Source: Polyangiaceae bacterium
GTDB taxonomy: Bacteria; Myxococcota_A; Polyangia; Polyangiales; Polyangiaceae
Assembly (NCBI GenBank): GCA_033763455.1
Contig: JANRKO010000045.1
Coordinates: 64,001 to 128,000, forward strand
Reading direction: 5' to 3'
Length of the DNA: 64,000 nt
Positions 1 to 64,000 of this stretch are shown here, one piece after another. The position numbers were made by a program, and so were the translations under genes. Position 1 is the stretch's first letter; each line of letters begins with the position of its first letter. The notes below the pieces were generated by a model, which worked only from the letters and a program-made list of their open reading frames with translations, made no database searches and was not told the DNA's origin.

Positions 1-438
1 GGTATCAATGCAGAAGCGCTTTTTGGAAGAAGTGCCTACACACTTGGCGCTCCCCTCGCGAAATTTCTCGCAGATCGTTTTCTTGTTGGATTTGTCGAAC
101 CAGCTACGCACGCACTCGTGCTCGACCTCGCTGCAGTAATCCCCCTCCACCAGCTTCATGCCCGCGGGGCAAGCATTGGGATCCTCCTTCGGCTTGGATG
201 CTTTGGGAGCCGCGCCCGGCGTGGCTGCTTCCGCTCTCCGAGCGGGGCCGCGCGCCTTGGCTTTGGGAACCGCCTCGGCTTTGGGACGCCCCGAAGGAGC
301 ATTGGCTCTCGCCGTTTCCTCCGTTCGGGACTTCTGCCCGTTAGCCCTACCGTTCACCTCGGCAGCTTGAGCCCCCGCACATGCTACGGGTAAGAGCAAT
401 AAAAGGCTGGCAATTGCGCGAGGGCTCCACTTAAGCAT
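1..438 (-). CDS. SUMF1/formylglycine-generating-enzyme-like lipoprotein (3' end runs off the window)
   Basis: Not in the ORF track. Hand translation from ATG 438: MLKWSPRAIASLLLLLPVAC (lipobox), later CPAGMKLVEGDYCSEVEHEC...KCVGTSSKKRFCIDT, the typical entry into myxobacterial FGE-sulfatase domains; open to base 1. Confidence 0.65.
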   Translation of the reverse strand, partial: MLKWSPRAIASLLLLLPVACAGAQAAEVNGRANGQKSRTEETARANAPSGRPKAEAVPKAKARGPARRAEAATPGAAPKASKPKEDPNACPAGMKLVEGDYCSEVEHECVRSWFDKSNKKTICEKFREGSAKCVGTSSKKRFCIDT

Positions 439-509
439 GTGGATTAACCTAGCCGAGATCTGGGCCTTGAGTCGACCGAAGTGGAACGGCTAGATTGCGC
501 GCCCCCCTG

Positions 510-1040
510 ATGCCCCCGACGCCCCCTTCCGACACAGCGCACCGCCCGCCCCTCGTCGGAGTGGTGATGGGGTCCAAGAGTGATTGGGAAACGCTCAGCC
601 AAACGTGCGCCACGCTCGAGCGACTGGATATTCCTTTCGAGAAGCGCGTGGTCTCGGCGCACCGTACGCCTGATCTGTTGGTGGAGTACGCCAAGACAGC
701 CGCGGACAGAGGCCTTGAGTTGATCATCGCCGGTGCCGGCGGAGCCGCCCACTTGCCGGGAATGATCGCGGCGCAAACGCACCTGCCAGTTTTCGGAGTT
801 CCTGTGCAGAGCAAAACCTTGAACGGGCTCGATTCGCTGCTCTCCATCGTGCAAATGCCAGCCGGCATCCCAGTGGGCACGCTCGCCATTGGGCGTGCCG
901 GAGCCGTCAATGCGGCACTCCTTTCCGCCGCGGTATTGGCCAATAAGTACCCTGCGGTCTTAGCCAAGCTTCTCGCATATAGGAGCGAGCAAACGGCTGC
1001 CGTGCTCGCCGAGCCAGATCCCAGCACACCCGATCCATGA
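510..1040 (+). CDS. purE: N5-carboxyaminoimidazole ribonucleotide mutase
   Basis: [44 protein letters not shown] signatures; ATG 510 preferred over TTG 495. Confidence 0.97.
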
Positions 1041-2152
1041 GCCAGCAGCTAACGATCGGGATCCTAGGCGGCGGGCAACTTGGCCGCATGCTCGCCCTCG
1101 CGGGCGTGCCGCTCGGCCTGCGGTTCATCTGTGTAGATCCAGCGTCCAATGTGCCGGCCGCGATGGCTGCTCACCATGTGCAGGCTGAGTACGATTCGGT
1201 GGAGTCCATGGAAGCCCTGAGCCAAGCCGATGTGGTAACGTACGAGTTCGAAAACGTGCCAGCGCACGCTGCAGCCGAGCTTTTGCGCCGAAATGTGGCT
1301 GTTGCGCCCGATCCGCAAGCGCTCGTCGTGGCGCAAGATCGTTGGCTCGAAAAGCAGTGTTTTCAGCAATTGGGGATCCGAACGGTGGGCTACGTGCGCA
1401 TCGATTCAGCTACTGATCTTGCTTCTGCGCTCGCAGAACTCGGGGCCCCCTACGTCCTCAAAACACGGCGTTCCGGCTACGACGGCAAGGGCCAGCGTGT
1501 AGTAAGCTCGCTGGCTGAAGCCGAGCTCGCTTACGCCGAGTTGGGCGGAGTGCCCATGATCGCTGAAGAGTTCATACGTTTCTCACGTGAGCTCAGCATC
1601 TTGGCGGTACAGGGCCGAAACGGACAGCGCGCGTTTTACCCGCTCGTTCAGAACGAGCATCGGCACGGGATCTTGCGCACCACGCTAAGCCCCGCCCCCA
1701 ACTGCAGCGCTTCTCTGCAATCCCAAGCCGAAGGCTACGCCACGTCTCTGCTTTCGCATCTAAAGTACAGCGGGGTGCTAGCTCTCGAACTCTTTGACAA
1801 AGATGGCACCCTCTACGCCAACGAGTTTGCCCCACGCGTGCACAACTCGGGTCACTTTAGCATTGAGGGCTCCGTAACGAGCCAATTCGAGAATCACCTG
1901 CGTGCCATCTTGGGTCTGCCGCTTGGCGATACTGCTCCCCGATCGGTGAGCGCCATGTTGAACTTGATTGGAGATGTTTGCAAAGCAAGTGATGTCCTCG
2001 GGGTGCCCGACGCCCACCTGCATACTTACGGAAAATCCGCCAGAAAAGCCCGCAAGGTAGGGCACATAACCGTATTGGCGCCGGATCCGGCGAGCCTTTC
2101 GACCCGCGTGGTTGCACTTCAGCGTTGGGTCGATCTCGCCACGGATGGCTAA
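1037..2152 (+). CDS. purK: N5-carboxyaminoimidazole ribonucleotide synthase
   Basis: [43 protein letters not shown] overlap with purE. Confidence 0.97.
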
Positions 2153-2168
2153 CTCCCTCTAGCCGTAC

Positions 2169-2834
2169 TCAATCTGCGACGAGTTGCGCGGCATCCACCA
2201 ACAGTTGCTGCATGGATTCCTTGTCGCTGGTGCGATAGTAGCCACGGATCTTGGCTTTGCCGTCCACGAGCACCAGATGCGAGCCGTGCAAAATACCGAG
2301 GTGCTCTTTCTTCGCGTCCGCTTTCCCTTCTAGTGCAAGCTTGAATCCCTCCACTGAAGTGCGCCGAATCACCGAATAATCTCCGGTAACGAAGGACCAG
2401 CTTGAAAAATCGGCACCGTACTTCTCTCCGTATTTTCGCAACACTGCCGGCGTATCATTTTCGGGATCCACGCTGATGCTTACAAAGTGCACTGGCAGCT
2501 TTCGAGCTTGAGTCACTAACTGTAGCTCGTGCATCTGCTTGGTGATGCGCGGACAAATGCTTGGGCAACGTGTGAACATGAAGGCCGCCACCCAAACCCG
2601 CCCGCGAAGTTTGCCGGGTGAAAAATCGCGACCCTCCTGATCTTGCAGGTGAAACTCAACAATGTCTCCGAGTGTGGGCAAAGCTGGCGCCCGACGGCAC
2701 GCGCCGAGCACCATCCCCATGCACGCGCACAGACCAAGTAGGAACAGCCGCCGGGACGCAAGGCGACGGCGTGCGACGGAAGGCTCGGCGTACGACGGCG
2801 AATGAAAGGGTGGCATCGGCTTTCGCATCGGCAT
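2169..2834 (-). CDS. SCO1/SenC family copper chaperone lipoprotein
   Basis: FTRCPSICP (CxxxC), SISVDPENDTP, conserved His (LHGS), lipobox LGAC; start uncertain (2834 or 2816). Confidence 0.9.
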   Translation of the reverse strand: MPMRKPMPPFHSPSYAEPSVARRRLASRRLFLLGLCACMGMVLGACRRAPALPTLGDIVEFHLQDQEGRDFSPGKLRGRVWVAAFMFTRCPSICPRITKQMHELQLVTQARKLPVHFVSISVDPENDTPAVLRKYGEKYGADFSSWSFVTGDYSVIRRTSVEGFKLALEGKADAKKEHLGILHGSHLVLVDGKAKIRGYYRTSDKESMQQLLVDAAQLVAD

Positions 2835-3162
2835 CGGCGATGCTCTAACCTCGCTTCGCCTAGATGAGTAGATCCTGGGCTTGCTGAACCGCACCTCAAC
2901 GTGTAGGTTTCTTCCCCACACGAGCAAATTCTGCGTGAACGACAGCGGGAAAGCCGAACTACGAATAGGTTTGTGCGCCACGTGTGCGCACGCGCGAAGC
3001 ATTACAAGCGCCCGGAAGAGCGAATTTTGGCTCTGCACACGCTCCCAGACGGATCCACGCTTCCCGAAGTATCCCGCTCTGCCCGTCCGTCGCTGCCCCG
3101 GGCACGAACCGCTTGGGCCTAAGCGTTAGCCGGATACTCTATTTCTGACGCCAAGGCTATAC

Positions 3163-5574
3163 CTAGCCCGCGTCGGTACCGGCGGTGCCGGGTTCGCTCT
3201 CATCTAGGATCTGACGGATCTTCTTCGAAAGGCTCGAAGGTGTGTAGGGCTTGGGCAAAAAATGCTGTCGCGAGCCCAGGTGGGTTGGAAGCGTGATCTC
3301 CGAATACCCTGAGGTAAACAACACCCGCGCATTCGGGTGAAGCAGCAACAGCTCCTCGGCAATTTCCGAGCCCGGACGATCCGGCAAGACCATGTCCGTC
3401 AGCATCAAATGTACCGGCCCCTGGTGGGCCGCCAGTGCGGCCATAGCCTCGGCAGCCGTTTCGGCGGAGAGAGTTGTGTACCCGAGGCCGGAAAGCACGC
3501 GCGTACAAAGCTTGCGAATCAGCCCCATATCCTCGACCACCAGTATCGTTTCCGTGCCGGTGAGCCCTGCTGGTTGCTCGGAAGGGCGAAGCGAACCTGT
3601 GGCAGGCAAATGCGTGCGCGGCAGGTTTACGTGAAACACGGAGCCTCGCCCAAGCTCGGACTCAACCTCAATGAAGCCTCCCGCTTGTTTGGCGACACTG
3701 TCGCACGTCGCAAGACCCAACCCCGTGCCCTTTCCGCTGGCTTTGGTTGTGAAAAATGGGTCAAACAAGTGACGCCGCACTTCTTCCGTCATACCACTTC
3801 CGGTATCAGCCACGCTCAACCGTACCCATTCCTCGGAACCGCTCGGCCCGAGGCGAGTGGTGTTGCTAATGCTAATCGTCAGGGTACCGCCGCGTTCCAT
3901 GGCATCCCGCGCGTTGAGCACTAGATTCATCACTAGCTGCTCAAGCTGAGATGGATCAATGCGAACCGACCAAACAGGCTCGGCTAAGTTCAGAATCACG
4001 CGGATATTCTCCCCTAAAAGCGGCTCAAACAGGCGCACTAAGCTCTGGATCTCCGCGCGAGGTTCAACGGCCCGGGGCGCGAGCACCTGGCGGCGCGCAA
4101 AAGCGAGAAGCTGGTGCGTCATGCGTGAGGCGCGTTCAGAGGCCTGACGAATGGTGCCCAGGGTATCTAGAAGTGGGCTTTCTGCGCCAACCCCGCGCCC
4201 GGCGAGCTCCACCTGGCCTAAAATGACCGTGAGCACATTGTTGAAATCATGCGCGATGCCGCCGGCAAGCCTGCCAAGGGCTTCAAGGCGCTCAGCGCGC
4301 CCCATCTTCTCTTCAAGCTCCTTGCGCTCAGTAACATCGAGCGTGGCTCCGGTAAAGCCCACTACTTCACCTGCGGCGTTGCGCTGCGCTTCACCGGTCG
4401 TCTGAACGTAACGGAGCGCGCCGTCGTTCAAGCGGCGAATGCGATAATCGTGCAGTACAACTTTACCGCTAACAAAGCCCTGCGCTCCAGCCTCTGCCAC
4501 ACGTGCTCTATCCTCCTCAACAATCAGAGAATCGACGAGCTCGCGAGTAACGGTAAGGCCTGCATCAATGCCGAAAATCCGCTTTAGTTCATCGGACCAC
4601 TCAATCCGATCGGTGCTCTTCTCCCACTGCCAACTACCTACGTGAGCAATGCGCTCCGCTTCTGCCAATAGCCGCGCACGTTGCATCACGGACGCTTCGG
4701 CACGCTTCGCCTCGGTCACGTCACGCGTGAGAATACACACGAGCTCCACTCGCCCGGCCTTTTTGTAAGCCCCCACAGCGCTACCAAACCACTTATCGAG
4801 CGCCGGCACATAACACTCGTAATACGATGGCTCACCCGTCGCGAATACTGAGGCCACCGACTTTCTGACGGCTTCTTGTGAAGCGACATCTATATAGTCG
4901 TAGATCGAGGCTCGCCCAATAAGATCTTCTGCCCGCACCCCCTCCGCAGTGCGGTTCACCCACTGATAGACTCCGGCCTCATCCACCAGCACCACGAAAT
5001 CAAAAGGTGTCTCGGCAATAGCTCGCCAGCGTGCTTCGCTTTCGGCAAGCTCCTCCGTCCGCTTCGCGAGCTCCTGCTCCATCACACGGCGCTCCGTAAC
5101 GTCGAGCACGGTGCCCACCAAGCGTGTGACGTTGCCTTCGCTATCGCGAACGGCGCGCCCACGCAGCAGCACGTGCCGTTCACCTCGCCGTGGTAAGCGC
5201 AACCTCAAGGCCACGCTTTGCGGATCAGCGCCGAGCTTCGTGCGTTCGATCAGGAGCGTTACCAGCGCTTGATCGTCCGGATGAACGCGGGCAATCAACG
5301 CCTCGGTGGATGGCAGCGCAAAGGCGGGATCGTAGTCGAGGATGCTGAGAAGATTCTCGGACCAGGTCACCTGCCCGGTGCTGACATTTGCGGACCAGCT
5401 GCCGAGCTGGGCCATGCGCTCGGCTTCCTCGAGCAACTCCTCCCGCTCGCCAACACCGAGGCCAAGTGCGGGCTTCAAGCGCTGCCCTGAATGGAGATCT
5501 TCCCGGAAGACTTGCTCCTGCACGTAGTGCTCCCCCGGGATAGACGGTTCCTCATGCCCCATTGAGCCGATCAT
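3163..5574 (-). CDS. PAS-domain hybrid sensor histidine kinase with receiver
   Basis: Three PAS/PAC-like units, GGIAHDFNN H-box, NARDAM N-box, FDPFFTTK..GTGLGL, C-terminal receiver (VVED, LTDMVLP, LPKPY). Confidence 0.95.
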   Translation of the reverse strand: MIGSMGHEEPSIPGEHYVQEQVFREDLHSGQRLKPALGLGVGEREELLEEAERMAQLGSWSANVSTGQVTWSENLLSILDYDPAFALPSTEALIARVHPDDQALVTLLIERTKLGADPQSVALRLRLPRRGERHVLLRGRAVRDSEGNVTRLVGTVLDVTERRVMEQELAKRTEELAESEARWRAIAETPFDFVVLVDEAGVYQWVNRTAEGVRAEDLIGRASIYDYIDVASQEAVRKSVASVFATGEPSYYECYVPALDKWFGSAVGAYKKAGRVELVCILTRDVTEAKRAEASVMQRARLLAEAERIAHVGSWQWEKSTDRIEWSDELKRIFGIDAGLTVTRELVDSLIVEEDRARVAEAGAQGFVSGKVVLHDYRIRRLNDGALRYVQTTGEAQRNAAGEVVGFTGATLDVTERKELEEKMGRAERLEALGRLAGGIAHDFNNVLTVILGQVELAGRGVGAESPLLDTLGTIRQASERASRMTHQLLAFARRQVLAPRAVEPRAEIQSLVRLFEPLLGENIRVILNLAEPVWSVRIDPSQLEQLVMNLVLNARDAMERGGTLTISISNTTRLGPSGSEEWVRLSVADTGSGMTEEVRRHLFDPFFTTKASGKGTGLGLATCDSVAKQAGGFIEVESELGRGSVFHVNLPRTHLPATGSLRPSEQPAGLTGTETILVVEDMGLIRKLCTRVLSGLGYTTLSAETAAEAMAALAAHQGPVHLMLTDMVLPDRPGSEIAEELLLLHPNARVLFTSGYSEITLPTHLGSRQHFLPKPYTPSSLSKKIRQILDESEPGTAGTDAG

Positions 5575-5674
5575 AGGCCGAAGTGGTGTAAGCCGCAGAG
5601 CGAAATGTTACCTAACGGTGTCTTAGGCAAGAAGCCTGGAGCCCCTGACACCCTCAAGGGCCGTGCTCAGTTGT

Positions 5675-6679
5675 TCAGCGTGCCAAGCCGCGAATCGCGG
5701 TTCTCACCGCTTCCAGCTGGGTGTCCCGCGCTTGTAAGGCCTGGAGACTACTGGCTTCTCCAGGCGACGCCAGGTTCTTCCAAACCGCCATCAGGGGGCC
5801 AACCGACAATCTTGTTGGACCAGGGAGCCCGACGTTGGCCTGCTCCTGCACTGCCAGGAGCGCAGCCTCAAAACCTTTGCGAGCTTCGACGCCGAAAGCC
5901 AACACCGGCCCAAGCGCCTGGGCCTCTTCCCCGCTCCGCCCCGCATCCATGCTTGGATAGACGACCTTCTCGTAGGCTTCGAGTGCGGTGCGCCACTTCT
6001 CAAGAACCGGCATGAGTTGCTCAGCTCGCTCCGGGAAGCGGGGCAGCGCCTGCACGTACCGCGAGTACTGCGACCACTCACGGGTTATCGCCCCAAATGT
6101 GGCACCACACACCGGCGGCTTCTTTTCGTCCCACGTACAAACAGGCGGAACGCTCCGCACACAAGCGGTGCGATACGCGCGCGCCACCTCAGGGAACAGC
6201 TCGGCGTGTTCAGCTTCTTTCCCTTCTACACTACAGCGTTCAATGCGGCAGCCGGCCGTGATGGCCTCGGTCGCGTCCTTACACAGGGCTTGCTTGTGCG
6301 GAGAGGAGGTCGCGTGCGGCACGCCGTAAACGCTCAGGAGCGTTGCACCATAGAAGAGCTCCGCCGCCGCGGGGTGCCCGTTCCTATACGCCTGCCGAGC
6401 CAACGAAAACGCACCATGGCTAGCATCCGTGTGCCACTTTCGCTCCGCCTCCGCCTGTGATTCCCAACGAGAGAGAGATTTCAGCCCGTCTTTCAAACAC
6501 AAGAGTGACGTAATTTCGGCGCCCAGCGGCACCTCCACGTAACACGCCTTCATGCCCGGCTTTTCCGGAAGGTGCGAAAGCATAGGCACATCCGCCAGCG
6601 CCCCGGTTGCCAGCGCGAGCACGCCCGAAGCCAAAAGCCAGACAGAACTCCGCGCACCTACGCCTTTAGTGCTGCGCAT
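5675..6679 (-). CDS. Hypothetical secreted Cys-containing protein
   Basis: 334-aa ORF with signal peptide (ending ALA-D), overlapping the upstream ORF. Confidence 0.6.
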   Translation of the reverse strand: MRSTKGVGARSSVWLLASGVLALATGALADVPMLSHLPEKPGMKACYVEVPLGAEITSLLCLKDGLKSLSRWESQAEAERKWHTDASHGAFSLARQAYRNGHPAAAELFYGATLLSVYGVPHATSSPHKQALCKDATEAITAGCRIERCSVEGKEAEHAELFPEVARAYRTACVRSVPPVCTWDEKKPPVCGATFGAITREWSQYSRYVQALPRFPERAEQLMPVLEKWRTALEAYEKVVYPSMDAGRSGEEAQALGPVLAFGVEARKGFEAALLAVQEQANVGLPGPTRLSVGPLMAVWKNLASPGEASSLQALQARDTQLEAVRTAIRGLAR

Positions 6680-7136
6680 AATTCACACCTCCGCGAGTAA
6701 ACAATTCGGTAGCCACCGAGCGCTGGCGCTCCAACTTTGCCTCCGCGTTGTAGGCTTTCAGTTCAAGCCTCGCCTCGGCGAGTTGAGTTTTGGAAAAACC
6801 GGCGAGCTTCTGCGCTTCAGCTCGCTCAACGTAGACAAAGGCGGCCCCTGCCAAGCTCAGGATGCTAACAAGACCTAGAGCAACTATCGCACCAAGAGCG
6901 GCCTTTGGCATCTTCAACTTCACCACGCAAACCATACCGGGCGGGGGCTCATCCTCACCGCCGGTCCAGCGGATCGTGGGAGAACCTACTGTGTGCTCCC
7001 ACAGGTGAGCTAGAAGGGGTTCGCCATCCTGCTCAAGGGCCTCAACTCGCGCGTGGGCGGCCGAGAGCAAATCGACGTTCCAACTGCGGGCCTTGGCGTC
7101 AAACGAGCCTAACGCTACGCGATAATTCTGTGACAC
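6666..7136 (-). CDS. Hypothetical single-TM membrane protein
   Basis: One hydrophobic helix followed by a coiled-coil-like tail; same strand and tightly packed with neighbours. Confidence 0.55.
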   Translation of the reverse strand: MSQNYRVALGSFDAKARSWNVDLLSAAHARVEALEQDGEPLLAHLWEHTVGSPTIRWTGGEDEPPPGMVCVVKLKMPKAALGAIVALGLVSILSLAGAAFVYVERAEAQKLAGFSKTQLAEARLELKAYNAEAKLERQRSVATELFTRGGVNYAQH

Positions 7137-7145
7137 GGCCGGAGC

Positions 7146-8207
7146 CTAGCCGAGGCTGTCCGCTGCGGTCCAGGAGCTGCTCGCGCTTGCCCCGAACAAC
7201 GTTCGAAGCTTAGCCACATCATCCGGTTCGCCCATCACGATGAGGCTTGCGCCAGCCGCCACCTCGGCATCGGGCCCCGGGTTATAAACGTAGTTATCAC
7301 CCGGCAGGTGGAGCGCAATTACGAGAAGTTTCGTCTCTTGCCGGATCGGGATCTCGCGCAACACCTTGTTCGCGTATTCGGAACTCGCAGGCACCACCAC
7401 TTCATCGAACCGCAGATTTTTCGTGACTCGCAACATGCGATCCAAGAACTCTGTGACCCGTGGCCGTACCAGTTGACTCACCAAACGGAGGCCGCCAATG
7501 CGATGTGGACTCACCACAGAGTCCGCCCCTGCACGGAAGATCTTCGGTTCGTTCTCGATTTCAACCACCTTAGAGACGATCCGTGCGCCCGGGTTGAGGG
7601 CTCGCGCCGAAAGCGTGATGAACAGGTTGTCGGGATCGCTTGGCAAGGCAGCGATCACTCCGCTAGCGCGCTCAACGCCTGCGGCCAAAAGTACATGATC
7701 GTCCGTGGCATCGCCCACCACGCACAAAAGCTCTTGCCCGACCTCACCCGCTAGGTGCAAAAGCTTAGCTTCGTCTTGATCCACCACGACGAAAGGCAGG
7801 CGCGTGGCTACCAGTTCTTCAACCACATAGCGCCCCGTACGCCCGCAGCCAGCAACCACAAAATGCCCAGAAAGCGCGGATATTTTCTTCTTCATAAAGC
7901 GACTCCGAAACGCTTTGCCTATGTAGCCTTCAATCAAGAGGGTCGTCAGCGTGGATTGAAAAAAGGCAATGGTAGCCAGCCCGCACACAATCATGACCAC
8001 CGTGATGAGGCGCGCCACCGGCAACCGTTCCATCTGCGGCAACTCTGAGTACCCTACCGAGGCAACCGTAATGACGGCAAAGTAGGCAGTCTCAAAAAAG
8101 CTGTAATTTCCGCCGCCCAACCAAAACAGCGCCGCCGCCCCCAGGCCTATCACCAGGAACAGCAAGAAGAGCGCAATGGCAACGTGGCGAACGTGAACTT
8201 TGAGCAT
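7146..8207 (-). CDS. Potassium channel family protein (2-TM channel + TrkA-N/TrkA-C RCK domains)
   Basis: YFAVITVASVGYSE filter-like segment, VAGCGRTG Rossmann motif, GDATD, GADSVVSP, C-terminal RCK-C. Confidence 0.9.
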   Translation of the reverse strand: MLKVHVRHVAIALFLLFLVIGLGAAALFWLGGGNYSFFETAYFAVITVASVGYSELPQMERLPVARLITVVMIVCGLATIAFFQSTLTTLLIEGYIGKAFRSRFMKKKISALSGHFVVAGCGRTGRYVVEELVATRLPFVVVDQDEAKLLHLAGEVGQELLCVVGDATDDHVLLAAGVERASGVIAALPSDPDNLFITLSARALNPGARIVSKVVEIENEPKIFRAGADSVVSPHRIGGLRLVSQLVRPRVTEFLDRMLRVTKNLRFDEVVVPASSEYANKVLREIPIRQETKLLVIALHLPGDNYVYNPGPDAEVAAGASLIVMGEPDDVAKLRTLFGASASSSWTAADSLG

Positions 8208-8231
8208 CAGCTGCTAGGCAAGCACGATAGC

Positions 8232-9140
8232 CTAGCCCAGCAGGTTTCCTAGCGCCGCGGCGAGATCGGGATATTTCCACTTGAACCCGCGCTCAGAAAG
8301 GCGCGTTGGAAGCACCGGGCGACCGCCCAGTAACGGAGCCGCCCCTTCCCCGAGCACCAACTTCAACGCAAAGCCGGGCGCCTTGAGCAAGGTGGGCCGA
8401 TCGAGCACCCGCCCCAGCTCACGGGTGAGCTCGCGATTTTTCACCGGCGCGGGAGCCGTCACATTGAACGCACCAAACGCATCCGTAGCGAACAACAGGT
8501 GCTCTATGGTCCCCACCACATCGGCAATATGGATCCAAGAAAAATACTGCTCCCCCGACCCCACTTCCCCTCCAACAAACATTTGGAACGGCCGCACCAA
8601 CGCCGGAAGCGCCCCGCCACCCGTTCCCAAGATAACACCAAAGCGCATAAGGCCCACGCGCACCCCGCATGCCTCTGCCGCTTTTGCACGCGCTTCCCAC
8701 TCCACGCAAACGCTAGCTAGAAAATCATTCCCCGGAGCGGAACTCTCCGTACACGGCTCCTCTCCAAGCTCGCTCCCGTAGTAGCCAACGGCCGAAGCAC
8801 TGAGGAACACTTGGGGCTTCACTTTCGCCTGGGCGATGGCTTGCACCAAATGTTCTGTCCCCCGTACTCGGCTATCGCGAATACGCGCCTTGTTCACCTC
8901 GGTGTAACGCACGCCAACGGCTCGCTCACCTGCCAGGCTAACTACGGCGTCCTGCCCGTCCACGTGCCGGAACCACTCCCCCGCTGCCAGCGGATCATAC
9001 GCGTAAATGTGGGCCGCACCCTTGGGCAAGCGCGTGGCCGAGCGACTTAGCACCGTGACTTCATGCCCCAGTGTGCCAAGTTGCTCCACCAACGCCCTCC
9101 CCAGAAAACCAGTACCTCCACTCACCAAGATCTTAGACAT
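8232..9140 (-). CDS. TIGR01777 family NAD(P)-dependent epimerase-like protein
   Basis: ILVSGGTGFLG, SASAVGYYG, FLASVCVEWE, SWIHIAD. Confidence 0.92.
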   Translation of the reverse strand: MSKILVSGGTGFLGRALVEQLGTLGHEVTVLSRSATRLPKGAAHIYAYDPLAAGEWFRHVDGQDAVVSLAGERAVGVRYTEVNKARIRDSRVRGTEHLVQAIAQAKVKPQVFLSASAVGYYGSELGEEPCTESSAPGNDFLASVCVEWEARAKAAEACGVRVGLMRFGVILGTGGGALPALVRPFQMFVGGEVGSGEQYFSWIHIADVVGTIEHLLFATDAFGAFNVTAPAPVKNRELTRELGRVLDRPTLLKAPGFALKLVLGEGAAPLLGGRPVLPTRLSERGFKWKYPDLAAALGNLLG

Positions 9141-9238
9141 TTTGAGCTGCACCCGTGATTGACCTATAGTCCCCACCTCGGCTCACGCCAGCGGCAAGCC
9201 TTGCATTATCGTCCGCGTCCCTTGGAGAATCTTGAAAA

Positions 9239-9877
9239 ATGACTCGCCTCCCCTTCCTCTTCGCGCTCACGGCCTCGGCCGCACTCACTATCGGTTGCGG
9301 TGCCAAGCTCGCCGCGCCCTTCAATCACGTGAAGGAAAGCAACGTTACGGCCTTCCGCCTGCAGAATTATGAGCCGCCGCCCGCCGCCGCCGCTCCCTCT
9401 TCGGCAACTGCAGCTCCCGGGCAAGTGCCGGGCCTGCCTCCCCAACTCCAACAATGGATCAGCCAAGCCGCGCAAACCCTGCCGCAATTGATTCCGCCGG
9501 GGCTTCTCCCCCCAGGCATGTTGCCCCAAGCCAACCAAGCGCCCCTTCCCCCCGCCGTGGACACCACTCCACGCTTCCACACCTTCCGCATCTTGAACCA
9601 AACTCAGGTTATCGATTCGAGCCTCAAAGATGAGCTCGCCGAAATTCTGGGCAATCCCGATAATTTTCAGGCCGAGCACGCAAGCTGCGCCTACGCGGAA
9701 GTGGGCCTTTCCTTCTCTTCTAACAGCGGCGCCTCCAGCGATCTCTTGATTTCGTTCTCCTGCAACCACGTGATGCCGCAAACATTCACCTGGCCGCACC
9801 CCAACACCGGCTTGAAACCTGAGACGGTGCAAAAGTTGTCCAAAGTAGTGAATAAGCTCTGGCCGCCAGGAATGTGA
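9239..9877 (+). CDS. Hypothetical Pro-rich lipoprotein
   Basis: Lipobox TIGC, Pro/Gln-rich insert, paired Cys. Confidence 0.75.
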   Translation: MTRLPFLFALTASAALTIGCGAKLAAPFNHVKESNVTAFRLQNYEPPPAAAAPSSATAAPGQVPGLPPQLQQWISQAAQTLPQLIPPGLLPPGMLPQANQAPLPPAVDTTPRFHTFRILNQTQVIDSSLKDELAEILGNPDNFQAEHASCAYAEVGLSFSSNSGASSDLLISFSCNHVMPQTFTWPHPNTGLKPETVQKLSKVVNKLWPPGM

Positions 9878-9880
9878 GCG

Positions 9881-10171
9881 ATGGATCTTGAGGCCTTCAA
9901 GCGTTCGCTCAAGGGGCCACCGCCTAAGGATCTCGATAGGCGGCTGCTAGCGCTTTGGCACGAAGCTCACGGAGATTGGGAGGCCGCGCACGAGATTGCG
10001 CAAAGCCTCCCGGATGCCGAAGGCGCCTGGGTGCACGCCTACCTGCATCGCCGCGAGGGCGATAACTCCAACGCCGGCTATTGGTACGCGCACGCCGGAA
10101 AATCTTTCTGCCGCACCTCGCTCGAAGCCGAATGGGAAAAGCTCGTGCGGATTTATTTGGGGGATGGGTAG
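9881..10171 (+). CDS. Conserved hypothetical small helical protein
   Basis: GDWEAAHEIAQ...AWVHAYLHRREGDNSNAGYWY, a widespread conserved motif. Confidence 0.85.
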   Translation: MDLEAFKRSLKGPPPKDLDRRLLALWHEAHGDWEAAHEIAQSLPDAEGAWVHAYLHRREGDNSNAGYWYAHAGKSFCRTSLEAEWEKLVRIYLGDG

Positions 10172-10216
10172 AGGCAACGGCTTGGGTAGGCTCGGGTACC
10201 GGGAGAGGAAACGCCG

Positions 10217-11623
10217 TTAGCGATACAGGTCAGCGAGGTCGTGCCACTTCACGGTGGCTTCGCTCCCCTCCTGCTTCTTCGAGTCCCGATGCTCCTTGGG
10301 CGGGCGCTCGCGCACGAATAAGTGCTTTTTGATGGTGGCCCCCCGCAGGTTTGGGTAAGCACCTGCCTTGGCGGAGAGCTCATCCAACAGCTTCGGCACG
10401 GATCGCACCGCACCCCACTTGCACTCACCAATATCGGTGACCCCATCTTCCCTCAGGCCCACCACATCTATCTGGGTATCTTTGCTCCAATATTCCCCCA
10501 CACTGAACGGGGCATTCACACCGTCTCGCACGTAAAGCCTCCCGAGCGCCTCTCGACAGAGACGCTCAAAACAAGTGCCGAAATAGGCGTCCAGCTCAGG
10601 CCGGATACGCTCACGAAAGGCTTTGTTAGGACCGGCTTGCTGCAGATAGCTTAGATTCGGAAACACGAACCGAAACCAAAACCTCAACAAAGGATCTTCC
10701 AGAGAATAACGCACTTGCCGCTGGCTCGGACGGCTTCCTGTAAGCGGAGAGCGACGCCCAATGTAACCCAGCTCGCTCAACTGCTGCAGGTAGTAGTGAA
10801 GGCTTCGTTCGGGAAGCCCACTCGCCGCCGCAATCTGAGAACTCGTAGCGTGGCCGTTCGCCACGGCAACGAGCAACGCGTAGTAGTTATCGACCTCCCG
10901 CAGCTCCTCGCGCAAAAGGAAGTCGGGCTCGCGAAAAAGGGGGCCAAATTCGCCCAAAATAACCGACTCAATATTCTGCTCCACTGAGCGTGCAGGATCA
11001 AAAAGCGTCAAATAGGTGGGCACTCCACCACACACGAAGTAGGCTCGCGCTCGCTCCACGAGTGACCAACTAGGATGAAAATCCTGCGCCTCGCGATAGC
11101 CAAATGGTAAGAGCTTTATCTGGGCAGTGCGCCGACCAAAGAGCGGGCTCCGCTTCCCCAAAACTTCCCGCTCCATGAAGCCCACATAGGAGCCACACAA
11201 GATGAGCATCACGTTGCCAGCACGCCGCCAGCGATTGTCCCAACAATCCTGGAGCACACCGGGCAACTCAGGGCTAGCGTGCGCCAGCCACTGGAACTCA
11301 TCCAACGCTAACACCAGCTTCTGCGGCCCCCGATGCCGCTCCACAATGTTGATGAGGAGCCGCTTCCAATCCGTCACGCCCGAGCTAGCCAAAAGAGGTT
11401 CGCCGAGCACCCGGGCCGCCTCGCGCCCCAGCTCCTCCATCTGTAAGGCCGGCGGAGCCGTCTTGCCGACGTAGTAAAGAGCTGGCTTGGCCTCGGCGAA
11501 GCGCAGGATGAGCTCGCTCTTGCCAACCCGGCGCCGCCCATAGATCGGCACGAACGAGGACCCAGGTGCAGCGTATTGCTCCTCCAGCGTACCGAGCTCG
11601 GCCTGCCTCCCGACGAACGCCAT
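10217..11623 (-). CDS. Archaeal-type AAA ATPase with wHTH and C-terminal PD-(D/E)xK-like (DUF234-type) domain
   Basis: FVGRQAEL, Walker A GRRRVGKS, Walker B LALDEFQ, CGS, wHTH-like region, IDVV...IGECKW. Confidence 0.9.
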   Translation of the reverse strand: MAFVGRQAELGTLEEQYAAPGSSFVPIYGRRRVGKSELILRFAEAKPALYYVGKTAPPALQMEELGREAARVLGEPLLASSGVTDWKRLLINIVERHRGPQKLVLALDEFQWLAHASPELPGVLQDCWDNRWRRAGNVMLILCGSYVGFMEREVLGKRSPLFGRRTAQIKLLPFGYREAQDFHPSWSLVERARAYFVCGGVPTYLTLFDPARSVEQNIESVILGEFGPLFREPDFLLREELREVDNYYALLVAVANGHATSSQIAAASGLPERSLHYYLQQLSELGYIGRRSPLTGSRPSQRQVRYSLEDPLLRFWFRFVFPNLSYLQQAGPNKAFRERIRPELDAYFGTCFERLCREALGRLYVRDGVNAPFSVGEYWSKDTQIDVVGLREDGVTDIGECKWGAVRSVPKLLDELSAKAGAYPNLRGATIKKHLFVRERPPKEHRDSKKQEGSEATVKWHDLADLYR

Positions 11624-11648
11624 TCCCCAAGCCTGGGCCGGACCCACG

Positions 11649-11720
11649 AGATTGTCAAGTCATGACTTGTCGAGTTACGACTTGTCGAGTTACGACTTGG
11701 CAACTTACGACTTGGCAAAG
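11649..11720. repeat. About 4.8 tandem copies of a 15-bp unit (GACTTGTCGAGTTAC), each an imperfect dyad GACTTGnCAAGTY
   Basis: Units at 11649 (degenerate), 11664, 11679 (identical to 11664), 11694 and 11709 (partial). Confidence 0.9.
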
Positions 11721-11757
11721 AGGAGCACTGAAACGGGGCTGGTTTGCCACCGGGAGC

Positions 11758-11785
11758 TTGACTGCCCCATACGGATGGCCATATT
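11758..11785 (+). promoter_or_regulatory. Putative sigma70-type promoter of ssrA
   Basis: TTGACT (11758) - 16 bp - CATATT (11780), about 37 bp upstream of the tmRNA 5' end. Confidence 0.5.
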
Positions 11786-11822
11786 CAGCCCCTGTAACTT
11801 CAACAACTTACACCCCACCCAC

Positions 11823-12168
11823 GGGGGCGAAGGGTTTCGACGTGGGGACTGAAGGTTAATCTGCGTGCGGTGGCGCCTGTCCCACCTTACAAAACGGGTC
11901 GTACTAATTGCGAACGATAACGCACTCGCTCTCGCAGCCTAAAAAACTGTAGAGCCGTCCAACCGCGAGATTGTCTTGGTAGCGGAAGGGCGTCAACACT
12001 AAGGCTGGTCTTCGAAGTGTGCTGCCTGGTTCGAGGACGAGACAAAGGGGAGCTAGGTCGATGGCCGAATCCACGAAACCCCGCCACCGGGGTCAATCTG
12101 TGGCTACGCACGTGAACGAAGGTTGATTGGACGCCTCGCGGATCCGGGTTCGATTCCCGGCGCCTCCA
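11823..12168 (+). ncRNA. ssrA: tmRNA (transfer-messenger RNA)
   Basis: 5' GGGGGCG pairs with 3' CGCCTCC-A including the G3:U alanine wobble; TTCGAC near the 5' end; T-loop GTTCGATTC; tag frame 11910-11942 encodes ANDNALALAA*. CCA is not encoded. Confidence 0.96.
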
Positions 12169-13369
12169 CAATCATTTCAAATAGTTGACTCACGTCTGAT
12201 CGATTGAACTGATCGATTAGACTTTTGGGTATCTCCGGAAAGACGTCGCCGATGGCCTCCCCGACGGCCTCGGCGGTGCGGATATATTTCTGTGTGGTCT
12301 CGAAGCTCGAGTGCCCAGCCCTCTGTTGGATCTTGAGAGTGTCCTCCCCCCGGATGGCGAGCCAGGTCAGCCCGGTGGAACGCAAGTCGTGGAACCGGAG
12401 GCGCTTGCTGGTCTGGTCGGTTGCGAAAAGTTCAGCTCGGGTGACGCCAGCCAGCTTGAGGTGTTGGCGGAGCCGAACCGCCCACCACTTTCGGTGAGGC
12501 AGCGAGACCACTGGGCCTTGTCCCCCTGTCCGTGCGTGCATGGCTCGAAGGAGCGGCATTAGGTTCGGCTCGATCACGAATCTCCGAATTCCTTTGTTAC
12601 CCGTTTTGGTTTTCTTTAGTGCACCGTCCTCGCCAATCGCATGGTGAATTCGCACGAGGCGGCTGTCGAAGTCAAAATCCGCCCAAGCGAGCGCGCACAG
12701 TTCGCCGGCTCGCGGAAACAGATAAATGGCGAGTGCATAAATGGCGCGCGAAGCAGCGGGGATTTCGTCGCAGTTCATCACCTTCAGGAATTCTTTTGGG
12801 GTGAGCCACTGCAGGTCCTTGGCGTCGAACATGTCGGGGGGAGCGACTCCGACACACGGATCTCCGTCCCGAACCTTGAGCAACTTAGGCTTGTCTTTTT
12901 TCCAGAGGCCAGCTGCGGCCTTCATCGCGGTTGTCCATACCGTCCAGGCGTTGAATCCCGTTTTTGCGGAGGTTTCGCCGCGTGCCACTTTCGCGTCCAG
13001 CGCGTCACGTAAACGCTCGCAATCCGCCGTTTGTATGTCCGCGGGATGCTTGTCGAGAATGGGCTGCAAGTGCGTCCGGTAGGCGCCGCCGACGTCCGTC
13101 AGGCCGAGCTTCTGACGATGCGCTAGGAAATCTTTCCACCAGGTCTCGCCTGTCCGTGCGGCCTCCTTGACCGGCACACTCTTGCGACCAGCCACGCCAT
13201 CTTTGGCGGCCATCTGCGAAAGAAACTGGGCCCGGTCCCGAGCAAACGCCTCACTCGTACCTTTGGGGAACACTGGAAGCCTGCGACGCGAACCGTCCGC
13301 CAACGTGATGACGGCCTGGAGTCTCCCATTCGGGAGCTTGAGTACGGTGCCGGATCTAGATCGAGGCAT
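12104..13369 (-). CDS. Tyrosine recombinase/integrase (island 1); ORF runs through attL into antisense tmRNA
   Basis: PRAGEL (R), FHDLR (HxxR), AGHSSFETTQKY (H..Y). Confidence 0.95.
   Translation of the reverse strand: MPRSRSGTVLKLPNGRLQAVITLADGSRRRLPVFPKGTSEAFARDRAQFLSQMAAKDGVAGRKSVPVKEAARTGETWWKDFLAHRQKLGLTDVGGAYRTHLQPILDKHPADIQTADCERLRDALDAKVARGETSAKTGFNAWTVWTTAMKAAAGLWKKDKPKLLKVRDGDPCVGVAPPDMFDAKDLQWLTPKEFLKVMNCDEIPAASRAIYALAIYLFPRAGELCALAWADFDFDSRLVRIHHAIGEDGALKKTKTGNKGIRRFVIEPNLMPLLRAMHARTGGQGPVVSLPHRKWWAVRLRQHLKLAGVTRAELFATDQTSKRLRFHDLRSTGLTWLAIRGEDTLKIQQRAGHSSFETTQKYIRTAEAVGEAIGDVFPEIPKSLIDQFNRSDVSQLFEMIVEAPGIEPGSARRPINLRSRA
12147..12169 (+). repeat. attL core: 23-bp direct repeat GGTTCGATTCCCGGCGCCTCCAC (tmRNA 3' end)
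   Basis: Exact copy at 62072-62094. Confidence 0.95.
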
Positions 13370-13444
13370 GGTTGAAAGGCCCTACTTGGAAAACGTGTGG
13401 GTTTTGCGAAATGCGCGCTCGAGCACTGAATGAGTGGGGTAACG

Positions 13445-13990
13445 TCATCGACTAACTGCCTTCGCCGCTGCCTGTTCCCAGGCTTCTAACGAAGTTGGCT
13501 CCGGCACGACAGCCGTCTTGGGGCGCGGCCTGTAGCCATTTTTTTCGATAGCTTCATCGAGCCAAGAGCGCCGAAAAATGATCCGCCCACGCTCGGCGAC
13601 ACACGATCGAAGCCTTCCCTCACGTACCCAGCGGCGGAGCGTGGGGACGGCGATGGGGACTTGGGTGGGCGCGGACCGCAGATCAAGCCACGGATCATTC
13701 GTACGCGAGCGCGAAATCGCCGTTGCCTCGATTGAGTCAGCCTGGGAACTGAGGACCGCGGCTAGGGCACGCAGATTTGTGGGGGCCAACGCAAGCAACT
13801 GGCTTTCAGATGACGCTTGGCTCGCCCCCGTCTGAGAAGAAGGCCGCTCAAGCACATCGTTCTGGGGGCGCAGGTTTCCAGGTGAGTATTTCATGACGCT
13901 CAGCCAAGAAAGCATTTTCTCGGTGTGGAAATCCACATGCTTTTGTTGCCCCCCCAATCCTGTACCGGCGAATAACCGCGTGGTTGTCAA
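13445..13990 (-). CDS. Excisionase-like HTH DNA-binding protein (true start probably downstream of the ORF-track start)
   Basis: PWLDL...VPTLRRWVREGRL...GRIIFRRSWLDE resembles HTH_17/Xis; lies directly upstream of the integrase. Confidence 0.7.
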   Translation of the reverse strand: MTTTRLFAGTGLGGQQKHVDFHTEKMLSWLSVMKYSPGNLRPQNDVLERPSSQTGASQASSESQLLALAPTNLRALAAVLSSQADSIEATAISRSRTNDPWLDLRSAPTQVPIAVPTLRRWVREGRLRSCVAERGRIIFRRSWLDEAIEKNGYRPRPKTAVVPEPTSLEAWEQAAAKAVSR

Positions 13991-13996
13991 CCGAAA

Positions 13997-15031
13997 TCAA
14001 TCGGCGACAGGTTCTTCATCTGCAGCGTTGACGCTCCCGATAAACCAAGTTCGAAAGTCAGTCCCAGCATGGCTTGCAAGGCTTGTTCGTACCCTTTTTG
14101 CCCGCCCCCTCATGTGGAGCGCACCTTCTACCGGCACGAGGCTAGCGATTTCAATTTCGGAGAATCCAGCGCTTTTGAGTTGCTGACATACTGCTATGAG
14201 CGTCGACGCTGAGGGGCTCGTCCCGCGACCGTGGCAATCAGCTGGGCGAGCCAGACAGGTAGGCCGCAACTTCTCGTCGAGCGCCAGCAGCTCCTTAGCG
14301 AGCGCTGTAAGCTCAACCGTAATCCCGTGAAGGAGCGGTGACTTGGCGTCCTGAAGACGCTTCGCGATCGCGAGTAGGTCGCGACTCGAATCCAATATCT
14401 GCGCGGCAAAACACCGAACAGCTTCCTTCAACGGTGAATCGCGAACCTCCAGCCACTCCCAGATCGATCGACAAACGGCCCCTAGTTTTCGTCTTTCAGT
14501 GGTCACTTGCGAGTTGGTCGGCCCAAGAATGTCAAAGTGCATTGCCGCTACGACTTCGACGGGCATCTGCGCTAGCTCTGGTGCTTCCCCGGCGACCCAT
14601 TCCATCAGCGGATTGATCATCGGCAGAACGTCGATGGTTTTGGTGCCACGGACGCGTTCCCTTCGGAGTGAGAACGGTGCCACGAGCTCGCCGCCGGGGG
14701 GAGCGGAAGCCTCAATTAGGCGAAGGCGATCGGAAAGTTCGCGGATCTGGGTGATAGCGCGGGCGGGCACCACGCACAGAAGCTCGTGCGGGTGTGGCAC
14801 CGCTGAGTGTGTACAGGTCAGAGGCACCATCTGTGGCACCTGGAGCCCTCTTTCGTTTAGCTGTTCCAACGCGCTGTCTCGGAGCCTTGCGTACTCTTCC
14901 GCGTCGCGCCTCAGAGCCTCCACGACTCCGGTGCTAGCGTCCTCAAGGTCGCGGCCTACCTGAGCTAGACGCGTCGCCACCATGAACGGGTTCCGCTTGT
15001 GGGGTGTTGCTGTTCGCAGCGTCGATGGCAT
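13997..15031 (-). CDS. Hypothetical island protein
   Basis: Long ORF (open up to 15181) co-oriented with xis/int; no recognised domain; start uncertain. Confidence 0.55.
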   Translation of the reverse strand: MPSTLRTATPHKRNPFMVATRLAQVGRDLEDASTGVVEALRRDAEEYARLRDSALEQLNERGLQVPQMVPLTCTHSAVPHPHELLCVVPARAITQIRELSDRLRLIEASAPPGGELVAPFSLRRERVRGTKTIDVLPMINPLMEWVAGEAPELAQMPVEVVAAMHFDILGPTNSQVTTERRKLGAVCRSIWEWLEVRDSPLKEAVRCFAAQILDSSRDLLAIAKRLQDAKSPLLHGITVELTALAKELLALDEKLRPTCLARPADCHGRGTSPSASTLIAVCQQLKSAGFSEIEIASLVPVEGALHMRGRAKRVRTSLASHAGTDFRTWFIGSVNAADEEPVAD

Positions 15032-15289
15032 GACCGTCAGCTTACGGCCGGTTGGGATCCGCGCAAGCGAGTTTGGTCGGAGGACACTACCCGCTCCGTT
15101 TGGACCGTTCCGGGTGCAACCGCGTTGCCAAGGTTTCATTGGAGCTCGGGTTCGGAAAAGGCGCATTCCGCGGGTTGTCAATTAGACGGTCCCAAGACCG
15201 CCGTGCCCCCCATTTTTTGGAATTAGAATATTGGTCCAAAAACTAAAGGCAGGATCCATTTCCCGCGAGAAACATGCCGGAGCTGAGCA

Positions 15290-15319
15290 ATATTCGGTAT
15301 TAAATTTAATTCCGAATAT
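15290..15319. promoter_or_regulatory. AT-rich 30-bp near-perfect palindrome
   Basis: ATATTCGGTATTAAATTTAATTCCGAATAT, 14 of 15 symmetric pairs; function inferred only. Confidence 0.55.
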
Positions 15320-16104
15320 ATTGGCTGGAAATTGCGAAAAGCCCTGCCCCTCTTCGCATTGGTGCGTGGAGGCGTGAACCTGTTTCGCAGGGCTCTGCCG
15401 GCTCCCGCCTAGCTCACCGAGCGAGCAGGTCACCAGCACGCATGGGTTCCGGAGCCAAGTCCTCCTCGGTGCGAAGGGAGCCTCACCCCTCCCCCTTCGC
15501 TCGGGCTCTCAAGTGTTCGCCTACTGACAAGTCCCCGCGCTGCAAACCGAGCCGCCACCGGCGACGCAATCTTCAGCGAATGAGCATGTCCCAGCGTTAG
15601 CCTGCGCACAACTAATCACCACGCTTGATGCCTCCTGCGCGCACTTGCCGCAGCTCAGCTCATTGTCTTGCACGTCGTAATCGTAGCCAGCCAACGGCGC
15701 CGCGCCCAGCTGGCATGGATCACCAAACCGTGCCAAGCGTGAAGCTGCCGTCGGCTGCTGTTTCGGTGAACAATGCGCTATCAACAATGCTTCCGTTGGG
15801 GTATGAAGTAGCATTCCTCCCAAGGACTGCGCTGGCTTGGTGATTTTCTCGCGTGTGTATTCATGTTTGTACAGAGTATGTCCGCCTGGACCTGAGCACT
15901 GCCATTCGGTGGCAGAGCGGCCAGCAATTACAGCGCCGACTCCGGGGCGCCAGAAGGGGTGGAGCGCATAGGCCGCCCAGGCTGCTTGCGCTGCACACGA
16001 GGATTAGAACGTCGGCGCTTTTGAACGCTCGGGCTCCGCAGATGAAGCGCTACCATCACATTCGACGAGGTCTGCCTCAGCCCACCACGATCCAACTCTG
16101 CCAG

Positions 16105-17424
16105 CTAAGGTAACGCGTACCCTAGGACATCCTGGGCGGGGCTGAGCGAAGCGAATTGCGGGGCGCATCCGGCTGCTAGGGCTTGAAGGCGTACCCACTC
16201 CGAGGAACGAGCTACCTTATCGACGCGCAATTCGTCAATCATGCCATTGAACCAAGAATCCACGCCGCCTTCTTCACTCCCGATGGCGTTCTCACCGCTC
16301 GGCGTGGACAGAAAAAGCGAGCCTGTCCACATTCCCTGGCGTTCGCCAACGGAGTCACCGTTGACATACAAGCGCGTTGTTTTCCGTGGAACATCAATCA
16401 CAACGGTTACGTAAGACCATTCGCGGTCAGCCACCGAATCGCGAGGCGAAAGAGCCCATTCGTAGGGGCCATCATCAGGGTTAGCCTCACCGATGAGTTC
16501 CCCTGCGGAGCTAACAGCAACTGATACTCGGGAAATATGGCTAGGTTCGGCAATACTCGTGGCAAAGAGGATCTGTTGACCTTTTTGCAGCGTAGGCTCG
16601 AGACTGCGATCGTGTTTTACCCAGGCTGATACCGTGACGCCGCTGGCGCCGGAAACGAAGTCAGCGTACTCGGGCAACTTTACGAAATCCTTCTCAAGTC
16701 GTTTCAAGAACAATCCCGCGCCAATCTTCGAGGCTGCAAAGCTCCCCATATTGGCTGCTCCTTCGCTTTGCTGGTGCCCGCTCGAATCAGCGACCTTGTC
16801 CGCCATGTGCCACACGGCGCTATAGCTGGGGGCCCACACATCACTAGCCGAAAAGGTTGACGGCGGCGAATCTTGCCCCCCGTAATAGAGCCAGAACCCG
16901 TATCCGTTCCCATTGGGTCTAAGCTCTGGCGCTCGTACCCAAATCAGGGCTTCTCCCCCTGCGGCCCAAAGCTCTACCTCGTACGGAAGCGCTTCACCTT
17001 CCGCAGAGAAGAACCGAAGACCCGCGCCGTCTGTTGCACCCCGCAGAAGTGAAGTCTGAATTCGTAGCAAGACGGGAAGGCCCGTTAGTGCCTCGGACAG
17101 ACTTGGAACCGCCAACTGCACCCAGCGCCTCGTAAGCGTAGATACAACGCTCGATGCGCCGGCAGCACCAGCCGGAGGCGCTGGTGCGGAACCCGCTTTG
17201 GCGGCCGATGCCCCACCCGACAAGAACGATGCCCCCCTACCACCCATGCCTCCCGCTGGCATCGCTCGTGTGGGTGAGACGTCGATCGTACCGCGACCCG
17301 CAGTTGTCGGCACGCTCGCCTCTTGCCCCGAAGGCAGGGAAGTGCTGGACGATGAAGTGCACGAAACTAATGCATGATGGAGGAGGGGTATGGTGATTAC
17401 AGCAATTCGAAACGCAAATTTCAT
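16105..17424 (-). CDS. Lipoprotein with DUF2341 and LamG/concanavalin-like domain (cassette 1 partner)
   Basis: Lipobox LVSC, Gly/Ala linker, LRFFS..GEALPYEVE.W...IWVR, WSYVTVV..TRLYVNG..FNGMIDELR. Confidence 0.85.
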   Translation of the reverse strand: MKFAFRIAVITIPLLHHALVSCTSSSSTSLPSGQEASVPTTAGRGTIDVSPTRAMPAGGMGGRGASFLSGGASAAKAGSAPAPPAGAAGASSVVSTLTRRWVQLAVPSLSEALTGLPVLLRIQTSLLRGATDGAGLRFFSAEGEALPYEVELWAAGGEALIWVRAPELRPNGNGYGFWLYYGGQDSPPSTFSASDVWAPSYSAVWHMADKVADSSGHQQSEGAANMGSFAASKIGAGLFLKRLEKDFVKLPEYADFVSGASGVTVSAWVKHDRSLEPTLQKGQQILFATSIAEPSHISRVSVAVSSAGELIGEANPDDGPYEWALSPRDSVADREWSYVTVVIDVPRKTTRLYVNGDSVGERQGMWTGSLFLSTPSGENAIGSEEGGVDSWFNGMIDELRVDKVARSSEWVRLQALAAGCAPQFASLSPAQDVLGYALP

Positions 17425-17427
17425 CGA

Positions 17428-18774
17428 CTAGATCCCCGGCAGAGGTTCGACTTGTTTGGCAAACTCGGTCACCCCCAACCCCGCACGTTGTAGAACGCTC
17501 AGCATGAGGCGCGCTGCCGGTAACCCACCGAAGCGGACGTGTCTTCCCGTCGTTACGGTGCCACCCCCCTTGCCCGCAAGAATCAGTGGCAAATTGGTCA
17601 CGTCATGCGCGCCACCGTTGCCGAGCTCACTCCCCATGTAGATAAGACAGTTATCAAGCACAGTGCCGTTGCCCTCTGGGGTTGCTTTTAGGGATTTCAG
17701 TAGCCGAGCAAAGAACCCTACGTGTAGACGGCCATAGCCAAGAATCCCGGGCATGTTGCCGTCGTGGTGGCAGTTGTGCTGCGCTGGCAACGTTGAGGTG
17801 CCAAGCGCTTGAGCGACAGCGGAATTCCGAGCGTCGCATAAACCGCTCTCGTTGTCACAGTCCCTACCGTTAGTGACCATGAAGCTGCCGTAGCGGGTCA
17901 TATCGCATTTGAGGGCAATTGCAAGAAGTTCATTCATGACTTCGGCGCGACGAACGCCGTCGAGGGGAGCGGCTGGGCGTTCTGGCCCGACGGCGCATAT
18001 CGGATCGGTGTTGGTGGGCGGCGAAAAGATGCTGCGCTCTAGCTCTCTCACTGCCGAAAGATGGGCATCAATCTTCTGTCGATCAGCGGGACCAACAACA
18101 GCACTCAAAGACACCGCTTCGCTCTTAACTAGGTCGAGTACACTCTTGCGAGACTGGGCCCGATAGGCATCCTCGGCGGTGCTACCTGACGCGCCAAACA
18201 GCTTGGAAAAGAGTACTCGCTCGTCACGAATCGCTGGGGCACGCTGCTGTTTGGCCACCCAAGAGATGTTGGAAATGACCGCGCCGCTGACGCTCTCCTG
18301 GACGGTGGTACTCTCCGGGCCAGCGGCTAGCACAAGCGAAGCGAAACGTGTCTCCGCCCCTTTGAGCTTTGCGGCAACTTGATCCAACGAAGGCCCACCT
18401 GCCCCAAGGTTGGTGATCGGCATGCCATTGGCGAAGGTTCCCGTTCCCACAATATGCCCGTCCGTCAGGATAGACTCGCGGTTGGCGTCAAGGCCAGTAA
18501 GGACGCTGAAGTCGGTCTTAAACTCGGCCAGGGGTTCCAACAGTGCAGTTAGCTCGTAATCAGTGCCCTCTTGCGCGGGATGCCACACCGAAGGGTGCAC
18601 ACCGTTCGGCATGAACCACGTCAGAATCCTCACGGGGGGCGAAGTTGCTGCCCTCGCAGAGTTTACGAAGAAACGACCTCGATCATCCTGCATGATATCT
18701 AGAGCGGGCAGCCCCAGCGTTGCTCCTGCCCCCATCAGCAGGGTACGACGCGAAATACGCTTAAAACGATTCAT
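17428..18774 (-). CDS. DUF1552-type Tat-exported His-rich protein (cassette 1)
   Basis: ISRRTLLMG, FMPNG, SLDQ, HNCHH, LDNCLIYMGSE..AHD..LPLILAG. Confidence 0.9.
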   Translation of the reverse strand: MNRFKRISRRTLLMGAGATLGLPALDIMQDDRGRFFVNSARAATSPPVRILTWFMPNGVHPSVWHPAQEGTDYELTALLEPLAEFKTDFSVLTGLDANRESILTDGHIVGTGTFANGMPITNLGAGGPSLDQVAAKLKGAETRFASLVLAAGPESTTVQESVSGAVISNISWVAKQQRAPAIRDERVLFSKLFGASGSTAEDAYRAQSRKSVLDLVKSEAVSLSAVVGPADRQKIDAHLSAVRELERSIFSPPTNTDPICAVGPERPAAPLDGVRRAEVMNELLAIALKCDMTRYGSFMVTNGRDCDNESGLCDARNSAVAQALGTSTLPAQHNCHHDGNMPGILGYGRLHVGFFARLLKSLKATPEGNGTVLDNCLIYMGSELGNGGAHDVTNLPLILAGKGGGTVTTGRHVRFGGLPAARLMLSVLQRAGLGVTEFAKQVEPLPGI

Positions 18775-18780
18775 AGTTAC

Positions 18781-20679
18781 TCACCTTGTGGCTATCTGTT
18801 CGTCGCGAACATAAGTAAACGCTTCGCTCCGGGCCAACGCTCTAACCAACTCCAAGAACGACCCTTCGGATGCTAAGAACGCCTGAGACAAGTAGTCCCG
18901 GGTGCACACGTCCCCAGACCCGAGTGTTCTCGCCAACGCGTAAGTGAGCACCTTGCTCACGACGCACTGTTGAAGCGCGGGAGAAGATCGGAGTTTCTGC
19001 CCAAGAGCTGGAGCGCCAACGAAATCGGGAGAGGGGAACCCAGCGAGCGTTCCCGCATCGGAGACGTTGGGATCTTCTGTGTAGACTCCTATTCCGTCGT
19101 AACGAGCGAGCCCGAATCCGAGAGGTTCAAGGAGGGCATGGCAAGCCGAGCAAGCTGGATCCGTGCGGTGCCGCGCGAGCCGCTCACGTTCACCTTCATC
19201 TCTGATTTTCTCTGGAAGGGCTGGAATGGTTGGCGGGGGCTGAGGCAGCGTCTCACACAAGAGAACTTCGCGGATGTACTTTCCGCGCTCAATGGCCGGC
19301 GCTTGGTGCTGCCCCGTTGAAACAAGAAAGGATGGCTGCGTTAGGATCCCCGAGCGCTGGCCCGCCGGAAGCTCGGCGCGAACCCAACCGAGAGCCGCTG
19401 TGGAGGGCTCTGGAATCTTGTACACGTAGCTTGCAAGCTGCCAATCAATGATCGAGTAGGAAGCTGTGACCAAATCGAGGAAGTTGGCCTTGTCTCGCCA
19501 AATTAGATCCGAGACAAAGCGCAGTGTCTCCTCTTCGGACTTCGGTTGGAGTTCAAAGGTCCATCGGCCACCGTACTCGTTCTTGAATGGGCCGCCGGGA
19601 GCGGACTGCAGTATGCGGTCCGTCTTCAGCCACTGCTGGACGAGCGAACGGAGGCCCTCCTCGGCCCTCGCATCGTTCAGCATCAGATCAACCGTGTTGG
19701 CAAGCGCAACAGGCCCTTCCAGTTCTCCAGCAGCCGCCCGATCCAGCAGGCCCGAATCCGGGGCCGTGCCCCACAAGAAATAGGCTAGCCGCGACGCAAG
19801 CTCGTAGCCGCCCAGGCGCAGCAATTCGGGCCGCCTCGGATCCTTAGTCCCGCTTTCATGACGGAAGAGAAACTTTGGCGATTGCAGAACCGCCTCTATC
19901 ACTAGCTGCGCGCCGGAGTAGGGGCTCGGCCCCGGGGATTGCGCCAGCGCCAGAAAAGCGGAGTTCTCTTCAACGGTTAACGGACGCCGGTACGCCAGGC
20001 GCCCAAATCGACTGACAAAATCCTGCAAGCACGCCGCGCGGGCCGTTCCCTCCAGGCTACACCCGATCACCTTATCTCGTCGTTTCGGATCGGCAACGAC
20101 CGCACCTGCTATACGCTCGGCCTGATTCAGGTACTGGCTGGCGTGTTCCACTGAAATATCGACCACTTCAGCGTTATTGTCGAACCCACCGATTGTGGAA
20201 TCTTGGGGAAAATCAGACGAGGGCGTGGGGAGCGCCTCAAAGTGAACGTCGCGAACGATTCGCCAACCGCGTTGAAAGTTCTCCCCAAGCAGATCACGAA
20301 CAGAATTGTCGTACTCACGATTGGTTAACTTGCGAATAAATGATGGACCGGGGTCAAGTTGTTCAAGGCTGCAGGTATACGGCCAAGGCTGAGGCGGAAC
20401 TGTCCCCTGCATACCGCCAGCGGCGCTGCCTACTCCCCCTCCCCCCACGCCGGAGGCCGCCCCACCGATGCCCGACGGTTCGGGTGTTAAGCGAGCGCCT
20501 CCGCTGGCTCCACCGGTTGGACTCGCAGCGCTTGAGCCCACTTGACCGTTATCGGGCACTGACGTGCTGCAGCCCAACAGGCAAAAAACAAACGATGCAC
20601 CCAAGATCACCGATCGAAGCCTGGCGGGGCGGCGAGCGCCCCTTACGCGGGAGGGGGCGGCAAAAAGAAGGAGTGCCAT
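18781..20679 (-). CDS. DUF1592/DUF1588-type CxxCH lipoprotein (cassette 1)
   Basis: Lipobox LLGC, RKLTNREY, AYRRPL, LQSPKFLF, ELASRLAYFLW, RG..IR..LLC..PQPPP, CSACH. Confidence 0.9.
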   Translation of the reverse strand: MALLLFAAPSRVRGARRPARLRSVILGASFVFCLLGCSTSVPDNGQVGSSAASPTGGASGGARLTPEPSGIGGAASGVGGGGVGSAAGGMQGTVPPQPWPYTCSLEQLDPGPSFIRKLTNREYDNSVRDLLGENFQRGWRIVRDVHFEALPTPSSDFPQDSTIGGFDNNAEVVDISVEHASQYLNQAERIAGAVVADPKRRDKVIGCSLEGTARAACLQDFVSRFGRLAYRRPLTVEENSAFLALAQSPGPSPYSGAQLVIEAVLQSPKFLFRHESGTKDPRRPELLRLGGYELASRLAYFLWGTAPDSGLLDRAAAGELEGPVALANTVDLMLNDARAEEGLRSLVQQWLKTDRILQSAPGGPFKNEYGGRWTFELQPKSEEETLRFVSDLIWRDKANFLDLVTASYSIIDWQLASYVYKIPEPSTAALGWVRAELPAGQRSGILTQPSFLVSTGQHQAPAIERGKYIREVLLCETLPQPPPTIPALPEKIRDEGERERLARHRTDPACSACHALLEPLGFGLARYDGIGVYTEDPNVSDAGTLAGFPSPDFVGAPALGQKLRSSPALQQCVVSKVLTYALARTLGSGDVCTRDYLSQAFLASEGSFLELVRALARSEAFTYVRDEQIATR

Positions 20680-20684
20680 GAAGA

Positions 20685-20714
20685 GTGAGTGGGCGCGGGA
20701 GGAGCGCAGGGTTA
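20685..20714 (-). promoter_or_regulatory. Putative ECF promoter TAACCC-N17-CACTCAC, 5 nt before the cassette 1 ATG
   Basis: Identical motif and spacing at 44465-44494 (+) and 47764-47793 (-). Confidence 0.75.
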
Positions 20715-20796
20715 GTTTTCCTCACCGCACGGAAACAAAATCCACGGCACCGGCGATTCTGTCAGAAAATGCCGCCTGTTCCGGCATTGAGCACCT

Positions 20797-22536
20797 ATGG
20801 AACCACAGAACGAAGGCTTGGGGCGCGGGTGCTGCGGTGCGGTACTAGCCCTGTGCGCGTGTCTTGCCGCTCAGCTGAGCTGCTCAGTCGGCACCCCTGG
20901 TAGGGTCCCAGCCAGCCAGGGCCCTCCGCCAGGTTCGGGCGTTGGCCCAAGCGTTCCCAGCGGCGCAGGTGGAGAGGGTTCGGGCCTAGGGGGTGGCCAA
21001 CCTGAACGAGCGGACCAACGGGCTTCCGGAAATCAGCTACGGCTTCGATTGCTCACGAGGTCCGAATACTTAGATACGGTCAGCCAGCTCTTCGGGAGCG
21101 TGTCAGTGCCAAAGCTACCGGACGATACGAGTGTTGCGGGCTTTCGATCCATCGGATCCGCGAAGGTGAGCTTGAGCACGAATGCCATCGAAGCCTACGC
21201 GGCAGCAGCCCGCAGTGTTGTAAGCGAAGTGTTCAGAACAGATACACGCTGGCGCGCGCATGTTGGATGCGAGCCAACACCCGACCTCACGGACGCGTGC
21301 ACAGCAGCCTACATCGCTCGCTTCGGGCGGCTAGCCTATCGGCGCGCACTGACACCGGAAGAGTCGATGAAGTGGATTGCTCTCGCGGTGAAGTTGGCCG
21401 CTATCTCGGGGGCGCCCGCGCCGGCCCTATCCGAGCTCACAGCAAGCATGCTTCAGTCGCCGAACTTCCTGTACCGCGTGGAGCGCGCCGTCGGCGACGG
21501 TACCTCCCCTCGATATAAGTTCCAGGCCTATTCAGTGGCAACGCGCTTGGCGTTTATTCTCACCGGAGCAGGGCCGAGCGATGCCCTGCTTACCGCGGCC
21601 GAACAAGGTGCCCTCGACACCCCAATCAGCGTACGCCAGGCAGCCGAAGCCCTGCTGGCCGACCCCCGAGCGGATAAGCATCTGGCGGAGTTTTTTCTTG
21701 AGTTGGCCGGAGTCGAGGGTGTCGAGCTTGTGGGTAAGTCAGCTGAGTATGTTACATTCAATGCTGAACTCAGATCTTCCCTGCTAACCGAGACCCAGCT
21801 GTTCGTGCAGGACGCGGTGCTTGGCCCCGGTGCTGATGCACTGTCCTTCTTCGACAGTTCGCGGACCTACATCAATGAATCCGTAGCAGCTCTTTACGGC
21901 GTCGTCCCAAGTGGCGCAGGTTTTCAGCCCTACGATCTGCCACCAGAGAGTGGGCGCACTGGCATCTTGGGAAAGGCTAGTTTTCTTGCAGCTCATGCAG
22001 GTGCCTCCGGCAGTTCGCCAACAAAGCGAGGTGTCTTCATCCTCCAAGGCCTTATGTGCCAGCCCCCCCCTTCCCCACCGCCTGGAGTCGATACATCCTT
22101 GGCGGAAGAACCGTCAGGCACGCCTCGAACAACGCGGATGAAGTTCGAAGATCATCAAGCGAAGCCCGCGTGCGCAGGGTGCCACGCGATAACGGACTCG
22201 TACGGCTTTGCACTTGAACACTTCGACGCCATCGGTCGCTATCGCATCACGGACAACGGGCTTCCCGTGAATTCCGCCACGGTCATCAATGGAACACCCG
22301 TCAATGGACTGCTTGAATTGGCCGCGCTTCTGAGAACCGACCCCGAGACGCAAAGTTGTCTCGCCAGAAGGTTCTACCGATACGCAACCGCCACCGCAAT
22401 GAATATCGCGGACGAAAACGTGGTCAACGGCTTGGCAGGGAGCTTCGCCGGGCAGCCCCTCGACTGGCGTAAGTTCATCGTCAACTTTGCGGGCAGCGAA
22501 GCGTTTCTATCGACCGTAGCGGACACCCGAATCTGA
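20797..22536 (+). CDS. DUF1592/DUF1588-type CxxCH lipoprotein (cassette 2)
   Basis: RLLTRSEY, AYRRAL, LQSPNFLY, SPTKRG..LMC..PPSPPP, CAGCH. Confidence 0.9.
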   Translation: MEPQNEGLGRGCCGAVLALCACLAAQLSCSVGTPGRVPASQGPPPGSGVGPSVPSGAGGEGSGLGGGQPERADQRASGNQLRLRLLTRSEYLDTVSQLFGSVSVPKLPDDTSVAGFRSIGSAKVSLSTNAIEAYAAAARSVVSEVFRTDTRWRAHVGCEPTPDLTDACTAAYIARFGRLAYRRALTPEESMKWIALAVKLAAISGAPAPALSELTASMLQSPNFLYRVERAVGDGTSPRYKFQAYSVATRLAFILTGAGPSDALLTAAEQGALDTPISVRQAAEALLADPRADKHLAEFFLELAGVEGVELVGKSAEYVTFNAELRSSLLTETQLFVQDAVLGPGADALSFFDSSRTYINESVAALYGVVPSGAGFQPYDLPPESGRTGILGKASFLAAHAGASGSSPTKRGVFILQGLMCQPPPSPPPGVDTSLAEEPSGTPRTTRMKFEDHQAKPACAGCHAITDSYGFALEHFDAIGRYRITDNGLPVNSATVINGTPVNGLLELAALLRTDPETQSCLARRFYRYATATAMNIADENVVNGLAGSFAGQPLDWRKFIVNFAGSEAFLSTVADTRI

Positions 22537-22554
22537 GTTGAAGGACGCGTTCGT

Positions 22555-23925
22555 ATGCTGAAGAAATTGAAGGTCAGTAGGCGTATGGCTTTAAGGGGTG
22601 CGGTATCAGGAGCTGCGGTAGCAATCTGGCTGCCCGTGCTCGACGCAATGACGAACGAGCACGGTGAGTCTTTCGCCCAAGGAGAACCGCTTCCGACAAC
22701 CTTCGGCGTCTTTTTCTGGGGGAATGGCGTCCAAAAGGCCCACTGGACGCCCGAGGGCGCTCCGGGCGCTGGATGGGCCCTTCCACGCAATCTGGTTGCT
22801 TTTGAGCCTATAAAACACAGGCTAACGTTGCTTACCGGGTTGAAAATGCTGGATGGCGGGCAGCGGGGGCACGGAGCGGGAGTACTGTATGTGCTCTGTG
22901 GTGGTAACCACAGCATGGCCGTAACAAAAAGCGATATCGATTTCGAGCCATACGGCTTCGAACGACACACCTCAACGCAGTCCATCCCAACGATCGATCA
23001 GATTGTTGCCGATGATCTAGAAAAGCGGAGCCCTTCAACCTTTAGATCGCTTGAAACGGGCGCCCTTGCGTACCGGGGTATGAACATGGGCACAGTAAGC
23101 ACGGCGCTCGCACACCGCGGACCCTACGACGTCTTGCCACCTGAGAGAGACCCTGTGGCCCTCTACGACCGACTGTTTTCTGGCCTGGGCAGTCCCGCGA
23201 GTGCGATTGTCCTGCAAATGCACAAGAGCTCCTTGGACGCCGTACGCGACGACCTTGAACGACTCAAGATGCAGGTTGGCGCCGTGGACGCCGCGCGCGT
23301 GGATCGGCATATGGAGGGGATTAGAGAGATAGAAAGCCGACTGGTAGCTACTGGGAGAATCGATGGAAACTGCCAGCCCTCTCGACCCGGTGTTCTTGGC
23401 GAGGACGGAATGTTGCTCACCCAGCGGAGCCAAGCTATCAATCGGCTCGTCGGGGCGGCTCTCGGATGCAATTTGACTAGGGTCTATACTCACCTGTGGT
23501 CCGGCGCTCGCGACGACAACACGTACCCCATTCTCGGAATCAACATAGAGCACCACGGGCTCACGCACGATGGGCCAGCATCTAACCTTCTTGCTTCCGA
23601 CATCGAGCGCTACATCATGGAGCAGTACGCAGATCTGGCCATCGTGCTCGATCAAACACCAATGGGTGCCAGCACGCTATTGGACAGGACGATTAACTTT
23701 GGCGTGACCGAAGTCGCAGACCCTGCCACCCACGTCCACGAGGATTACCACCTTCTCGTTGTGGGCGGCGGAGCAGGCCGCATCAAGGGTGATCAATTTC
23801 TGGTGCTACAAGGCCGCAAGATAACTGAGGTTCAGCTGACGCTCCTGCAAACCATGGGCCTCAACATTACCGAATGGGGCAACTGGGACCACACGATGAA
23901 AACTGTGCCCGAGCTACTTACATAA
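22555..23925 (+). CDS. DUF1552-type Tat-exported His-rich protein (cassette 2)
   Basis: VSRRMALRG, FWGNG, TIDQ, EHHGLTH, LLDRT...TE...THVHE. Confidence 0.9.
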   Translation: MLKKLKVSRRMALRGAVSGAAVAIWLPVLDAMTNEHGESFAQGEPLPTTFGVFFWGNGVQKAHWTPEGAPGAGWALPRNLVAFEPIKHRLTLLTGLKMLDGGQRGHGAGVLYVLCGGNHSMAVTKSDIDFEPYGFERHTSTQSIPTIDQIVADDLEKRSPSTFRSLETGALAYRGMNMGTVSTALAHRGPYDVLPPERDPVALYDRLFSGLGSPASAIVLQMHKSSLDAVRDDLERLKMQVGAVDAARVDRHMEGIREIESRLVATGRIDGNCQPSRPGVLGEDGMLLTQRSQAINRLVGAALGCNLTRVYTHLWSGARDDNTYPILGINIEHHGLTHDGPASNLLASDIERYIMEQYADLAIVLDQTPMGASTLLDRTINFGVTEVADPATHVHEDYHLLVVGGGAGRIKGDQFLVLQGRKITEVQLTLLQTMGLNITEWGNWDHTMKTVPELLT

Positions 23926-23986
23926 CCAACCTCAACCAGCCAAAGATTGCTTCGAACTCGTCACTGCACCGAAAGCCACCACTCCT

Positions 23987-25003
23987 ATGCACCTTACCAA
24001 GATCGCTTTCGCCTCCCTCGCCGTCGTGTGTAGCTGCAGCAGTACCCCAAGCGCTGGGCCAGCACCAAGCCCAGGAGCAGGCGCCGCCTTGGGTGGCTCC
24101 GCAAGTGGTGGAGCACGGAGTGCACCCTCCGGGCAATCCATGACAGGTACAACTGGTGGGGATTCCACATCTGGAAGCACTCCACCCGCCGGTGGCACCG
24201 CCACGATTGGTGGAGCGTCTGGCTACGGTGGCGGGAGCGAACTGGGTGGCGCGGGGACCATGCTTATGGGTGGCGCAGGCGGGGCCGCCGGCGCGGTCGC
24301 TGCCGGCCCATACGCACCTCGCAGTGGGTCATTCAAGATGCTGGTCTATTCAAGCACCCGGGGGTACCGGCACTACAGCTCAATCGATGCGGGCAAAATA
24401 ATGCTCCAGCAGATCGCGAACGAGCAGAACTTCGAGCTCACTTTAACCGAAAACAACGACCTTATTACACCGGCAGGCCTCGCGAATTACGAAATCATAT
24501 TCATGCTGAACCCGACTGGCGATATCTTCAACGATGAGCAACAGAGCGTATTTGTCAATTGGCTTACGAATGGTGGTGCCATCGCGGGCACGCACTCCAT
24601 GACGGATACGGAAAAGGATTGGCCGTTCTACACGGATATGGTCGGCCAGTCCTTCGAGCGGCACGTTTCCTGCTGCGATTCTGGGCGCGTCGATTTCGAG
24701 CCCGGCGTGGGTAACCATCCAGCGCTAGCGGGGCTCCCTAGCCCCTGGACGCTTAACGAGGAGTGGTACTTCTTCAGTGCTTGGCCAAACTGGATCAATA
24801 AGCCAGGGTTCAAGGTCCTCGGACGCGTAACTTCTGGGGACATCGTGAATCAACCAATCATGTGGACTCGCGAGTGGAATTCCTATCGACTCTTTTACAC
24901 CGCCCTAGGTCATGAAGCGTTCGCATTCGAAGATCCGAACGTAAAGAAGCACATTACCGGCGGAATCATGTGGGCAGTCCGCCGCGACCACCTGATACGC
25001 TAA
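23987..25003 (+). CDS. ThuA-like (class I glutamine amidotransferase-like) domain lipoprotein (cassette 2 partner)
   Basis: Gly-rich linker, LVYSSTRGYRH.SSI, GTHS, EEWY.F, RLFYTALGH. Confidence 0.9.
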   Translation: MHLTKIAFASLAVVCSCSSTPSAGPAPSPGAGAALGGSASGGARSAPSGQSMTGTTGGDSTSGSTPPAGGTATIGGASGYGGGSELGGAGTMLMGGAGGAAGAVAAGPYAPRSGSFKMLVYSSTRGYRHYSSIDAGKIMLQQIANEQNFELTLTENNDLITPAGLANYEIIFMLNPTGDIFNDEQQSVFVNWLTNGGAIAGTHSMTDTEKDWPFYTDMVGQSFERHVSCCDSGRVDFEPGVGNHPALAGLPSPWTLNEEWYFFSAWPNWINKPGFKVLGRVTSGDIVNQPIMWTREWNSYRLFYTALGHEAFAFEDPNVKKHITGGIMWAVRRDHLIR

Positions 25004-25038
25004 ATCATTGGGGCGATTGGGCAGAGAGGGCTAACGCG

Positions 25039-26757
25039 ATGCACTTGGAATTCACGTATCACACACACGCCCTTCTTGGCGCATTACTCGTGCTGACGGG
25101 CTGTTCAAGCGAAGTACGTCGCGAACCACCATCCCCTGCTTCCCCAATGAGCACTCTCGCGTCCTCGGGTGGCAATGGCAGTCAGCCGCCGCAGGGTACA
25201 GGAGGCTCCGCCGGGTTGAACGCGTCCAGCGGGGGAACCAGCGCCGGACCCCCTCCCACAACTATCCGAGCTGGGGCCTGTGAGGTTGCGCTTCCAGCCC
25301 GGCGCCTTCGGCGACTAGCTAACGCTCAAATGGAGCAAGCCATTGCCGACTTACTCGGGCCAGCCTCCAGGCCTAGTATTACGGCGGGAGCACGGAGTAC
25401 ACGTCCTCTCTTTGACGACCCGGATGCGCCGGTGAGCACATCGCTTCTGGCTCAGCTGCATTCAGAGAGCGAACGCATTGGGGGAGAAATAGCAAATGGC
25501 AAGTTCACATCTCTTACTGGATGCAACGAAACCGCACTGATCGATACGTGTGTGAGTGGGTTTATTGCTCGCCTAGGGGAACGCGCCTTTCGAAGGCCGC
25601 TTAGCGCCTTGGAGTTGCAGGAGCTCTCCGCTGTCTTTAACGAAGGTGGCATGGACGGTGCGGGAGCAGCCCTTGAGCTTCTGCTGCGTGCCGTGTTCAC
25701 TGCGCCATCCTTTGTCTGGGTGACGGAATTTGGCACTCAAGTTCCTGGGTCGAATCGTGCGGAACTCACGCCTCACGAAGTGGCGGCGCAGCTGGGCCTA
25801 TCGCTTCTTGATTCTGTACCCGACGATGCCCTCTTGGCAGCAGCAGAAAGCGGAGCTCTTTCGACCGAGGTAGGCTTACGCGCCCAGGTGGATCGCTTGC
25901 TTTCAGAACCGGTAGTTCAAGCGGGCCTTACGGCGGTTTTTCGTCGTGCGTTCATGCTCGAAGATATTGCTATCGCAGAAAAAGACCAAGCCAAGTATCC
26001 GGAGTTTGGCAGTGTGCTGCGATCGGCCTTCGCAGAGGAAGCGAGGCTGTTTATTGAACACCAGGTTTGGGGGAGCAGCGGAACCCCCACTTCACTTCTC
26101 ACCACTCAATCAAGTTTTGGAAATCAGGCTCTTGCCGACTTCTATGGAGCGAGTCGCAACGGCCCGGCAGAGGCTTTTGTGCCTATGCAACTGCCCGCCG
26201 AACGCTCGGGGCTGCTAACCCTCGGCAGCGTGCTTGCAGCGCGAGCTACCGCGGTGGACACGTCAGTCGTTCGCAGGGGATTGTTTGTGCGCAGGGCACT
26301 CGCGTGCCTCGATGAGGTGCCCTCGCCATCTCCGGCCCTAGCGGGCCAAATAGCTACCCAAACGGCGAACTACACCACGGAGCGCGACAGGGCTGCCGCA
26401 CGCGCTAGCTCAAGCACGTGCGGACCGTGCCACACGACGTTCGATGGCTTTGGTCTCGTCCTGGAGGGGTTCGATTCGATCGGTAGGTTTCGGCGCGCAG
26501 AGCAACAGCCCGTGCCCCTTGCTTTTGGAGGAGCGCTCACCGCAGACTTCACCGGAGCGCCAGATCTTGCGCAACGCCTTGCGTCGGGCGGGCGCTTTGC
26601 GAGCTGTGTCAGTCGCGAACTCCTGAGCTACCTGGTTGCGGCTCCGGCTACGTCGGCTTGTGAGGCGCCCGCAACTGAGGCCTCGCTTGCGGATACACTT
26701 CGAACCTTACTTGCATCCAACGCGATGCGTGAACGCTCGCTCGGAGGTTCTCAATGA
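25039..26757 (+). CDS. DUF1592/DUF1588-type CxxCH lipoprotein (cassette 3)
   Basis: Lipobox LTGC, RRLANAQ, AFRRPL, SVVRRG..LAC..PSP, CGPCH; ATG 25039. Confidence 0.9.
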   Translation: MHLEFTYHTHALLGALLVLTGCSSEVRREPPSPASPMSTLASSGGNGSQPPQGTGGSAGLNASSGGTSAGPPPTTIRAGACEVALPARRLRRLANAQMEQAIADLLGPASRPSITAGARSTRPLFDDPDAPVSTSLLAQLHSESERIGGEIANGKFTSLTGCNETALIDTCVSGFIARLGERAFRRPLSALELQELSAVFNEGGMDGAGAALELLLRAVFTAPSFVWVTEFGTQVPGSNRAELTPHEVAAQLGLSLLDSVPDDALLAAAESGALSTEVGLRAQVDRLLSEPVVQAGLTAVFRRAFMLEDIAIAEKDQAKYPEFGSVLRSAFAEEARLFIEHQVWGSSGTPTSLLTTQSSFGNQALADFYGASRNGPAEAFVPMQLPAERSGLLTLGSVLAARATAVDTSVVRRGLFVRRALACLDEVPSPSPALAGQIATQTANYTTERDRAAARASSSTCGPCHTTFDGFGLVLEGFDSIGRFRRAEQQPVPLAFGGALTADFTGAPDLAQRLASGGRFASCVSRELLSYLVAAPATSACEAPATEASLADTLRTLLASNAMRERSLGGSQ

Positions 26758-28118
26758 CACACTCTCGAAATCTGACGCGGCGCGCGTTGCTGGCATCGCT
26801 TGGTGCAGGTTCCGCACTTTACGGGCTTTTCACTTCGATGGAGTCCGCAGCGCAGGGCAGCACGGCCAAGCGCCTGCTCGTCTTGGCTCACCCTATTGGC
26901 TCGGTCCGCCCGAGTTGGCTCCCGGTAACAACTGCGGGAAATCTCACGCTCAGCCCTATCCTTGCCCCGTTCGAGCCAGTGAAGCGCAACATGGTCGTTC
27001 TCGATGGGCTCGACCTCGTGGGGGATGGCGGTGGCGGCCTCCACGAATCGGGCACTGTGCTCATCGGAACCGGCTCACCGACGATCGCCAAGCAGCAGGG
27101 TGCGGGTGGCTCAGATGATTGCGCGCCTACGGCACCCTCAATGGATCAAATCCTGTTGAACAAATCCCCATTTCTCGGGGGACGTCCGGTGGGTTCACTC
27201 CAGCTCGCCGCGGACAATCGCGTTGAAGATCAGGGAATTTCTTGTGCTGTTCTTTCCTACCGCAGCCCCACAGATTACCTTTACCCAGAGCTTGATCCGA
27301 ACAAGGTCTACCAACAAGTGTTTGGCAACGTAATGCCAGGAGGGCCATCGCCCAGCAATATGGCTGCCCTAGCGCGCGCGCGGGCTCGACAGCAAAGCGT
27401 GCTGGATTTCTCAAAGCGTGATCTCGCTCGTTTAGAGCAGGCCGCACCCGCAAGCGAAAAGGTGAAGATAGATGCCTTCGCGACTGCGATTCGCGAACTA
27501 GAAACCACCTTTGATGCGCAGGCCAACCCCGGAGGAAGCGGTTCTGCGTGCCAACCGGGTATGGCTCCAGCACCATTCACACCGAACGTGAGTGAGTCCC
27601 ACGGCGCAGTGGGCCAGGCCCTCCTAGCAATCATCCGGACGGCGTTCGCGTGCGATCTCACCCGCGTAGCCAGCTTCTTGTGGGCTCCTGGCACCAGCGT
27701 AGTTACCTTCTCCGGCCTCTTTCCCGGCATGGAGACGGTTGCACATCACCCACACAGTCACGCGGGGGACAGAGCGATTCCAGAACTGACGGCTATTGAC
27801 ACGTGGTATTCGGAACAAACCTCCCTCTTTCTCCAGTCGTTGGCGCAGACACCGGACGGTACAGGTACTCTTCTAGACAACACGCTGGTGCTTTACGTCA
27901 CTGAGGTGGCCAGGGCAAATCACAGCTTTGAACAGCTCCCGATCGTCGTGTTCGGTGGCCCAGGGGTGGGCATTCGGCAGGCGGGCCGTATGGTTCAATA
28001 CCAACCACGTCCTTTCAACGATCTCTGGCTGGCCGTGGCGAATCAGTTCGGCGTGCCAATGGCTTCCCTCGGGTCAGCCCAACAGTGGAGTGGTCCGCTA
28101 CCGAACCTCTTCGCCTAG
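26754..28118 (+). CDS. DUF1552-type Tat-exported His-rich protein (cassette 3)
   Basis: LTRRALLAS, SMDQ, ACDLTRV, HHPHSH, LLDNTLVLYVTE..NH; ATGA overlap. Confidence 0.9.
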   Translation: MTHSRNLTRRALLASLGAGSALYGLFTSMESAAQGSTAKRLLVLAHPIGSVRPSWLPVTTAGNLTLSPILAPFEPVKRNMVVLDGLDLVGDGGGGLHESGTVLIGTGSPTIAKQQGAGGSDDCAPTAPSMDQILLNKSPFLGGRPVGSLQLAADNRVEDQGISCAVLSYRSPTDYLYPELDPNKVYQQVFGNVMPGGPSPSNMAALARARARQQSVLDFSKRDLARLEQAAPASEKVKIDAFATAIRELETTFDAQANPGGSGSACQPGMAPAPFTPNVSESHGAVGQALLAIIRTAFACDLTRVASFLWAPGTSVVTFSGLFPGMETVAHHPHSHAGDRAIPELTAIDTWYSEQTSLFLQSLAQTPDGTGTLLDNTLVLYVTEVARANHSFEQLPIVVFGGPGVGIRQAGRMVQYQPRPFNDLWLAVANQFGVPMASLGSAQQWSGPLPNLFA

Positions 28119-28242
28119 TAGCGCCAATCAGCCGCCACCAAAATGTTGCGCTCACGGGCAGCTTCCGGGCGCATTCTCTCAAGACGATAATTTTTCTGAA
28201 TAGGATCAGAAAACTCGGAGCGTTCAGGCATGCAACCCGGAG

Positions 28243-29709
28243 ATGACTGCGCCAGCTCCATCCATCACACTTGGGTTGCTTTGTTGTTCCCTCCTCGCGC
28301 TGCCGCAGTGTTCCAACGCGGCCACTGAGCGAAAGGATCTTCCGAATGCTCCCCCTCTAGTAGGAAGTTCAGCCCCCAGCGCGCATAGCGCATCCGCATC
28401 CATGCCCTCCACTTCGGTGGCACCTACCGCTCCCTCAACACTCCCACAGACGGGCCAGGGAGGAGCTACTCCGTCGCTGCCGACAGCCACCGTACCGCCC
28501 AACGATCAAACACCAGCCACGGTGCTGCCCTTCGGGGAAACTGGAAGCAATCCTGGGGGCGCATGCGCCGGCATCGTGGTGGAAGAAAAGTTCGTCCCTC
28601 TTTGCCCTCAAGGAAACTGTAGCGGTCCGCGCGTGGGCGATCCCGGGTCGGTCTTCGCGCCCGAATTAGCCTCAGCAGATTATCCCTTTAGCCTCGAAAC
28701 CACTTCGGGTGGCAACTGCGACGAACCTGAAGGGTGGGCGCGCGCAGGGGTCGAGGGAGGCATTCCTGAGTTAGGTGCGGCCTCCATGACCGCGGGCCCG
28801 GGTGATGATCTACAGGCTGCACTCAATTCCTTGGCCCAGCCCGTAGCAACCACTCCGCGCATCTTGCTCCTACGGAACGGGTGCTACGAGCTCGGCTCAG
28901 TTCCAGAGGGAGACGCTCTCCTCACCGTACCAACAGGTGTGGTGCTGCGCGGCGAGTCGCGCGATGGTGTGGTGCTTAGCTTCAACGTAGCTGACGGCAC
29001 TGGAAAGAGCTCGATACGCGTGAATGGCGGCGCCGGCCTTGAGAACCTGACCGTCACCAACGCGTTCGTCCTGCGCCAGCCCGAAGAGGCCTACGTCGGC
29101 CGCCTTGAGTCCGGCGACAAGTCTTTTAGCGGCAACTACCCGGACTTACCCGGTAAGCTCGCGGGCGTCGCCCTCTCGGGGAAAAACGCCTGGATGCAAC
29201 ACACACACATCTACAAGACGGGCACCAATCCCGTAAGTACGTGGGGCTGCAACCACTGCACTCTGCGCGATAACATTGTTGAGAAAAGCTACAACAAAGG
29301 GGTCGATGGCAACGGTTATTACTATATCGGAGCCACAACCAACTCACTCTTTTACCACGAAAGCGTGAGCGATATTCGCCACTTTGCCTTCAACACACTC
29401 GGTTCGAAGAACTGCAACAACGTGATTCTTTCCCTCTACACCGAAGTTGATATCAACTACCACTCTGATCAAATCGCCCGCACGCTCGTCGAGAACGTCG
29501 TCTCGAATGTGCCTGCAAGCCATTATTGGGGGCGAGAAGAAGCGTTCGGATTCAACGGCAAAGGCATGAACTCATCCAACCTTCACTACAAGATTAACAA
29601 ATTTCCCGATCTGCAAGTGTATCGATTTACATCAGACGGGCAGAAGCACCCGCTGGATGTTCCTCCGCCCGCATCGGGAACGCTGTATCCCGTTAGCGGT
29701 TGGCGCTAG
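28243..29709 (+). CDS. Lipoprotein with right-handed beta-helix (pectin lyase-like) domain (cassette 3 partner)
   Basis: Ser/Pro/Thr linker, WARAGVEGGIP, DLQAALN...LRNG.Y...VVLRGE, Asn-rich repeats. Confidence 0.7.
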   Translation: MTAPAPSITLGLLCCSLLALPQCSNAATERKDLPNAPPLVGSSAPSAHSASASMPSTSVAPTAPSTLPQTGQGGATPSLPTATVPPNDQTPATVLPFGETGSNPGGACAGIVVEEKFVPLCPQGNCSGPRVGDPGSVFAPELASADYPFSLETTSGGNCDEPEGWARAGVEGGIPELGAASMTAGPGDDLQAALNSLAQPVATTPRILLLRNGCYELGSVPEGDALLTVPTGVVLRGESRDGVVLSFNVADGTGKSSIRVNGGAGLENLTVTNAFVLRQPEEAYVGRLESGDKSFSGNYPDLPGKLAGVALSGKNAWMQHTHIYKTGTNPVSTWGCNHCTLRDNIVEKSYNKGVDGNGYYYIGATTNSLFYHESVSDIRHFAFNTLGSKNCNNVILSLYTEVDINYHSDQIARTLVENVVSNVPASHYWGREEAFGFNGKGMNSSNLHYKINKFPDLQVYRFTSDGQKHPLDVPPPASGTLYPVSGWR

Positions 29710-30256
29710 GCGCTGCGACGCTGCCGATGGCTCAACGCTATCTTGAGATACCGTAAAACCTTCCGCCTGAACCAAGCTTCACGCACTCCGGATGCACTCC
29801 GCCAATTGCCCGATCGCCACGCTGGGAGCGCGTCAAGTCAATTCTGGTTGATCGCGCCTTTCCGCGGCCGCCGCCATTGCCATTGCTTTATCCCCACGAC
29901 TCAAGGCCTACACCCTGAGTCCTGACGCCCCAAAGGCCGCCAGAATTCGTTCTCTCTCTTCAGCCGTGTGTGGTGTTTTGTATCCCGCGACCTTTGCAGC
30001 TCGGCAACCCTACGGAAGATGGGCCCTATTACAACGAGTGCCGAACGTTCCGTAGCCGACGTAGCATCCTGAAACATGTAAGAAATCTAGAACTGCGACT
30101 GCCTCGACGCTCACCGATCAACAGACGCATAGCCGTTGAGTCTCACAAATACAAGTTACCATTTCACATGACACACACTCGTGCCATTGACGCGAGGGAT
30201 TCGCGACCGATAAATACGGGACCACAATAGGACTTACACACACTAAGGAACTGGCG

Positions 30257-32932
30257 ATGAAACTTGTACTGACCAAGCACCTGCGCTCCTGTTGGCAATC
30301 GACTGCCGGCGCGATGTTCTCTTTATTCCTCTCAACTCAGCTTGGCGGCTGTGGACCTTCGACCGAAGACGTGGAAAACACACAGGAAATAAAGCAAGCA
30401 GCAACGCTCGTTCCGAACCAACCCGTCCAATCCCGAGCCGTGTGGACTGCCTCCGGGCCAAACTCCTCCGGGAACCTGTACTACCTTAACAACAACTTCT
30501 CTGCTGCAAACAACCCCATCCTGGGGCAGATTAACGCGTTTACGGACGGGCGCTTAGGGGGGGCAGTCGAGTTCTCTGCACTGAACGGCGCCGTACTCCG
30601 CACCTTCAACAACACCGGGGCAGACGGAGCAAAGGGCATGGCCTACCTGAACGGCTATTACTTCGTAACAGGCGATGACCGCCAGGGCATTCGAAGGATC
30701 AACGCCGACTTCACGAATCCCACGCCCTACCGTGGTGGAACTGCGGAGTCTATCACCACCGACGGGACATATCTCTATGCAAACGATGACATCAATCGCG
30801 GTGTTGTTCACAAGTATGCCGTTACGAATGGCTCCACGGATTTTACACTCCAAGAGGTGGGCGCGTGGAATGTCGGTGGGCGAGTGCGGGGGCTCTCGCA
30901 CTTCGATTGGGGCAACGGCAGCCCGGGTGCAATCCATGTTTCTTCTGGAGGTGAAGCTGGAACGTCACGAGCGCTATTCTATTTGCCCGTCAACCAATTC
31001 CCACTTCCGCAACCTTCCTATCCGCCCACGGTACCTCAACCACCGAACGGCCTGCTTGCTCCGGGCACTTCCTCTGTCTATCAGGTTACACCCGCGAGGG
31101 GCGTGGGAGGGCAGAGCTTACTCTATGTGGCCACGGGTGATCGGATCTACGTTTGGCAATATGCAGGGCCCAATACCGTGACATCGACACTTCCTATCAT
31201 CACGCTTGCGGGTGTGAATGCGCAACCCGGCGAAGTGCAGTTGCAAGATCAGAGCGGAACGCCACTGGAAGTAGATCCAAGCCTTGGAGCTTTCTTTGGG
31301 TTGGGGTCGGATGCCACGAAGCTCTACGTAGTTCACGGGGATCGAATCTCGGCCTTTTCTAAGATTCGAATGAACGCCGCACCCGCCCTCAGTCCGATCA
31401 CGGCTTCTGTTTTTTCCTCAGACGGAAAAAGAATTGCTGCCAGCGTCACTGCAACGGACGATCTAGGCGAGCCGAATGTTACGTACAGGTGGTCACTCGT
31501 CTCGGCGCCAAGTGGCGGGACAGCAACTTTCACACCCAATGGTTCCAACGGCGCGAAAGTTACCACCGTCGCCTTTTCAAAGCTCGGCAGCTACACGCTT
31601 CAAGCAATTGGCGAGGACAGCGAAGGTCTGAGTTCCGCGCCGGCGACAACCACAGTTGTTGTCAGCCAGAAGCTGAGTAGCGTGGTCGTTACGCCAGCGA
31701 CAGTTAGCCTCGCGGTGAATTCAACCACGGCCCTCGCGGCGGTGGGTCAGGACCAGTTCCAAGGCGCAATGCCCCTTGGCGCCGTCACTTGGTCCGTCGA
31801 CGCGGGTGGAGTCGGCACAATATCTGCGGCCGGCGTGTACACGGCTCCCTCTTCAGCGGGAACCGCCGTGGTGCGAGCCACCTCAGGCGGCGTTGCAGGT
31901 ACCGCGAACGTCACGGTTACAGGTGCAAGCTCTGACGGAACACCCTACGGTGGGACCGCACCTGTCATTGCTTCCTCAGGCACAACGCGGATTGAGGCGG
32001 AGACGTACAATCTAGGCGGGCCGGGCGTCGCATATTTTGACAACACCGTCGCCAATGAGGCCATCGCCAATGGTGCTCCCCAGTTTCGAGCTTCGGAATC
32101 GGTGGACGTGTGGGGCGGTCCGCCTTCAGGTGTCGTTGCCTGGTTCTGGGACAACGAGTGGCTCAAATATACCGTGAATGTCGCCCGAGCAGGTTACTAC
32201 ACCGTTGGCGTTAGCACGGCCTCCATCGCTGCTAGCACGCTGGCCGTGAGCGCTGGGGGCAGCTCCGTCCAGGTTTCGACGCCAAGCACTGGATCGTGGA
32301 ACACCTACACCACTACGAGACCGGCTGCGACCTTGTGGCTCCCGCAAGGGCTCACGGTCCTCAAGATTCAAAAGCCCATAAACGGAGGATGGTCCAACCT
32401 GGACTACTTCGAGCTAGCCTCAGCGCAAAGCCCGGACGGGGAGCCTTACGGGGGTACAGCGCCCACTGTGTCCGCTGTTGGGTCTACCCGAATCGAGGCG
32501 GAAGCGTACAACCTAGGCGGAACGGGCGTTGCATATTCTGACAACACTGTTGCCAATGAAGCCATTGCCAGTGGTGCGCCGAACTTCCGCGCATCGGAGG
32601 CGGTGGATACCTGGGGAGCTCCACCTTCCGGGACCGTCGGTTGGTTTTGGGACAACGAGTGGATGAAGTACACCGTGAACGTGACTCAAGCCGGGTTCTA
32701 CTCCGTCGGAGTCCGAACTGCGGCAATCGCCGCTGGCTCAATCTCTGTTAGCTCCGGAGCTAACGCTGTGGGGATTTCAACTCCAAATACAGGATCCTGG
32801 AACACCTACACAACAACCCGGGTGACAGGATTGTGGCTCCCACAGGGGCTCGCCGTCATCAGGATTCAGAAACCCGCCAACGGAGGATGGTCTAATCTTG
32901 ACTACTTCGAGCTTGCACTCACGGCCAACTAG
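30257..32932 (+). CDS. Large surface lipoprotein: beta-rich N domain, PKD/Ig-like domains, two tandem CBM6-like modules
   Basis: Lipobox LGGC; YRWSLVSAP (PKD-like); VVTPATVSL (Big_2-like); two 167-aa repeats PYGGT..RIEAE.Y..GG.GVAY.D...EW.KYTVNV...NLDYFE starting at 31934 and 32435. Confidence 0.85.
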   Translation: MKLVLTKHLRSCWQSTAGAMFSLFLSTQLGGCGPSTEDVENTQEIKQAATLVPNQPVQSRAVWTASGPNSSGNLYYLNNNFSAANNPILGQINAFTDGRLGGAVEFSALNGAVLRTFNNTGADGAKGMAYLNGYYFVTGDDRQGIRRINADFTNPTPYRGGTAESITTDGTYLYANDDINRGVVHKYAVTNGSTDFTLQEVGAWNVGGRVRGLSHFDWGNGSPGAIHVSSGGEAGTSRALFYLPVNQFPLPQPSYPPTVPQPPNGLLAPGTSSVYQVTPARGVGGQSLLYVATGDRIYVWQYAGPNTVTSTLPIITLAGVNAQPGEVQLQDQSGTPLEVDPSLGAFFGLGSDATKLYVVHGDRISAFSKIRMNAAPALSPITASVFSSDGKRIAASVTATDDLGEPNVTYRWSLVSAPSGGTATFTPNGSNGAKVTTVAFSKLGSYTLQAIGEDSEGLSSAPATTTVVVSQKLSSVVVTPATVSLAVNSTTALAAVGQDQFQGAMPLGAVTWSVDAGGVGTISAAGVYTAPSSAGTAVVRATSGGVAGTANVTVTGASSDGTPYGGTAPVIASSGTTRIEAETYNLGGPGVAYFDNTVANEAIANGAPQFRASESVDVWGGPPSGVVAWFWDNEWLKYTVNVARAGYYTVGVSTASIAASTLAVSAGGSSVQVSTPSTGSWNTYTTTRPAATLWLPQGLTVLKIQKPINGGWSNLDYFELASAQSPDGEPYGGTAPTVSAVGSTRIEAEAYNLGGTGVAYSDNTVANEAIASGAPNFRASEAVDTWGAPPSGTVGWFWDNEWMKYTVNVTQAGFYSVGVRTAAIAAGSISVSSGANAVGISTPNTGSWNTYTTTRVTGLWLPQGLAVIRIQKPANGGWSNLDYFELALTAN

Positions 32933-32998
32933 CCCTCCGCCAGCACGACCGGCACGTCACTTTCCAAGATCTCTTGATCAAAGCTCGCGTGAGCAGCG

Positions 32999-34384
32999 AT
33001 GAATGGGAAGATGAAAAATCTGGCGTGTGGTCGCCCTCCGGCGAAGACGTTGCCTGAGAGCCACTTGATAAGGCTCTTGCTAAGCACGGTAGTGCTCTGG
33101 GCCTGCAACCCGAAGCTGGACGCTCCCTGGTGTGCGGACAGCGAGCATGGGGACGCACAACCGGGGCTCGCGCAGCAACCGACCTACTATCAGGACGTGA
33201 AGCCTATCATCGAGGCACGGTGTCTCACGTGCCACGTGGACGGAGGCATCGCGCCGGTCAGGCTTGATCGATTTGAAGACGTCTTCTCGTTGCGCACGGC
33301 TATTGCCGAGAGCGTGAAGGCGCGCACGATGCCGCCCTACCAAGCGGCACCGTGTTGCACCGAGTACTACCGTCAATGGTCACTCACCTCTGAAGAGATC
33401 CAGGTTCTGAATGATTGGGCGAGCAACCCTTTGGAAGGGAGCCAGGCCATGCCGGGGCGGCTTTTGCCAGCAGCCGGGGGTCTTTCGCAGGTGGACGTTA
33501 CCTTAAAGATGTCAGAACCCTACCGGATCGCGCCAAAAGCAGGACGCGTGGACGATTATCGGTGCTTCTTGCTCGACTGGCCAATCGATGCGCCGGTGTT
33601 CATCACGGGGCTAAACCCGATGCCGGGGAACCGGCGCATTGTTCACCACCTCATAGTAGCGGCGCTTGATGGGGATGCGGTGAGGCAAGCTACCGCCATG
33701 GACAAGAAGGATCCGGGGCCAGGTTACGACTGCCAATCGGGGCTGGGCGAGCTCTCGCTCAAAGATTTGACGGTATTTGGAGGGAGCCTGATCGGTTCTG
33801 ATTTTCCGGACGATCTGGGGCGGCCTGTTAAGGCGGGCTCCAAGATCTTGCTCAACATTCACTACACCAGCGAAAGCATCGGCTCCACGGCGTCCGACCA
33901 GGAGCTGACGGACCAATCAAGCATCCAATTCAGAGTGGCTCCAAGCGCCCAGGATTTTGAAGGACTCGTAATAGCTAACCCCGCCTGGTTGATAGACGAT
34001 GGAATGAAGATCAAGGCCGGAGAAGCAAACAAGGCATTTTGGTTCCGTTACAATCCAGCAGTATTTACGCAGGGTAAAAGCGTATGGCTGCGTTCCGTTA
34101 CACCCCATATGCACAACTTCGGAAAACGCTTTCGCATTCACCGTATACACGACGGAAAAAGCGAATGCCTCCTTGAGATCCCTAAGTGGGAGTTTGGCTG
34201 GGAACAAACCTACTGGTTTGAGACCCCGAAGAAGCTGGGCCCTGACGACCAGCTCTATCTTGAGTGTGTGTTCGACAATTCCGCCGAAAATCAGCCAACC
34301 AAGCAGGCACCCCGCGACATTGCTTGGGGAACGGACGGTCAGGATATGTGTGCGGGCTTCCTCAATTTCACGCGTGAGCCTTGA
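32999..34384 (+). CDS. Copper type II (PHM/DBH-like) monooxygenase with N-terminal CxxCH cytochrome c
   Basis: CLTCH; CuH-type ligands HH..(LNI)H; CuM-type ligands HMH...DMC; WEFGWE.TY. Confidence 0.85.
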   Translation: MNGKMKNLACGRPPAKTLPESHLIRLLLSTVVLWACNPKLDAPWCADSEHGDAQPGLAQQPTYYQDVKPIIEARCLTCHVDGGIAPVRLDRFEDVFSLRTAIAESVKARTMPPYQAAPCCTEYYRQWSLTSEEIQVLNDWASNPLEGSQAMPGRLLPAAGGLSQVDVTLKMSEPYRIAPKAGRVDDYRCFLLDWPIDAPVFITGLNPMPGNRRIVHHLIVAALDGDAVRQATAMDKKDPGPGYDCQSGLGELSLKDLTVFGGSLIGSDFPDDLGRPVKAGSKILLNIHYTSESIGSTASDQELTDQSSIQFRVAPSAQDFEGLVIANPAWLIDDGMKIKAGEANKAFWFRYNPAVFTQGKSVWLRSVTPHMHNFGKRFRIHRIHDGKSECLLEIPKWEFGWEQTYWFETPKKLGPDDQLYLECVFDNSAENQPTKQAPRDIAWGTDGQDMCAGFLNFTREP

Positions 34385-34400
34385 AGTGAGGGAGCAAGAA

Positions 34401-35132
34401 GTGTGCACCAGGCCCGACCACAGGGAGCCACAATTTTCGGCTGTGAATCTGTTATTGCTAGCTTGCCTCCAAGGAAGCTGCGCCTCCCAGGCTGGATTTG
34501 GGCGTGCGAGCGCTCTGCCGAAAGGAACGATCGAAACGTTCGGCGCAGCGAACGTGAGCCTAGCCACCATGCCAACGGGGGCAGAATACCCAGTGCCCCT
34601 ACCTTATGCCGACATCCTTGTGGGGGCGAGCTATGGTCTCACCGAGCGAGTCGCGGTGGGAGGACGCCTTTGGGGACTCGGCATCGAAGGCTTAAGCCAC
34701 TTTGGGGTAGCGCTAGATAGCAAGCTGGAGCTCACACCTCCCGAACCCGGGCGCCGATGGCACGCGGCCGTAGCTGGCGCTTTAGGTTATCATCAGCTCG
34801 TGGTTGGTGGCACGCCGCTTCACGTAGGTTCATTGAATGTCCCCGTGCTTTTCGGACGTGATTTCGGCGCCCATCACTTGGCTTTCGGGCCGCGACTCAC
34901 GTGGCACGTGAACGCAGGCCAAGGCCAGAGCACAATCGAAACCACAACGTATGGCGCGTCCGTGGGATTCGGATGGCGTGTGGCCCGAAGACTGGAGCTC
35001 TTTCCAGAAGCAATTGTCGGCTGGTCCCCCGTGGGCTTCAACGGCCAGGTGGAGAGCCCGGAGCATCAAGGAGCGTCGTTCCTACACCTTGCCCTGGGTG
35101 CTCGAGTTGTGTGGCCGCCGGTGGATCGTTAG
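34401..35132 (+). CDS. Putative outer-membrane beta-barrel protein
   Basis: Alternating amphipathic strands (YGLTERVAVGGR...LHLALGARV) directly after the monooxygenase; start uncertain. Confidence 0.6.
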   Translation: MCTRPDHREPQFSAVNLLLLACLQGSCASQAGFGRASALPKGTIETFGAANVSLATMPTGAEYPVPLPYADILVGASYGLTERVAVGGRLWGLGIEGLSHFGVALDSKLELTPPEPGRRWHAAVAGALGYHQLVVGGTPLHVGSLNVPVLFGRDFGAHHLAFGPRLTWHVNAGQGQSTIETTTYGASVGFGWRVARRLELFPEAIVGWSPVGFNGQVESPEHQGASFLHLALGARVVWPPVDR

Positions 35133-35313
35133 CTGGGTCGAACCAAAATCGGCAGAGCTCAAGTGGCAAAGTGGAGCTCAAGTGGACCAGGAGGCGTCGC
35201 GCGGGTTTCGGTGTTCGCCTCGACCCCGGCGCCGATCGCACGGGTCTATTGGTCAGCTGGGACAAGATCACCAAAGACTGCGCTATCGAAGAACTCCCAC
35301 GAAGTGATAGCAG

Positions 35314-36657
35314 TTAGGCTAGGAGTTCGCCTATCGGCCCCTTACTATCTTCGGGAGCTCCGAATGATTGAGCTTGTACTCCTAGTGCTTGCGCCACCGA
35401 GAGGAACACATCACTCACCGATCGCTGATAGATCCCATACTCAATGAACTTGCCTGCCTGCAGCTTCCCAGCAGCATTCCCTAGGATCACGATCGGATTG
35501 TAGTCGTGCCCGTCATGGTGTTTACCACCTCCGCTGTTCACCCAAATGAGCACCGTCGAATCCGCCATGGTGCCGTTGCCCTCCGGGATCTCTTTGAGCT
35601 TGCCCCAGAAGTAGGCAAGCTCCCTGGCTTTGTAATCGGCAATCAACCGCACGCACTCGGTATGCCCTTGGGTGTATGGCTTCGTGCCATGCATCAAGTC
35701 CTCGTGAGCATCACCCGGAATGCCCAGAAATCCCCAACCGTCGTTGTGGGCATCCATGCCAAAAACCGACAGATGTGCCACGTGCGTCATCCCTAGAGCA
35801 AACGCCTGAATGGCTACGTCCACGTGTCCCCGAATGACCTCGGGGTCGAGGCCGGTGCGATCTAGCGCAATAGCTGGAGCGGTGGGGGTAGTGGCCGTGC
35901 CAAGAGTTGAGATACGGCTGGTAAGCCGACCTTCCAGGCCCCTACACGAAGTTACCATCTGTTGAAACTTTTGCCGCTCGAACCCTACGAGTGTCTTTTC
36001 AAGGCGCTCTGTCTCTGCACAGGCCGCGTCCAATAGGCTCTTATCTCGCTGCAACAGAGAGATCGCGCCTCCTTGATCCGCCATTGGGACGCCGTTACCA
36101 AAGATATTGGCAAACGCTCTCACGGGCGTGTTGAATGCCGGGAACGGTTGCCCCTCACCGTCCGCGCTCGCGCATTCGGCAGGGCTATCTAGGCGACCGA
36201 ACTCGGAGAGCCCGAGTGCAATGGACGAAAACGGATCGGCTGCACCTAACGTCTGAGCCACCAGTCGATCAATGGAAATGCCACCTGGGCCCCCCTGAGC
36301 CGGCTTGGGCATATGACTCAACGTCGCCCAGCCGCTACCGTGTTGGCTCCCGTCATGAGAATTGTAGAGCCCCCGAACGATCGAAAGCTCCGAACGGTAA
36401 GGCGCCAACGCCTGGAGACAATTGGGCACGTCCCAATCGGTCGGGGAGCGAATGGTGGTGTTGAGAAGCTCCGCATTCCGTGACATCCCTTGGTGACCCC
36501 ATCCATTACCGTCCGTAAAGACGAAGAACCTCGGTGCCGCTACCGCCGCACCCTCCGCTTCGGCCAGCAGACGACGAGTGAGCGGCGCGAGCAGCGCGCC
36601 AGCTGCGCCCAGGCCAAGCCAGCGCTGAAAAGAACGACGACTGATACTCTTGGTCAT
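35314..36657 (-). CDS. DUF1552-type Tat-exported His-rich protein (cassette 4)
   Basis: ISRRSFQ, TDGNG, SIDR, DAHEDLMH, GTMADST...KHHDGH. Confidence 0.9.
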   Translation of the reverse strand: MTKSISRRSFQRWLGLGAAGALLAPLTRRLLAEAEGAAVAAPRFFVFTDGNGWGHQGMSRNAELLNTTIRSPTDWDVPNCLQALAPYRSELSIVRGLYNSHDGSQHGSGWATLSHMPKPAQGGPGGISIDRLVAQTLGAADPFSSIALGLSEFGRLDSPAECASADGEGQPFPAFNTPVRAFANIFGNGVPMADQGGAISLLQRDKSLLDAACAETERLEKTLVGFERQKFQQMVTSCRGLEGRLTSRISTLGTATTPTAPAIALDRTGLDPEVIRGHVDVAIQAFALGMTHVAHLSVFGMDAHNDGWGFLGIPGDAHEDLMHGTKPYTQGHTECVRLIADYKARELAYFWGKLKEIPEGNGTMADSTVLIWVNSGGGKHHDGHDYNPIVILGNAAGKLQAGKFIEYGIYQRSVSDVFLSVAQALGVQAQSFGAPEDSKGPIGELLA

Positions 36658-38372
36658 GGTGTCTCCTGCATGGGCGACCGCTTCAGGAAAGCATCAGATG
36701 TGACATACGACACGATGAGCTGCCGGATATCCCCACCACTTTTGGCAAAGCCATCAGCAAGTGCACTCACTGCGCAACTATCGGAGGGACCCACGCTCCT
36801 GGCGCTTGCGAAGCTGTAGAGCTGCTGCGCGAAGCAACGAGCGACGCTACCTGAGGCTGCGAGCTTCTCCGTGAGCTCTGCCGGACCGGTAACCTTGCCG
36901 TCCACATCACCACTACCCACAATAGCTCCTTCCAAATCCAACGCCTCTCCATTCACATCCGCGCGGTACGCGCCAGCGTTGTCAAACATATCCAAAGGAT
37001 AACCCATCGGATCCACCTGGCTATGACACGCGGCACAAGACGCCTCGCTCATGTGTTTGGCCCTAACCTCGGCACGGTTAGGCTTGCGGCCGAGCTCCGC
37101 CTCCAGGCTACCGGCGCTCTTGGTGAGATCCTGATTCACGTTGGGAGGTGGTGGTGGCAATTCGAGGCAGAGCAGCTTGTTCCGAATCGTCACGCCGCGA
37201 GAGGTGATCCCGGGGTGCGCGGTGAGAAAGCTACCCTGCGTCAAAATGCCTCGTCGGTAATCCGGAAGGGCGACTTCGGCCCATCCGGATTGTGGAGCTG
37301 TGGCACCGTAATAAGATGCGAGCTCGGGTGTAACCATCGAGAAATTTCCCGTAAGGAGCGTCCGGAGTAGCCCATCTTTCTGCCATAGCGCTGCCGAGAT
37401 GAATCGATGAGTCTCTTCAGGCAGCGACTGGATCACCGCGTCCGAAACCTGAGGACGGTTGGCTGTGCTAACCCGCTGAAGCCCGAGGAGCTCGTCGAAA
37501 AAACGCACGAGGCCCGGGCTCGCCTCAGCGCTAGCGAGCAACCTTTGGGCCTCTGATCGTACTTCCACCACACCCAACTGCCCCCCCTTCGCTGCTTGCA
37601 CGAGCTCGGCATCAGGACCCTTGCCGGTCAAGAAGTAGCTAAGGGCACCGGCAACCTCCCAAGGACTGAGCGCATATTGTCCATCGGCCCCGGCCACACC
37701 CACTTCACTACGAAACAAGTAGAAAGGCGACAACAAAACCTTCCTCACCGTTTGTCGCAATGCCGTCGCTCCGCCCGCGGCCGCGACTTCGCCAGCAAAG
37801 AACTGCATGGTACCATCCAACTCGTCGGCGCTAGCCGGACGCTCCCACGCGCGTTCCAGGAACGCACTCATCGCCGAGCGCACACAAGCGTCGTCACCAA
37901 TGCTCTGGCGCAGGCATGGGTCTATAATTCCTGGATCTCGGTCGACGTTCGCGGCAAGATCTTCTGTAACTCGAAACCACTCGTCAAAGAATTGCTGCGG
38001 AACCGAGAGCGCCTGCGTTTCGTGTGACCAAACCTGCGGCGTTGGTGAATAGGGAAGCACACGCAAGGCAATGCCCGACGTATTTGGGAAAAGACTTACT
38101 GTTTTGGATTCAAGGGCTTCCGGTGTTAACCGGCTATACCGCTGCGGGGGCAACGCACAAGTGGCCGAGCCGCCAGGGACTCCGGGTGCGCCGCCGCTAA
38201 CTCCACCCGTACCTGCCATTACACCTGGCATGTTGCTAGGAGCCTCGCCCGAGGCCACCCCGGGAGCTGAAGCTCCCCCGTTTCGCTCCGTGGGCAGCTC
38301 TTCTTGGCAACCCAAGGAACACGCAAGCGCGGCAACAGATACGAACACCTGGAAATAGATCTCACGCCTCAT
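36654..38372 (-). CDS. DUF1592/DUF1588-type CxxCH lipoprotein (cassette 4)
   Basis: Lipobox SLGC, AWERP, LLSPFYLF, SRG..IR.KLLC..PPPPP, CAACH; ATG 38372 with RBS. Confidence 0.9.
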   Translation of the reverse strand: MRREIYFQVFVSVAALACSLGCQEELPTERNGGASAPGVASGEAPSNMPGVMAGTGGVSGGAPGVPGGSATCALPPQRYSRLTPEALESKTVSLFPNTSGIALRVLPYSPTPQVWSHETQALSVPQQFFDEWFRVTEDLAANVDRDPGIIDPCLRQSIGDDACVRSAMSAFLERAWERPASADELDGTMQFFAGEVAAAGGATALRQTVRKVLLSPFYLFRSEVGVAGADGQYALSPWEVAGALSYFLTGKGPDAELVQAAKGGQLGVVEVRSEAQRLLASAEASPGLVRFFDELLGLQRVSTANRPQVSDAVIQSLPEETHRFISAALWQKDGLLRTLLTGNFSMVTPELASYYGATAPQSGWAEVALPDYRRGILTQGSFLTAHPGITSRGVTIRNKLLCLELPPPPPNVNQDLTKSAGSLEAELGRKPNRAEVRAKHMSEASCAACHSQVDPMGYPLDMFDNAGAYRADVNGEALDLEGAIVGSGDVDGKVTGPAELTEKLAASGSVARCFAQQLYSFASARSVGPSDSCAVSALADGFAKSGGDIRQLIVSYVTSDAFLKRSPMQETP

Positions 38373-38379
38373 GTTTGCC

Positions 38380-39744
38380 TCAAACGGAGAGTTCAGCGAT
38401 ATCAAGTTTCGGCGGCTTCGGCCCCGCTGCGGCAAATCCAGTTGCATCCACGCCCACGCTCCGTGACACAGCCACCCAAACCTCTGATAACCTGTGCTTG
38501 TATGGGGGCAGGCGTACGAACCTACCGCCCGTTTTCATCTGAATGTTCTTGCCCGCCAGGAGCATTACAGGCACACGTCGACAGGTATTGTGATGATACT
38601 CAGCCGCATCGTTAGTAACGACCACAAGGGTATTGTCTGCCATCGTGCCGTTGCCTTCTGGAACAGCCTTCAGTTGCTCCATCAAACGAGCGACAAGCTT
38701 GGTCAAGAAGGTGTAGTTCTTGTCCATTGCCGCTCCGTGGAGCTCGGCGCCATCGTGCCCCATGCCATTCAGTGGCATGAAGATGTGTGAATTCCCGCTT
38801 CCCACAATCAACGAACTCACCCGAGTGATACCGCAGACTTGGGCGGCCGCTGACATCTCCCAAAGCAGGCTCACCTTGTCGTAGACGGGTTGATCGGACG
38901 CATCCGGCGCCGGGATGGATGGCACGAAGGTGTCCGGTGAAGGGGGGGATTTACAGGAAACGTTAGCAAACGCAGAAGCAGATTTCTCCAAGGCTTGCAG
39001 GGAGGTGAGATATCGATCTAACTTCTCGCGCTCTGGCCCGGCAAGGCGCGCTTGCAGGCGCGTGACGTCCGAGCGCAAGCTGGAAAGCAGAGCCCTCTGT
39101 TCAAGCTGCACGTTGGCCGCTTCAACGTCAGCCGTCCCACCGGTGCTCACCCCTCCGAAGAACGTCGAAAACGCAACTTTAGGGTCACTGATCGCGGGCA
39201 CATGGTCCGCGCGCCCCTTAGCAAAAACTGAGGTAAAATCCGTTTTTGCATCTCTGCGCCACCCTACCTGAACTGAGGGCAGCGCCGAGCTCGCACCGAG
39301 CTTCTGGGCAATCCACTGATCAATAGTGATCCCTCCCGCCGCGCCTCCGCCTTCAGCCGACTCCAGCGTTTCCACACACGAAAGCGTCTGATAACCACAG
39401 GAGTGCTGCGTCTGGCCCATGATATTTTCCGCGCCATCCAGCAAAATCACCGAGTCGCGGTACGCGGAGAGCGGCACCATCCAGGGGTGCGTACTGTACG
39501 CAGAGAGTGGGCCCTCCACCGCATCCCACACGTGCTCACCACGCTTGCCAATGCCGTCCTGAAGCTCCTTTGGGCTAAATGAGGTAAAGGGCCACCCATC
39601 CCCGATAAGTACGAACACCACGCGCCGGGTGTCATTGGCCTGACCATCTGCCTCTCGAATGAGCGGGCGCAACATCGGCGCGAACAACGCCGCCCCTGCA
39701 CCCAAACCCAACATCCGCACCAGACTTCTGCGATTATGCCTCAT
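38380..39744 (-). CDS. DUF1552-type Tat-exported His-rich protein (cassette 5)
   Basis: HNRRSLV, IGDG, TIDQ, GTMADNTLVVVTND..YHH. Confidence 0.88.
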   Translation of the reverse strand: MRHNRRSLVRMLGLGAGAALFAPMLRPLIREADGQANDTRRVVFVLIGDGWPFTSFSPKELQDGIGKRGEHVWDAVEGPLSAYSTHPWMVPLSAYRDSVILLDGAENIMGQTQHSCGYQTLSCVETLESAEGGGAAGGITIDQWIAQKLGASSALPSVQVGWRRDAKTDFTSVFAKGRADHVPAISDPKVAFSTFFGGVSTGGTADVEAANVQLEQRALLSSLRSDVTRLQARLAGPEREKLDRYLTSLQALEKSASAFANVSCKSPPSPDTFVPSIPAPDASDQPVYDKVSLLWEMSAAAQVCGITRVSSLIVGSGNSHIFMPLNGMGHDGAELHGAAMDKNYTFLTKLVARLMEQLKAVPEGNGTMADNTLVVVTNDAAEYHHNTCRRVPVMLLAGKNIQMKTGGRFVRLPPYKHRLSEVWVAVSRSVGVDATGFAAAGPKPPKLDIAELSV

Positions 39745-39776
39745 GAGTATTCCTTTTCTGGCAAGTTGCGGGCCAC

Positions 39777-41594
39777 TCAGGGTTGCGCCGGAGATATGCG
39801 CTCCAAAAATGACTTTGAGCTAAAGAGCTCAACGAGTGCCGCCCGATAATCCCCGCCCTCCTGATACTTATTGAGGACCGCGCTCAAGCTACAACCGTCA
39901 CCTTCGCCCTCAAGATGCCCCATCCAGTAGCGGAACGAATGCCGTACGAAGCAGCCCTCGACAACGCTTGACACCGCAAGCCTGCTGCCGAGCTGTACGG
40001 CGCCGTTGAACGTGCCGTCGCCCATGCCGGTACCCTTGAGTTCACCGGAGGCGTTCACGGGCTTGCCTTGCTCCATTGTCCTAAAGCGCCCCACGTGGTC
40101 GAAGTCCTCCATGCCGAGGCCAATCGGATCCATCATGGTGTGGCACGCAGCACAATCCGGACGTGCAGAGTGAACCTGGAGCTTGTCGCGCATCGTGGCT
40201 GCTGCACCCAGATCTGGCAGCGGAGGGACCACATCGATAGGAAGTGGCGGAACTTCTTGACACAACAAGCTGCTTGCCACGAACTTTCCCCTCTGTACGG
40301 GTTTCGTTTCCGCCATCGCGGAATACGCCGTGAGAAAGCTAGGCTGTGTGAGCATGCCAGCGCGCTCGCCCGCTGGCGCCGGGAGGAGCGTAGCCTTAGC
40401 CCCTATTACGGAGGATATCCCATAATTTTCCCGACTCACGTCGTTCGCCACCACTTGTCCGAACGTGAGCAGCTGATTGAGAAAACCTGCGCCCAAGCTG
40501 CGGGTTGATACTTCGCGCACCCAGGCTCGGGTGTCGTCGATGAGCGCATCTGGCTTGTGAAAGGGAACCTCCTTGGCGTCCTTGGGGACAATAGCCGCCT
40601 TTTCGAACTGGAAATATTCAGCGATGAAGCGCGCGTAGGCCGGCTTCGTTTCCAGTTGCGAGATAAGCTGAGAAGCTGCACCCGCAACCTCGATGGGCGT
40701 GGTGAGCTTTCCGGCGCGTGCTTGTTCCCAGAGCGCCGCATCCGGCGGAGCGTCTGTCAGCGTATAAGCCAACGCGGACGCAACCTCGAAAGAGTCCAAT
40801 CGACTCACCGTAGGCTCCATAGCGGCTTCTCCGAGCTCGGCTCGAAAAATCGATTGCGGCGCCATGAACATTGCGCGCAAGACGAGCTTCAGAGCTCTCG
40901 TTGCCCCCAAAGCAGCTGCATTATTCGTGCTAATGCTCTCATACGCAGTCGCTTCCTCCGTGGACAGCGGCCGCCGAAACAGGATCTCGCCGGCCGAGGC
41001 AATCACACTTTTCACGCAGGCCCCATCGACGGACGCGCTCACGCAGCTCTGTGAATCCTTGCCCCAAGCCTGAAGCAGCGACGCTGCTACCGAGTCGCTC
41101 ACGTTCCAAAGTTGCGTGAACTCAAAATCGGTCATCCCGTAGGAGTCGGAATTGGTGGAGAAACGGTCGGAAGCGTTGGGCGCACCAAATACAGAACCGA
41201 CCGCCACGGGCGAGTTATCCCCCTTGGCTGCCGCGTCTCTCCCGAGCACCAAAGCCGCAACGGTTCGCTCCAGCTGAGTTTGGGTGAGGCGCCAAATGCG
41301 CGCAGGAACCGTTCCCCTAGCCGCACTGCTACATGCAAAAGCAGGATCGTTTGGGAGGGCGCTTGTAGTACCAGGAGCCGGCGCGCCACCCACACCGGAT
41401 GATGTGGCTCCACCTGTGCCAGTCGGCTTCGCAGCTGCCGATCCGCCAGCGGCGGCCTCAGGCTGGCTTTTACGTGGTAAATCGTCACCCGGGAGTTTAG
41501 CGCTGCATCCCAGGGAACCCGCGAAAAGCGCTGCCATCCCTGCGAACCGGTAGATCCATTGTTGCTCGCTCACGCCCAACGTATGCCCAGCCAT
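39777..41594 (-). CDS. DUF1592/DUF1588-type CxxCH lipoprotein (cassette 5)
   Basis: Lipobox SLGC, WRLTQTQ, FRRPL, PVQRG..LLC..PPLP, CAACH. Confidence 0.9.
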   Translation of the reverse strand: MAGHTLGVSEQQWIYRFAGMAALFAGSLGCSAKLPGDDLPRKSQPEAAAGGSAAAKPTGTGGATSSGVGGAPAPGTTSALPNDPAFACSSAARGTVPARIWRLTQTQLERTVAALVLGRDAAAKGDNSPVAVGSVFGAPNASDRFSTNSDSYGMTDFEFTQLWNVSDSVAASLLQAWGKDSQSCVSASVDGACVKSVIASAGEILFRRPLSTEEATAYESISTNNAAALGATRALKLVLRAMFMAPQSIFRAELGEAAMEPTVSRLDSFEVASALAYTLTDAPPDAALWEQARAGKLTTPIEVAGAASQLISQLETKPAYARFIAEYFQFEKAAIVPKDAKEVPFHKPDALIDDTRAWVREVSTRSLGAGFLNQLLTFGQVVANDVSRENYGISSVIGAKATLLPAPAGERAGMLTQPSFLTAYSAMAETKPVQRGKFVASSLLCQEVPPLPIDVVPPLPDLGAAATMRDKLQVHSARPDCAACHTMMDPIGLGMEDFDHVGRFRTMEQGKPVNASGELKGTGMGDGTFNGAVQLGSRLAVSSVVEGCFVRHSFRYWMGHLEGEGDGCSLSAVLNKYQEGGDYRAALVELFSSKSFLERISPAQP

Positions 41595-41658
41595 CGGAAC
41601 CTTTCTGAAAAAAAACGAAACTCACGCTCACTGCTCCTCGATCGCCCGAGGGACTCGG

Positions 41659-43230
41659 TTAGGGAGAAATGCAATTGATCGGGAAAGCTGTGGAAAGCGT
41701 GACGTTATCGGCTACGGGGCACTTCACGCGAATTGAATAAACCGTGGAGGGCTGGGACGATAACGTGGTGTCGTCCGTGCGTGTGATTACGCCCATCATT
41801 GCATGAATACCGGGCGGGAGTTCGATTCCACTCAGCGTGTAGTCCGGAGCTGTTACGGCACCCAGCGGCTTGTCGCCGTCCCAAACCTCGACCTTCTTTA
41901 TTTTAGTCGGATCGTAGTTCACGGCCAGCTTCACGCTTAACTTGGCGCCGGGCTCAATTAGCGTCACAGGACGCTTCTGTTCGCTATGTTGAGGCACCGG
42001 TGACGCCACGCTCACCGCGTTGTCGGGCGAAGCATACCCGCGCCACACGTGCGCTGCGTACGAACCCAAAAGCCAGACGGCCCTGGACTTGTCAAAGGGC
42101 GCGCTCGCAAACGGTGCAATGTTTGAGCGCGTGCCCTGCGTCATGACCTTGAAATTTCCACTTCCATCTTGGTCCGGAAGCCAATCATTGCGTTCACCCA
42201 CCCAACCGGAAGCCTCCTCGATCTCCACGAGCGCGGGCTGAGCGGTATCGTTCGAGAGTGTGCTCGGATAGCGTCGTGCTACGGACTCCCAATACCAGAC
42301 CATGGTAAGATTCGCGGAACCATCAAACGCGTGGCCACCGCCCCACTGCGGGGCGATACCGAACAAGGCGCCACGCGGACGCACGAGCTCCAGATTGTCG
42401 ATGTGTGCGTTCGACTGGCTCGCGTCGCGGCTTCCGTACCAAACCATCCAAGGCAACTTATCGAGCTCCGGCGTCTCGGGTCGGACCTCCAGCCCACCAG
42501 GAGAAATCGCAATGAACCGCGAGGGCTCAACCGATACGAAATCTCTCAATGCACCCGAGGACGCTGAGTGCCCCGTCGCCAGGAATGGCGCGAACTCCAG
42601 TTCGGGATGCCCAGATTGCACTGCCAGCAGCTTCAATGCTTCTTTCACGCCAGGCCATGCTCCACCGCTTGCATCAAAGTGAAGGCAAGCGAAATTCAGA
42701 AGCCTTGCGATTTCGGTGTAGTGCGCCTCGTTACGCGCCTTGACGATCCCTCGAATCTTCGAGATGCCACCGGGCACCCATAGCGGGTAATCGATACCCC
42801 CCACTTTCACCACGTAACGCTTGTCCTTAGTGGAATCTCCGGCTTCGGCGTTGATTACCGCTGGGCCGTTCCCCGGTGTAGGAATAAGGGTGCTACCGCT
42901 TCCCCCTGAAGCAGCACCGCCCAAGCCCGGACTCCCCCCTGCCCCCTGCCCCCCAAGGCCCGGCTGCCCGCCCGCCTGGGTACCTGAAGGCGCTCCGCCC
43001 GCACCGGGGGTGAGAGCGCCCCCTCCAACACCGCCGGTGGCCACGGTGGCGATCTGTGACCCACCACCCGCGTTGGTGCGACCGCCGGAACTTCCAAGCG
43101 GCGCTCCCCCGCCTGAAGCCGGACTTTCAGCACCCCGGCGCGATCCAGCGTCCGTGGAGGAACACCCCACAAGACTCCATGCGAGCACACCTACGGTAAC
43201 TGAACTTCCGAGTTTGGATTCGAAACGCAC
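41659..43230 (-). CDS. Lipoprotein with alpha/beta-hydrolase-like domain and C-terminal Ig-like domain
   Basis: Lipobox LVGC, long Gly linker, HPELEFAP..TGHSASSG nucleophile-elbow-like motif, GSRD, GGGH; IKKVEVWDGD Ig-like. Confidence 0.7.
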   Translation of the reverse strand: MRFESKLGSSVTVGVLAWSLVGCSSTDAGSRRGAESPASGGGAPLGSSGGRTNAGGGSQIATVATGGVGGGALTPGAGGAPSGTQAGGQPGLGGQGAGGSPGLGGAASGGSGSTLIPTPGNGPAVINAEAGDSTKDKRYVVKVGGIDYPLWVPGGISKIRGIVKARNEAHYTEIARLLNFACLHFDASGGAWPGVKEALKLLAVQSGHPELEFAPFLATGHSASSGALRDFVSVEPSRFIAISPGGLEVRPETPELDKLPWMVWYGSRDASQSNAHIDNLELVRPRGALFGIAPQWGGGHAFDGSANLTMVWYWESVARRYPSTLSNDTAQPALVEIEEASGWVGERNDWLPDQDGSGNFKVMTQGTRSNIAPFASAPFDKSRAVWLLGSYAAHVWRGYASPDNAVSVASPVPQHSEQKRPVTLIEPGAKLSVKLAVNYDPTKIKKVEVWDGDKPLGAVTAPDYTLSGIELPPGIHAMMGVITRTDDTTLSSQPSTVYSIRVKCPVADNVTLSTAFPINCISP

Positions 43231-43400
43231 GTCGAGCTATCTCCGGGGTAAGAGTGGTTGGGCTGACCAAGGTGACAATGCGCGAGGGCTCTCCCTTTTC
43301 TGAAAGCCGGAGAAAAAATCCGTACACTTTGAGCGCTGAGCGATCACCGCATCCAAAGGTGGACGTTGGCTGTACGCCCGCGCTACGGTTCAGGACTAGG

Positions 43401-44447
43401 ATGTGCGCCGCCAAAACGGACTCCCGCCTTGCGCAACCCCGGTGCAGGCGTGGGCCGCTCGCAATCCTCGCTTTGGCCACTTTTTTGCTATTAGGGTTAG
43501 GTCCCAAGCGAGCCCCAGCACAAATCGTGACGCTTGGGGAAAATAAACGCTATGAAGAGCTTCGGAGGGCGCTCACAATTCAGTTGCCGCAGGTAAGCTG
43601 GCTCCAGGATCAACGCGCCGTTCCCACCAAACCTTCAGATCGGGTCCAGCTAGGCGCGGCGCTGCTTAAGCGGCATCGGGCTCGGCTTTGCTTGTACCTC
43701 GCCGCCGAGGACGCGCCGATCGAACCGAACGATCCCTTTACAATTACCGTGCTCCAACTGCTCCCGGGGAACGCCGGAGTTGAGAAATTTCTACTCGAAA
43801 GCATGGGGGATGAGACGGCCATGCGGGTACTGGCCTTGAAGCTCGCCGAGCTTTACCGGCAAGCCTCAACCTGGAGAGCCAACCCTGCGGAACCCGCGGG
43901 GTTGCGCCAGAGAGTGCCGCCGCGACCGCGCGAGCACCAGCCATTCAAACTAGACCTAGCAGGTGCGTTCCGAACGGCAGCCCACGGATTGGGGCTAACT
44001 TCAGGAGCCAGCGTGTCAATGGGTTATCGTCACAACGACGCTTCACTCATCGAGCTGGGTGGGATTGTTGCCTACTACGTAGGTTCTCAGTCGCCGAAGG
44101 GACGCTACACGCTCCACTTGACCGAGTGGGACCCTGCTGTCTGGCTCGCCATTCGCACACCGAGTGACGTATTTGTTGGGTTCGAGGTGCGAGCGGGGCT
44201 GCGTGTGACGAACGCCGAGGCCACGCCTGAGAGCAGCCTTGCCGAGAAGGGGAGTGAGCGCGTGGCCGTCCCCAGCCTAGCCGGGCTCGCGAAGATGGGG
44301 ACTTTGTTCGGACGCTTCGAAGTGGCAGCTGCGGTCGGCCTTGAGGGAACCGCATGGGAGCAGCGCTTCGCCACTAACGGCCAGGAGGTGCTACGTCTGA
44401 CCCAGTTTTCCTACATAGCCACGCTTGGCGCAGGCCTATATTTTTGA
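43401..44447 (+). CDS. Hypothetical secreted protein with probable C-terminal beta-barrel
   Basis: Signal peptide, alternating strands, ends GAGLYF; start uncertain (ORF open from 43254). Confidence 0.65.
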   Translation: MCAAKTDSRLAQPRCRRGPLAILALATFLLLGLGPKRAPAQIVTLGENKRYEELRRALTIQLPQVSWLQDQRAVPTKPSDRVQLGAALLKRHRARLCLYLAAEDAPIEPNDPFTITVLQLLPGNAGVEKFLLESMGDETAMRVLALKLAELYRQASTWRANPAEPAGLRQRVPPRPREHQPFKLDLAGAFRTAAHGLGLTSGASVSMGYRHNDASLIELGGIVAYYVGSQSPKGRYTLHLTEWDPAVWLAIRTPSDVFVGFEVRAGLRVTNAEATPESSLAEKGSERVAVPSLAGLAKMGTLFGRFEVAAAVGLEGTAWEQRFATNGQEVLRLTQFSYIATLGAGLYF

Positions 44448-44464
44448 GCCAGCCGCAGAAAAAG

Positions 44465-44494
44465 TAACCCCCCCGGCATAGTCCACCCACTCAC
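44465..44494 (+). promoter_or_regulatory. Putative ECF promoter TAACCC-N17-CACTCAC, 6 nt before the ECF1 GTG
   Basis: Same motif and spacing as at 20685-20714 and 47764-47793. Confidence 0.75.
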
Positions 44495-44500
44495 CACAAG

Positions 44501-45130
44501 GTGAAGCAAACGTTGGCCATAGCTCCCCCAAAGAGCCCAACAGCGCTCGACGAGGTTCCGGGCGGCGATGCTTTGATTGATGCTTGCAGACGCGGGGAAA
44601 GGGCAGCGCTCGATGTCTTGCTTCGGCGGCACACTCCGTCGATCGAACGAACACTCGCAAGGTTGGTTGGCCATGCGGCAGATCGCCAGGATCTCCTGCA
44701 GCGCACGCTGATTCTTGCCGTTCGGCAGTTTCCCACCTTTCGAGGGGAATCTCGGGTTAGCACTTGGCTCATAGGTATTGCGGTCAACGTTGCGCGGGAT
44801 CACGTGAGGAGCGGCGCTCGACAGAAAGCGCTCGAGCTTCTCCCATCTGACGCCCAGCTCGCCCAAAGCGGTAGCTCGCCGGAGCATGTCCTTCGGGATC
44901 GCCAGTTGTTGGGGCATATTGAGCGTCACCTTTCGGCGCTGAGCCCGAAGAAGCGGTTTGCGTACATCTTGGGTGTCCTCGAAGGGCATCCGGTGGAAGA
45001 GGTTGCTCGAATGTTGTCAGTCCCGGTGATGACAGCCAAGAGTCGTATTTTTTTGGCGCGACGCGAGCTCCGTCAGCGCATGCGCAAGGATCCAGCCTTG
45101 GCCGAGAGCTTGTTGGAGAGTTCACTATGA
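44501..45130 (+). CDS. ECF RNA polymerase sigma factor (ECF1)
   Basis: DLLQRT..FRGESRVSTWLIGIAVN (region 2); EEVARMLSVPVMTAKSRIFLAR (region 4). Confidence 0.93.
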   Translation: MKQTLAIAPPKSPTALDEVPGGDALIDACRRGERAALDVLLRRHTPSIERTLARLVGHAADRQDLLQRTLILAVRQFPTFRGESRVSTWLIGIAVNVARDHVRSGARQKALELLPSDAQLAQSGSSPEHVLRDRQLLGHIERHLSALSPKKRFAYILGVLEGHPVEEVARMLSVPVMTAKSRIFLARRELRQRMRKDPALAESLLESSL

Positions 45131-46323
45131 CGATCAAAACACTTAACTGTGGTCGGGCAATGCGCCTCTATTTGAATAGCCAATCGAGATCGAATGCCGA
45201 CCAGGAGTCGCTTGCTAAGCACCTGGAAGGCTGTGCCGCGTGCCGGCAAGAAGTCTTGCTGACTCAAGCCTTCCGAGCGAGTCACGCGCGGCGCGACGCT
45301 ATCGTTGGGTTGAAGGCGAACGCTCAGGAGCGCGCGATCTCGGCAGCCCTGGAAGAGGCCAGCACTACAGAGGCTGCCCACCACAGCGAAGCTGCAAAGA
45401 GCTCAAAGTACGGGGGAGCGAGGGTGTTGGCGGCTGCAGTGGTGCTGGCAGCTGTCGCCGCGCTGGTAGTGCGAGTGGCTTGGCCTGGCTCTGAACCTAG
45501 TACATTTCAACTCTCTCCAGCGGCACCAGCTGTGCTGAAATTCGCCCAAGCGGAGGTTCGCGCGCTTAGCCCAGCCGAAGCGAGCTGGAATTCAGAAGAT
45601 GCAACCTTGCATCTTAAGAGCGGATCCATCTCCGTGTCCGTGGATCCCAAACCGCACAAGAAGTTTCGCGTGCTTACCCCGCGTTTCTCCGTGGAAGTTA
45701 CGGGAACACGGTTTGTGGTCACTAGCGATTCTGTTTCGGTTACCGAAGGCCACGTTCGAATTCGTGCCGTAGATGGCACTGTGCTAGCGGAACAGCTTGC
45801 CGCTGGTGGCCGCTGGTCGCTAAATGGCACGGAGGAGAAGTCGCCCCCTCCCCTCTCACCTACGCAAGCTACCATTTCGACAACAGCCCGACCGAACGAA
45901 GCCACCTCGCTGCAAACGCCCGGAGCATCTGCTCCCACCCCAGATGAAATGGACGCATGGCTGAAGGCTGCTGCACGCTTCATTGCGGACGGCAATGCGG
46001 GGCAGGCTCGAAAACTGCTCGAAAGAGTACTTGCCGCCGCGCCAACAGGTGCCGAAAAGGCGCGCGCTCAACTCCTGCTGGGAGACTGCGCAAGGCTCGA
46101 CGGAAACGCGGTGGGTGCCTCGGAGCACTACCGCCAATCATCACGCACAGCAACAGATCCCTCGGAGGGCGACGTGGCGCTTTTCTCGGCAGCGGTAGCC
46201 GCCGCTGACGCCAAAGATCGCGTGCGCGCCAAAACGCTGTTCCAAAGCTACCTCACCCGGTACCCGAAGGGCACTCTGCGACGAGAAGCCAAACTTCGCC
46301 TAGCCGAGCTTCAGGCAGAGTAG
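45127..46323 (+). CDS. Anti-sigma factor: zinc-finger-like N-term, TM helix, FecR domain, C-terminal TPR
   Basis: HLEGCAAC (HxxxCxxC), TM helix, VEVTGTRF..VSVTEG, YLTRYPKG; ATGA overlap with ECF1. Confidence 0.88.
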   Translation: MTIKTLNCGRAMRLYLNSQSRSNADQESLAKHLEGCAACRQEVLLTQAFRASHARRDAIVGLKANAQERAISAALEEASTTEAAHHSEAAKSSKYGGARVLAAAVVLAAVAALVVRVAWPGSEPSTFQLSPAAPAVLKFAQAEVRALSPAEASWNSEDATLHLKSGSISVSVDPKPHKKFRVLTPRFSVEVTGTRFVVTSDSVSVTEGHVRIRAVDGTVLAEQLAAGGRWSLNGTEEKSPPPLSPTQATISTTARPNEATSLQTPGASAPTPDEMDAWLKAAARFIADGNAGQARKLLERVLAAAPTGAEKARAQLLLGDCARLDGNAVGASEHYRQSSRTATDPSEGDVALFSAAVAAADAKDRVRAKTLFQSYLTRYPKGTLRREAKLRLAELQAE

Positions 46324-46360
46324 CCTGCGTGAGCAACCGCGCGCCTAGCAAGCGAGCAGC

Positions 46361-47083
46361 CTACCGGGGCAGCCCTTCTGGTATGCCCCACGCCTCCATG
46401 AGGGTCGGTTCGAGGACGGAAAGCTGGGCGTCGGAGAGATCTGTATCGAAGAGGATCACTGCGCCAAGCGAACACTCGCTCATTCCCCCAAACGAGATGT
46501 ACTCTAGATCCCCAAGTGTTTCTGTCACGCTGCGGCGTTCAACCGCTTGAGCGTTTACGCGCACTTCCAGCTCGAAGGCCTCCTGGCGGATTGCCACAAG
46601 GGTGGGCGTGTCCTGAACGGCGACCTTTCCAGCAAGTACAAACTTGGTCCGACTCGCCTCAATAATTAGGGCGTCGGTTTCGCTAGCCATTACAAGCTTC
46701 GGGGCGCTCCCGGGGACCGCCCCCTGCAGCACCCTACACTTGCCACCTCCCGGCATGAACACAGCAATGAGCCCAAAGCTTGCGGAGCTCGATTTCCGCG
46801 CCCCTGTCGACATTTCCGAACTCAGCCCAAAACGCACCCAAGGCGTCGAAAGCAGGCTCGGTTGCAAAGCGGGCACCAGTTGGACGGCATCCACCCCTGT
46901 GGGTGAAAGATCCGCCCATCGAGGCAAAAGACCCGGTGTTAACCCAGGCTCCCGCGCATCTAGCCACAACACGGCGGTTTCTCGAAACGGAAACTTTGCA
47001 GTTGGCGGCAGCAGCTCCTCAACACGAGGTTCGCAGCCGGCGAGCATTGCCAAACTTAAAAGCACCGGTCCCTTCACGCTCAA
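46361..47083 (-). CDS. Hypothetical lipoprotein, LamG-like
   Basis: Lipobox LAGC, LWLDA...WADLS..G.DA.Q, ending LM..WGI; pattern typical of concanavalin-like domains. Confidence 0.6.
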   Translation of the reverse strand: MSVKGPVLLSLAMLAGCEPRVEELLPPTAKFPFRETAVLWLDAREPGLTPGLLPRWADLSPTGVDAVQLVPALQPSLLSTPWVRFGLSSEMSTGARKSSSASFGLIAVFMPGGGKCRVLQGAVPGSAPKLVMASETDALIIEASRTKFVLAGKVAVQDTPTLVAIRQEAFELEVRVNAQAVERRSVTETLGDLEYISFGGMSECSLGAVILFDTDLSDAQLSVLEPTLMEAWGIPEGLPR

Positions 47084-47114
47084 CCGGCATGAAAGGTACC
47101 GGTTGCGGAAGCAT

Positions 47115-47759
47115 TCAACAAGCAGAGAACTGGGCCGAGCCCTGTGCCAGCTCGAACCGGTCGCGACGCGGCAGGGGCGAGACTGAGATCAAGTCTTCAG
47201 AAACGAACGTTTCCCGGATCTGGCGCCGAGCGGACTGCAGACGCGAGTAGGTGGTTTGGAGGGGTGCACCCACGGCGTCGGCGACTTCCTGTAACGTGTA
47301 TTCCTCAAGCTCGTGCAAAACAAACACCGTCCGCTTGCCCTGCTCAAGGCCCTCAAGGGCACGGGCAAGGCGCCCCTCAAGCTCCCCACGCTCCGCCTCC
47401 CCCGAGCCGCCATACAGACTTCCGAGCTCTGGCAGTGGAGTTGCGCGTTCGCGCCTAACCCAGGCACGGCGCCGATAGGCTGCTGCACCACGCACGCAAA
47501 ACGCGTAAAGCCAGCTTCGAAGGGAGCCTCCCGTAAAGACGCCCAGACGTCGGTGTACCGCAAGCAGCACATCCTGCCCGACATCTTCGACATCTGCAGA
47601 ACGCACACCAAGCTTGCGCAGGGTGCCCGTCACGAATCGCCGGTGCGCTCGGAAAACGTCTGAAAAAGAGAGGGAGGTACCGTATGCGTGCCAGCCCAAC
47701 CTTGCCGCTTGTGAGTTTTCCGAGTGGATCACCGGGTTCTGCGGCTCAGCTAACTGCAT
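47115..47759 (-). CDS. ECF RNA polymerase sigma factor (ECF2), no adjacent anti-sigma
   Basis: VEDVGQDV..SLRSWLYA; KRTVFVLHELE..LQEVA...TTYSRL..AR. Confidence 0.92.
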   Translation of the reverse strand: MQLAEPQNPVIHSENSQAARLGWHAYGTSLSFSDVFRAHRRFVTGTLRKLGVRSADVEDVGQDVLLAVHRRLGVFTGGSLRSWLYAFCVRGAAAYRRRAWVRRERATPLPELGSLYGGSGEAERGELEGRLARALEGLEQGKRTVFVLHELEEYTLQEVADAVGAPLQTTYSRLQSARRQIRETFVSEDLISVSPLPRRDRFELAQGSAQFSAC

Positions 47760-47763
47760 GCTC

Positions 47764-47793
47764 GTGAGTGCCCGCCCGGTGGCCTGAGGGTTA
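47764..47793 (-). promoter_or_regulatory. Putative ECF promoter TAACCC-N17-CACTCAC, 4 nt before the ECF2 ATG
   Basis: Same motif and spacing as at 20685-20714 and 44465-44494. Confidence 0.75.
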
Positions 47794-47844
47794 TTTTTTT
47801 TCTGACCTCAAGAATTTAGTCGTCCACCCGGCATAGCTGCCCCA

Positions 47845-48513
47845 ATGCAACCTACTCGCGTGACACTGGTCCTTTTCAGCGTTCTCATGGGCTCGCTCCC
47901 CTTCGGCTGCGCGGGGTCGTCCCCTCGCTCCGCAGGTGACCCCGGATCAGGCGGGGTCGGCCAGGCTGGAGGCGCTCAGGCCAATTCCGGGGGCTCGGCG
48001 CCCAAGCCAGACAACGCCGGAGGCTCAGGGGGGCGCCTCTCAACGGGTGGGCAAGTTGGGCTGGGCGGCAGCGCAATCGGCGGGAGCTCTTCAGGAGGGT
48101 CCAAAAGTACCGGTGGAGCCTCTGCCGCCCAAGGCGGCGCTCAGACAATCACCGGAGGCGCACCAGCCGGGGTCGGCGGTGCCACGCCTTCGGAGGGCGC
48201 TGCAGGTTCTCCAGATTTTACTACCTGTGATGCGAAGCCCCCGATGTCGCTAGAGCCTCCAGCTGTGACGATCGAAGGTGTTTGCCCTGCCAACGCCGAG
48301 CGCCCGACGACTTGTGCTGAGTACTGTGCGTGTTGGTTCACTCGGTGTTCCGTTCAAACCGAAACGCTTTGGCCGCTCGTGTATTCAACCTGGGGCCAAT
48401 GCATGAGCGCCTGCGCTGGCTTTGCCGACTTTGACTGCAAGGCATACCGCGTGAACGATAATCCAAAGGAGCGGCACTGCTGTAAAGCCATTCCGGGAAA
48501 TAAGTGTCCCTAG
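47845..48513 (+). CDS. Lipoprotein with Gly-rich linker and Cys-rich C-terminal domain
   Basis: PFGC lipobox-like; CAEYCAC...C...CMSAC...C...HCC...CP. Confidence 0.75.
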   Translation: MQPTRVTLVLFSVLMGSLPFGCAGSSPRSAGDPGSGGVGQAGGAQANSGGSAPKPDNAGGSGGRLSTGGQVGLGGSAIGGSSSGGSKSTGGASAAQGGAQTITGGAPAGVGGATPSEGAAGSPDFTTCDAKPPMSLEPPAVTIEGVCPANAERPTTCAEYCACWFTRCSVQTETLWPLVYSTWGQCMSACAGFADFDCKAYRVNDNPKERHCCKAIPGNKCP

Positions 48514-48557
48514 GTGTACAGAAAAACCAGCACCTACGGTCATTCCAGGTAAACCCC

Positions 48558-50312
48558 ATGCTAAGTCGCACTTGCTCGATCACGACGGCGCCACGCTTTG
48601 GACTGGTTGTCTTCACCTTCGTGCTTGCCTCCGCGTGCACTGCTCAAATCCCTGACGACTCGCAGCGAGACAGGCGGAGCAGCACACCCCAGGTTGGCGC
48701 AACCGCCGCAGGCGGTGGGTCCGCTACGGGAAGTCAAGGCTCGCAAGGCTCGGGCGGCAACACGCCTCTCGTACCTGGATCCGGTGTAGGGGGCGCACCA
48801 GCGCCTACGACGTGCGAGGCCAACGCATCTGCCATCGCGAGCAGAAGGGTGTGGCTCTTGAGCGATAGCCAATACAACCACTCAGTGGGTACCCTGTTGC
48901 CCTCTTTGCCGGCCCCAAGCCTGAAGACGACAGGCGGTGCGCTGAGTGGGTTTGGTGCGGACGCGGAGGTTGGGCAAGTGAGCGACGCCTCTGCTTTTCA
49001 ATATTTCACCGCGGCGCAAGATTACGCAGCAACGGCCGCCAGCAAACTCCCCACACTCACCGGGTGCGAGCCCGCGAATGAAACCTGCGTTTGGGCATGG
49101 GCTCAGGATTTCGCGAGCAAAGCGTTTAGACGCCCATTGAAGCAGCCGGACATAGATGACCTAAAGCGCGTCTTCGACGCTGGCAAGCCGGCAGGGCTCA
49201 CCGAGGCGGTAAGGCCCGTCATTTCGGCCGTGCTCCAAGCCCCGTCGTTCCTGTATCGAACCGAGCTCGGCGCAGGATCTGCCTCCGGAGTTGCGCGTAT
49301 GACTCCATTTGAAGTGGCTTCGGCACTCTCCTACTTGTTCTTGGATTCAATGCCGGATGGAGAGCTCTTTGCCGCGGCGAACGCCGGCCAGTTGAGCACG
49401 TCAGCGGAAATCCGATCGGCAGCACTACGGCTCCTCAGCGTACCGGCGGCACAGGGTGTCGTCACAGCAGCGTTGATGGATTTCGCGCACCTGTCGCAAG
49501 TAGCCTCAGCTGACAAAGACCAAACTCTTTTCCCGGAGTTCACACCCGCGCTGAAGGCGAGCATGTTGGAAGAGGCGCGCTCCTTTGTGGACGCCTCCGT
49601 GTGGCAGCCCGGTGGCACCTTGGAACGGCTTTTAACCGCATCCTCCACGACCGTGGACGCAACACTGGCGAAGTACTACGGAATCGCGGAGCCTCCGAAC
49701 GGCCAAAAAGTGCCGGCCATGCTTCCCCGCACAGAACGCGCAGGCCTTCTCACCTTACCTGCATTTCTCACGGCGCTGGCCACTCCACAGGTCGGCTCAG
49801 TAGTGCACCGAGGCGTGTTCATTCGACGCGACCTCTTGTGCCAAAATCTTCCTCCCCCACCAGCAGAAGTGCTTGCGCTCCCGAAGGTGGTCGCTCCTGA
49901 ACGTGAACTCGTGGCGCAGCGGGCAGCGGATGCAGCTTGTTCCGGCTGCCATAGCCTCATCGATTCGGCCGGGCTGGCCTTCCTACACTACGACGCTATC
50001 GGTCGCTACGTGACCCAAGAGGGAGGTATGCCTGTAGACGCGGCAACCAATCTGGTGAGCGTTGACTTCGACGGCAACGTAACCGGAGCCCCTGAGCTCG
50101 GGCAACGCCTCGCCGAGAGCCCGTCGGTCAAAGCGTGCCTCGCCACGAAAGTGCTAGGGTATGGCCTAGGGCAACCACATCTCCCGACCGGAACGTGCGC
50201 GGCGCAAAAGCTCGAGGCGGCCTTTTCAGCGAGTCGCGGCGAGCTCAGGACCTTGTTCGTTGAGCTAGCAGCGCTGGATGAATTTAGCCTCCGGGAAGCG
50301 AAAAACCCATGA
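48558..50312 (+). CDS. DUF1592/DUF1588-type CxxCH lipoprotein (cassette 6)
   Basis: ASAC lipobox, AFRRPL, LQAPSFLY, SVVHRG..LLC..PPPP, CSGCH. Confidence 0.9.
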   Translation: MLSRTCSITTAPRFGLVVFTFVLASACTAQIPDDSQRDRRSSTPQVGATAAGGGSATGSQGSQGSGGNTPLVPGSGVGGAPAPTTCEANASAIASRRVWLLSDSQYNHSVGTLLPSLPAPSLKTTGGALSGFGADAEVGQVSDASAFQYFTAAQDYAATAASKLPTLTGCEPANETCVWAWAQDFASKAFRRPLKQPDIDDLKRVFDAGKPAGLTEAVRPVISAVLQAPSFLYRTELGAGSASGVARMTPFEVASALSYLFLDSMPDGELFAAANAGQLSTSAEIRSAALRLLSVPAAQGVVTAALMDFAHLSQVASADKDQTLFPEFTPALKASMLEEARSFVDASVWQPGGTLERLLTASSTTVDATLAKYYGIAEPPNGQKVPAMLPRTERAGLLTLPAFLTALATPQVGSVVHRGVFIRRDLLCQNLPPPPAEVLALPKVVAPERELVAQRAADAACSGCHSLIDSAGLAFLHYDAIGRYVTQEGGMPVDAATNLVSVDFDGNVTGAPELGQRLAESPSVKACLATKVLGYGLGQPHLPTGTCAAQKLEAAFSASRGELRTLFVELAALDEFSLREAKNP

Positions 50313-51667
50313 GCCACATTTGCCTCAATCGACGTTCTTTTTTGGCCTCCCTCGGGGGTGGCGCGCTCATCGCCGCTCCGTTCTTCCGTAATGAACGCCT
50401 GGCTCAAGCACAAGCTAACGGGCCACAGCGTTTCATGATCATGTACTTCTCCAACGGCCGAGTAAAGTCCCAATGGGCTCCCACTGGAAGTGGCACTTCT
50501 TATTCGCTCAGCCCAACGCTCTCGCCCTTCGAGAAGCTGAAGGGTGACCTCACCGTACTCGAAGGCATTGATGGCGCGCGCGAAGGGAACAGCGAGCCCC
50601 ACGCCCACTCCATGGTCAAGCTCACTACTGGGCTGCCGATTCGTCACCATATCGCCGCCTCCCAGTCGACGGGCCCTAGCATCGATCAAATCCTCGCTGG
50701 CCACCCCGCCATCTCCACGCGCATTCGCTCACTGCAAGTTACCGCCGATCTCATGATCAACCCCAACGCGGTAGGCCAATATGTGCTTTCGCATGCCGGG
50801 CTTGAGCAGCCTCTGCGGCCTGAAGTGCGGCCACAAGAAATCTACAAGCAAGTATTCAGCGGCATCCTCGGCCCTTCTGCCGGCTCTGGAGCCCCGGATC
50901 CAGCTCTAGAGCGCGCACGCGCCGAGAAGCTAAGCGTGCTCGATTTCTTCAAGCGAGATTGGCAGCGAATGTATGACGTGTTGCCAGCGGCCCAACGCCC
51001 AAAGTTGGATGCCCACCTGGCTGGTATTCGCCAAATCGAAAAATCCCTCGATGCCATGCCCACCACATTGCCGTCCGCCGGCTGTGTGGAACCTACCGAC
51101 CTGCAGAGTCGCTTGGCATCTATTCAGGCCCCTCCAAATCCTGACACACTGCCCGTTAGCTATGCGTCGCTTTCGCGACTCAATCTCGATCTCGTTCGCC
51201 TGGCATTTGCCTGCGACGCCACGCGCATCGTCACGTTCTTGTGGGACACCTCCACGTCAAGCATGACGTTTGATGGGTTACTCCCCGGTGGGCGGCACGA
51301 TGTGCAACATGGCCTAATCGGCAACACCACTGTGTTGGCCGCATCCGAAAAGTACTTGATGCAGAAAACAGCCGATTGGGTGCAAACTCTGAAGGATACG
51401 CCCGAAGGCGCGGGGAACCTCTTGGACAGCAGCTTAGTCGTTGTATGCAGCGAACATGGCGAAGCCCACGACGATCGCCAGCAACCATTCTTGTTGTTGG
51501 GAACAGCTGGTGGCCGACTCAAGAGTGGCCATTTCGTTACCAAAAGTGGTCGCTACAACAACGACGTTTGGGCAACTGTACAGCGCGCCTTCGATATGCC
51601 AGGCGTTGGCGACACCTTCGGTGAAGCACAATTCTGCCAGGGCCCCATTCCGGAGCTGCTCGCGTGA
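50309..51667 (+). CDS. DUF1552-type Tat-exported His-rich protein (cassette 6)
   Basis: LNRRSFLAS, FSNG, SIDQ, RHDVQH, LLDSSLVVVCSEHGEAH; ATGA overlap. Confidence 0.9.
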   Translation: MSHICLNRRSFLASLGGGALIAAPFFRNERLAQAQANGPQRFMIMYFSNGRVKSQWAPTGSGTSYSLSPTLSPFEKLKGDLTVLEGIDGAREGNSEPHAHSMVKLTTGLPIRHHIAASQSTGPSIDQILAGHPAISTRIRSLQVTADLMINPNAVGQYVLSHAGLEQPLRPEVRPQEIYKQVFSGILGPSAGSGAPDPALERARAEKLSVLDFFKRDWQRMYDVLPAAQRPKLDAHLAGIRQIEKSLDAMPTTLPSAGCVEPTDLQSRLASIQAPPNPDTLPVSYASLSRLNLDLVRLAFACDATRIVTFLWDTSTSSMTFDGLLPGGRHDVQHGLIGNTTVLAASEKYLMQKTADWVQTLKDTPEGAGNLLDSSLVVVCSEHGEAHDDRQQPFLLLGTAGGRLKSGHFVTKSGRYNNDVWATVQRAFDMPGVGDTFGEAQFCQGPIPELLA

Positions 51668-52629
51668 AGATCCTTCCAAGCGTGCTCACAATCTTTATCA
51701 GCAGCGTCATCGCTTGTGGCACTCCAACCACTGGGCGCTCTGCGCGAATGCTTGAGGTCGCGAATGGCGGCGCCACTGCGTCGTCCGCGAGTGGTGGACT
51801 CGGTGTGAATTCTGGCGGCATGCCTCTTGGCGGGCGCGCCACCGTTGGAACAGGAGCACCCGGGACAGGGGGCGCCACACCTGGTGCAGGTGGGGTGCCT
51901 TCGACGCAAGCGGGCGGTATGTTTGGCACTAGCACCAGCGGCGGCAGCTCCATGGCAACGTCAGGAGGTAACCTGGGCTCTGGAGGTGCGGCACCTACCG
52001 CCACTGGGGGAGCAAGCAGCGGCGTGGGTGGAGCCTCGCCCTTACCCGCAGGATCTCCCGGAGAGCAGCTCAACGGCTTTCGGATCGAGATCGCTTGCCA
52101 GGGGCCACACAACCCAGCGGACGAAACTTGTTACTTTCAGCAACCCTTCAACTGGGGCACCGATTCCACCGCTGCTGAGCTTGAGGCCCTCAACAACAAG
52201 CTAGACCGATTTTCGACCTTCGACGTGGGTGGGGATCCGAACGTCATCTACGATCTAGCCATCCGGGTACAAGGCGTTATTGAGACATGCCAGTGGTCGG
52301 GTGGCACCGCAGTTAATCCACACTTCATGATTGGTGGAGGCCCAAGCGGCGATGTTAACTACTTCCAATACGTACTGCAAACCTCCGATCCGCCAGCAAC
52401 CTACGGCCTGAACGGCGGCGGCTACGGTCACAACTTAACCAAGATGGACTACACCGCCTCGGTCCGCGCAAAAGGGGGCTCTCGCATCACCGTGCGTGTG
52501 CGCGACCGTAATGTGGTGCAAGTGGCTAATTGGGAGATGTTCTCCGTACCGGGGATTGCGCCAGCGCCAGCTATCTACGACGGGCAACACCTCCAATTCA
52601 CCGTCACAGCTGCGGTTCCCGCGCAATAG
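51664..52629 (+). CDS. Lipoprotein with Gly-rich linker and unknown beta-rich domain (cassette 6 partner)
   Basis: VIAC lipobox, GTGA overlap with the DUF1552 stop, ~185-aa globular C-terminal domain. Confidence 0.8.
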   Translation: MKILPSVLTIFISSVIACGTPTTGRSARMLEVANGGATASSASGGLGVNSGGMPLGGRATVGTGAPGTGGATPGAGGVPSTQAGGMFGTSTSGGSSMATSGGNLGSGGAAPTATGGASSGVGGASPLPAGSPGEQLNGFRIEIACQGPHNPADETCYFQQPFNWGTDSTAAELEALNNKLDRFSTFDVGGDPNVIYDLAIRVQGVIETCQWSGGTAVNPHFMIGGGPSGDVNYFQYVLQTSDPPATYGLNGGGYGHNLTKMDYTASVRAKGGSRITVRVRDRNVVQVANWEMFSVPGIAPAPAIYDGQHLQFTVTAAVPAQ

Positions 52630-52819
52630 ATTCGCCGTTAGCCAGGGCGCTTGTGCCGGCTGGCGACGTTCGACGCTCGGCCCGAACACCCTTATTCGAT
52701 TCCGGCCCCGAACGGCGCCACGCGCTGGCCACGCCTGTGCCCATTCTGACCGAAAAGTCTTGGCAATTCCCCTAGCCATGAACATCTATGCTAGCTATCC
52801 TTGCTTATCAGGGCAGCGT

Positions 52820-54688
52820 ATGAGTTTGGCTACGAGACCTCGTTTGACTCGACTGTTAACCTTGGCTGCTGCGTTAGCGGTTAGCTGTCAACCGTCTCCA
52901 AGCGAGCGCACTCGCAGCGGCGAGGCCCCTTACGGGGGAGCCAGTTCGGTGGGTGGTGCCAACGCGGGAGCTTCCGTGGGTGGAGCAGACGCGAGTTTCG
53001 GCGGCGGTACAGGTAGCGGCACCGCAAGTAGCGGAGGTTCCGGTAGTGGTGGGGCACCCCAGCCAGTAGTGGATAGCGCAGAGCTTCCGCTGCGTCGGTT
53101 AAGTCGCGTGCAGATGCGAAATGCGCTGGACGACGCATTCCGCCTTGCCGCGCCCGCCCAAGGCGCCAACATGGTGAGCGCGTACGATTGGCAAATTGGC
53201 TTTTACCCGGCGGATCGCCTAACGAACGCGAGCGGCGAGAAGCATGGCGGATATGGCAGGCTTGATCAGAGCGTTCAACAATCACACGTCGACGCGCTGC
53301 TTGAGCTTGCCAATATCGTGAGCACCAGCGTCACGTCTCAGCCTGCCTGGATAACGGAGTTAGTGGGCGCTTGCGCCACAGACGCGAATGCCACCAACGA
53401 TGTTACGTGCCTTCGAGATTTTGTGTCCCGTTTCGGCCGCATTCTCCTTCGGCACCCTCTCGGCTCCACCGAGGTGGACTTCTACACATCGGTGAGCGAT
53501 CCCAATCCCAATACGGTAAGTGCTGAATCGATCGGCAAGGTGCTAGGCCTGCTCATTCTCGCTCCTGATTTCTTGTACTTTGTGGAGCATGGCCAAGCCA
53601 CGGCTTTGGGGGATGTAATCCCGCTGACGGCGCATGAGCTGGCGGCTCGTTTGTCCTTTCATTTTTGGCAGTCTGGGCCTGATGCGGAGCTCAATTCGCT
53701 CGCCGATGCGGGCACTTTGCTGGATGATGCCACGTTCAACGCCCAAGTAGCTCGTCTTGCGGCGGATCCCAAAGCGGAGTCGGCCGTGCGCGAGTTCTTT
53801 GGCGAGTGGCTGAGGCTTGAGGAGCTGGAAAATCCCTTGGGCCAAGGCGGAGCCGTTTGGGACGCACTTCGAGGCACGTTCACACCCACTTTGGACACCA
53901 AGAAGAATACGGTGGCGGAAATCTTGGATCTAGTGGCTTACCTCTATCGCAACAACGCCAAGCTGAGCGATGTCCTCACCAGCCGCGCGTACGTGACGCA
54001 GGCGAATGACATTGCTGAGCTCTACGGGCAGCCCGCCTGGAACGGGCAAGGCACGCCGCCGGAATTTCAAGATCCTGCGCGCGCGGGCTTACTCACTCGC
54101 ATAGCGCTCGTTGCGTCCTACAGCGCAAACACTCGCCCCATCATGAAGGGCTTTAGAGTCCGCAATGCGCTCTTGTGTCAGACCTTGCCTCCGCCACCCC
54201 CGAGCGCGATGAACGCAACGGTTGATTTGGCCCCAGATCTTACCACACGCGAAGTGGTGGAGCGGCTCACGGAAACACCTGGGACGGCCTGCTTGGCGTG
54301 TCACAGGCAGCTCAATCCGCTCGGGTACCTTACGGAGAATTTTGATCCCCTGGGGCGCACGCGAGCGACGCAGAAGCTCTACGATTCTGCTGGGATGCTG
54401 ATCGCTGAAAAGGCCGTGAACACCCAGGCTGCCCCCCTGGTAACGCCGAACGACATGGCGCAGGCCAGCTCCGCAGCGGAGCTCACCGCTCAGATTGTGG
54501 CTTCTGGCGAATTTGAGCGCTGCTTTTCGCAGCAATATTTCCGCTACACCTTTGGCAGGGTGGATAAGCCGGCTGACACGCCCGTGCTCGAAGGCATCCA
54601 GGCCACGGCCGTGGCCGGGAGCACTCTGAGGGAGCTGCTTTCGAAGGTCGCCACCACCACTAATTTCAAGACGAGGGATTTTCGATGA
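52820..54688 (+). CDS. DUF1592/DUF1588-type CxxCH lipoprotein (cassette 7)
   Basis: AVSC lipobox, RRLSRVQ, ELAARLSFHFW, PIMKG..LLC..PPPPP, CLACH; ATG 52820. Confidence 0.9.
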   Translation: MSLATRPRLTRLLTLAAALAVSCQPSPSERTRSGEAPYGGASSVGGANAGASVGGADASFGGGTGSGTASSGGSGSGGAPQPVVDSAELPLRRLSRVQMRNALDDAFRLAAPAQGANMVSAYDWQIGFYPADRLTNASGEKHGGYGRLDQSVQQSHVDALLELANIVSTSVTSQPAWITELVGACATDANATNDVTCLRDFVSRFGRILLRHPLGSTEVDFYTSVSDPNPNTVSAESIGKVLGLLILAPDFLYFVEHGQATALGDVIPLTAHELAARLSFHFWQSGPDAELNSLADAGTLLDDATFNAQVARLAADPKAESAVREFFGEWLRLEELENPLGQGGAVWDALRGTFTPTLDTKKNTVAEILDLVAYLYRNNAKLSDVLTSRAYVTQANDIAELYGQPAWNGQGTPPEFQDPARAGLLTRIALVASYSANTRPIMKGFRVRNALLCQTLPPPPPSAMNATVDLAPDLTTREVVERLTETPGTACLACHRQLNPLGYLTENFDPLGRTRATQKLYDSAGMLIAEKAVNTQAAPLVTPNDMAQASSAAELTAQIVASGEFERCFSQQYFRYTFGRVDKPADTPVLEGIQATAVAGSTLRELLSKVATTTNFKTRDFR

Positions 54689-56250
54689 GCCGGTCTTCCT
54701 CCCGCCTGCACCGTCGCTGGTTCCTTGCTGGAGCCGGCGGGGCGCTTTTGCCTTTGCCACTTCTCGGTTCACTCTTCTCACCGGGCACCTCAGAAGCGCA
54801 GGCGTTGCGAGAAAAGTGTTTTGGCTTTTTCTACCAGCCCCATGGTAACGCCTACCAGCGGGACATGTACCCGAGCCAGGCCACGCTCACTAACACCATG
54901 GCCTACGCCGGCCACACGATCCGCAATGGCGCGTTGGTGGGCAACGATAGCGCTGGGGAAATGCGTGTCTCGGAGGTGCTGAGGGCACCTTCGACGCGGC
55001 TTTCTCAAGCCTTGGTGGCCAAGATGAACGTGCTCATGGGTCTCGATGTGCCCTTCTACCAAAGCCACAACACCGGGATGGCGCTTGGAAATTTTGGGGA
55101 CAACCAGCAAGGGATCAAATCGGTGGTCGCCAATGGCCGCCGCCCAACGCTTGATCAAATCCTGGCTTGGTCCCCAACCTTTTATTCAGATGCGTCACGT
55201 GTGGTGAACCGCTCTGTGGTGCTTGGCGATCAATCCTTCGCTCATGCAAACCCGAAAACCAGGGTGGGGCCCATCGAAATGGTGGGCAAGACAGCACAGG
55301 GCAGCCGAGATCTCTTCGATCAACTTTTCAACACAACCACAGGCCCACGCGAGAAGCTTCTTATCGACAAGACGCTCGCCAACTACACGGCGCTCCGTAA
55401 CGGCAACCAACGCTTGTCCTCCGGGGACAAGCGGCGCCTGGACGATCATATCGAAAGCCTCTACGAGCTCCAACGCAAGCTGATAGCTGCGACGAGCGGC
55501 ACTCCGCCGCCCCGCCCGGCCACGAACAGCACCGATCTCTCAAACAAGACCGAATACAGCATGGATCCGGCGCTTCAGGTGCAGGCCTACCAGCTTTGGA
55601 ATGACGTCATTGTGGCGGCATTTTCAACCGGCACGTCGCGCGTGATCAGCACCAGCATCTGGGATGCCTCGTTCACCACCTATCCGGGATCGGCCTATGG
55701 CGGCTCTTGGCACCAAGAGGTAGCCCACAAAGCCTCCATCGACGCAGCAGCCTACACCCTGCTGCTCACCTCATACCGCACATTCTTCGCAGACGTGTTC
55801 GTCGATCTCGCCAAGAAGCTGGACGCGGTGGATCGCGGTGGAGGCACCACCTTGCTGGATGATTGCCTCCTGTTCTGGACGCATGAATCTGGGCACCACA
55901 CCCACGATCCGATCTGTGTCCCCGTGGTCACGTTCGGATCGGCCGCAGGTGGCATGAAAACTGGTCAATTCTGCGACTACAGAGATCTCACCCGCAAGAT
56001 GAAGGGTGGTGATGATCTCCAGAAGGAAGACTACGAGATAGGGCTGCTTTGGCATCAATGGCTCGGCAGCGTGTTCCAAGCTCTGGGTATACCCAAATCA
56101 GAGTATGAAGTTCCCGCGGAGAACGGCGGCTATCCCAACTTTCACTGGCAGCAGACGGACTATTACACTCTCGTGGGAGGCGAAAAGACGCTGTACCCTG
56201 ACAGCGTGTGGAACGTTACCGGGGAGATGTTGCCGTGGCTGGGACCGTGA
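54685..56250 (+). CDS. DUF1552-type Tat-exported His-rich protein (cassette 7)
   Basis: LHRRWFLAG, QPHG, TLDQ, WHQEVAH, LLDDCLLFWTHESGHHTH; ATGA overlap. Confidence 0.9.
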   Translation: MSRSSSRLHRRWFLAGAGGALLPLPLLGSLFSPGTSEAQALREKCFGFFYQPHGNAYQRDMYPSQATLTNTMAYAGHTIRNGALVGNDSAGEMRVSEVLRAPSTRLSQALVAKMNVLMGLDVPFYQSHNTGMALGNFGDNQQGIKSVVANGRRPTLDQILAWSPTFYSDASRVVNRSVVLGDQSFAHANPKTRVGPIEMVGKTAQGSRDLFDQLFNTTTGPREKLLIDKTLANYTALRNGNQRLSSGDKRRLDDHIESLYELQRKLIAATSGTPPPRPATNSTDLSNKTEYSMDPALQVQAYQLWNDVIVAAFSTGTSRVISTSIWDASFTTYPGSAYGGSWHQEVAHKASIDAAAYTLLLTSYRTFFADVFVDLAKKLDAVDRGGGTTLLDDCLLFWTHESGHHTHDPICVPVVTFGSAAGGMKTGQFCDYRDLTRKMKGGDDLQKEDYEIGLLWHQWLGSVFQALGIPKSEYEVPAENGGYPNFHWQQTDYYTLVGGEKTLYPDSVWNVTGEMLPWLGP

Positions 56251-58227
56251 GGTTCCGAGTGCGCGATCACATCCAGGCACCATCCTTTTTTATCGTCCTT
56301 TGCTGCTCGTTCTTCGCGTGCTCTTCTGAGCAGGCATCGAAAGCACCGGTCGGCTCAGGTGGTTTCAGCGCTGTTGGAGGTGGGGGAAGCATCGGCGGCG
56401 CAAGAGCTGGAGTGATGGTCGCTTCTGCGGGCGGTATTCCGGCAGCCGGCGGTGCGATTGGTTCTGCCGGGGGCACTCCGGGGTTCGGTGGTGTGGCGAA
56501 TGCGCAAGTTGGAGGCGCGGTTGCGATTGGTGGCGGGCCGGGTAGTTCAGCGAGCTCTGGGGGAACGGGTGGAGCCGCTCAGAATTTTGGATTCTTCGTC
56601 GCCGTAGGGGACGTCGGGCGTAGCACCATTTCCTGCGACGACGGGCAGAGCTGGGTAGCCAATCGTTCTGACGACGATGCGCGGCGGTGTTGGAGTCAAA
56701 CCAATGGGGATTGCGATCACGATCCCGGGCAAGCCCGCGGCCTTGCGTTTCACGCTGGCCAATTTGTAGCTTCCTTTGGCTGGACCAACGGCGGCTCCAC
56801 CATTCGAACCTCTGCAGACGGCGTTAACTGGACAACAGTCTTCACCCAGGCCGATCCATCACACCTAGGCACCGGCGGAGCCCTCTTTGGGCGCGGCGTT
56901 TGGCTTGTTCCGACCGCTTATGGGCCGCTCCTAGCCACTTCCCCTGAAGGCACTTGGGAGACCTTGGGCGCGATTCAAGCGGGGGATGTAAGTTTAGCGC
57001 ACGTGCGCGCTGCGGCTTTCGGCGGGTCTGCCGAAGGAGCCTTCATCGTTGTAGGCGGCGTTTCTGGTGGGGGTCTAGTTTCAGGGGCAGAAGACGTCCT
57101 TGTCTCGACCAATCCGCGCACCGGTTGGACTCGCGCGGCAACTCTCAGTGCCTGCACCAAGTCGGCCTATCGTAACCGTAGCGCCAAGTGCACAGCTTGA
57201 CGATGCTCCAAAATTAGGGTGAGCGAGCTCAACTCGGGGCTGGAGGCGGACGCCAATTTTCCGGGAGAAGCTGGTCGATTCGGCTGGCGGGTGTGGAGTC
57301 GAGCTTAGTTAGGATGTCGGTGAGGTATGCTAACGGATTAACGCCGTTGGCTTCGCAGGTCGCCAGCACGGTGTAGAGATTTGCGAGATTTTCGCCTGAT
57401 TCCTGATTGCCGACAAATAGGAAGTTCTTTCTGCCGAGAGCGACGACGCGCAGAGCTCGTTCGGACTGGTTATTGTCGGGTGGAATGAGGGCATTCTCAA
57501 GAAACCGAGTCAACGCTTCCCAGTTCTTGCAAGCATAGCTGATGGCACGGCCGAGCTTGCTCTTCGGTAGCTGACGCGGTTCTTGTTCGTGCATCCAGAG
57601 TTGCAAGCTTTCCATGAGCGGCACACTCAATTGCTGGCGTAGCTTCAGGTGCTCAGGTGTTCGGGCTATGCCGCGCTCAAGCGCGGTGTGCTCAACAACG
57701 TAAACTTGGCGGATGATTTCCAGTGCTGCTTTTGCTTCCGGCGCGTCTTTCAGTGCATCAAAAAACTTGCGGCGCGCATGAGCGAGGCATCCTGCGCGTT
57801 CTCGCCCATCCACCTGCGTGACTGCGTTGTACCCAGTGTAGGCATCAACCACCAACGTCCCTTGCGTGCCACCGAGTACAAGTTTGGGTGTTTGCCCGCT
57901 TCGATCTGGACTGAAACAGTACGCGATGGATTTGCCGGCAATGAAAGTCCACACATAGGGGCGCTTAGCGCTCTCTTGTGTTCGATGCGTTGTTTCGTCC
58001 GCAAGCACAATGTCGGAGGTTGCAATTTGTGCGAGGATCCGCCGCGCGACAATGCCGAGAGCATTACCTACACGATTGTAGAGCGTATTCATCGTGCTTC
58101 GCGACATCGGCATTCCGAGGCGTTGAAACGACTTTTCGAGCCGATAAAGCGGCACGCAATCCAGTGTTTTGGTAACGGCGAGATAGGCCATAAACCCGGG
58201 CCCGTATTGGATCTTCTCGAAAACCTT

Positions 58228-59575
58228 GAGCGTGTCAGAATTTTCGTGTAGCTTGACTCATACGGGCAAACGACCTTCGAAAAAAATGTCGAGTTGAGCG
58301 AGGGTGCGATACCAAGACTTATCTGCGTTCCACCGGGTCTTAGCGTTGCGGATGGCAAGGAAAAAGAGCTTGAAGACGGCCTCGTCGTTGGGAAATGGGC
58401 CTCGATTTCTCAGAGGCTTCCGCAATTGCGAGTTTAGAGATTCGATGGCATTTGTCGTGTAAAGTATGCGCCGAAGTTCGGGGGGATAGGCAAGAAACGG
58501 AACAAAGTGCTCCCAGCGATTGCGGAAGGTGCGAGCGACCCCGGGATACTTGCTGTTGTATCTGGCCTCAATGGCCTCAAGCTCCGCCTTGGCCTGTGTT
58601 TCGTTTTCGGCGGTGTACATCGGCCGCAGTGCCGTAGCCAACTCCTTGCGGTCTGTCCACGACACGTAACGGAGTGCGTTTCGGATGAGATGCACGATGC
58701 ACGTCTGCAGCACGGCACGCGGGAAGGCCGCCTCCAGCGCCTTGTCGAGCCCAGAAAGGCCGTCGGCGCATACGAAGAGAATGTCCTCGACGCCTCGGCC
58801 TTTGAGTTCCGTGAGGATATTCAGCCAGAATTTGGCCCCCTCGGTTTCGGCCGCCCAGATGCCCAGGACGTCTCGTGTTCCGTTCAGGGTAACGCCCAGT
58901 GCGACGTAGAAGGCCCGTTTTTGCACTTGCACGCCATCTCGCACCGATACGAAAAGTGCATCGAGGTAAACCACTGGGTACACTGCATCTAGCGGGCGGC
59001 TTTGCCAGTCCCGGAACGCCGGCATCACAGCGTCCGTTGCTTTGGAAATGAGCTCGTGGGAGACGTCCGTACCGTACAGTTCCCGCAGGTGAGCCTGAAT
59101 GTCACGCGTCGTCATGCCGCGGGCGTAGAGCGCCAAGACCTTGTCGTCGAAGCCTTCTACGCGCCGCTGGTGCTTCTTCACCACCTGGGGCACGAAGGTC
59201 CCATTCCGATCCCGCGGCACCCGGATTCGAACCGGCCCAGACTCGGTGTGCACGGTCTTGTCGCTGTGCCCATTGCGCACGTTGGGGCTGTCTCCCGTGC
59301 CGCTTGCCTCCTCCAGGTGCGCGGCGAGCTCACCCTCCAGCAGGCGCTCCATCACCGCGCCCTTGAGCTGTGTGAACAGCCCCTCCGGGCCGAACATGTC
59401 ACCCCCGTCTGCGGCGCACTCGGCTATCAGTCGGTCGAGAAACTCACGCTTCTCGGCTGCAAGTTCCCGGTTGCTTTTTGATGGTGTAGAATTTTTCTTT
59501 GTTGATTGTGTTTCCATGAGTGACTCCCTTTAAGTCACCCGTTTTGTCAAATTACACAAACTTTCTGACACTCCC
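58228..59575 (-). mobile_element. IS256-family insertion sequence (1348 bp)
   Basis: Imperfect ~30-bp IRs (GAGCGTGTCAGAA... / GGGAGTGTCAGAA...); 8-bp TSD AAAACCTT at 58220-58227 and 59576-59583. Confidence 0.95.
58258..59517 (-). CDS. IS256-family transposase
   Basis: RNG, VPRDR.G.F, YARGMTTR, VYLDA, ADGL.G, QTCIVH, YTTNAIES. Confidence 0.96.
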   Translation of the reverse strand: METQSTKKNSTPSKSNRELAAEKREFLDRLIAECAADGGDMFGPEGLFTQLKGAVMERLLEGELAAHLEEASGTGDSPNVRNGHSDKTVHTESGPVRIRVPRDRNGTFVPQVVKKHQRRVEGFDDKVLALYARGMTTRDIQAHLRELYGTDVSHELISKATDAVMPAFRDWQSRPLDAVYPVVYLDALFVSVRDGVQVQKRAFYVALGVTLNGTRDVLGIWAAETEGAKFWLNILTELKGRGVEDILFVCADGLSGLDKALEAAFPRAVLQTCIVHLIRNALRYVSWTDRKELATALRPMYTAENETQAKAELEAIEARYNSKYPGVARTFRNRWEHFVPFLAYPPELRRILYTTNAIESLNSQLRKPLRNRGPFPNDEAVFKLFFLAIRNAKTRWNADKSWYRTLAQLDIFFEGRLPV

Positions 59576-60060
59576 AAAACCTTCGCTGGTACCGGAGCCG
59601 TCACAACATGCTTGCCACAAGAGCAAACGAGCTTTTCTCGATTGTAGATGCGCCGGCGAAAATGCCCCGGCACATAGTCGACGATCGTTGTCGGCTTGGG
59701 TGACGCAATCTTCTGCAATTCGTCCTTGCCACACTTCGGGCAACACCGAAGTGGCTCCGGTACCGGCGTCTCGACCGTTTCCGTCGTCATCGTTGCTGCC
59801 TTCAGCTCAGCGTTCTTTTCGCGAGTGCGCTGACTTTGCACCGGATCAGGCTTCTTACCGCGCCGGACCTCGCGCGCCATCGGCGGCATTTTCTCGCTCT
59901 TCTTCCCAAAGATGTGCCGCTTCAATGCCTCGATTTCGGCCTTAGCGCGCTCCATTTCGGCCCTGGTGCGCTCCATCTCAGCCTTCGAGTGCTCAAGCTC
60001 CGCGGTGATCTTGCTCACCTCGTTTTTCCACTCGCACTCGTGGCTCTGCTCGCCCATCGA

Positions 60061-60465
60061 CTAGGTTTGATCAAAGTTTGGCTGATCTGTCGATCCCTTT
60101 TTTTCTCTTTCTTCACTCGATGTTTGCCAGTGTCGAGCGCGGCGCACCATGTTCACGTCGATGCCATCCAGCAGCATCGCCAGTTCGGTCGAATCGAGCT
60201 CAGTATGTGTGCTCGCGCTCTTCACCTTAGGAAGACGAAAGCAGCCGCGCTCCAAACGCTTGTAATACAAGACGAATCCACCGCGGTCCCAGAAGAGGAT
60301 CTTGCAACGGTCGCGCCGCTTGCCGACAAAAATGAAGAGATGCCCTGCGAAAAGCTCGCGTTTCCAGTCGTTCCGGACAATGGCAGCCAAGCCATCGTGC
60401 CCCCGCCGCATGTCGACGGGCTCCGCGGCAATCCACAACTTCACGCTCAACGGTAACGTCAGCAT
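60061..60465 (-). CDS. tnpB: IS66 accessory protein
   Basis: PVDMRRG.DGL, LFIF..KRRDRCKILFWDRGGF.L..KRLE.G.F. Confidence 0.95.
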   Translation of the reverse strand: MLTLPLSVKLWIAAEPVDMRRGHDGLAAIVRNDWKRELFAGHLFIFVGKRRDRCKILFWDRGGFVLYYKRLERGCFRLPKVKSASTHTELDSTELAMLLDGIDVNMVRRARHWQTSSEEREKKGSTDQPNFDQT

Positions 60466-60761
60466 CAGCCGCGCAGCGCACGCATCACAGCCGCGACATA
60501 CTCGGAGCTCGCCCCAATGAGCGCCACAACCGGCGCTTCCGGTCCATGGGTCAGGAGCTCGTGACGCACCTTCACCGGCACGAATCGCGCCAGCGGTGCT
60601 CGCCGCCGCGACACCCGCTTCTTGCTAGACATCACCCGCCCTTTCAAAGTGTACGGGTTTACGCCGTGTTTCTTAGCCAACTCGTGATACGTCGCGCCGC
60701 CTGCACGGTACTCCTCCACCACCGAGTTCCAGAACTTATCGTCTCGTCGCTCAACTTTCAT
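60465..60761 (-). CDS. tnpA: IS66 accessory HTH protein
   Basis: HTH-like (FW..VVEEY..ELAKKHGVNPYTL), FVPV motif; first ORF in the IS. Confidence 0.8.
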   Translation of the reverse strand: MKVERRDDKFWNSVVEEYRAGGATYHELAKKHGVNPYTLKGRVMSSKKRVSRRRAPLARFVPVKVRHELLTHGPEAPVVALIGASSEYVAAVMRALRG

Positions 60762-61400
60762 CGGCAACAAGTAACCCGAACGCCGGCTTCATCAGGCCCT
60801 GTACTTCACGCTACGGTTACGGCCTATCGCCGTCAGAACTTAGTGGCCAATAGCCAAGTGCTCCTGGATATTCTTGATGATGGAACCGTGTGCCGCTCGG
60901 CAGATCTCGCTGTTAACTGGTCCTCGGTAGCCCTTTCTGGAACCGTGAACAGCGATGCTGTGTGGACGGGCGCCGAGTTCTTTGTCTGGGGTCACGATAC
61001 CAACAACACTCCGACAGCATTTCACAGCCCGGATGGTTCGTCTTGGGTGGCCACAACCACTTCGCTCGCGGGCCAGCGTGGCCCCGAGCTCAATCGGATC
61101 GGAGTGAGCGACACAGGAACCTTCGTGGCAACGAACGGCGGCGTTTACGAGCAGCAGCACTTCTACGGAAGCCAAGATGGCATCTCGTGGGTGGAAGTGC
61201 CTGAAGGAGCCTTCACACCGAGCCACACCATCAACTTTATCCGCCACGGTCGAGGCAACAAGCCGGCAGTATGCAACGAATGAAACTCATATCCTATTTT
61301 CCGCGAGTCCGTGTGTGCGCACAAAAAGAAATGCCTACTCCGCAGGCCGGTGAATGCTTGCAGAGTAGGCACTTTGGCCAGAGATACCTCCGACTCCTGG

Positions 61401-61730
61401 TTACCACCAACGCTTGAACTTCCCGTCACGGCCCCGGTACCGCTCCACCGGGGGGTCCCAGGATGCGACTCGTCCCAGCAGCTGCAAAGCACCGCCCCCT
61501 ATGATTGCTGCGATGCCGAGGCGTGCCCAAACGTTCGAGCTACCCGCCGGTACCCGCGGAGTAGGCTGCGGTGCGGATACCGGGTGGGCTGCCGGTGGGA
61601 CGCCTGGGGGGATGGTGAGACCTCCGGCTTCGGGGGAGGCGTCCAGATCCCGCGTGAGCACAGCCCTTTCGGAGCGCTCAATTCCGCTCTTTTCCGCTTC
61701 AGTAGGTGACGATGATTCAATAATTGCCAT
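61401..61730 (-). CDS. Small hypothetical protein with one hydrophobic segment
   Basis: AGAGGA RBS before ATG 61730; 109 aa, ends YRGRDGKFKRWW. Confidence 0.55.
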   Translation of the reverse strand: MAIIESSSPTEAEKSGIERSERAVLTRDLDASPEAGGLTIPPGVPPAAHPVSAPQPTPRVPAGSSNVWARLGIAAIIGGGALQLLGRVASWDPPVERYRGRDGKFKRWW

Positions 61731-61833
61731 ATTATCCTCTCGGTTGTGGGTAAAATCCAGGAACTTTGGCACGAACAAACAGCTGCTCGTGCCCTGCCCC
61801 AGGATGTCTTTATTGCCGCGCGCTTGGACCCGG

Positions 61834-62094
61834 TCATGTCCGCAACCCCTGCAGAAGCATCGCGACGCGGTCGGCGATCCCCTTCAGCGCTACGCTCAAC
61901 AGGTGATCCGCCAGCAGACGGTCAATCCACAGAAGGCCTCCAGTGTTCCGATCGATTGGCAATCGATCAGTGATCACATTCCGGGCACTTACGCCGATGG
62001 ACGAGGCAGTCTGCGGATCAGCACCCTGCTGCGAATCCCCGGCATTCTGCGCGGTCTCGATACATGCCGGCGGTTCGATTCCCGGCGCCTCCAC
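61834..62094 (-). other. Orphan open frame starting in attR: predicted C-terminal extension of integrase 1 in the excised circle
   Basis: 86 open codons beginning VEAPGIEP, the same frame in which integrase 1 crosses attL. Confidence 0.7.
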
Positions 62095-63347
62095 CCATTT
62101 TCATCGGATTTTTCTGGGGTATTTTGGGACGCGACATGAGACGCGACATGAACTTCAGGTTCACCTTCGTTCGTGTCGCCATGTGCCGAGGGGGCGGCTA
62201 GGGCTCGGCCGAACCGTGACGGCAGCGCTGGCGGAGGCAGAGAAACTCCGGCGAGCGGCTCTCCGTAGTCCAAGCACCCCACCGCTTCGCACAGGGGCGC
62301 CCAATCAAAATGGGTGTACTGGTCGATGATGACCCCGGTCGCGTTGTGGGTGACGCGTTCAAGTACATCGGAGCGCGCACCACCCCGTCGAGCCCAGGTG
62401 ATCATAGTGTGCCGGGTCAGGTGGCAGCCCTCGAAGCGAACGCCGACGAGCCCACAGGCGTGGCGCATGGCCTTGTACGCGCTCGATTTGGTGTGGTTGC
62501 CGCCGCGGGTAGCCGGGACAATGAAGTCGTCCAGGGTCGGAGGCCGGCAAAATGTCAACTCGAAGCCATGCTCCCACCAGTCCCGGAGGATCGCGTCGAG
62601 GTCGGGGTGGACGGGAACCTTGCGTGCGCTGTCGGTTTTAAGGGGTTCGTCCAAGTACTGAGTGCTCACATGCAAACTTCCAAGCGGCTCCACTTTGGGA
62701 TCCCAATCCCGCCACCGACGGCCGCAGGCTTCACCTTCACGGACGCCACAGTACAACATCAATGCGAGCAGCACGCGCACAGACGGAGTTAGTCTTTCAT
62801 CGTGCAGCAGAGTGCGCGCCTCTTCCCGAGTGTAAACTCGGCGTTCGGAGCGTGGCGGTTTTGGGAGCAGCTTGCGCGGCAGCGCTAGAAAAGGATCGAC
62901 GGCGATTAGCCCTTCAAGCCTTGCGTCGCGGAACATTGTACGCACTACCCCCCGCACGCTCCTTGCAGTCCTTGCCGCCAATTCATTCCCGCGCACCTTT
63001 TCGCCGAGCCAGCGAACGTAACGCAGCGCCTCGGGCTCTCCGATTTCGTGCAAATGTATTTTGGTGCCAAAGTATCCGACAAAGTGATCGCGCAAGCGCT
63101 GACGGTCATCCTTAGCTGTCCGATTAGTGCGCGCCTTGCCCCACGTTTCAGCATATTTCGCAGCAGATACGGCACCTGTGTGCTGGCCAGGTTGAAATCT
63201 ACCTTCGCGTATTTCGCGTTTCCGGAGAGACTCGATCCGCTGGGCTTCTCGCTTGTCGGTCCCGACTAGTTCCTGAAGTTGACGACCTTGGAACTGATAG
63301 GTTGCAAAATGGACGCTCTTGCCCGATGCACGCTTGCGGCTAAACAT
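61989..63347 (-). CDS. Tyrosine recombinase/integrase of a second, tandem element; ORF crosses the att core
   Basis: GVREGE (R), HLTRHT (HxxR), THN...DQY (H..Y). Confidence 0.9.
   Translation of the reverse strand: MFSRKRASGKSVHFATYQFQGRQLQELVGTDKREAQRIESLRKREIREGRFQPGQHTGAVSAAKYAETWGKARTNRTAKDDRQRLRDHFVGYFGTKIHLHEIGEPEALRYVRWLGEKVRGNELAARTARSVRGVVRTMFRDARLEGLIAVDPFLALPRKLLPKPPRSERRVYTREEARTLLHDERLTPSVRVLLALMLYCGVREGEACGRRWRDWDPKVEPLGSLHVSTQYLDEPLKTDSARKVPVHPDLDAILRDWWEHGFELTFCRPPTLDDFIVPATRGGNHTKSSAYKAMRHACGLVGVRFEGCHLTRHTMITWARRGGARSDVLERVTHNATGVIIDQYTHFDWAPLCEAVGCLDYGEPLAGVSLPPPALPSRFGRALAAPSAHGDTNEGEPEVHVASHVASQNTPEKSDENGWRRRESNRRHVSRPRRMPGIRSRVLIRRLPRPSA
62072..62094 (+). repeat. attR of island 1 / left junction of element 2 (23-bp copy of the tmRNA 3' end)
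   Basis: Exact match to 12147-12169. Confidence 0.95.
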
Positions 63348-63750
63348 GATTCGTACCTCTCATTCCGATCCAAGAAATTAGTTCAGACCTAAGGAAGCGC
63401 CATGCTGATCCGATTCGATGGGCGGGAAGTTGGTACTCGCGATGCCATGACACGACGGTTTTTCCGCAAACTCCCAACAGCTTCGCGGCATCGTTGAGCG
63501 TGAGGACTTCATCCGTTGCCGAGATCCTCTTCGGCACGGTGTCGCGCGCCAAGGCGTGGCCCCCGCCAGGAAGTCGACATTGAGGCGCACGTTGCTGGTG
63601 GGCAGGCTCGGTTGATTCAACACCGGTCCGACGCCTAGCGTCGCCCGAGCCAACCCATCCGCCTCGACCTCCGCGTCGGCTCGCGGGGCCAACATCGTCG
63701 TGTTCATGCGCATTGTGCGCCAAATTCGCAAATTTTGTTGCTCTAGACAT
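63340..63750 (-). CDS. Excisionase-like HTH protein
   Basis: EVLTLNDAAKLLGV..KTV..W...LPAHRIG..WRF.RSEL..W; overlaps the integrase start; start uncertain. Confidence 0.88.
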   Translation of the reverse strand: MSRATKFANLAHNAHEHDDVGPASRRGGRGGWVGSGDARRRTGVESTEPAHQQRAPQCRLPGGGHALARDTVPKRISATDEVLTLNDAAKLLGVCGKTVVSWHREYQLPAHRIGSAWRFLRSELISWIGMRGTNHV

Positions 63751-64000
63751 GCGGTAACCTGTCCAAAACAGGTATCAGCCGGCCCTCATACCGTGCAATC
63801 GGGCTCCAGAAATGGGGGGGCCCCGGCGCTCCCTACCCAACGATAAGCTCTGCCGTTTTTCCACTCCAACGTAGGATGCTGCTGTGCGTAAGCAACTTGG
63901 GCCGAAGTGGCGTCGCGCGCGTGGACCGTGCGCTGATTAACACGACCCTCCACCGTGCGAGATTCGCCGGAAGGGATCAAATGCGCACGCAGGCGCTCAC

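Follow-up and report, generated by a model that had tools for sequence, protein, structure and literature searches.

An integrase gene laid across the attachment site of a tmRNA-borne genomic island in a Polyangia bacterium, with a conserved tail left at the far end on integration

A genomic island of about 49.9 kb (12170-62071) occupies the 3' end of the tmRNA gene in a Polyangia (Myxococcota) bacterium, within a 64-kb stretch of DNA that was analysed as a whole and is called the window here. Along the window, the locus is composed of the following features:

11823 to 12169-12171, plus strand: complete tmRNA gene (ARAGORN; Rfam RF00023)
12104 to 13369, minus strand: int1, tyrosine integrase, here as the 421-aa form of the integrated state (ORF; PF00589; homologues)
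12104 to 12146, minus strand: integrated-state end of int1, 13 codons and a stop, from the tmRNA antisense strand (ORF)
12147 to 12169, no strand: core copy 1, attL of island 1 (exact 23-bp repeat)
13445 to 13990, minus strand: HTH_17 protein encoded immediately upstream of int1 (PF12728 at 24.4 bits, under the cut-off of 27 bits)
13997 to 57200, no strand: island cargo (Pfam scan)
57229 to 60770, minus strand: IS66-family element, interrupted by a Mutator-family transposase gene (Pfam scan)
61989 to 63347, minus strand: int2, a Mx8-Int-family integrase of a second island (ORF; PF00589)
62072 to 62094, no strand: core copy 2, both attR for island 1 and the junction of island 2 on its tmRNA side
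63340 to 63750, minus strand: HTH_17 protein upstream of int2 (PF12728, 43.8 bits)

The Rfam model RF00023 matches the tmRNA gene along all of its 374 positions (129.8 bits), and the att core is formed by the final 23 bases of the gene, which in core copy 1 span, according to the Rfam alignment, the last two T-stem bases, the T loop, the 3' T stem and the 3' strand of the acceptor. A first-pass annotation of this DNA had placed a 23-bp core at both island ends, some 50 kb apart, and we recovered this exact repeat: with up to three mismatches allowed, the window holds exactly two copies (none in 100 shuffles), which match at 23 of 23 bases, and the identity of their flanks stops at the core edge without extending one base further on either side. 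The locus, in which an integrase gene lies between a complete tDNA and the displaced 3' fragment, has the make-up of a tDNA-targeting island. The same annotation had taken 62072-62094 for attR, which stands for island 1, but this is not a simple attR, because int2, which had been overlooked, reads across core copy 2 in another frame and ends inside the P arm of island 1, so that the site is the junction of a tandem array. The int2 protein matches the integrase (Int) of the Myxococcus phage Mx8 at 33% identity over 357 aa (E 3e-43).

The int1 protein carries the PF00589 Phage_integrase domain at residues 188-366 (59 bits, with a cut-off of 27.1), and 168 homologues were found by protein search. 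Five residues, R220, H327, R330, H353 and Y362, are invariant across 23 aligned sequences, and we assign them to the conserved Arg/His/Arg/Tyr catalytic set; since the domain ends at residue 366 and Y362 lies 39 residues ahead of the core, the catalytic residues are all upstream of it, as had been claimed. Beyond them, the gene crosses the core as the eight residues VEAPGIEP and ends after 13 residues read from the tmRNA antisense strand, in agreement with the 421-aa form first annotated; the codon log-odds of these 13 codons is -0.36. Among the 120 homologues listed, the 21-residue ending counted from the first codon of the core is identical in 24, and the core peptide is present in 53.

At the other end of the island, the same reading frame is open beyond core copy 2, as an ORF (61834 to 62094, minus strand) of 86 codons whose first codon, a GTG, lies within the core, and which contains two further features:

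61834 to 62071, minus strand: P-arm tail, 78 codons and a stop (ORF, computed join, codon score, homology)
61858 to 61926, minus strand: conserved helix block of the tail, 23 codons (alignment with P0001, L055 and P0124)

Integration therefore joins the int1 body and the core to the tmRNA antisense strand and leaves the 78-residue tail stranded 50 kb away, while the excised circle would encode the int1 body followed by the eight core-encoded residues and the 78-residue tail, given that the computed join of 62071, the core and 12170 is a single open frame of 486 codons. Both the proposal that attP lies inside int1, with a C-terminus of 13 residues in the integrated state and 78 in the excised one, and that of a 486-aa integrase encoded by the circle, agree with the ORFs and with this join, which is open throughout.

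The openness of the tail is weak evidence by itself, because at least 78 sense codons lie ahead of 13% of the positions in Markov-simulated sequence and of 22% of all window positions, and the warning in the first-pass annotation that 86 codons may stay open by chance was well founded. The tail is nevertheless more than a chance reading frame and is genuinely coding and conserved: its codon usage is gene-like, the C-termini of two other integrases are homologous to it, and residues of its helix block are kept through different codons. Measured against 167 true in-frame windows, its codon log-odds of 0.193 per codon falls at the 53rd percentile, and it exceeds 99% of 552 stop-free off-frame windows; GC by codon position is 0.63, 0.51 and 0.64, with GC3 uninformative as a coding signal here. 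As to homology, P0001 is a contiguous 491-aa integrase with a body 72% identical to int1, its C-terminus shares 24 of 64 residues with the tail (E 2e-9), and its core-like stretch appears to be read in another frame. The L055 integrase, also contiguous, with 499 aa and a body 41% identical to int1, matches the tail with its C-terminus (E 1e-9); the core that runs through its gene corresponds to the 3' end of tRNA-Asp genes in antisense orientation. These two are what came of the search for integrases carrying the 78-aa tail that the first-pass annotation had proposed, and in these relatives the tail is neither unconserved nor broken by stops.

The tail begins with a variable linker and continues as an amphipathic helix some 25 residues long; structure prediction gives only a helix on a disordered linker, and the stretch of P0001 equivalent to the helix block is likewise a predicted helix, of low confidence (pLDDT about 56-60). 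Within the helix block, 14 of 23 residues are identical between the tail and L055, and selection acts on the tail as protein, 7 of these 14 being encoded by different, synonymous codons. Part of the conservation of the tail is at the DNA level, around a palindrome described below, where 6 of 17 codons compared with L055 are identical and only 2 are synonymous.

This type of tail is rare. A full HMMER scan of the 86-aa tail against 1.84 billion representatives gave only two matches, both long repeat proteins aligned in 6-8 stretches, which we judged spurious; in a word-indexed search, a profile of the tails of the window and of P0001 matched P0001 alone among longer proteins and P0124 alone among those of similar length. 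P0124 is an odd 114-aa protein. The tail had no match in Pfam or NCBIfam, and an Atlas search with it gave no match above 0.78; on the integrases themselves, NCBIfam gave sub-threshold Xer-type matches only.

The split layout itself seems to be common in this Polyangia integrase clade, in which the integrase ORF stops inside antisense tDNA in 21 of 78 genomic loci, with the tmRNA and at least eight tRNA types as targets. Five integrated loci (L002, L006, L007, L071 and L072) had a distal repeat of 15 nt or more within reach, and their distal ends were checked by means of a tail HMM built only from eight contiguous long-form tails: the DNA just past the distal repeat matches this HMM in all five loci (E 2.7e-11 to 2.6e-4), and the tail is in frame with the core in all four that were judged for frame. 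Two Sorangium strains differ in helix codons 50-90 of their separated tails by seven synonymous and no non-synonymous changes, a comparison muddied because a 146-bp tandem repeat in L006 covers the end of the tail. The commoner tail class of the clade has two predicted helices (pLDDT about 94-95), and no relation can be claimed between the window tail and either this class or the Mx8 tail: hhalign among the three gave E values of 0.47, 0.33 and 0.11, none significant, hmmsearch gave bit scores of at most 6, and BLASTP of the tail against Mx8 Int gave E 0.23. A complex prediction of body (1-405) and tail (470-530) for P0004, which has the commoner tail, scored 0.00 and is evidence neither way.

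Besides the core, the two arms carry copies of one 9-bp motif:

12196 to 12221, no strand: two direct copies of CTGATCGATT(G/A), candidate P'-arm sites within the int1 coding sequence
61950 to 61968, no strand: perfect 9+1+9 palindrome of the same 9-bp motif, candidate P-arm sites

The direct copies lie 29-52 bp from core copy 1 and the palindrome 104-122 bp from core copy 2, and a near-identical palindrome occupies the equal relative place in L055. The exact 9-mer GATCGATTG occurs three times in the 64 kb, with 0.53 expected as a simulated mean, and none of the three is more than 125 bp from a core, one of them having a one-mismatch copy at its side; the four copies of GATCGATT(G/A) in total are all intact. 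The motif is thus found on both sides of the core within the reading frame, as it is in L055 at similar distances, and these copies are candidate arm-type integrase-binding sites, in which case the entire attP would lie inside the composite gene. For Mx8, a 1999 study by Magrini reportedly found that attP does not function without the arm sequences that flank the core on either side and lie within int. The HTH_17 protein directly upstream of int1 is a candidate excisionase, from its position and domain only; sequence comparison of this protein and of its counterpart upstream of int2 gave no similarity to Mx8 Uoi.

The explanation that we consider probable for all of this is that int1 is a self-rewriting integrase gene spanning attP, the truncated form of which would be less active, with the integrated state stabilised as a result. 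The full-length form would arise only where the element is a circle or where like elements meet in tandem, and would be the efficient integrating enzyme, while the truncated chromosomal form, with all of its catalytic residues kept, would have less activity and would make the integrated state more stable. This is what has been reported for Mx8, whose integrase is named IntP on the phage and IntX or IntR in the prophage. By analogy with Mx8, the 421-aa and 486-aa forms may be the two positions of a switch in activity or in stability.

It is possible, although somewhat improbable in our opinion, that this extends to the whole clade of tRNA/tmRNA-targeting Polyangia integrases as one split gene, with a conserved helical module always beyond attP and under purifying selection even though separated; the full enzyme would come only from the circle or a like-element tandem junction, and the topology of the gene would therefore report the state of the element and set its direction or stability, with neighbours in an array dictating the ends of integrases. 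In that wider reading, int2 ending in the arm of island 1 is an example of an array neighbour that dictates an integrase end.

We hold it unlikely that the island is a relic that integrated once and no longer excises, in which the C-terminal swap would have no present role and the intact tail would only reflect recency. The cargo comprises eight gene pairs of DUF1592/DUF1588 type with DUF1552, together with two ECF sigma factors and FecR-like, ThuA, CBM6 and LamG proteins (Pfam scan), and the 42 ORFs scanned with Pfam include no conjugation/transfer or phage genes; the island may no longer move because of this lack of transfer genes and the IS66-family and Mutator-family insertions near its P arm, and its base composition, uniform with the flanks, also suits a relic. 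However, the core copies are still identical, and neither int1 nor the tail nor any of the four motif copies is disrupted. The relic explanation fits the anatomy and concerns present activity only.

Distinctly unlikely, in our view, is that the overlap is a by-product of attP geometry, in which arm sites flank the core, the frame happens to be open and the tail is neutral read-through. The frequency of equally long open stretches would allow this, as would the DNA-level conservation around the palindrome, the rarity of this tail type and a linker that is variable and predicted to be disordered; neutral read-through would not, however, be expected to keep the helix block through different codons, to have gene-like codon usage, to stay in frame in relatives with a different core, to yield the confidently predicted two helices of the commoner class, or to leave only synonymous changes in the helix region of the Sorangium tails. 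Finally, that the 86-codon ORF is an independent small gene started by the GTG in the core, or a chance ORF unrelated to int1, is very improbable, despite that GTG and the short Myxococcota hypothetical proteins that form the nearest Atlas clusters to the P0004 tail (0.87-0.90, a lead only), given that the same sequence is the C-terminus of the contiguous integrases P0001 and L055, that the Sorangium distal core is preceded by a terminator-like hairpin and not a promoter region, and that the ORF has no Pfam or NCBIfam match.

The self-rewriting gene that we favour is a new case of the known Mx8-type layout. In the passages of PMC4701971 that deal with Mx8, integration replaces 112 residues of the integrase by 13 and the altered form is less active; the precedent also stands in parts of PMC4383910 and PMC6070905, and its use in the first-pass annotation, as attP within int with a C-terminus altered by integration, agrees with the Mx8 passages of PMC4701971. 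The likeness lies in attP being inside int and in a long C-terminus that gives way to 13 residues read from the tDNA (112 to 13 in Mx8, 78 to 13 here). The two also share a small gene just upstream of int and a host phylum, Myxococcota, and the Mx8 Int sequence, too, runs across a tRNA-like stretch. The target of Mx8 is tRNA-Asp, in contrast to the tmRNA here; moreover, int1 is not an orthologue of Mx8 Int (26% identity over 111 aa, E 6e-4), it belongs to a 50-kb cargo island without phage genes, and the tails have no significant similarity. When int1 was compared by tblastn with a phage collection, the only matches were distant integrases of no more than 25.6% identity, and Mx8 was not among them.

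Other systems share parts of this arrangement. Integration of the SSV1 type splits the integrase gene in two and separates the catalytic region, unlike here, where the entire catalytic domain of int1 (188-366) stays upstream of the core. What these archaeal integrases have in common with int1 is an attP inside the integrase gene, as noted in a section of PMC4383910. The streptococcal ICEs in rumA have att within the integrase gene too, with length and C-terminus differing between the excised and integrated forms (in the portion of PMC4701971 on these elements), but those are serine integrases with a protein-coding target. It is a repressor that is altered in corynephage CyranoPS and in mycobacteriophages, and an integrase here. 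In the integration-dependent immunity of mycobacteriophages, the repressor is truncated upon integration. In CyranoPS, according to part of its published description, the 3' end of a regulatory gene holds attP, and the C-terminus and the activity of the protein change upon integration. The Islander/TIGER tmRNA islands, in the extracts of PMC4383910 that describe them, resemble the present one by their integrase-bearing island in the tmRNA 3' end, the displaced fragment at the far end and their arrays, although an overlap of integrase and att is admitted there only as an exception to one filter.

Mx8 has long been cited, for instance in a passage of PMC4701971, among the very few elements whose recombinase rewrites its own gene. 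Our findings suggest that an attP within int is not the oddity of one phage but a recurrent myxobacterial design, and the clade has at least two unrelated tail modules; in the parts of papers covered by a literature search, no description of its conserved tail modules was found. With a large set of natural variants, and with a helical hairpin that is predicted confidently in one of its tail classes, the clade offers material for studying the effects of a distal module on integrase activity. For annotation, it follows that integrase predictions in the clade include C-termini which stem from the antisense strand of the tmRNA, that their separated tails look like orphan ORFs, and that the length of the integrase depends on the state of the element.

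The gene of int1, the tyrosine integrase of island 1, is bipartite across attP, with 486 residues encoded in the excised state and 421 in the integrated one, an anatomy of integrase and attachment site that we hold with high confidence. The elements involved are as follows:

11823-12169, forward strand: complete tmRNA gene (ARAGORN; Rfam RF00023, 129.8 bits over the full model), with the tag ANDNALALAA (ARAGORN)
12147-12169 and 62072-62094: core copies 1 and 2
13369..12104, reverse strand: int1, 421 aa, with the Phage_integrase domain at residues 188-366

Over core copy 1, int1 reads VEAPGIEP and stops 13 residues further on, in the antisense strand of tmRNA, and from core copy 2 its frame has 86 open codons; joining 62071, the core, and 12170 by script gave a single 486-codon frame. 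All these values (421 aa, the 23-bp core, 86 codons, and 486) agree on recomputation with the first-pass annotation, which had placed attP inside int1 from the sequence alone, and the full set of catalytic residues is present in both forms.

In tDNA islands, recombination in the T loop with the 3' end of the gene restored is the expected arrangement. Here, the 23 terminal bases of the tmRNA gene are repeated exactly at 62072-62094, identity ends at both edges of these 23 bases, and in the Rfam alignment the block starts with the last two 5' T stem bases, takes in the T loop, and reaches the 3' end, matching the layout expected for an element recombining in this loop and restoring the gene (PMC4383910). 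No third core copy was found in the window at up to 3 mismatches, and 100 shuffles gave 0. An imperfect 14-nt inverted repeat (62032-62045 and 62064-62077, 86% complementary), whose second arm reaches 6 bases into core copy 2, may be a candidate pair of core-type binding sites of attP.

An open frame by itself is insufficient proof that the tail, that is, the 78 codons past core copy 2 that would form the C-terminus in the excised circle, is coding; at least 78 sense codons lie ahead of 13% of Markov-simulated positions and of 22% of all window positions. Codon usage was scored by log-odds, with 28 long window ORFs as the training set. The 78 codons of the tail reach 0.193 per codon, which ranks at the 53rd percentile among 167 true in-frame windows and exceeds 99% of 552 stop-free off-frame windows, and the 13 tmRNA-derived codons score -0.36. 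P0001, the closest to int1 among the homologues listed (72% identity, a single protein of 491 aa), has a C-terminus with 24 of 64 aligned residues identical to the tail (E 2e-9), and the contiguous 499-aa integrase of locus L055, with a body 41% identical, also aligns with the tail at its C-terminus (E 1e-9). Since the L055 gene crosses not the tmRNA core but a sequence that agrees with tRNA-Asp genes at their antisense 3' end (21-22 bases exactly, followed by one mismatch), the tail accompanies the integrase body across differing targets. Within the helix block of 23 codons, 14 residues are common to the window and L055, 7 by identical and 7 by synonymous codons, along with 9 mostly conservative replacements, and this codon pattern reflects selection on the protein. 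The first-pass annotation had named an unconserved tail, or one broken in relatives, as what would speak against it; because of the codon usage, the homology to P0001 and L055, and the pattern of change in the helix block, this objection falls away, and by these comparisons the tail is a selected protein sequence.

The window's tail type is rare. When the int1 tail was run against the full set of 1.84 billion representatives, only two matches came back, both spurious repeat proteins, and tail profile searches of a 5.8-billion-protein set returned only P0001 and P0124. The latter is a metagenomic protein of 114 aa with an integrase-like N-terminal strand region, a Pro/Ser-rich linker, and then a helix nearly identical to the tail helix of P0001; this protein either comes from a rearranged gene or indicates that the helix acts as a separate module. 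P0001 itself has a core-like stretch at residues ~397-410, apparently in a different frame (GGAGNRN), and past it a further, partial core-like peptide (APGI); the conserved tail nevertheless resumes.

As a rule, the integrases of this clade have the attP-crossing layout. The core peptide lies near the end in 53 of 120 listed homologues; 31 of these 53 are of the tDNA-antisense type ending after the core, and 24 of the 31 end exactly 21 residues from the first core codon, the same as int1. At least 60 residues follow the core in 8 listed homologues, and three of the eight (P0004, P0047, and P0095), plus five long forms with other cores, have a tail of a different, commoner type in which a pair of helices is conserved. 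A scan of species-representative genomes yielded 78 loci, none of them from the window's own genome. Their titles are almost all Polyangiales, Polyangiaceae, Sorangium or other Myxococcota, with a few under other labels, and the integrase ORF ends inside antisense tDNA in 21 of the 78 (6 tmRNA and 15 tRNAs of seven kinds), with 5 ORFs running beyond their locus.

In the 31 loci whose integrase end has a tDNA, the far end was searched up to 10 kb upstream. Within that distance, 25 of the 31 had no distal repeat, and a 13-nt repeat in one locus was read as chance, not as a distal core. Five loci had a distal repeat of 15-29 nt, with islands of 3-9.6 kb (L002, L006, and L007 at tmRNA, L071 at tRNA-Asp, and L072 at tRNA-Asn). 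A tail HMM, for which the 8 contiguous long-form tails were the sole input, was searched against 20,726 six-frame segments and matched the sequence immediately beyond the distal repeat in all five (E 2.7e-11 to 2.6e-4), and the tail is in frame with the core copy in four, a masked N run intervening in L071. In L006, which is Sorangium cellulosum So ce56, a terminator-like hairpin precedes the distal core, and thus the separated tail is without an obvious expression signal. In a comparison of So ce56 with So ceGT47, synonymous and non-synonymous changes number 11 and 10 in the separated tail, 7 and 0 in its helical part (codons 50-90), and 36 and 36 in the integrase body, with the caveat that a 146-bp tandem repeat covers the last ~44 tail codons in So ce56. 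The extra copies of this repeat are out of frame, and the other Sorangium strain has two copies:

L006 (So ce56), 1816-2242: 146-bp tandem repeat, 2.9 copies, 99% matching
L007, about 1709-1987: the same 146-bp tandem repeat

In the AlphaFold2 model of P0001 (31-row alignment), the body is confident to residue ~380, residues 385-451 are disordered, the core-encoded stretch included, and a helix spans 452-477 with a pLDDT of only ~56-60. P0004 carries the commoner tail; in its model, confidence is high in the body up to ~405, residues 406-475 are disordered, and two helices (479-493 and 497-515) have a pLDDT of ~94-95. On the basis of both models, the swapped part is predicted to be a tethered helical module outside the catalytic fold.

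The DNA around the core carries a further signal. The exact 9-mer GATCGATTG has 3 copies in the 64 kb, counting both strands, against a simulated mean of 0.53, with 2.5% of runs reaching three, and every copy is within 125 bp of a core copy:

12198: one copy, plus a 1-mismatch copy 13 bp on
61950-61968: the remaining two copies, forming a perfect palindrome

In the integrase orientation, the motif thus lies ~30-50 bp before the core and ~105-120 bp after it, and L055 has it ~50 bp before the core, with a near-identical palindrome ~100 bp after, and nowhere else in its contig. Over 17 codons around the palindrome, the window and L055 have 6 identical codons and only 2 synonymous ones; this region is conserved as DNA. 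We infer that the motif copies are candidate arm-type sites, in which case the composite gene would contain all of attP, from roughly -120 to +50 relative to the core. In 1999, Magrini reportedly placed the Mx8 attP wholly within the integrase gene.

The Myxococcus phage Mx8 is the standard case of attP within int, and int1 shares its architecture; in contrast, int1 is not an orthologue of Mx8 Int, the similarity being marginal (26% over 111 residues). Therefore, the int1 arrangement is of a known kind, but outside the Mx8 protein family. Islander (PMC4383910) explicitly allows integrases reaching across attP, and PMC4701971 and PMC6070905 describe how Mx8 integration replaces 112 residues by 13, leaving a modified enzyme that is less active. 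By analogy, the long int1 form, expressed from the circle or where two like elements adjoin in tandem, would integrate efficiently, and the short chromosomal form would be less active, thereby stabilising the integrated state. We give a real activity difference between the two forms roughly even chances, and consider the whole package of bipartite gene, selected tail, and Mx8-type activity model to be probable. The literature searched, which took in few subscription papers, yielded no account of this integrase clade, of its targeting of tmRNA, or of the conserved tail modules.

The first-pass annotation had also taken core copy 2 as attR; the exact repeat at 62072-62094 stands, but a second integrase, not chromosome, lies beyond it. 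Since this integrase, int2, follows core copy 2 with its own HTH_17 gene, islands 1 and 2 are a tandem array, in which island 1 adjoins the intact tmRNA gene and island 2 extends past the window edge:

63347..61989, reverse strand: int2, 452 aa
63340-63750, reverse strand: HTH_17 gene upstream of int2

With 33% identity over 357 residues (E 3e-43) to Mx8 Int, int2 is a member of the Mx8-Int family. It crosses core copy 2 in a frame differing from that of int1 and ends in the P arm of island 1, its 3' end overlapping the int1 tail ORF; computed without island 1, it has 511 codons and runs into the tmRNA antisense strand. Antisense to nearly the whole tmRNA gene, a 94-codon frame (11887-12171, reverse strand) is open in the frame of int2 over the core; it is probably due to chance, yet it fixes how long int2 would have been prior to the arrival of island 1. 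Some 30-55 bp from the core, the 3' portion of int2 contains two tandem copies of a 12-nt unit (62125-62151), and because their relative place is the same as that of the int1 motif pair, they may be candidate arm sites for int2.

The cargo of island 1 (16105-56250) consists chiefly of eight pairs of DUF1592/DUF1588-type (PSD/PSCyt) and DUF1552 genes, besides two ECF sigma factors, a FecR-like protein, and ThuA, CBM6, and LamG proteins, and such a load of paralogous gene pairs is unusual for a mobile island. IS66-family genes (zf-IS66, DDE_Tnp_IS66, and HTH_Tnp_1) at 57229-60770 are split by a Mutator-family transposase gene (58258-59517). The chromosomal left flank is marked by a DUF234/ATPase_2 protein with a winged-helix region, encoded on the reverse strand (10217-11647) immediately upstream of the tmRNA gene.
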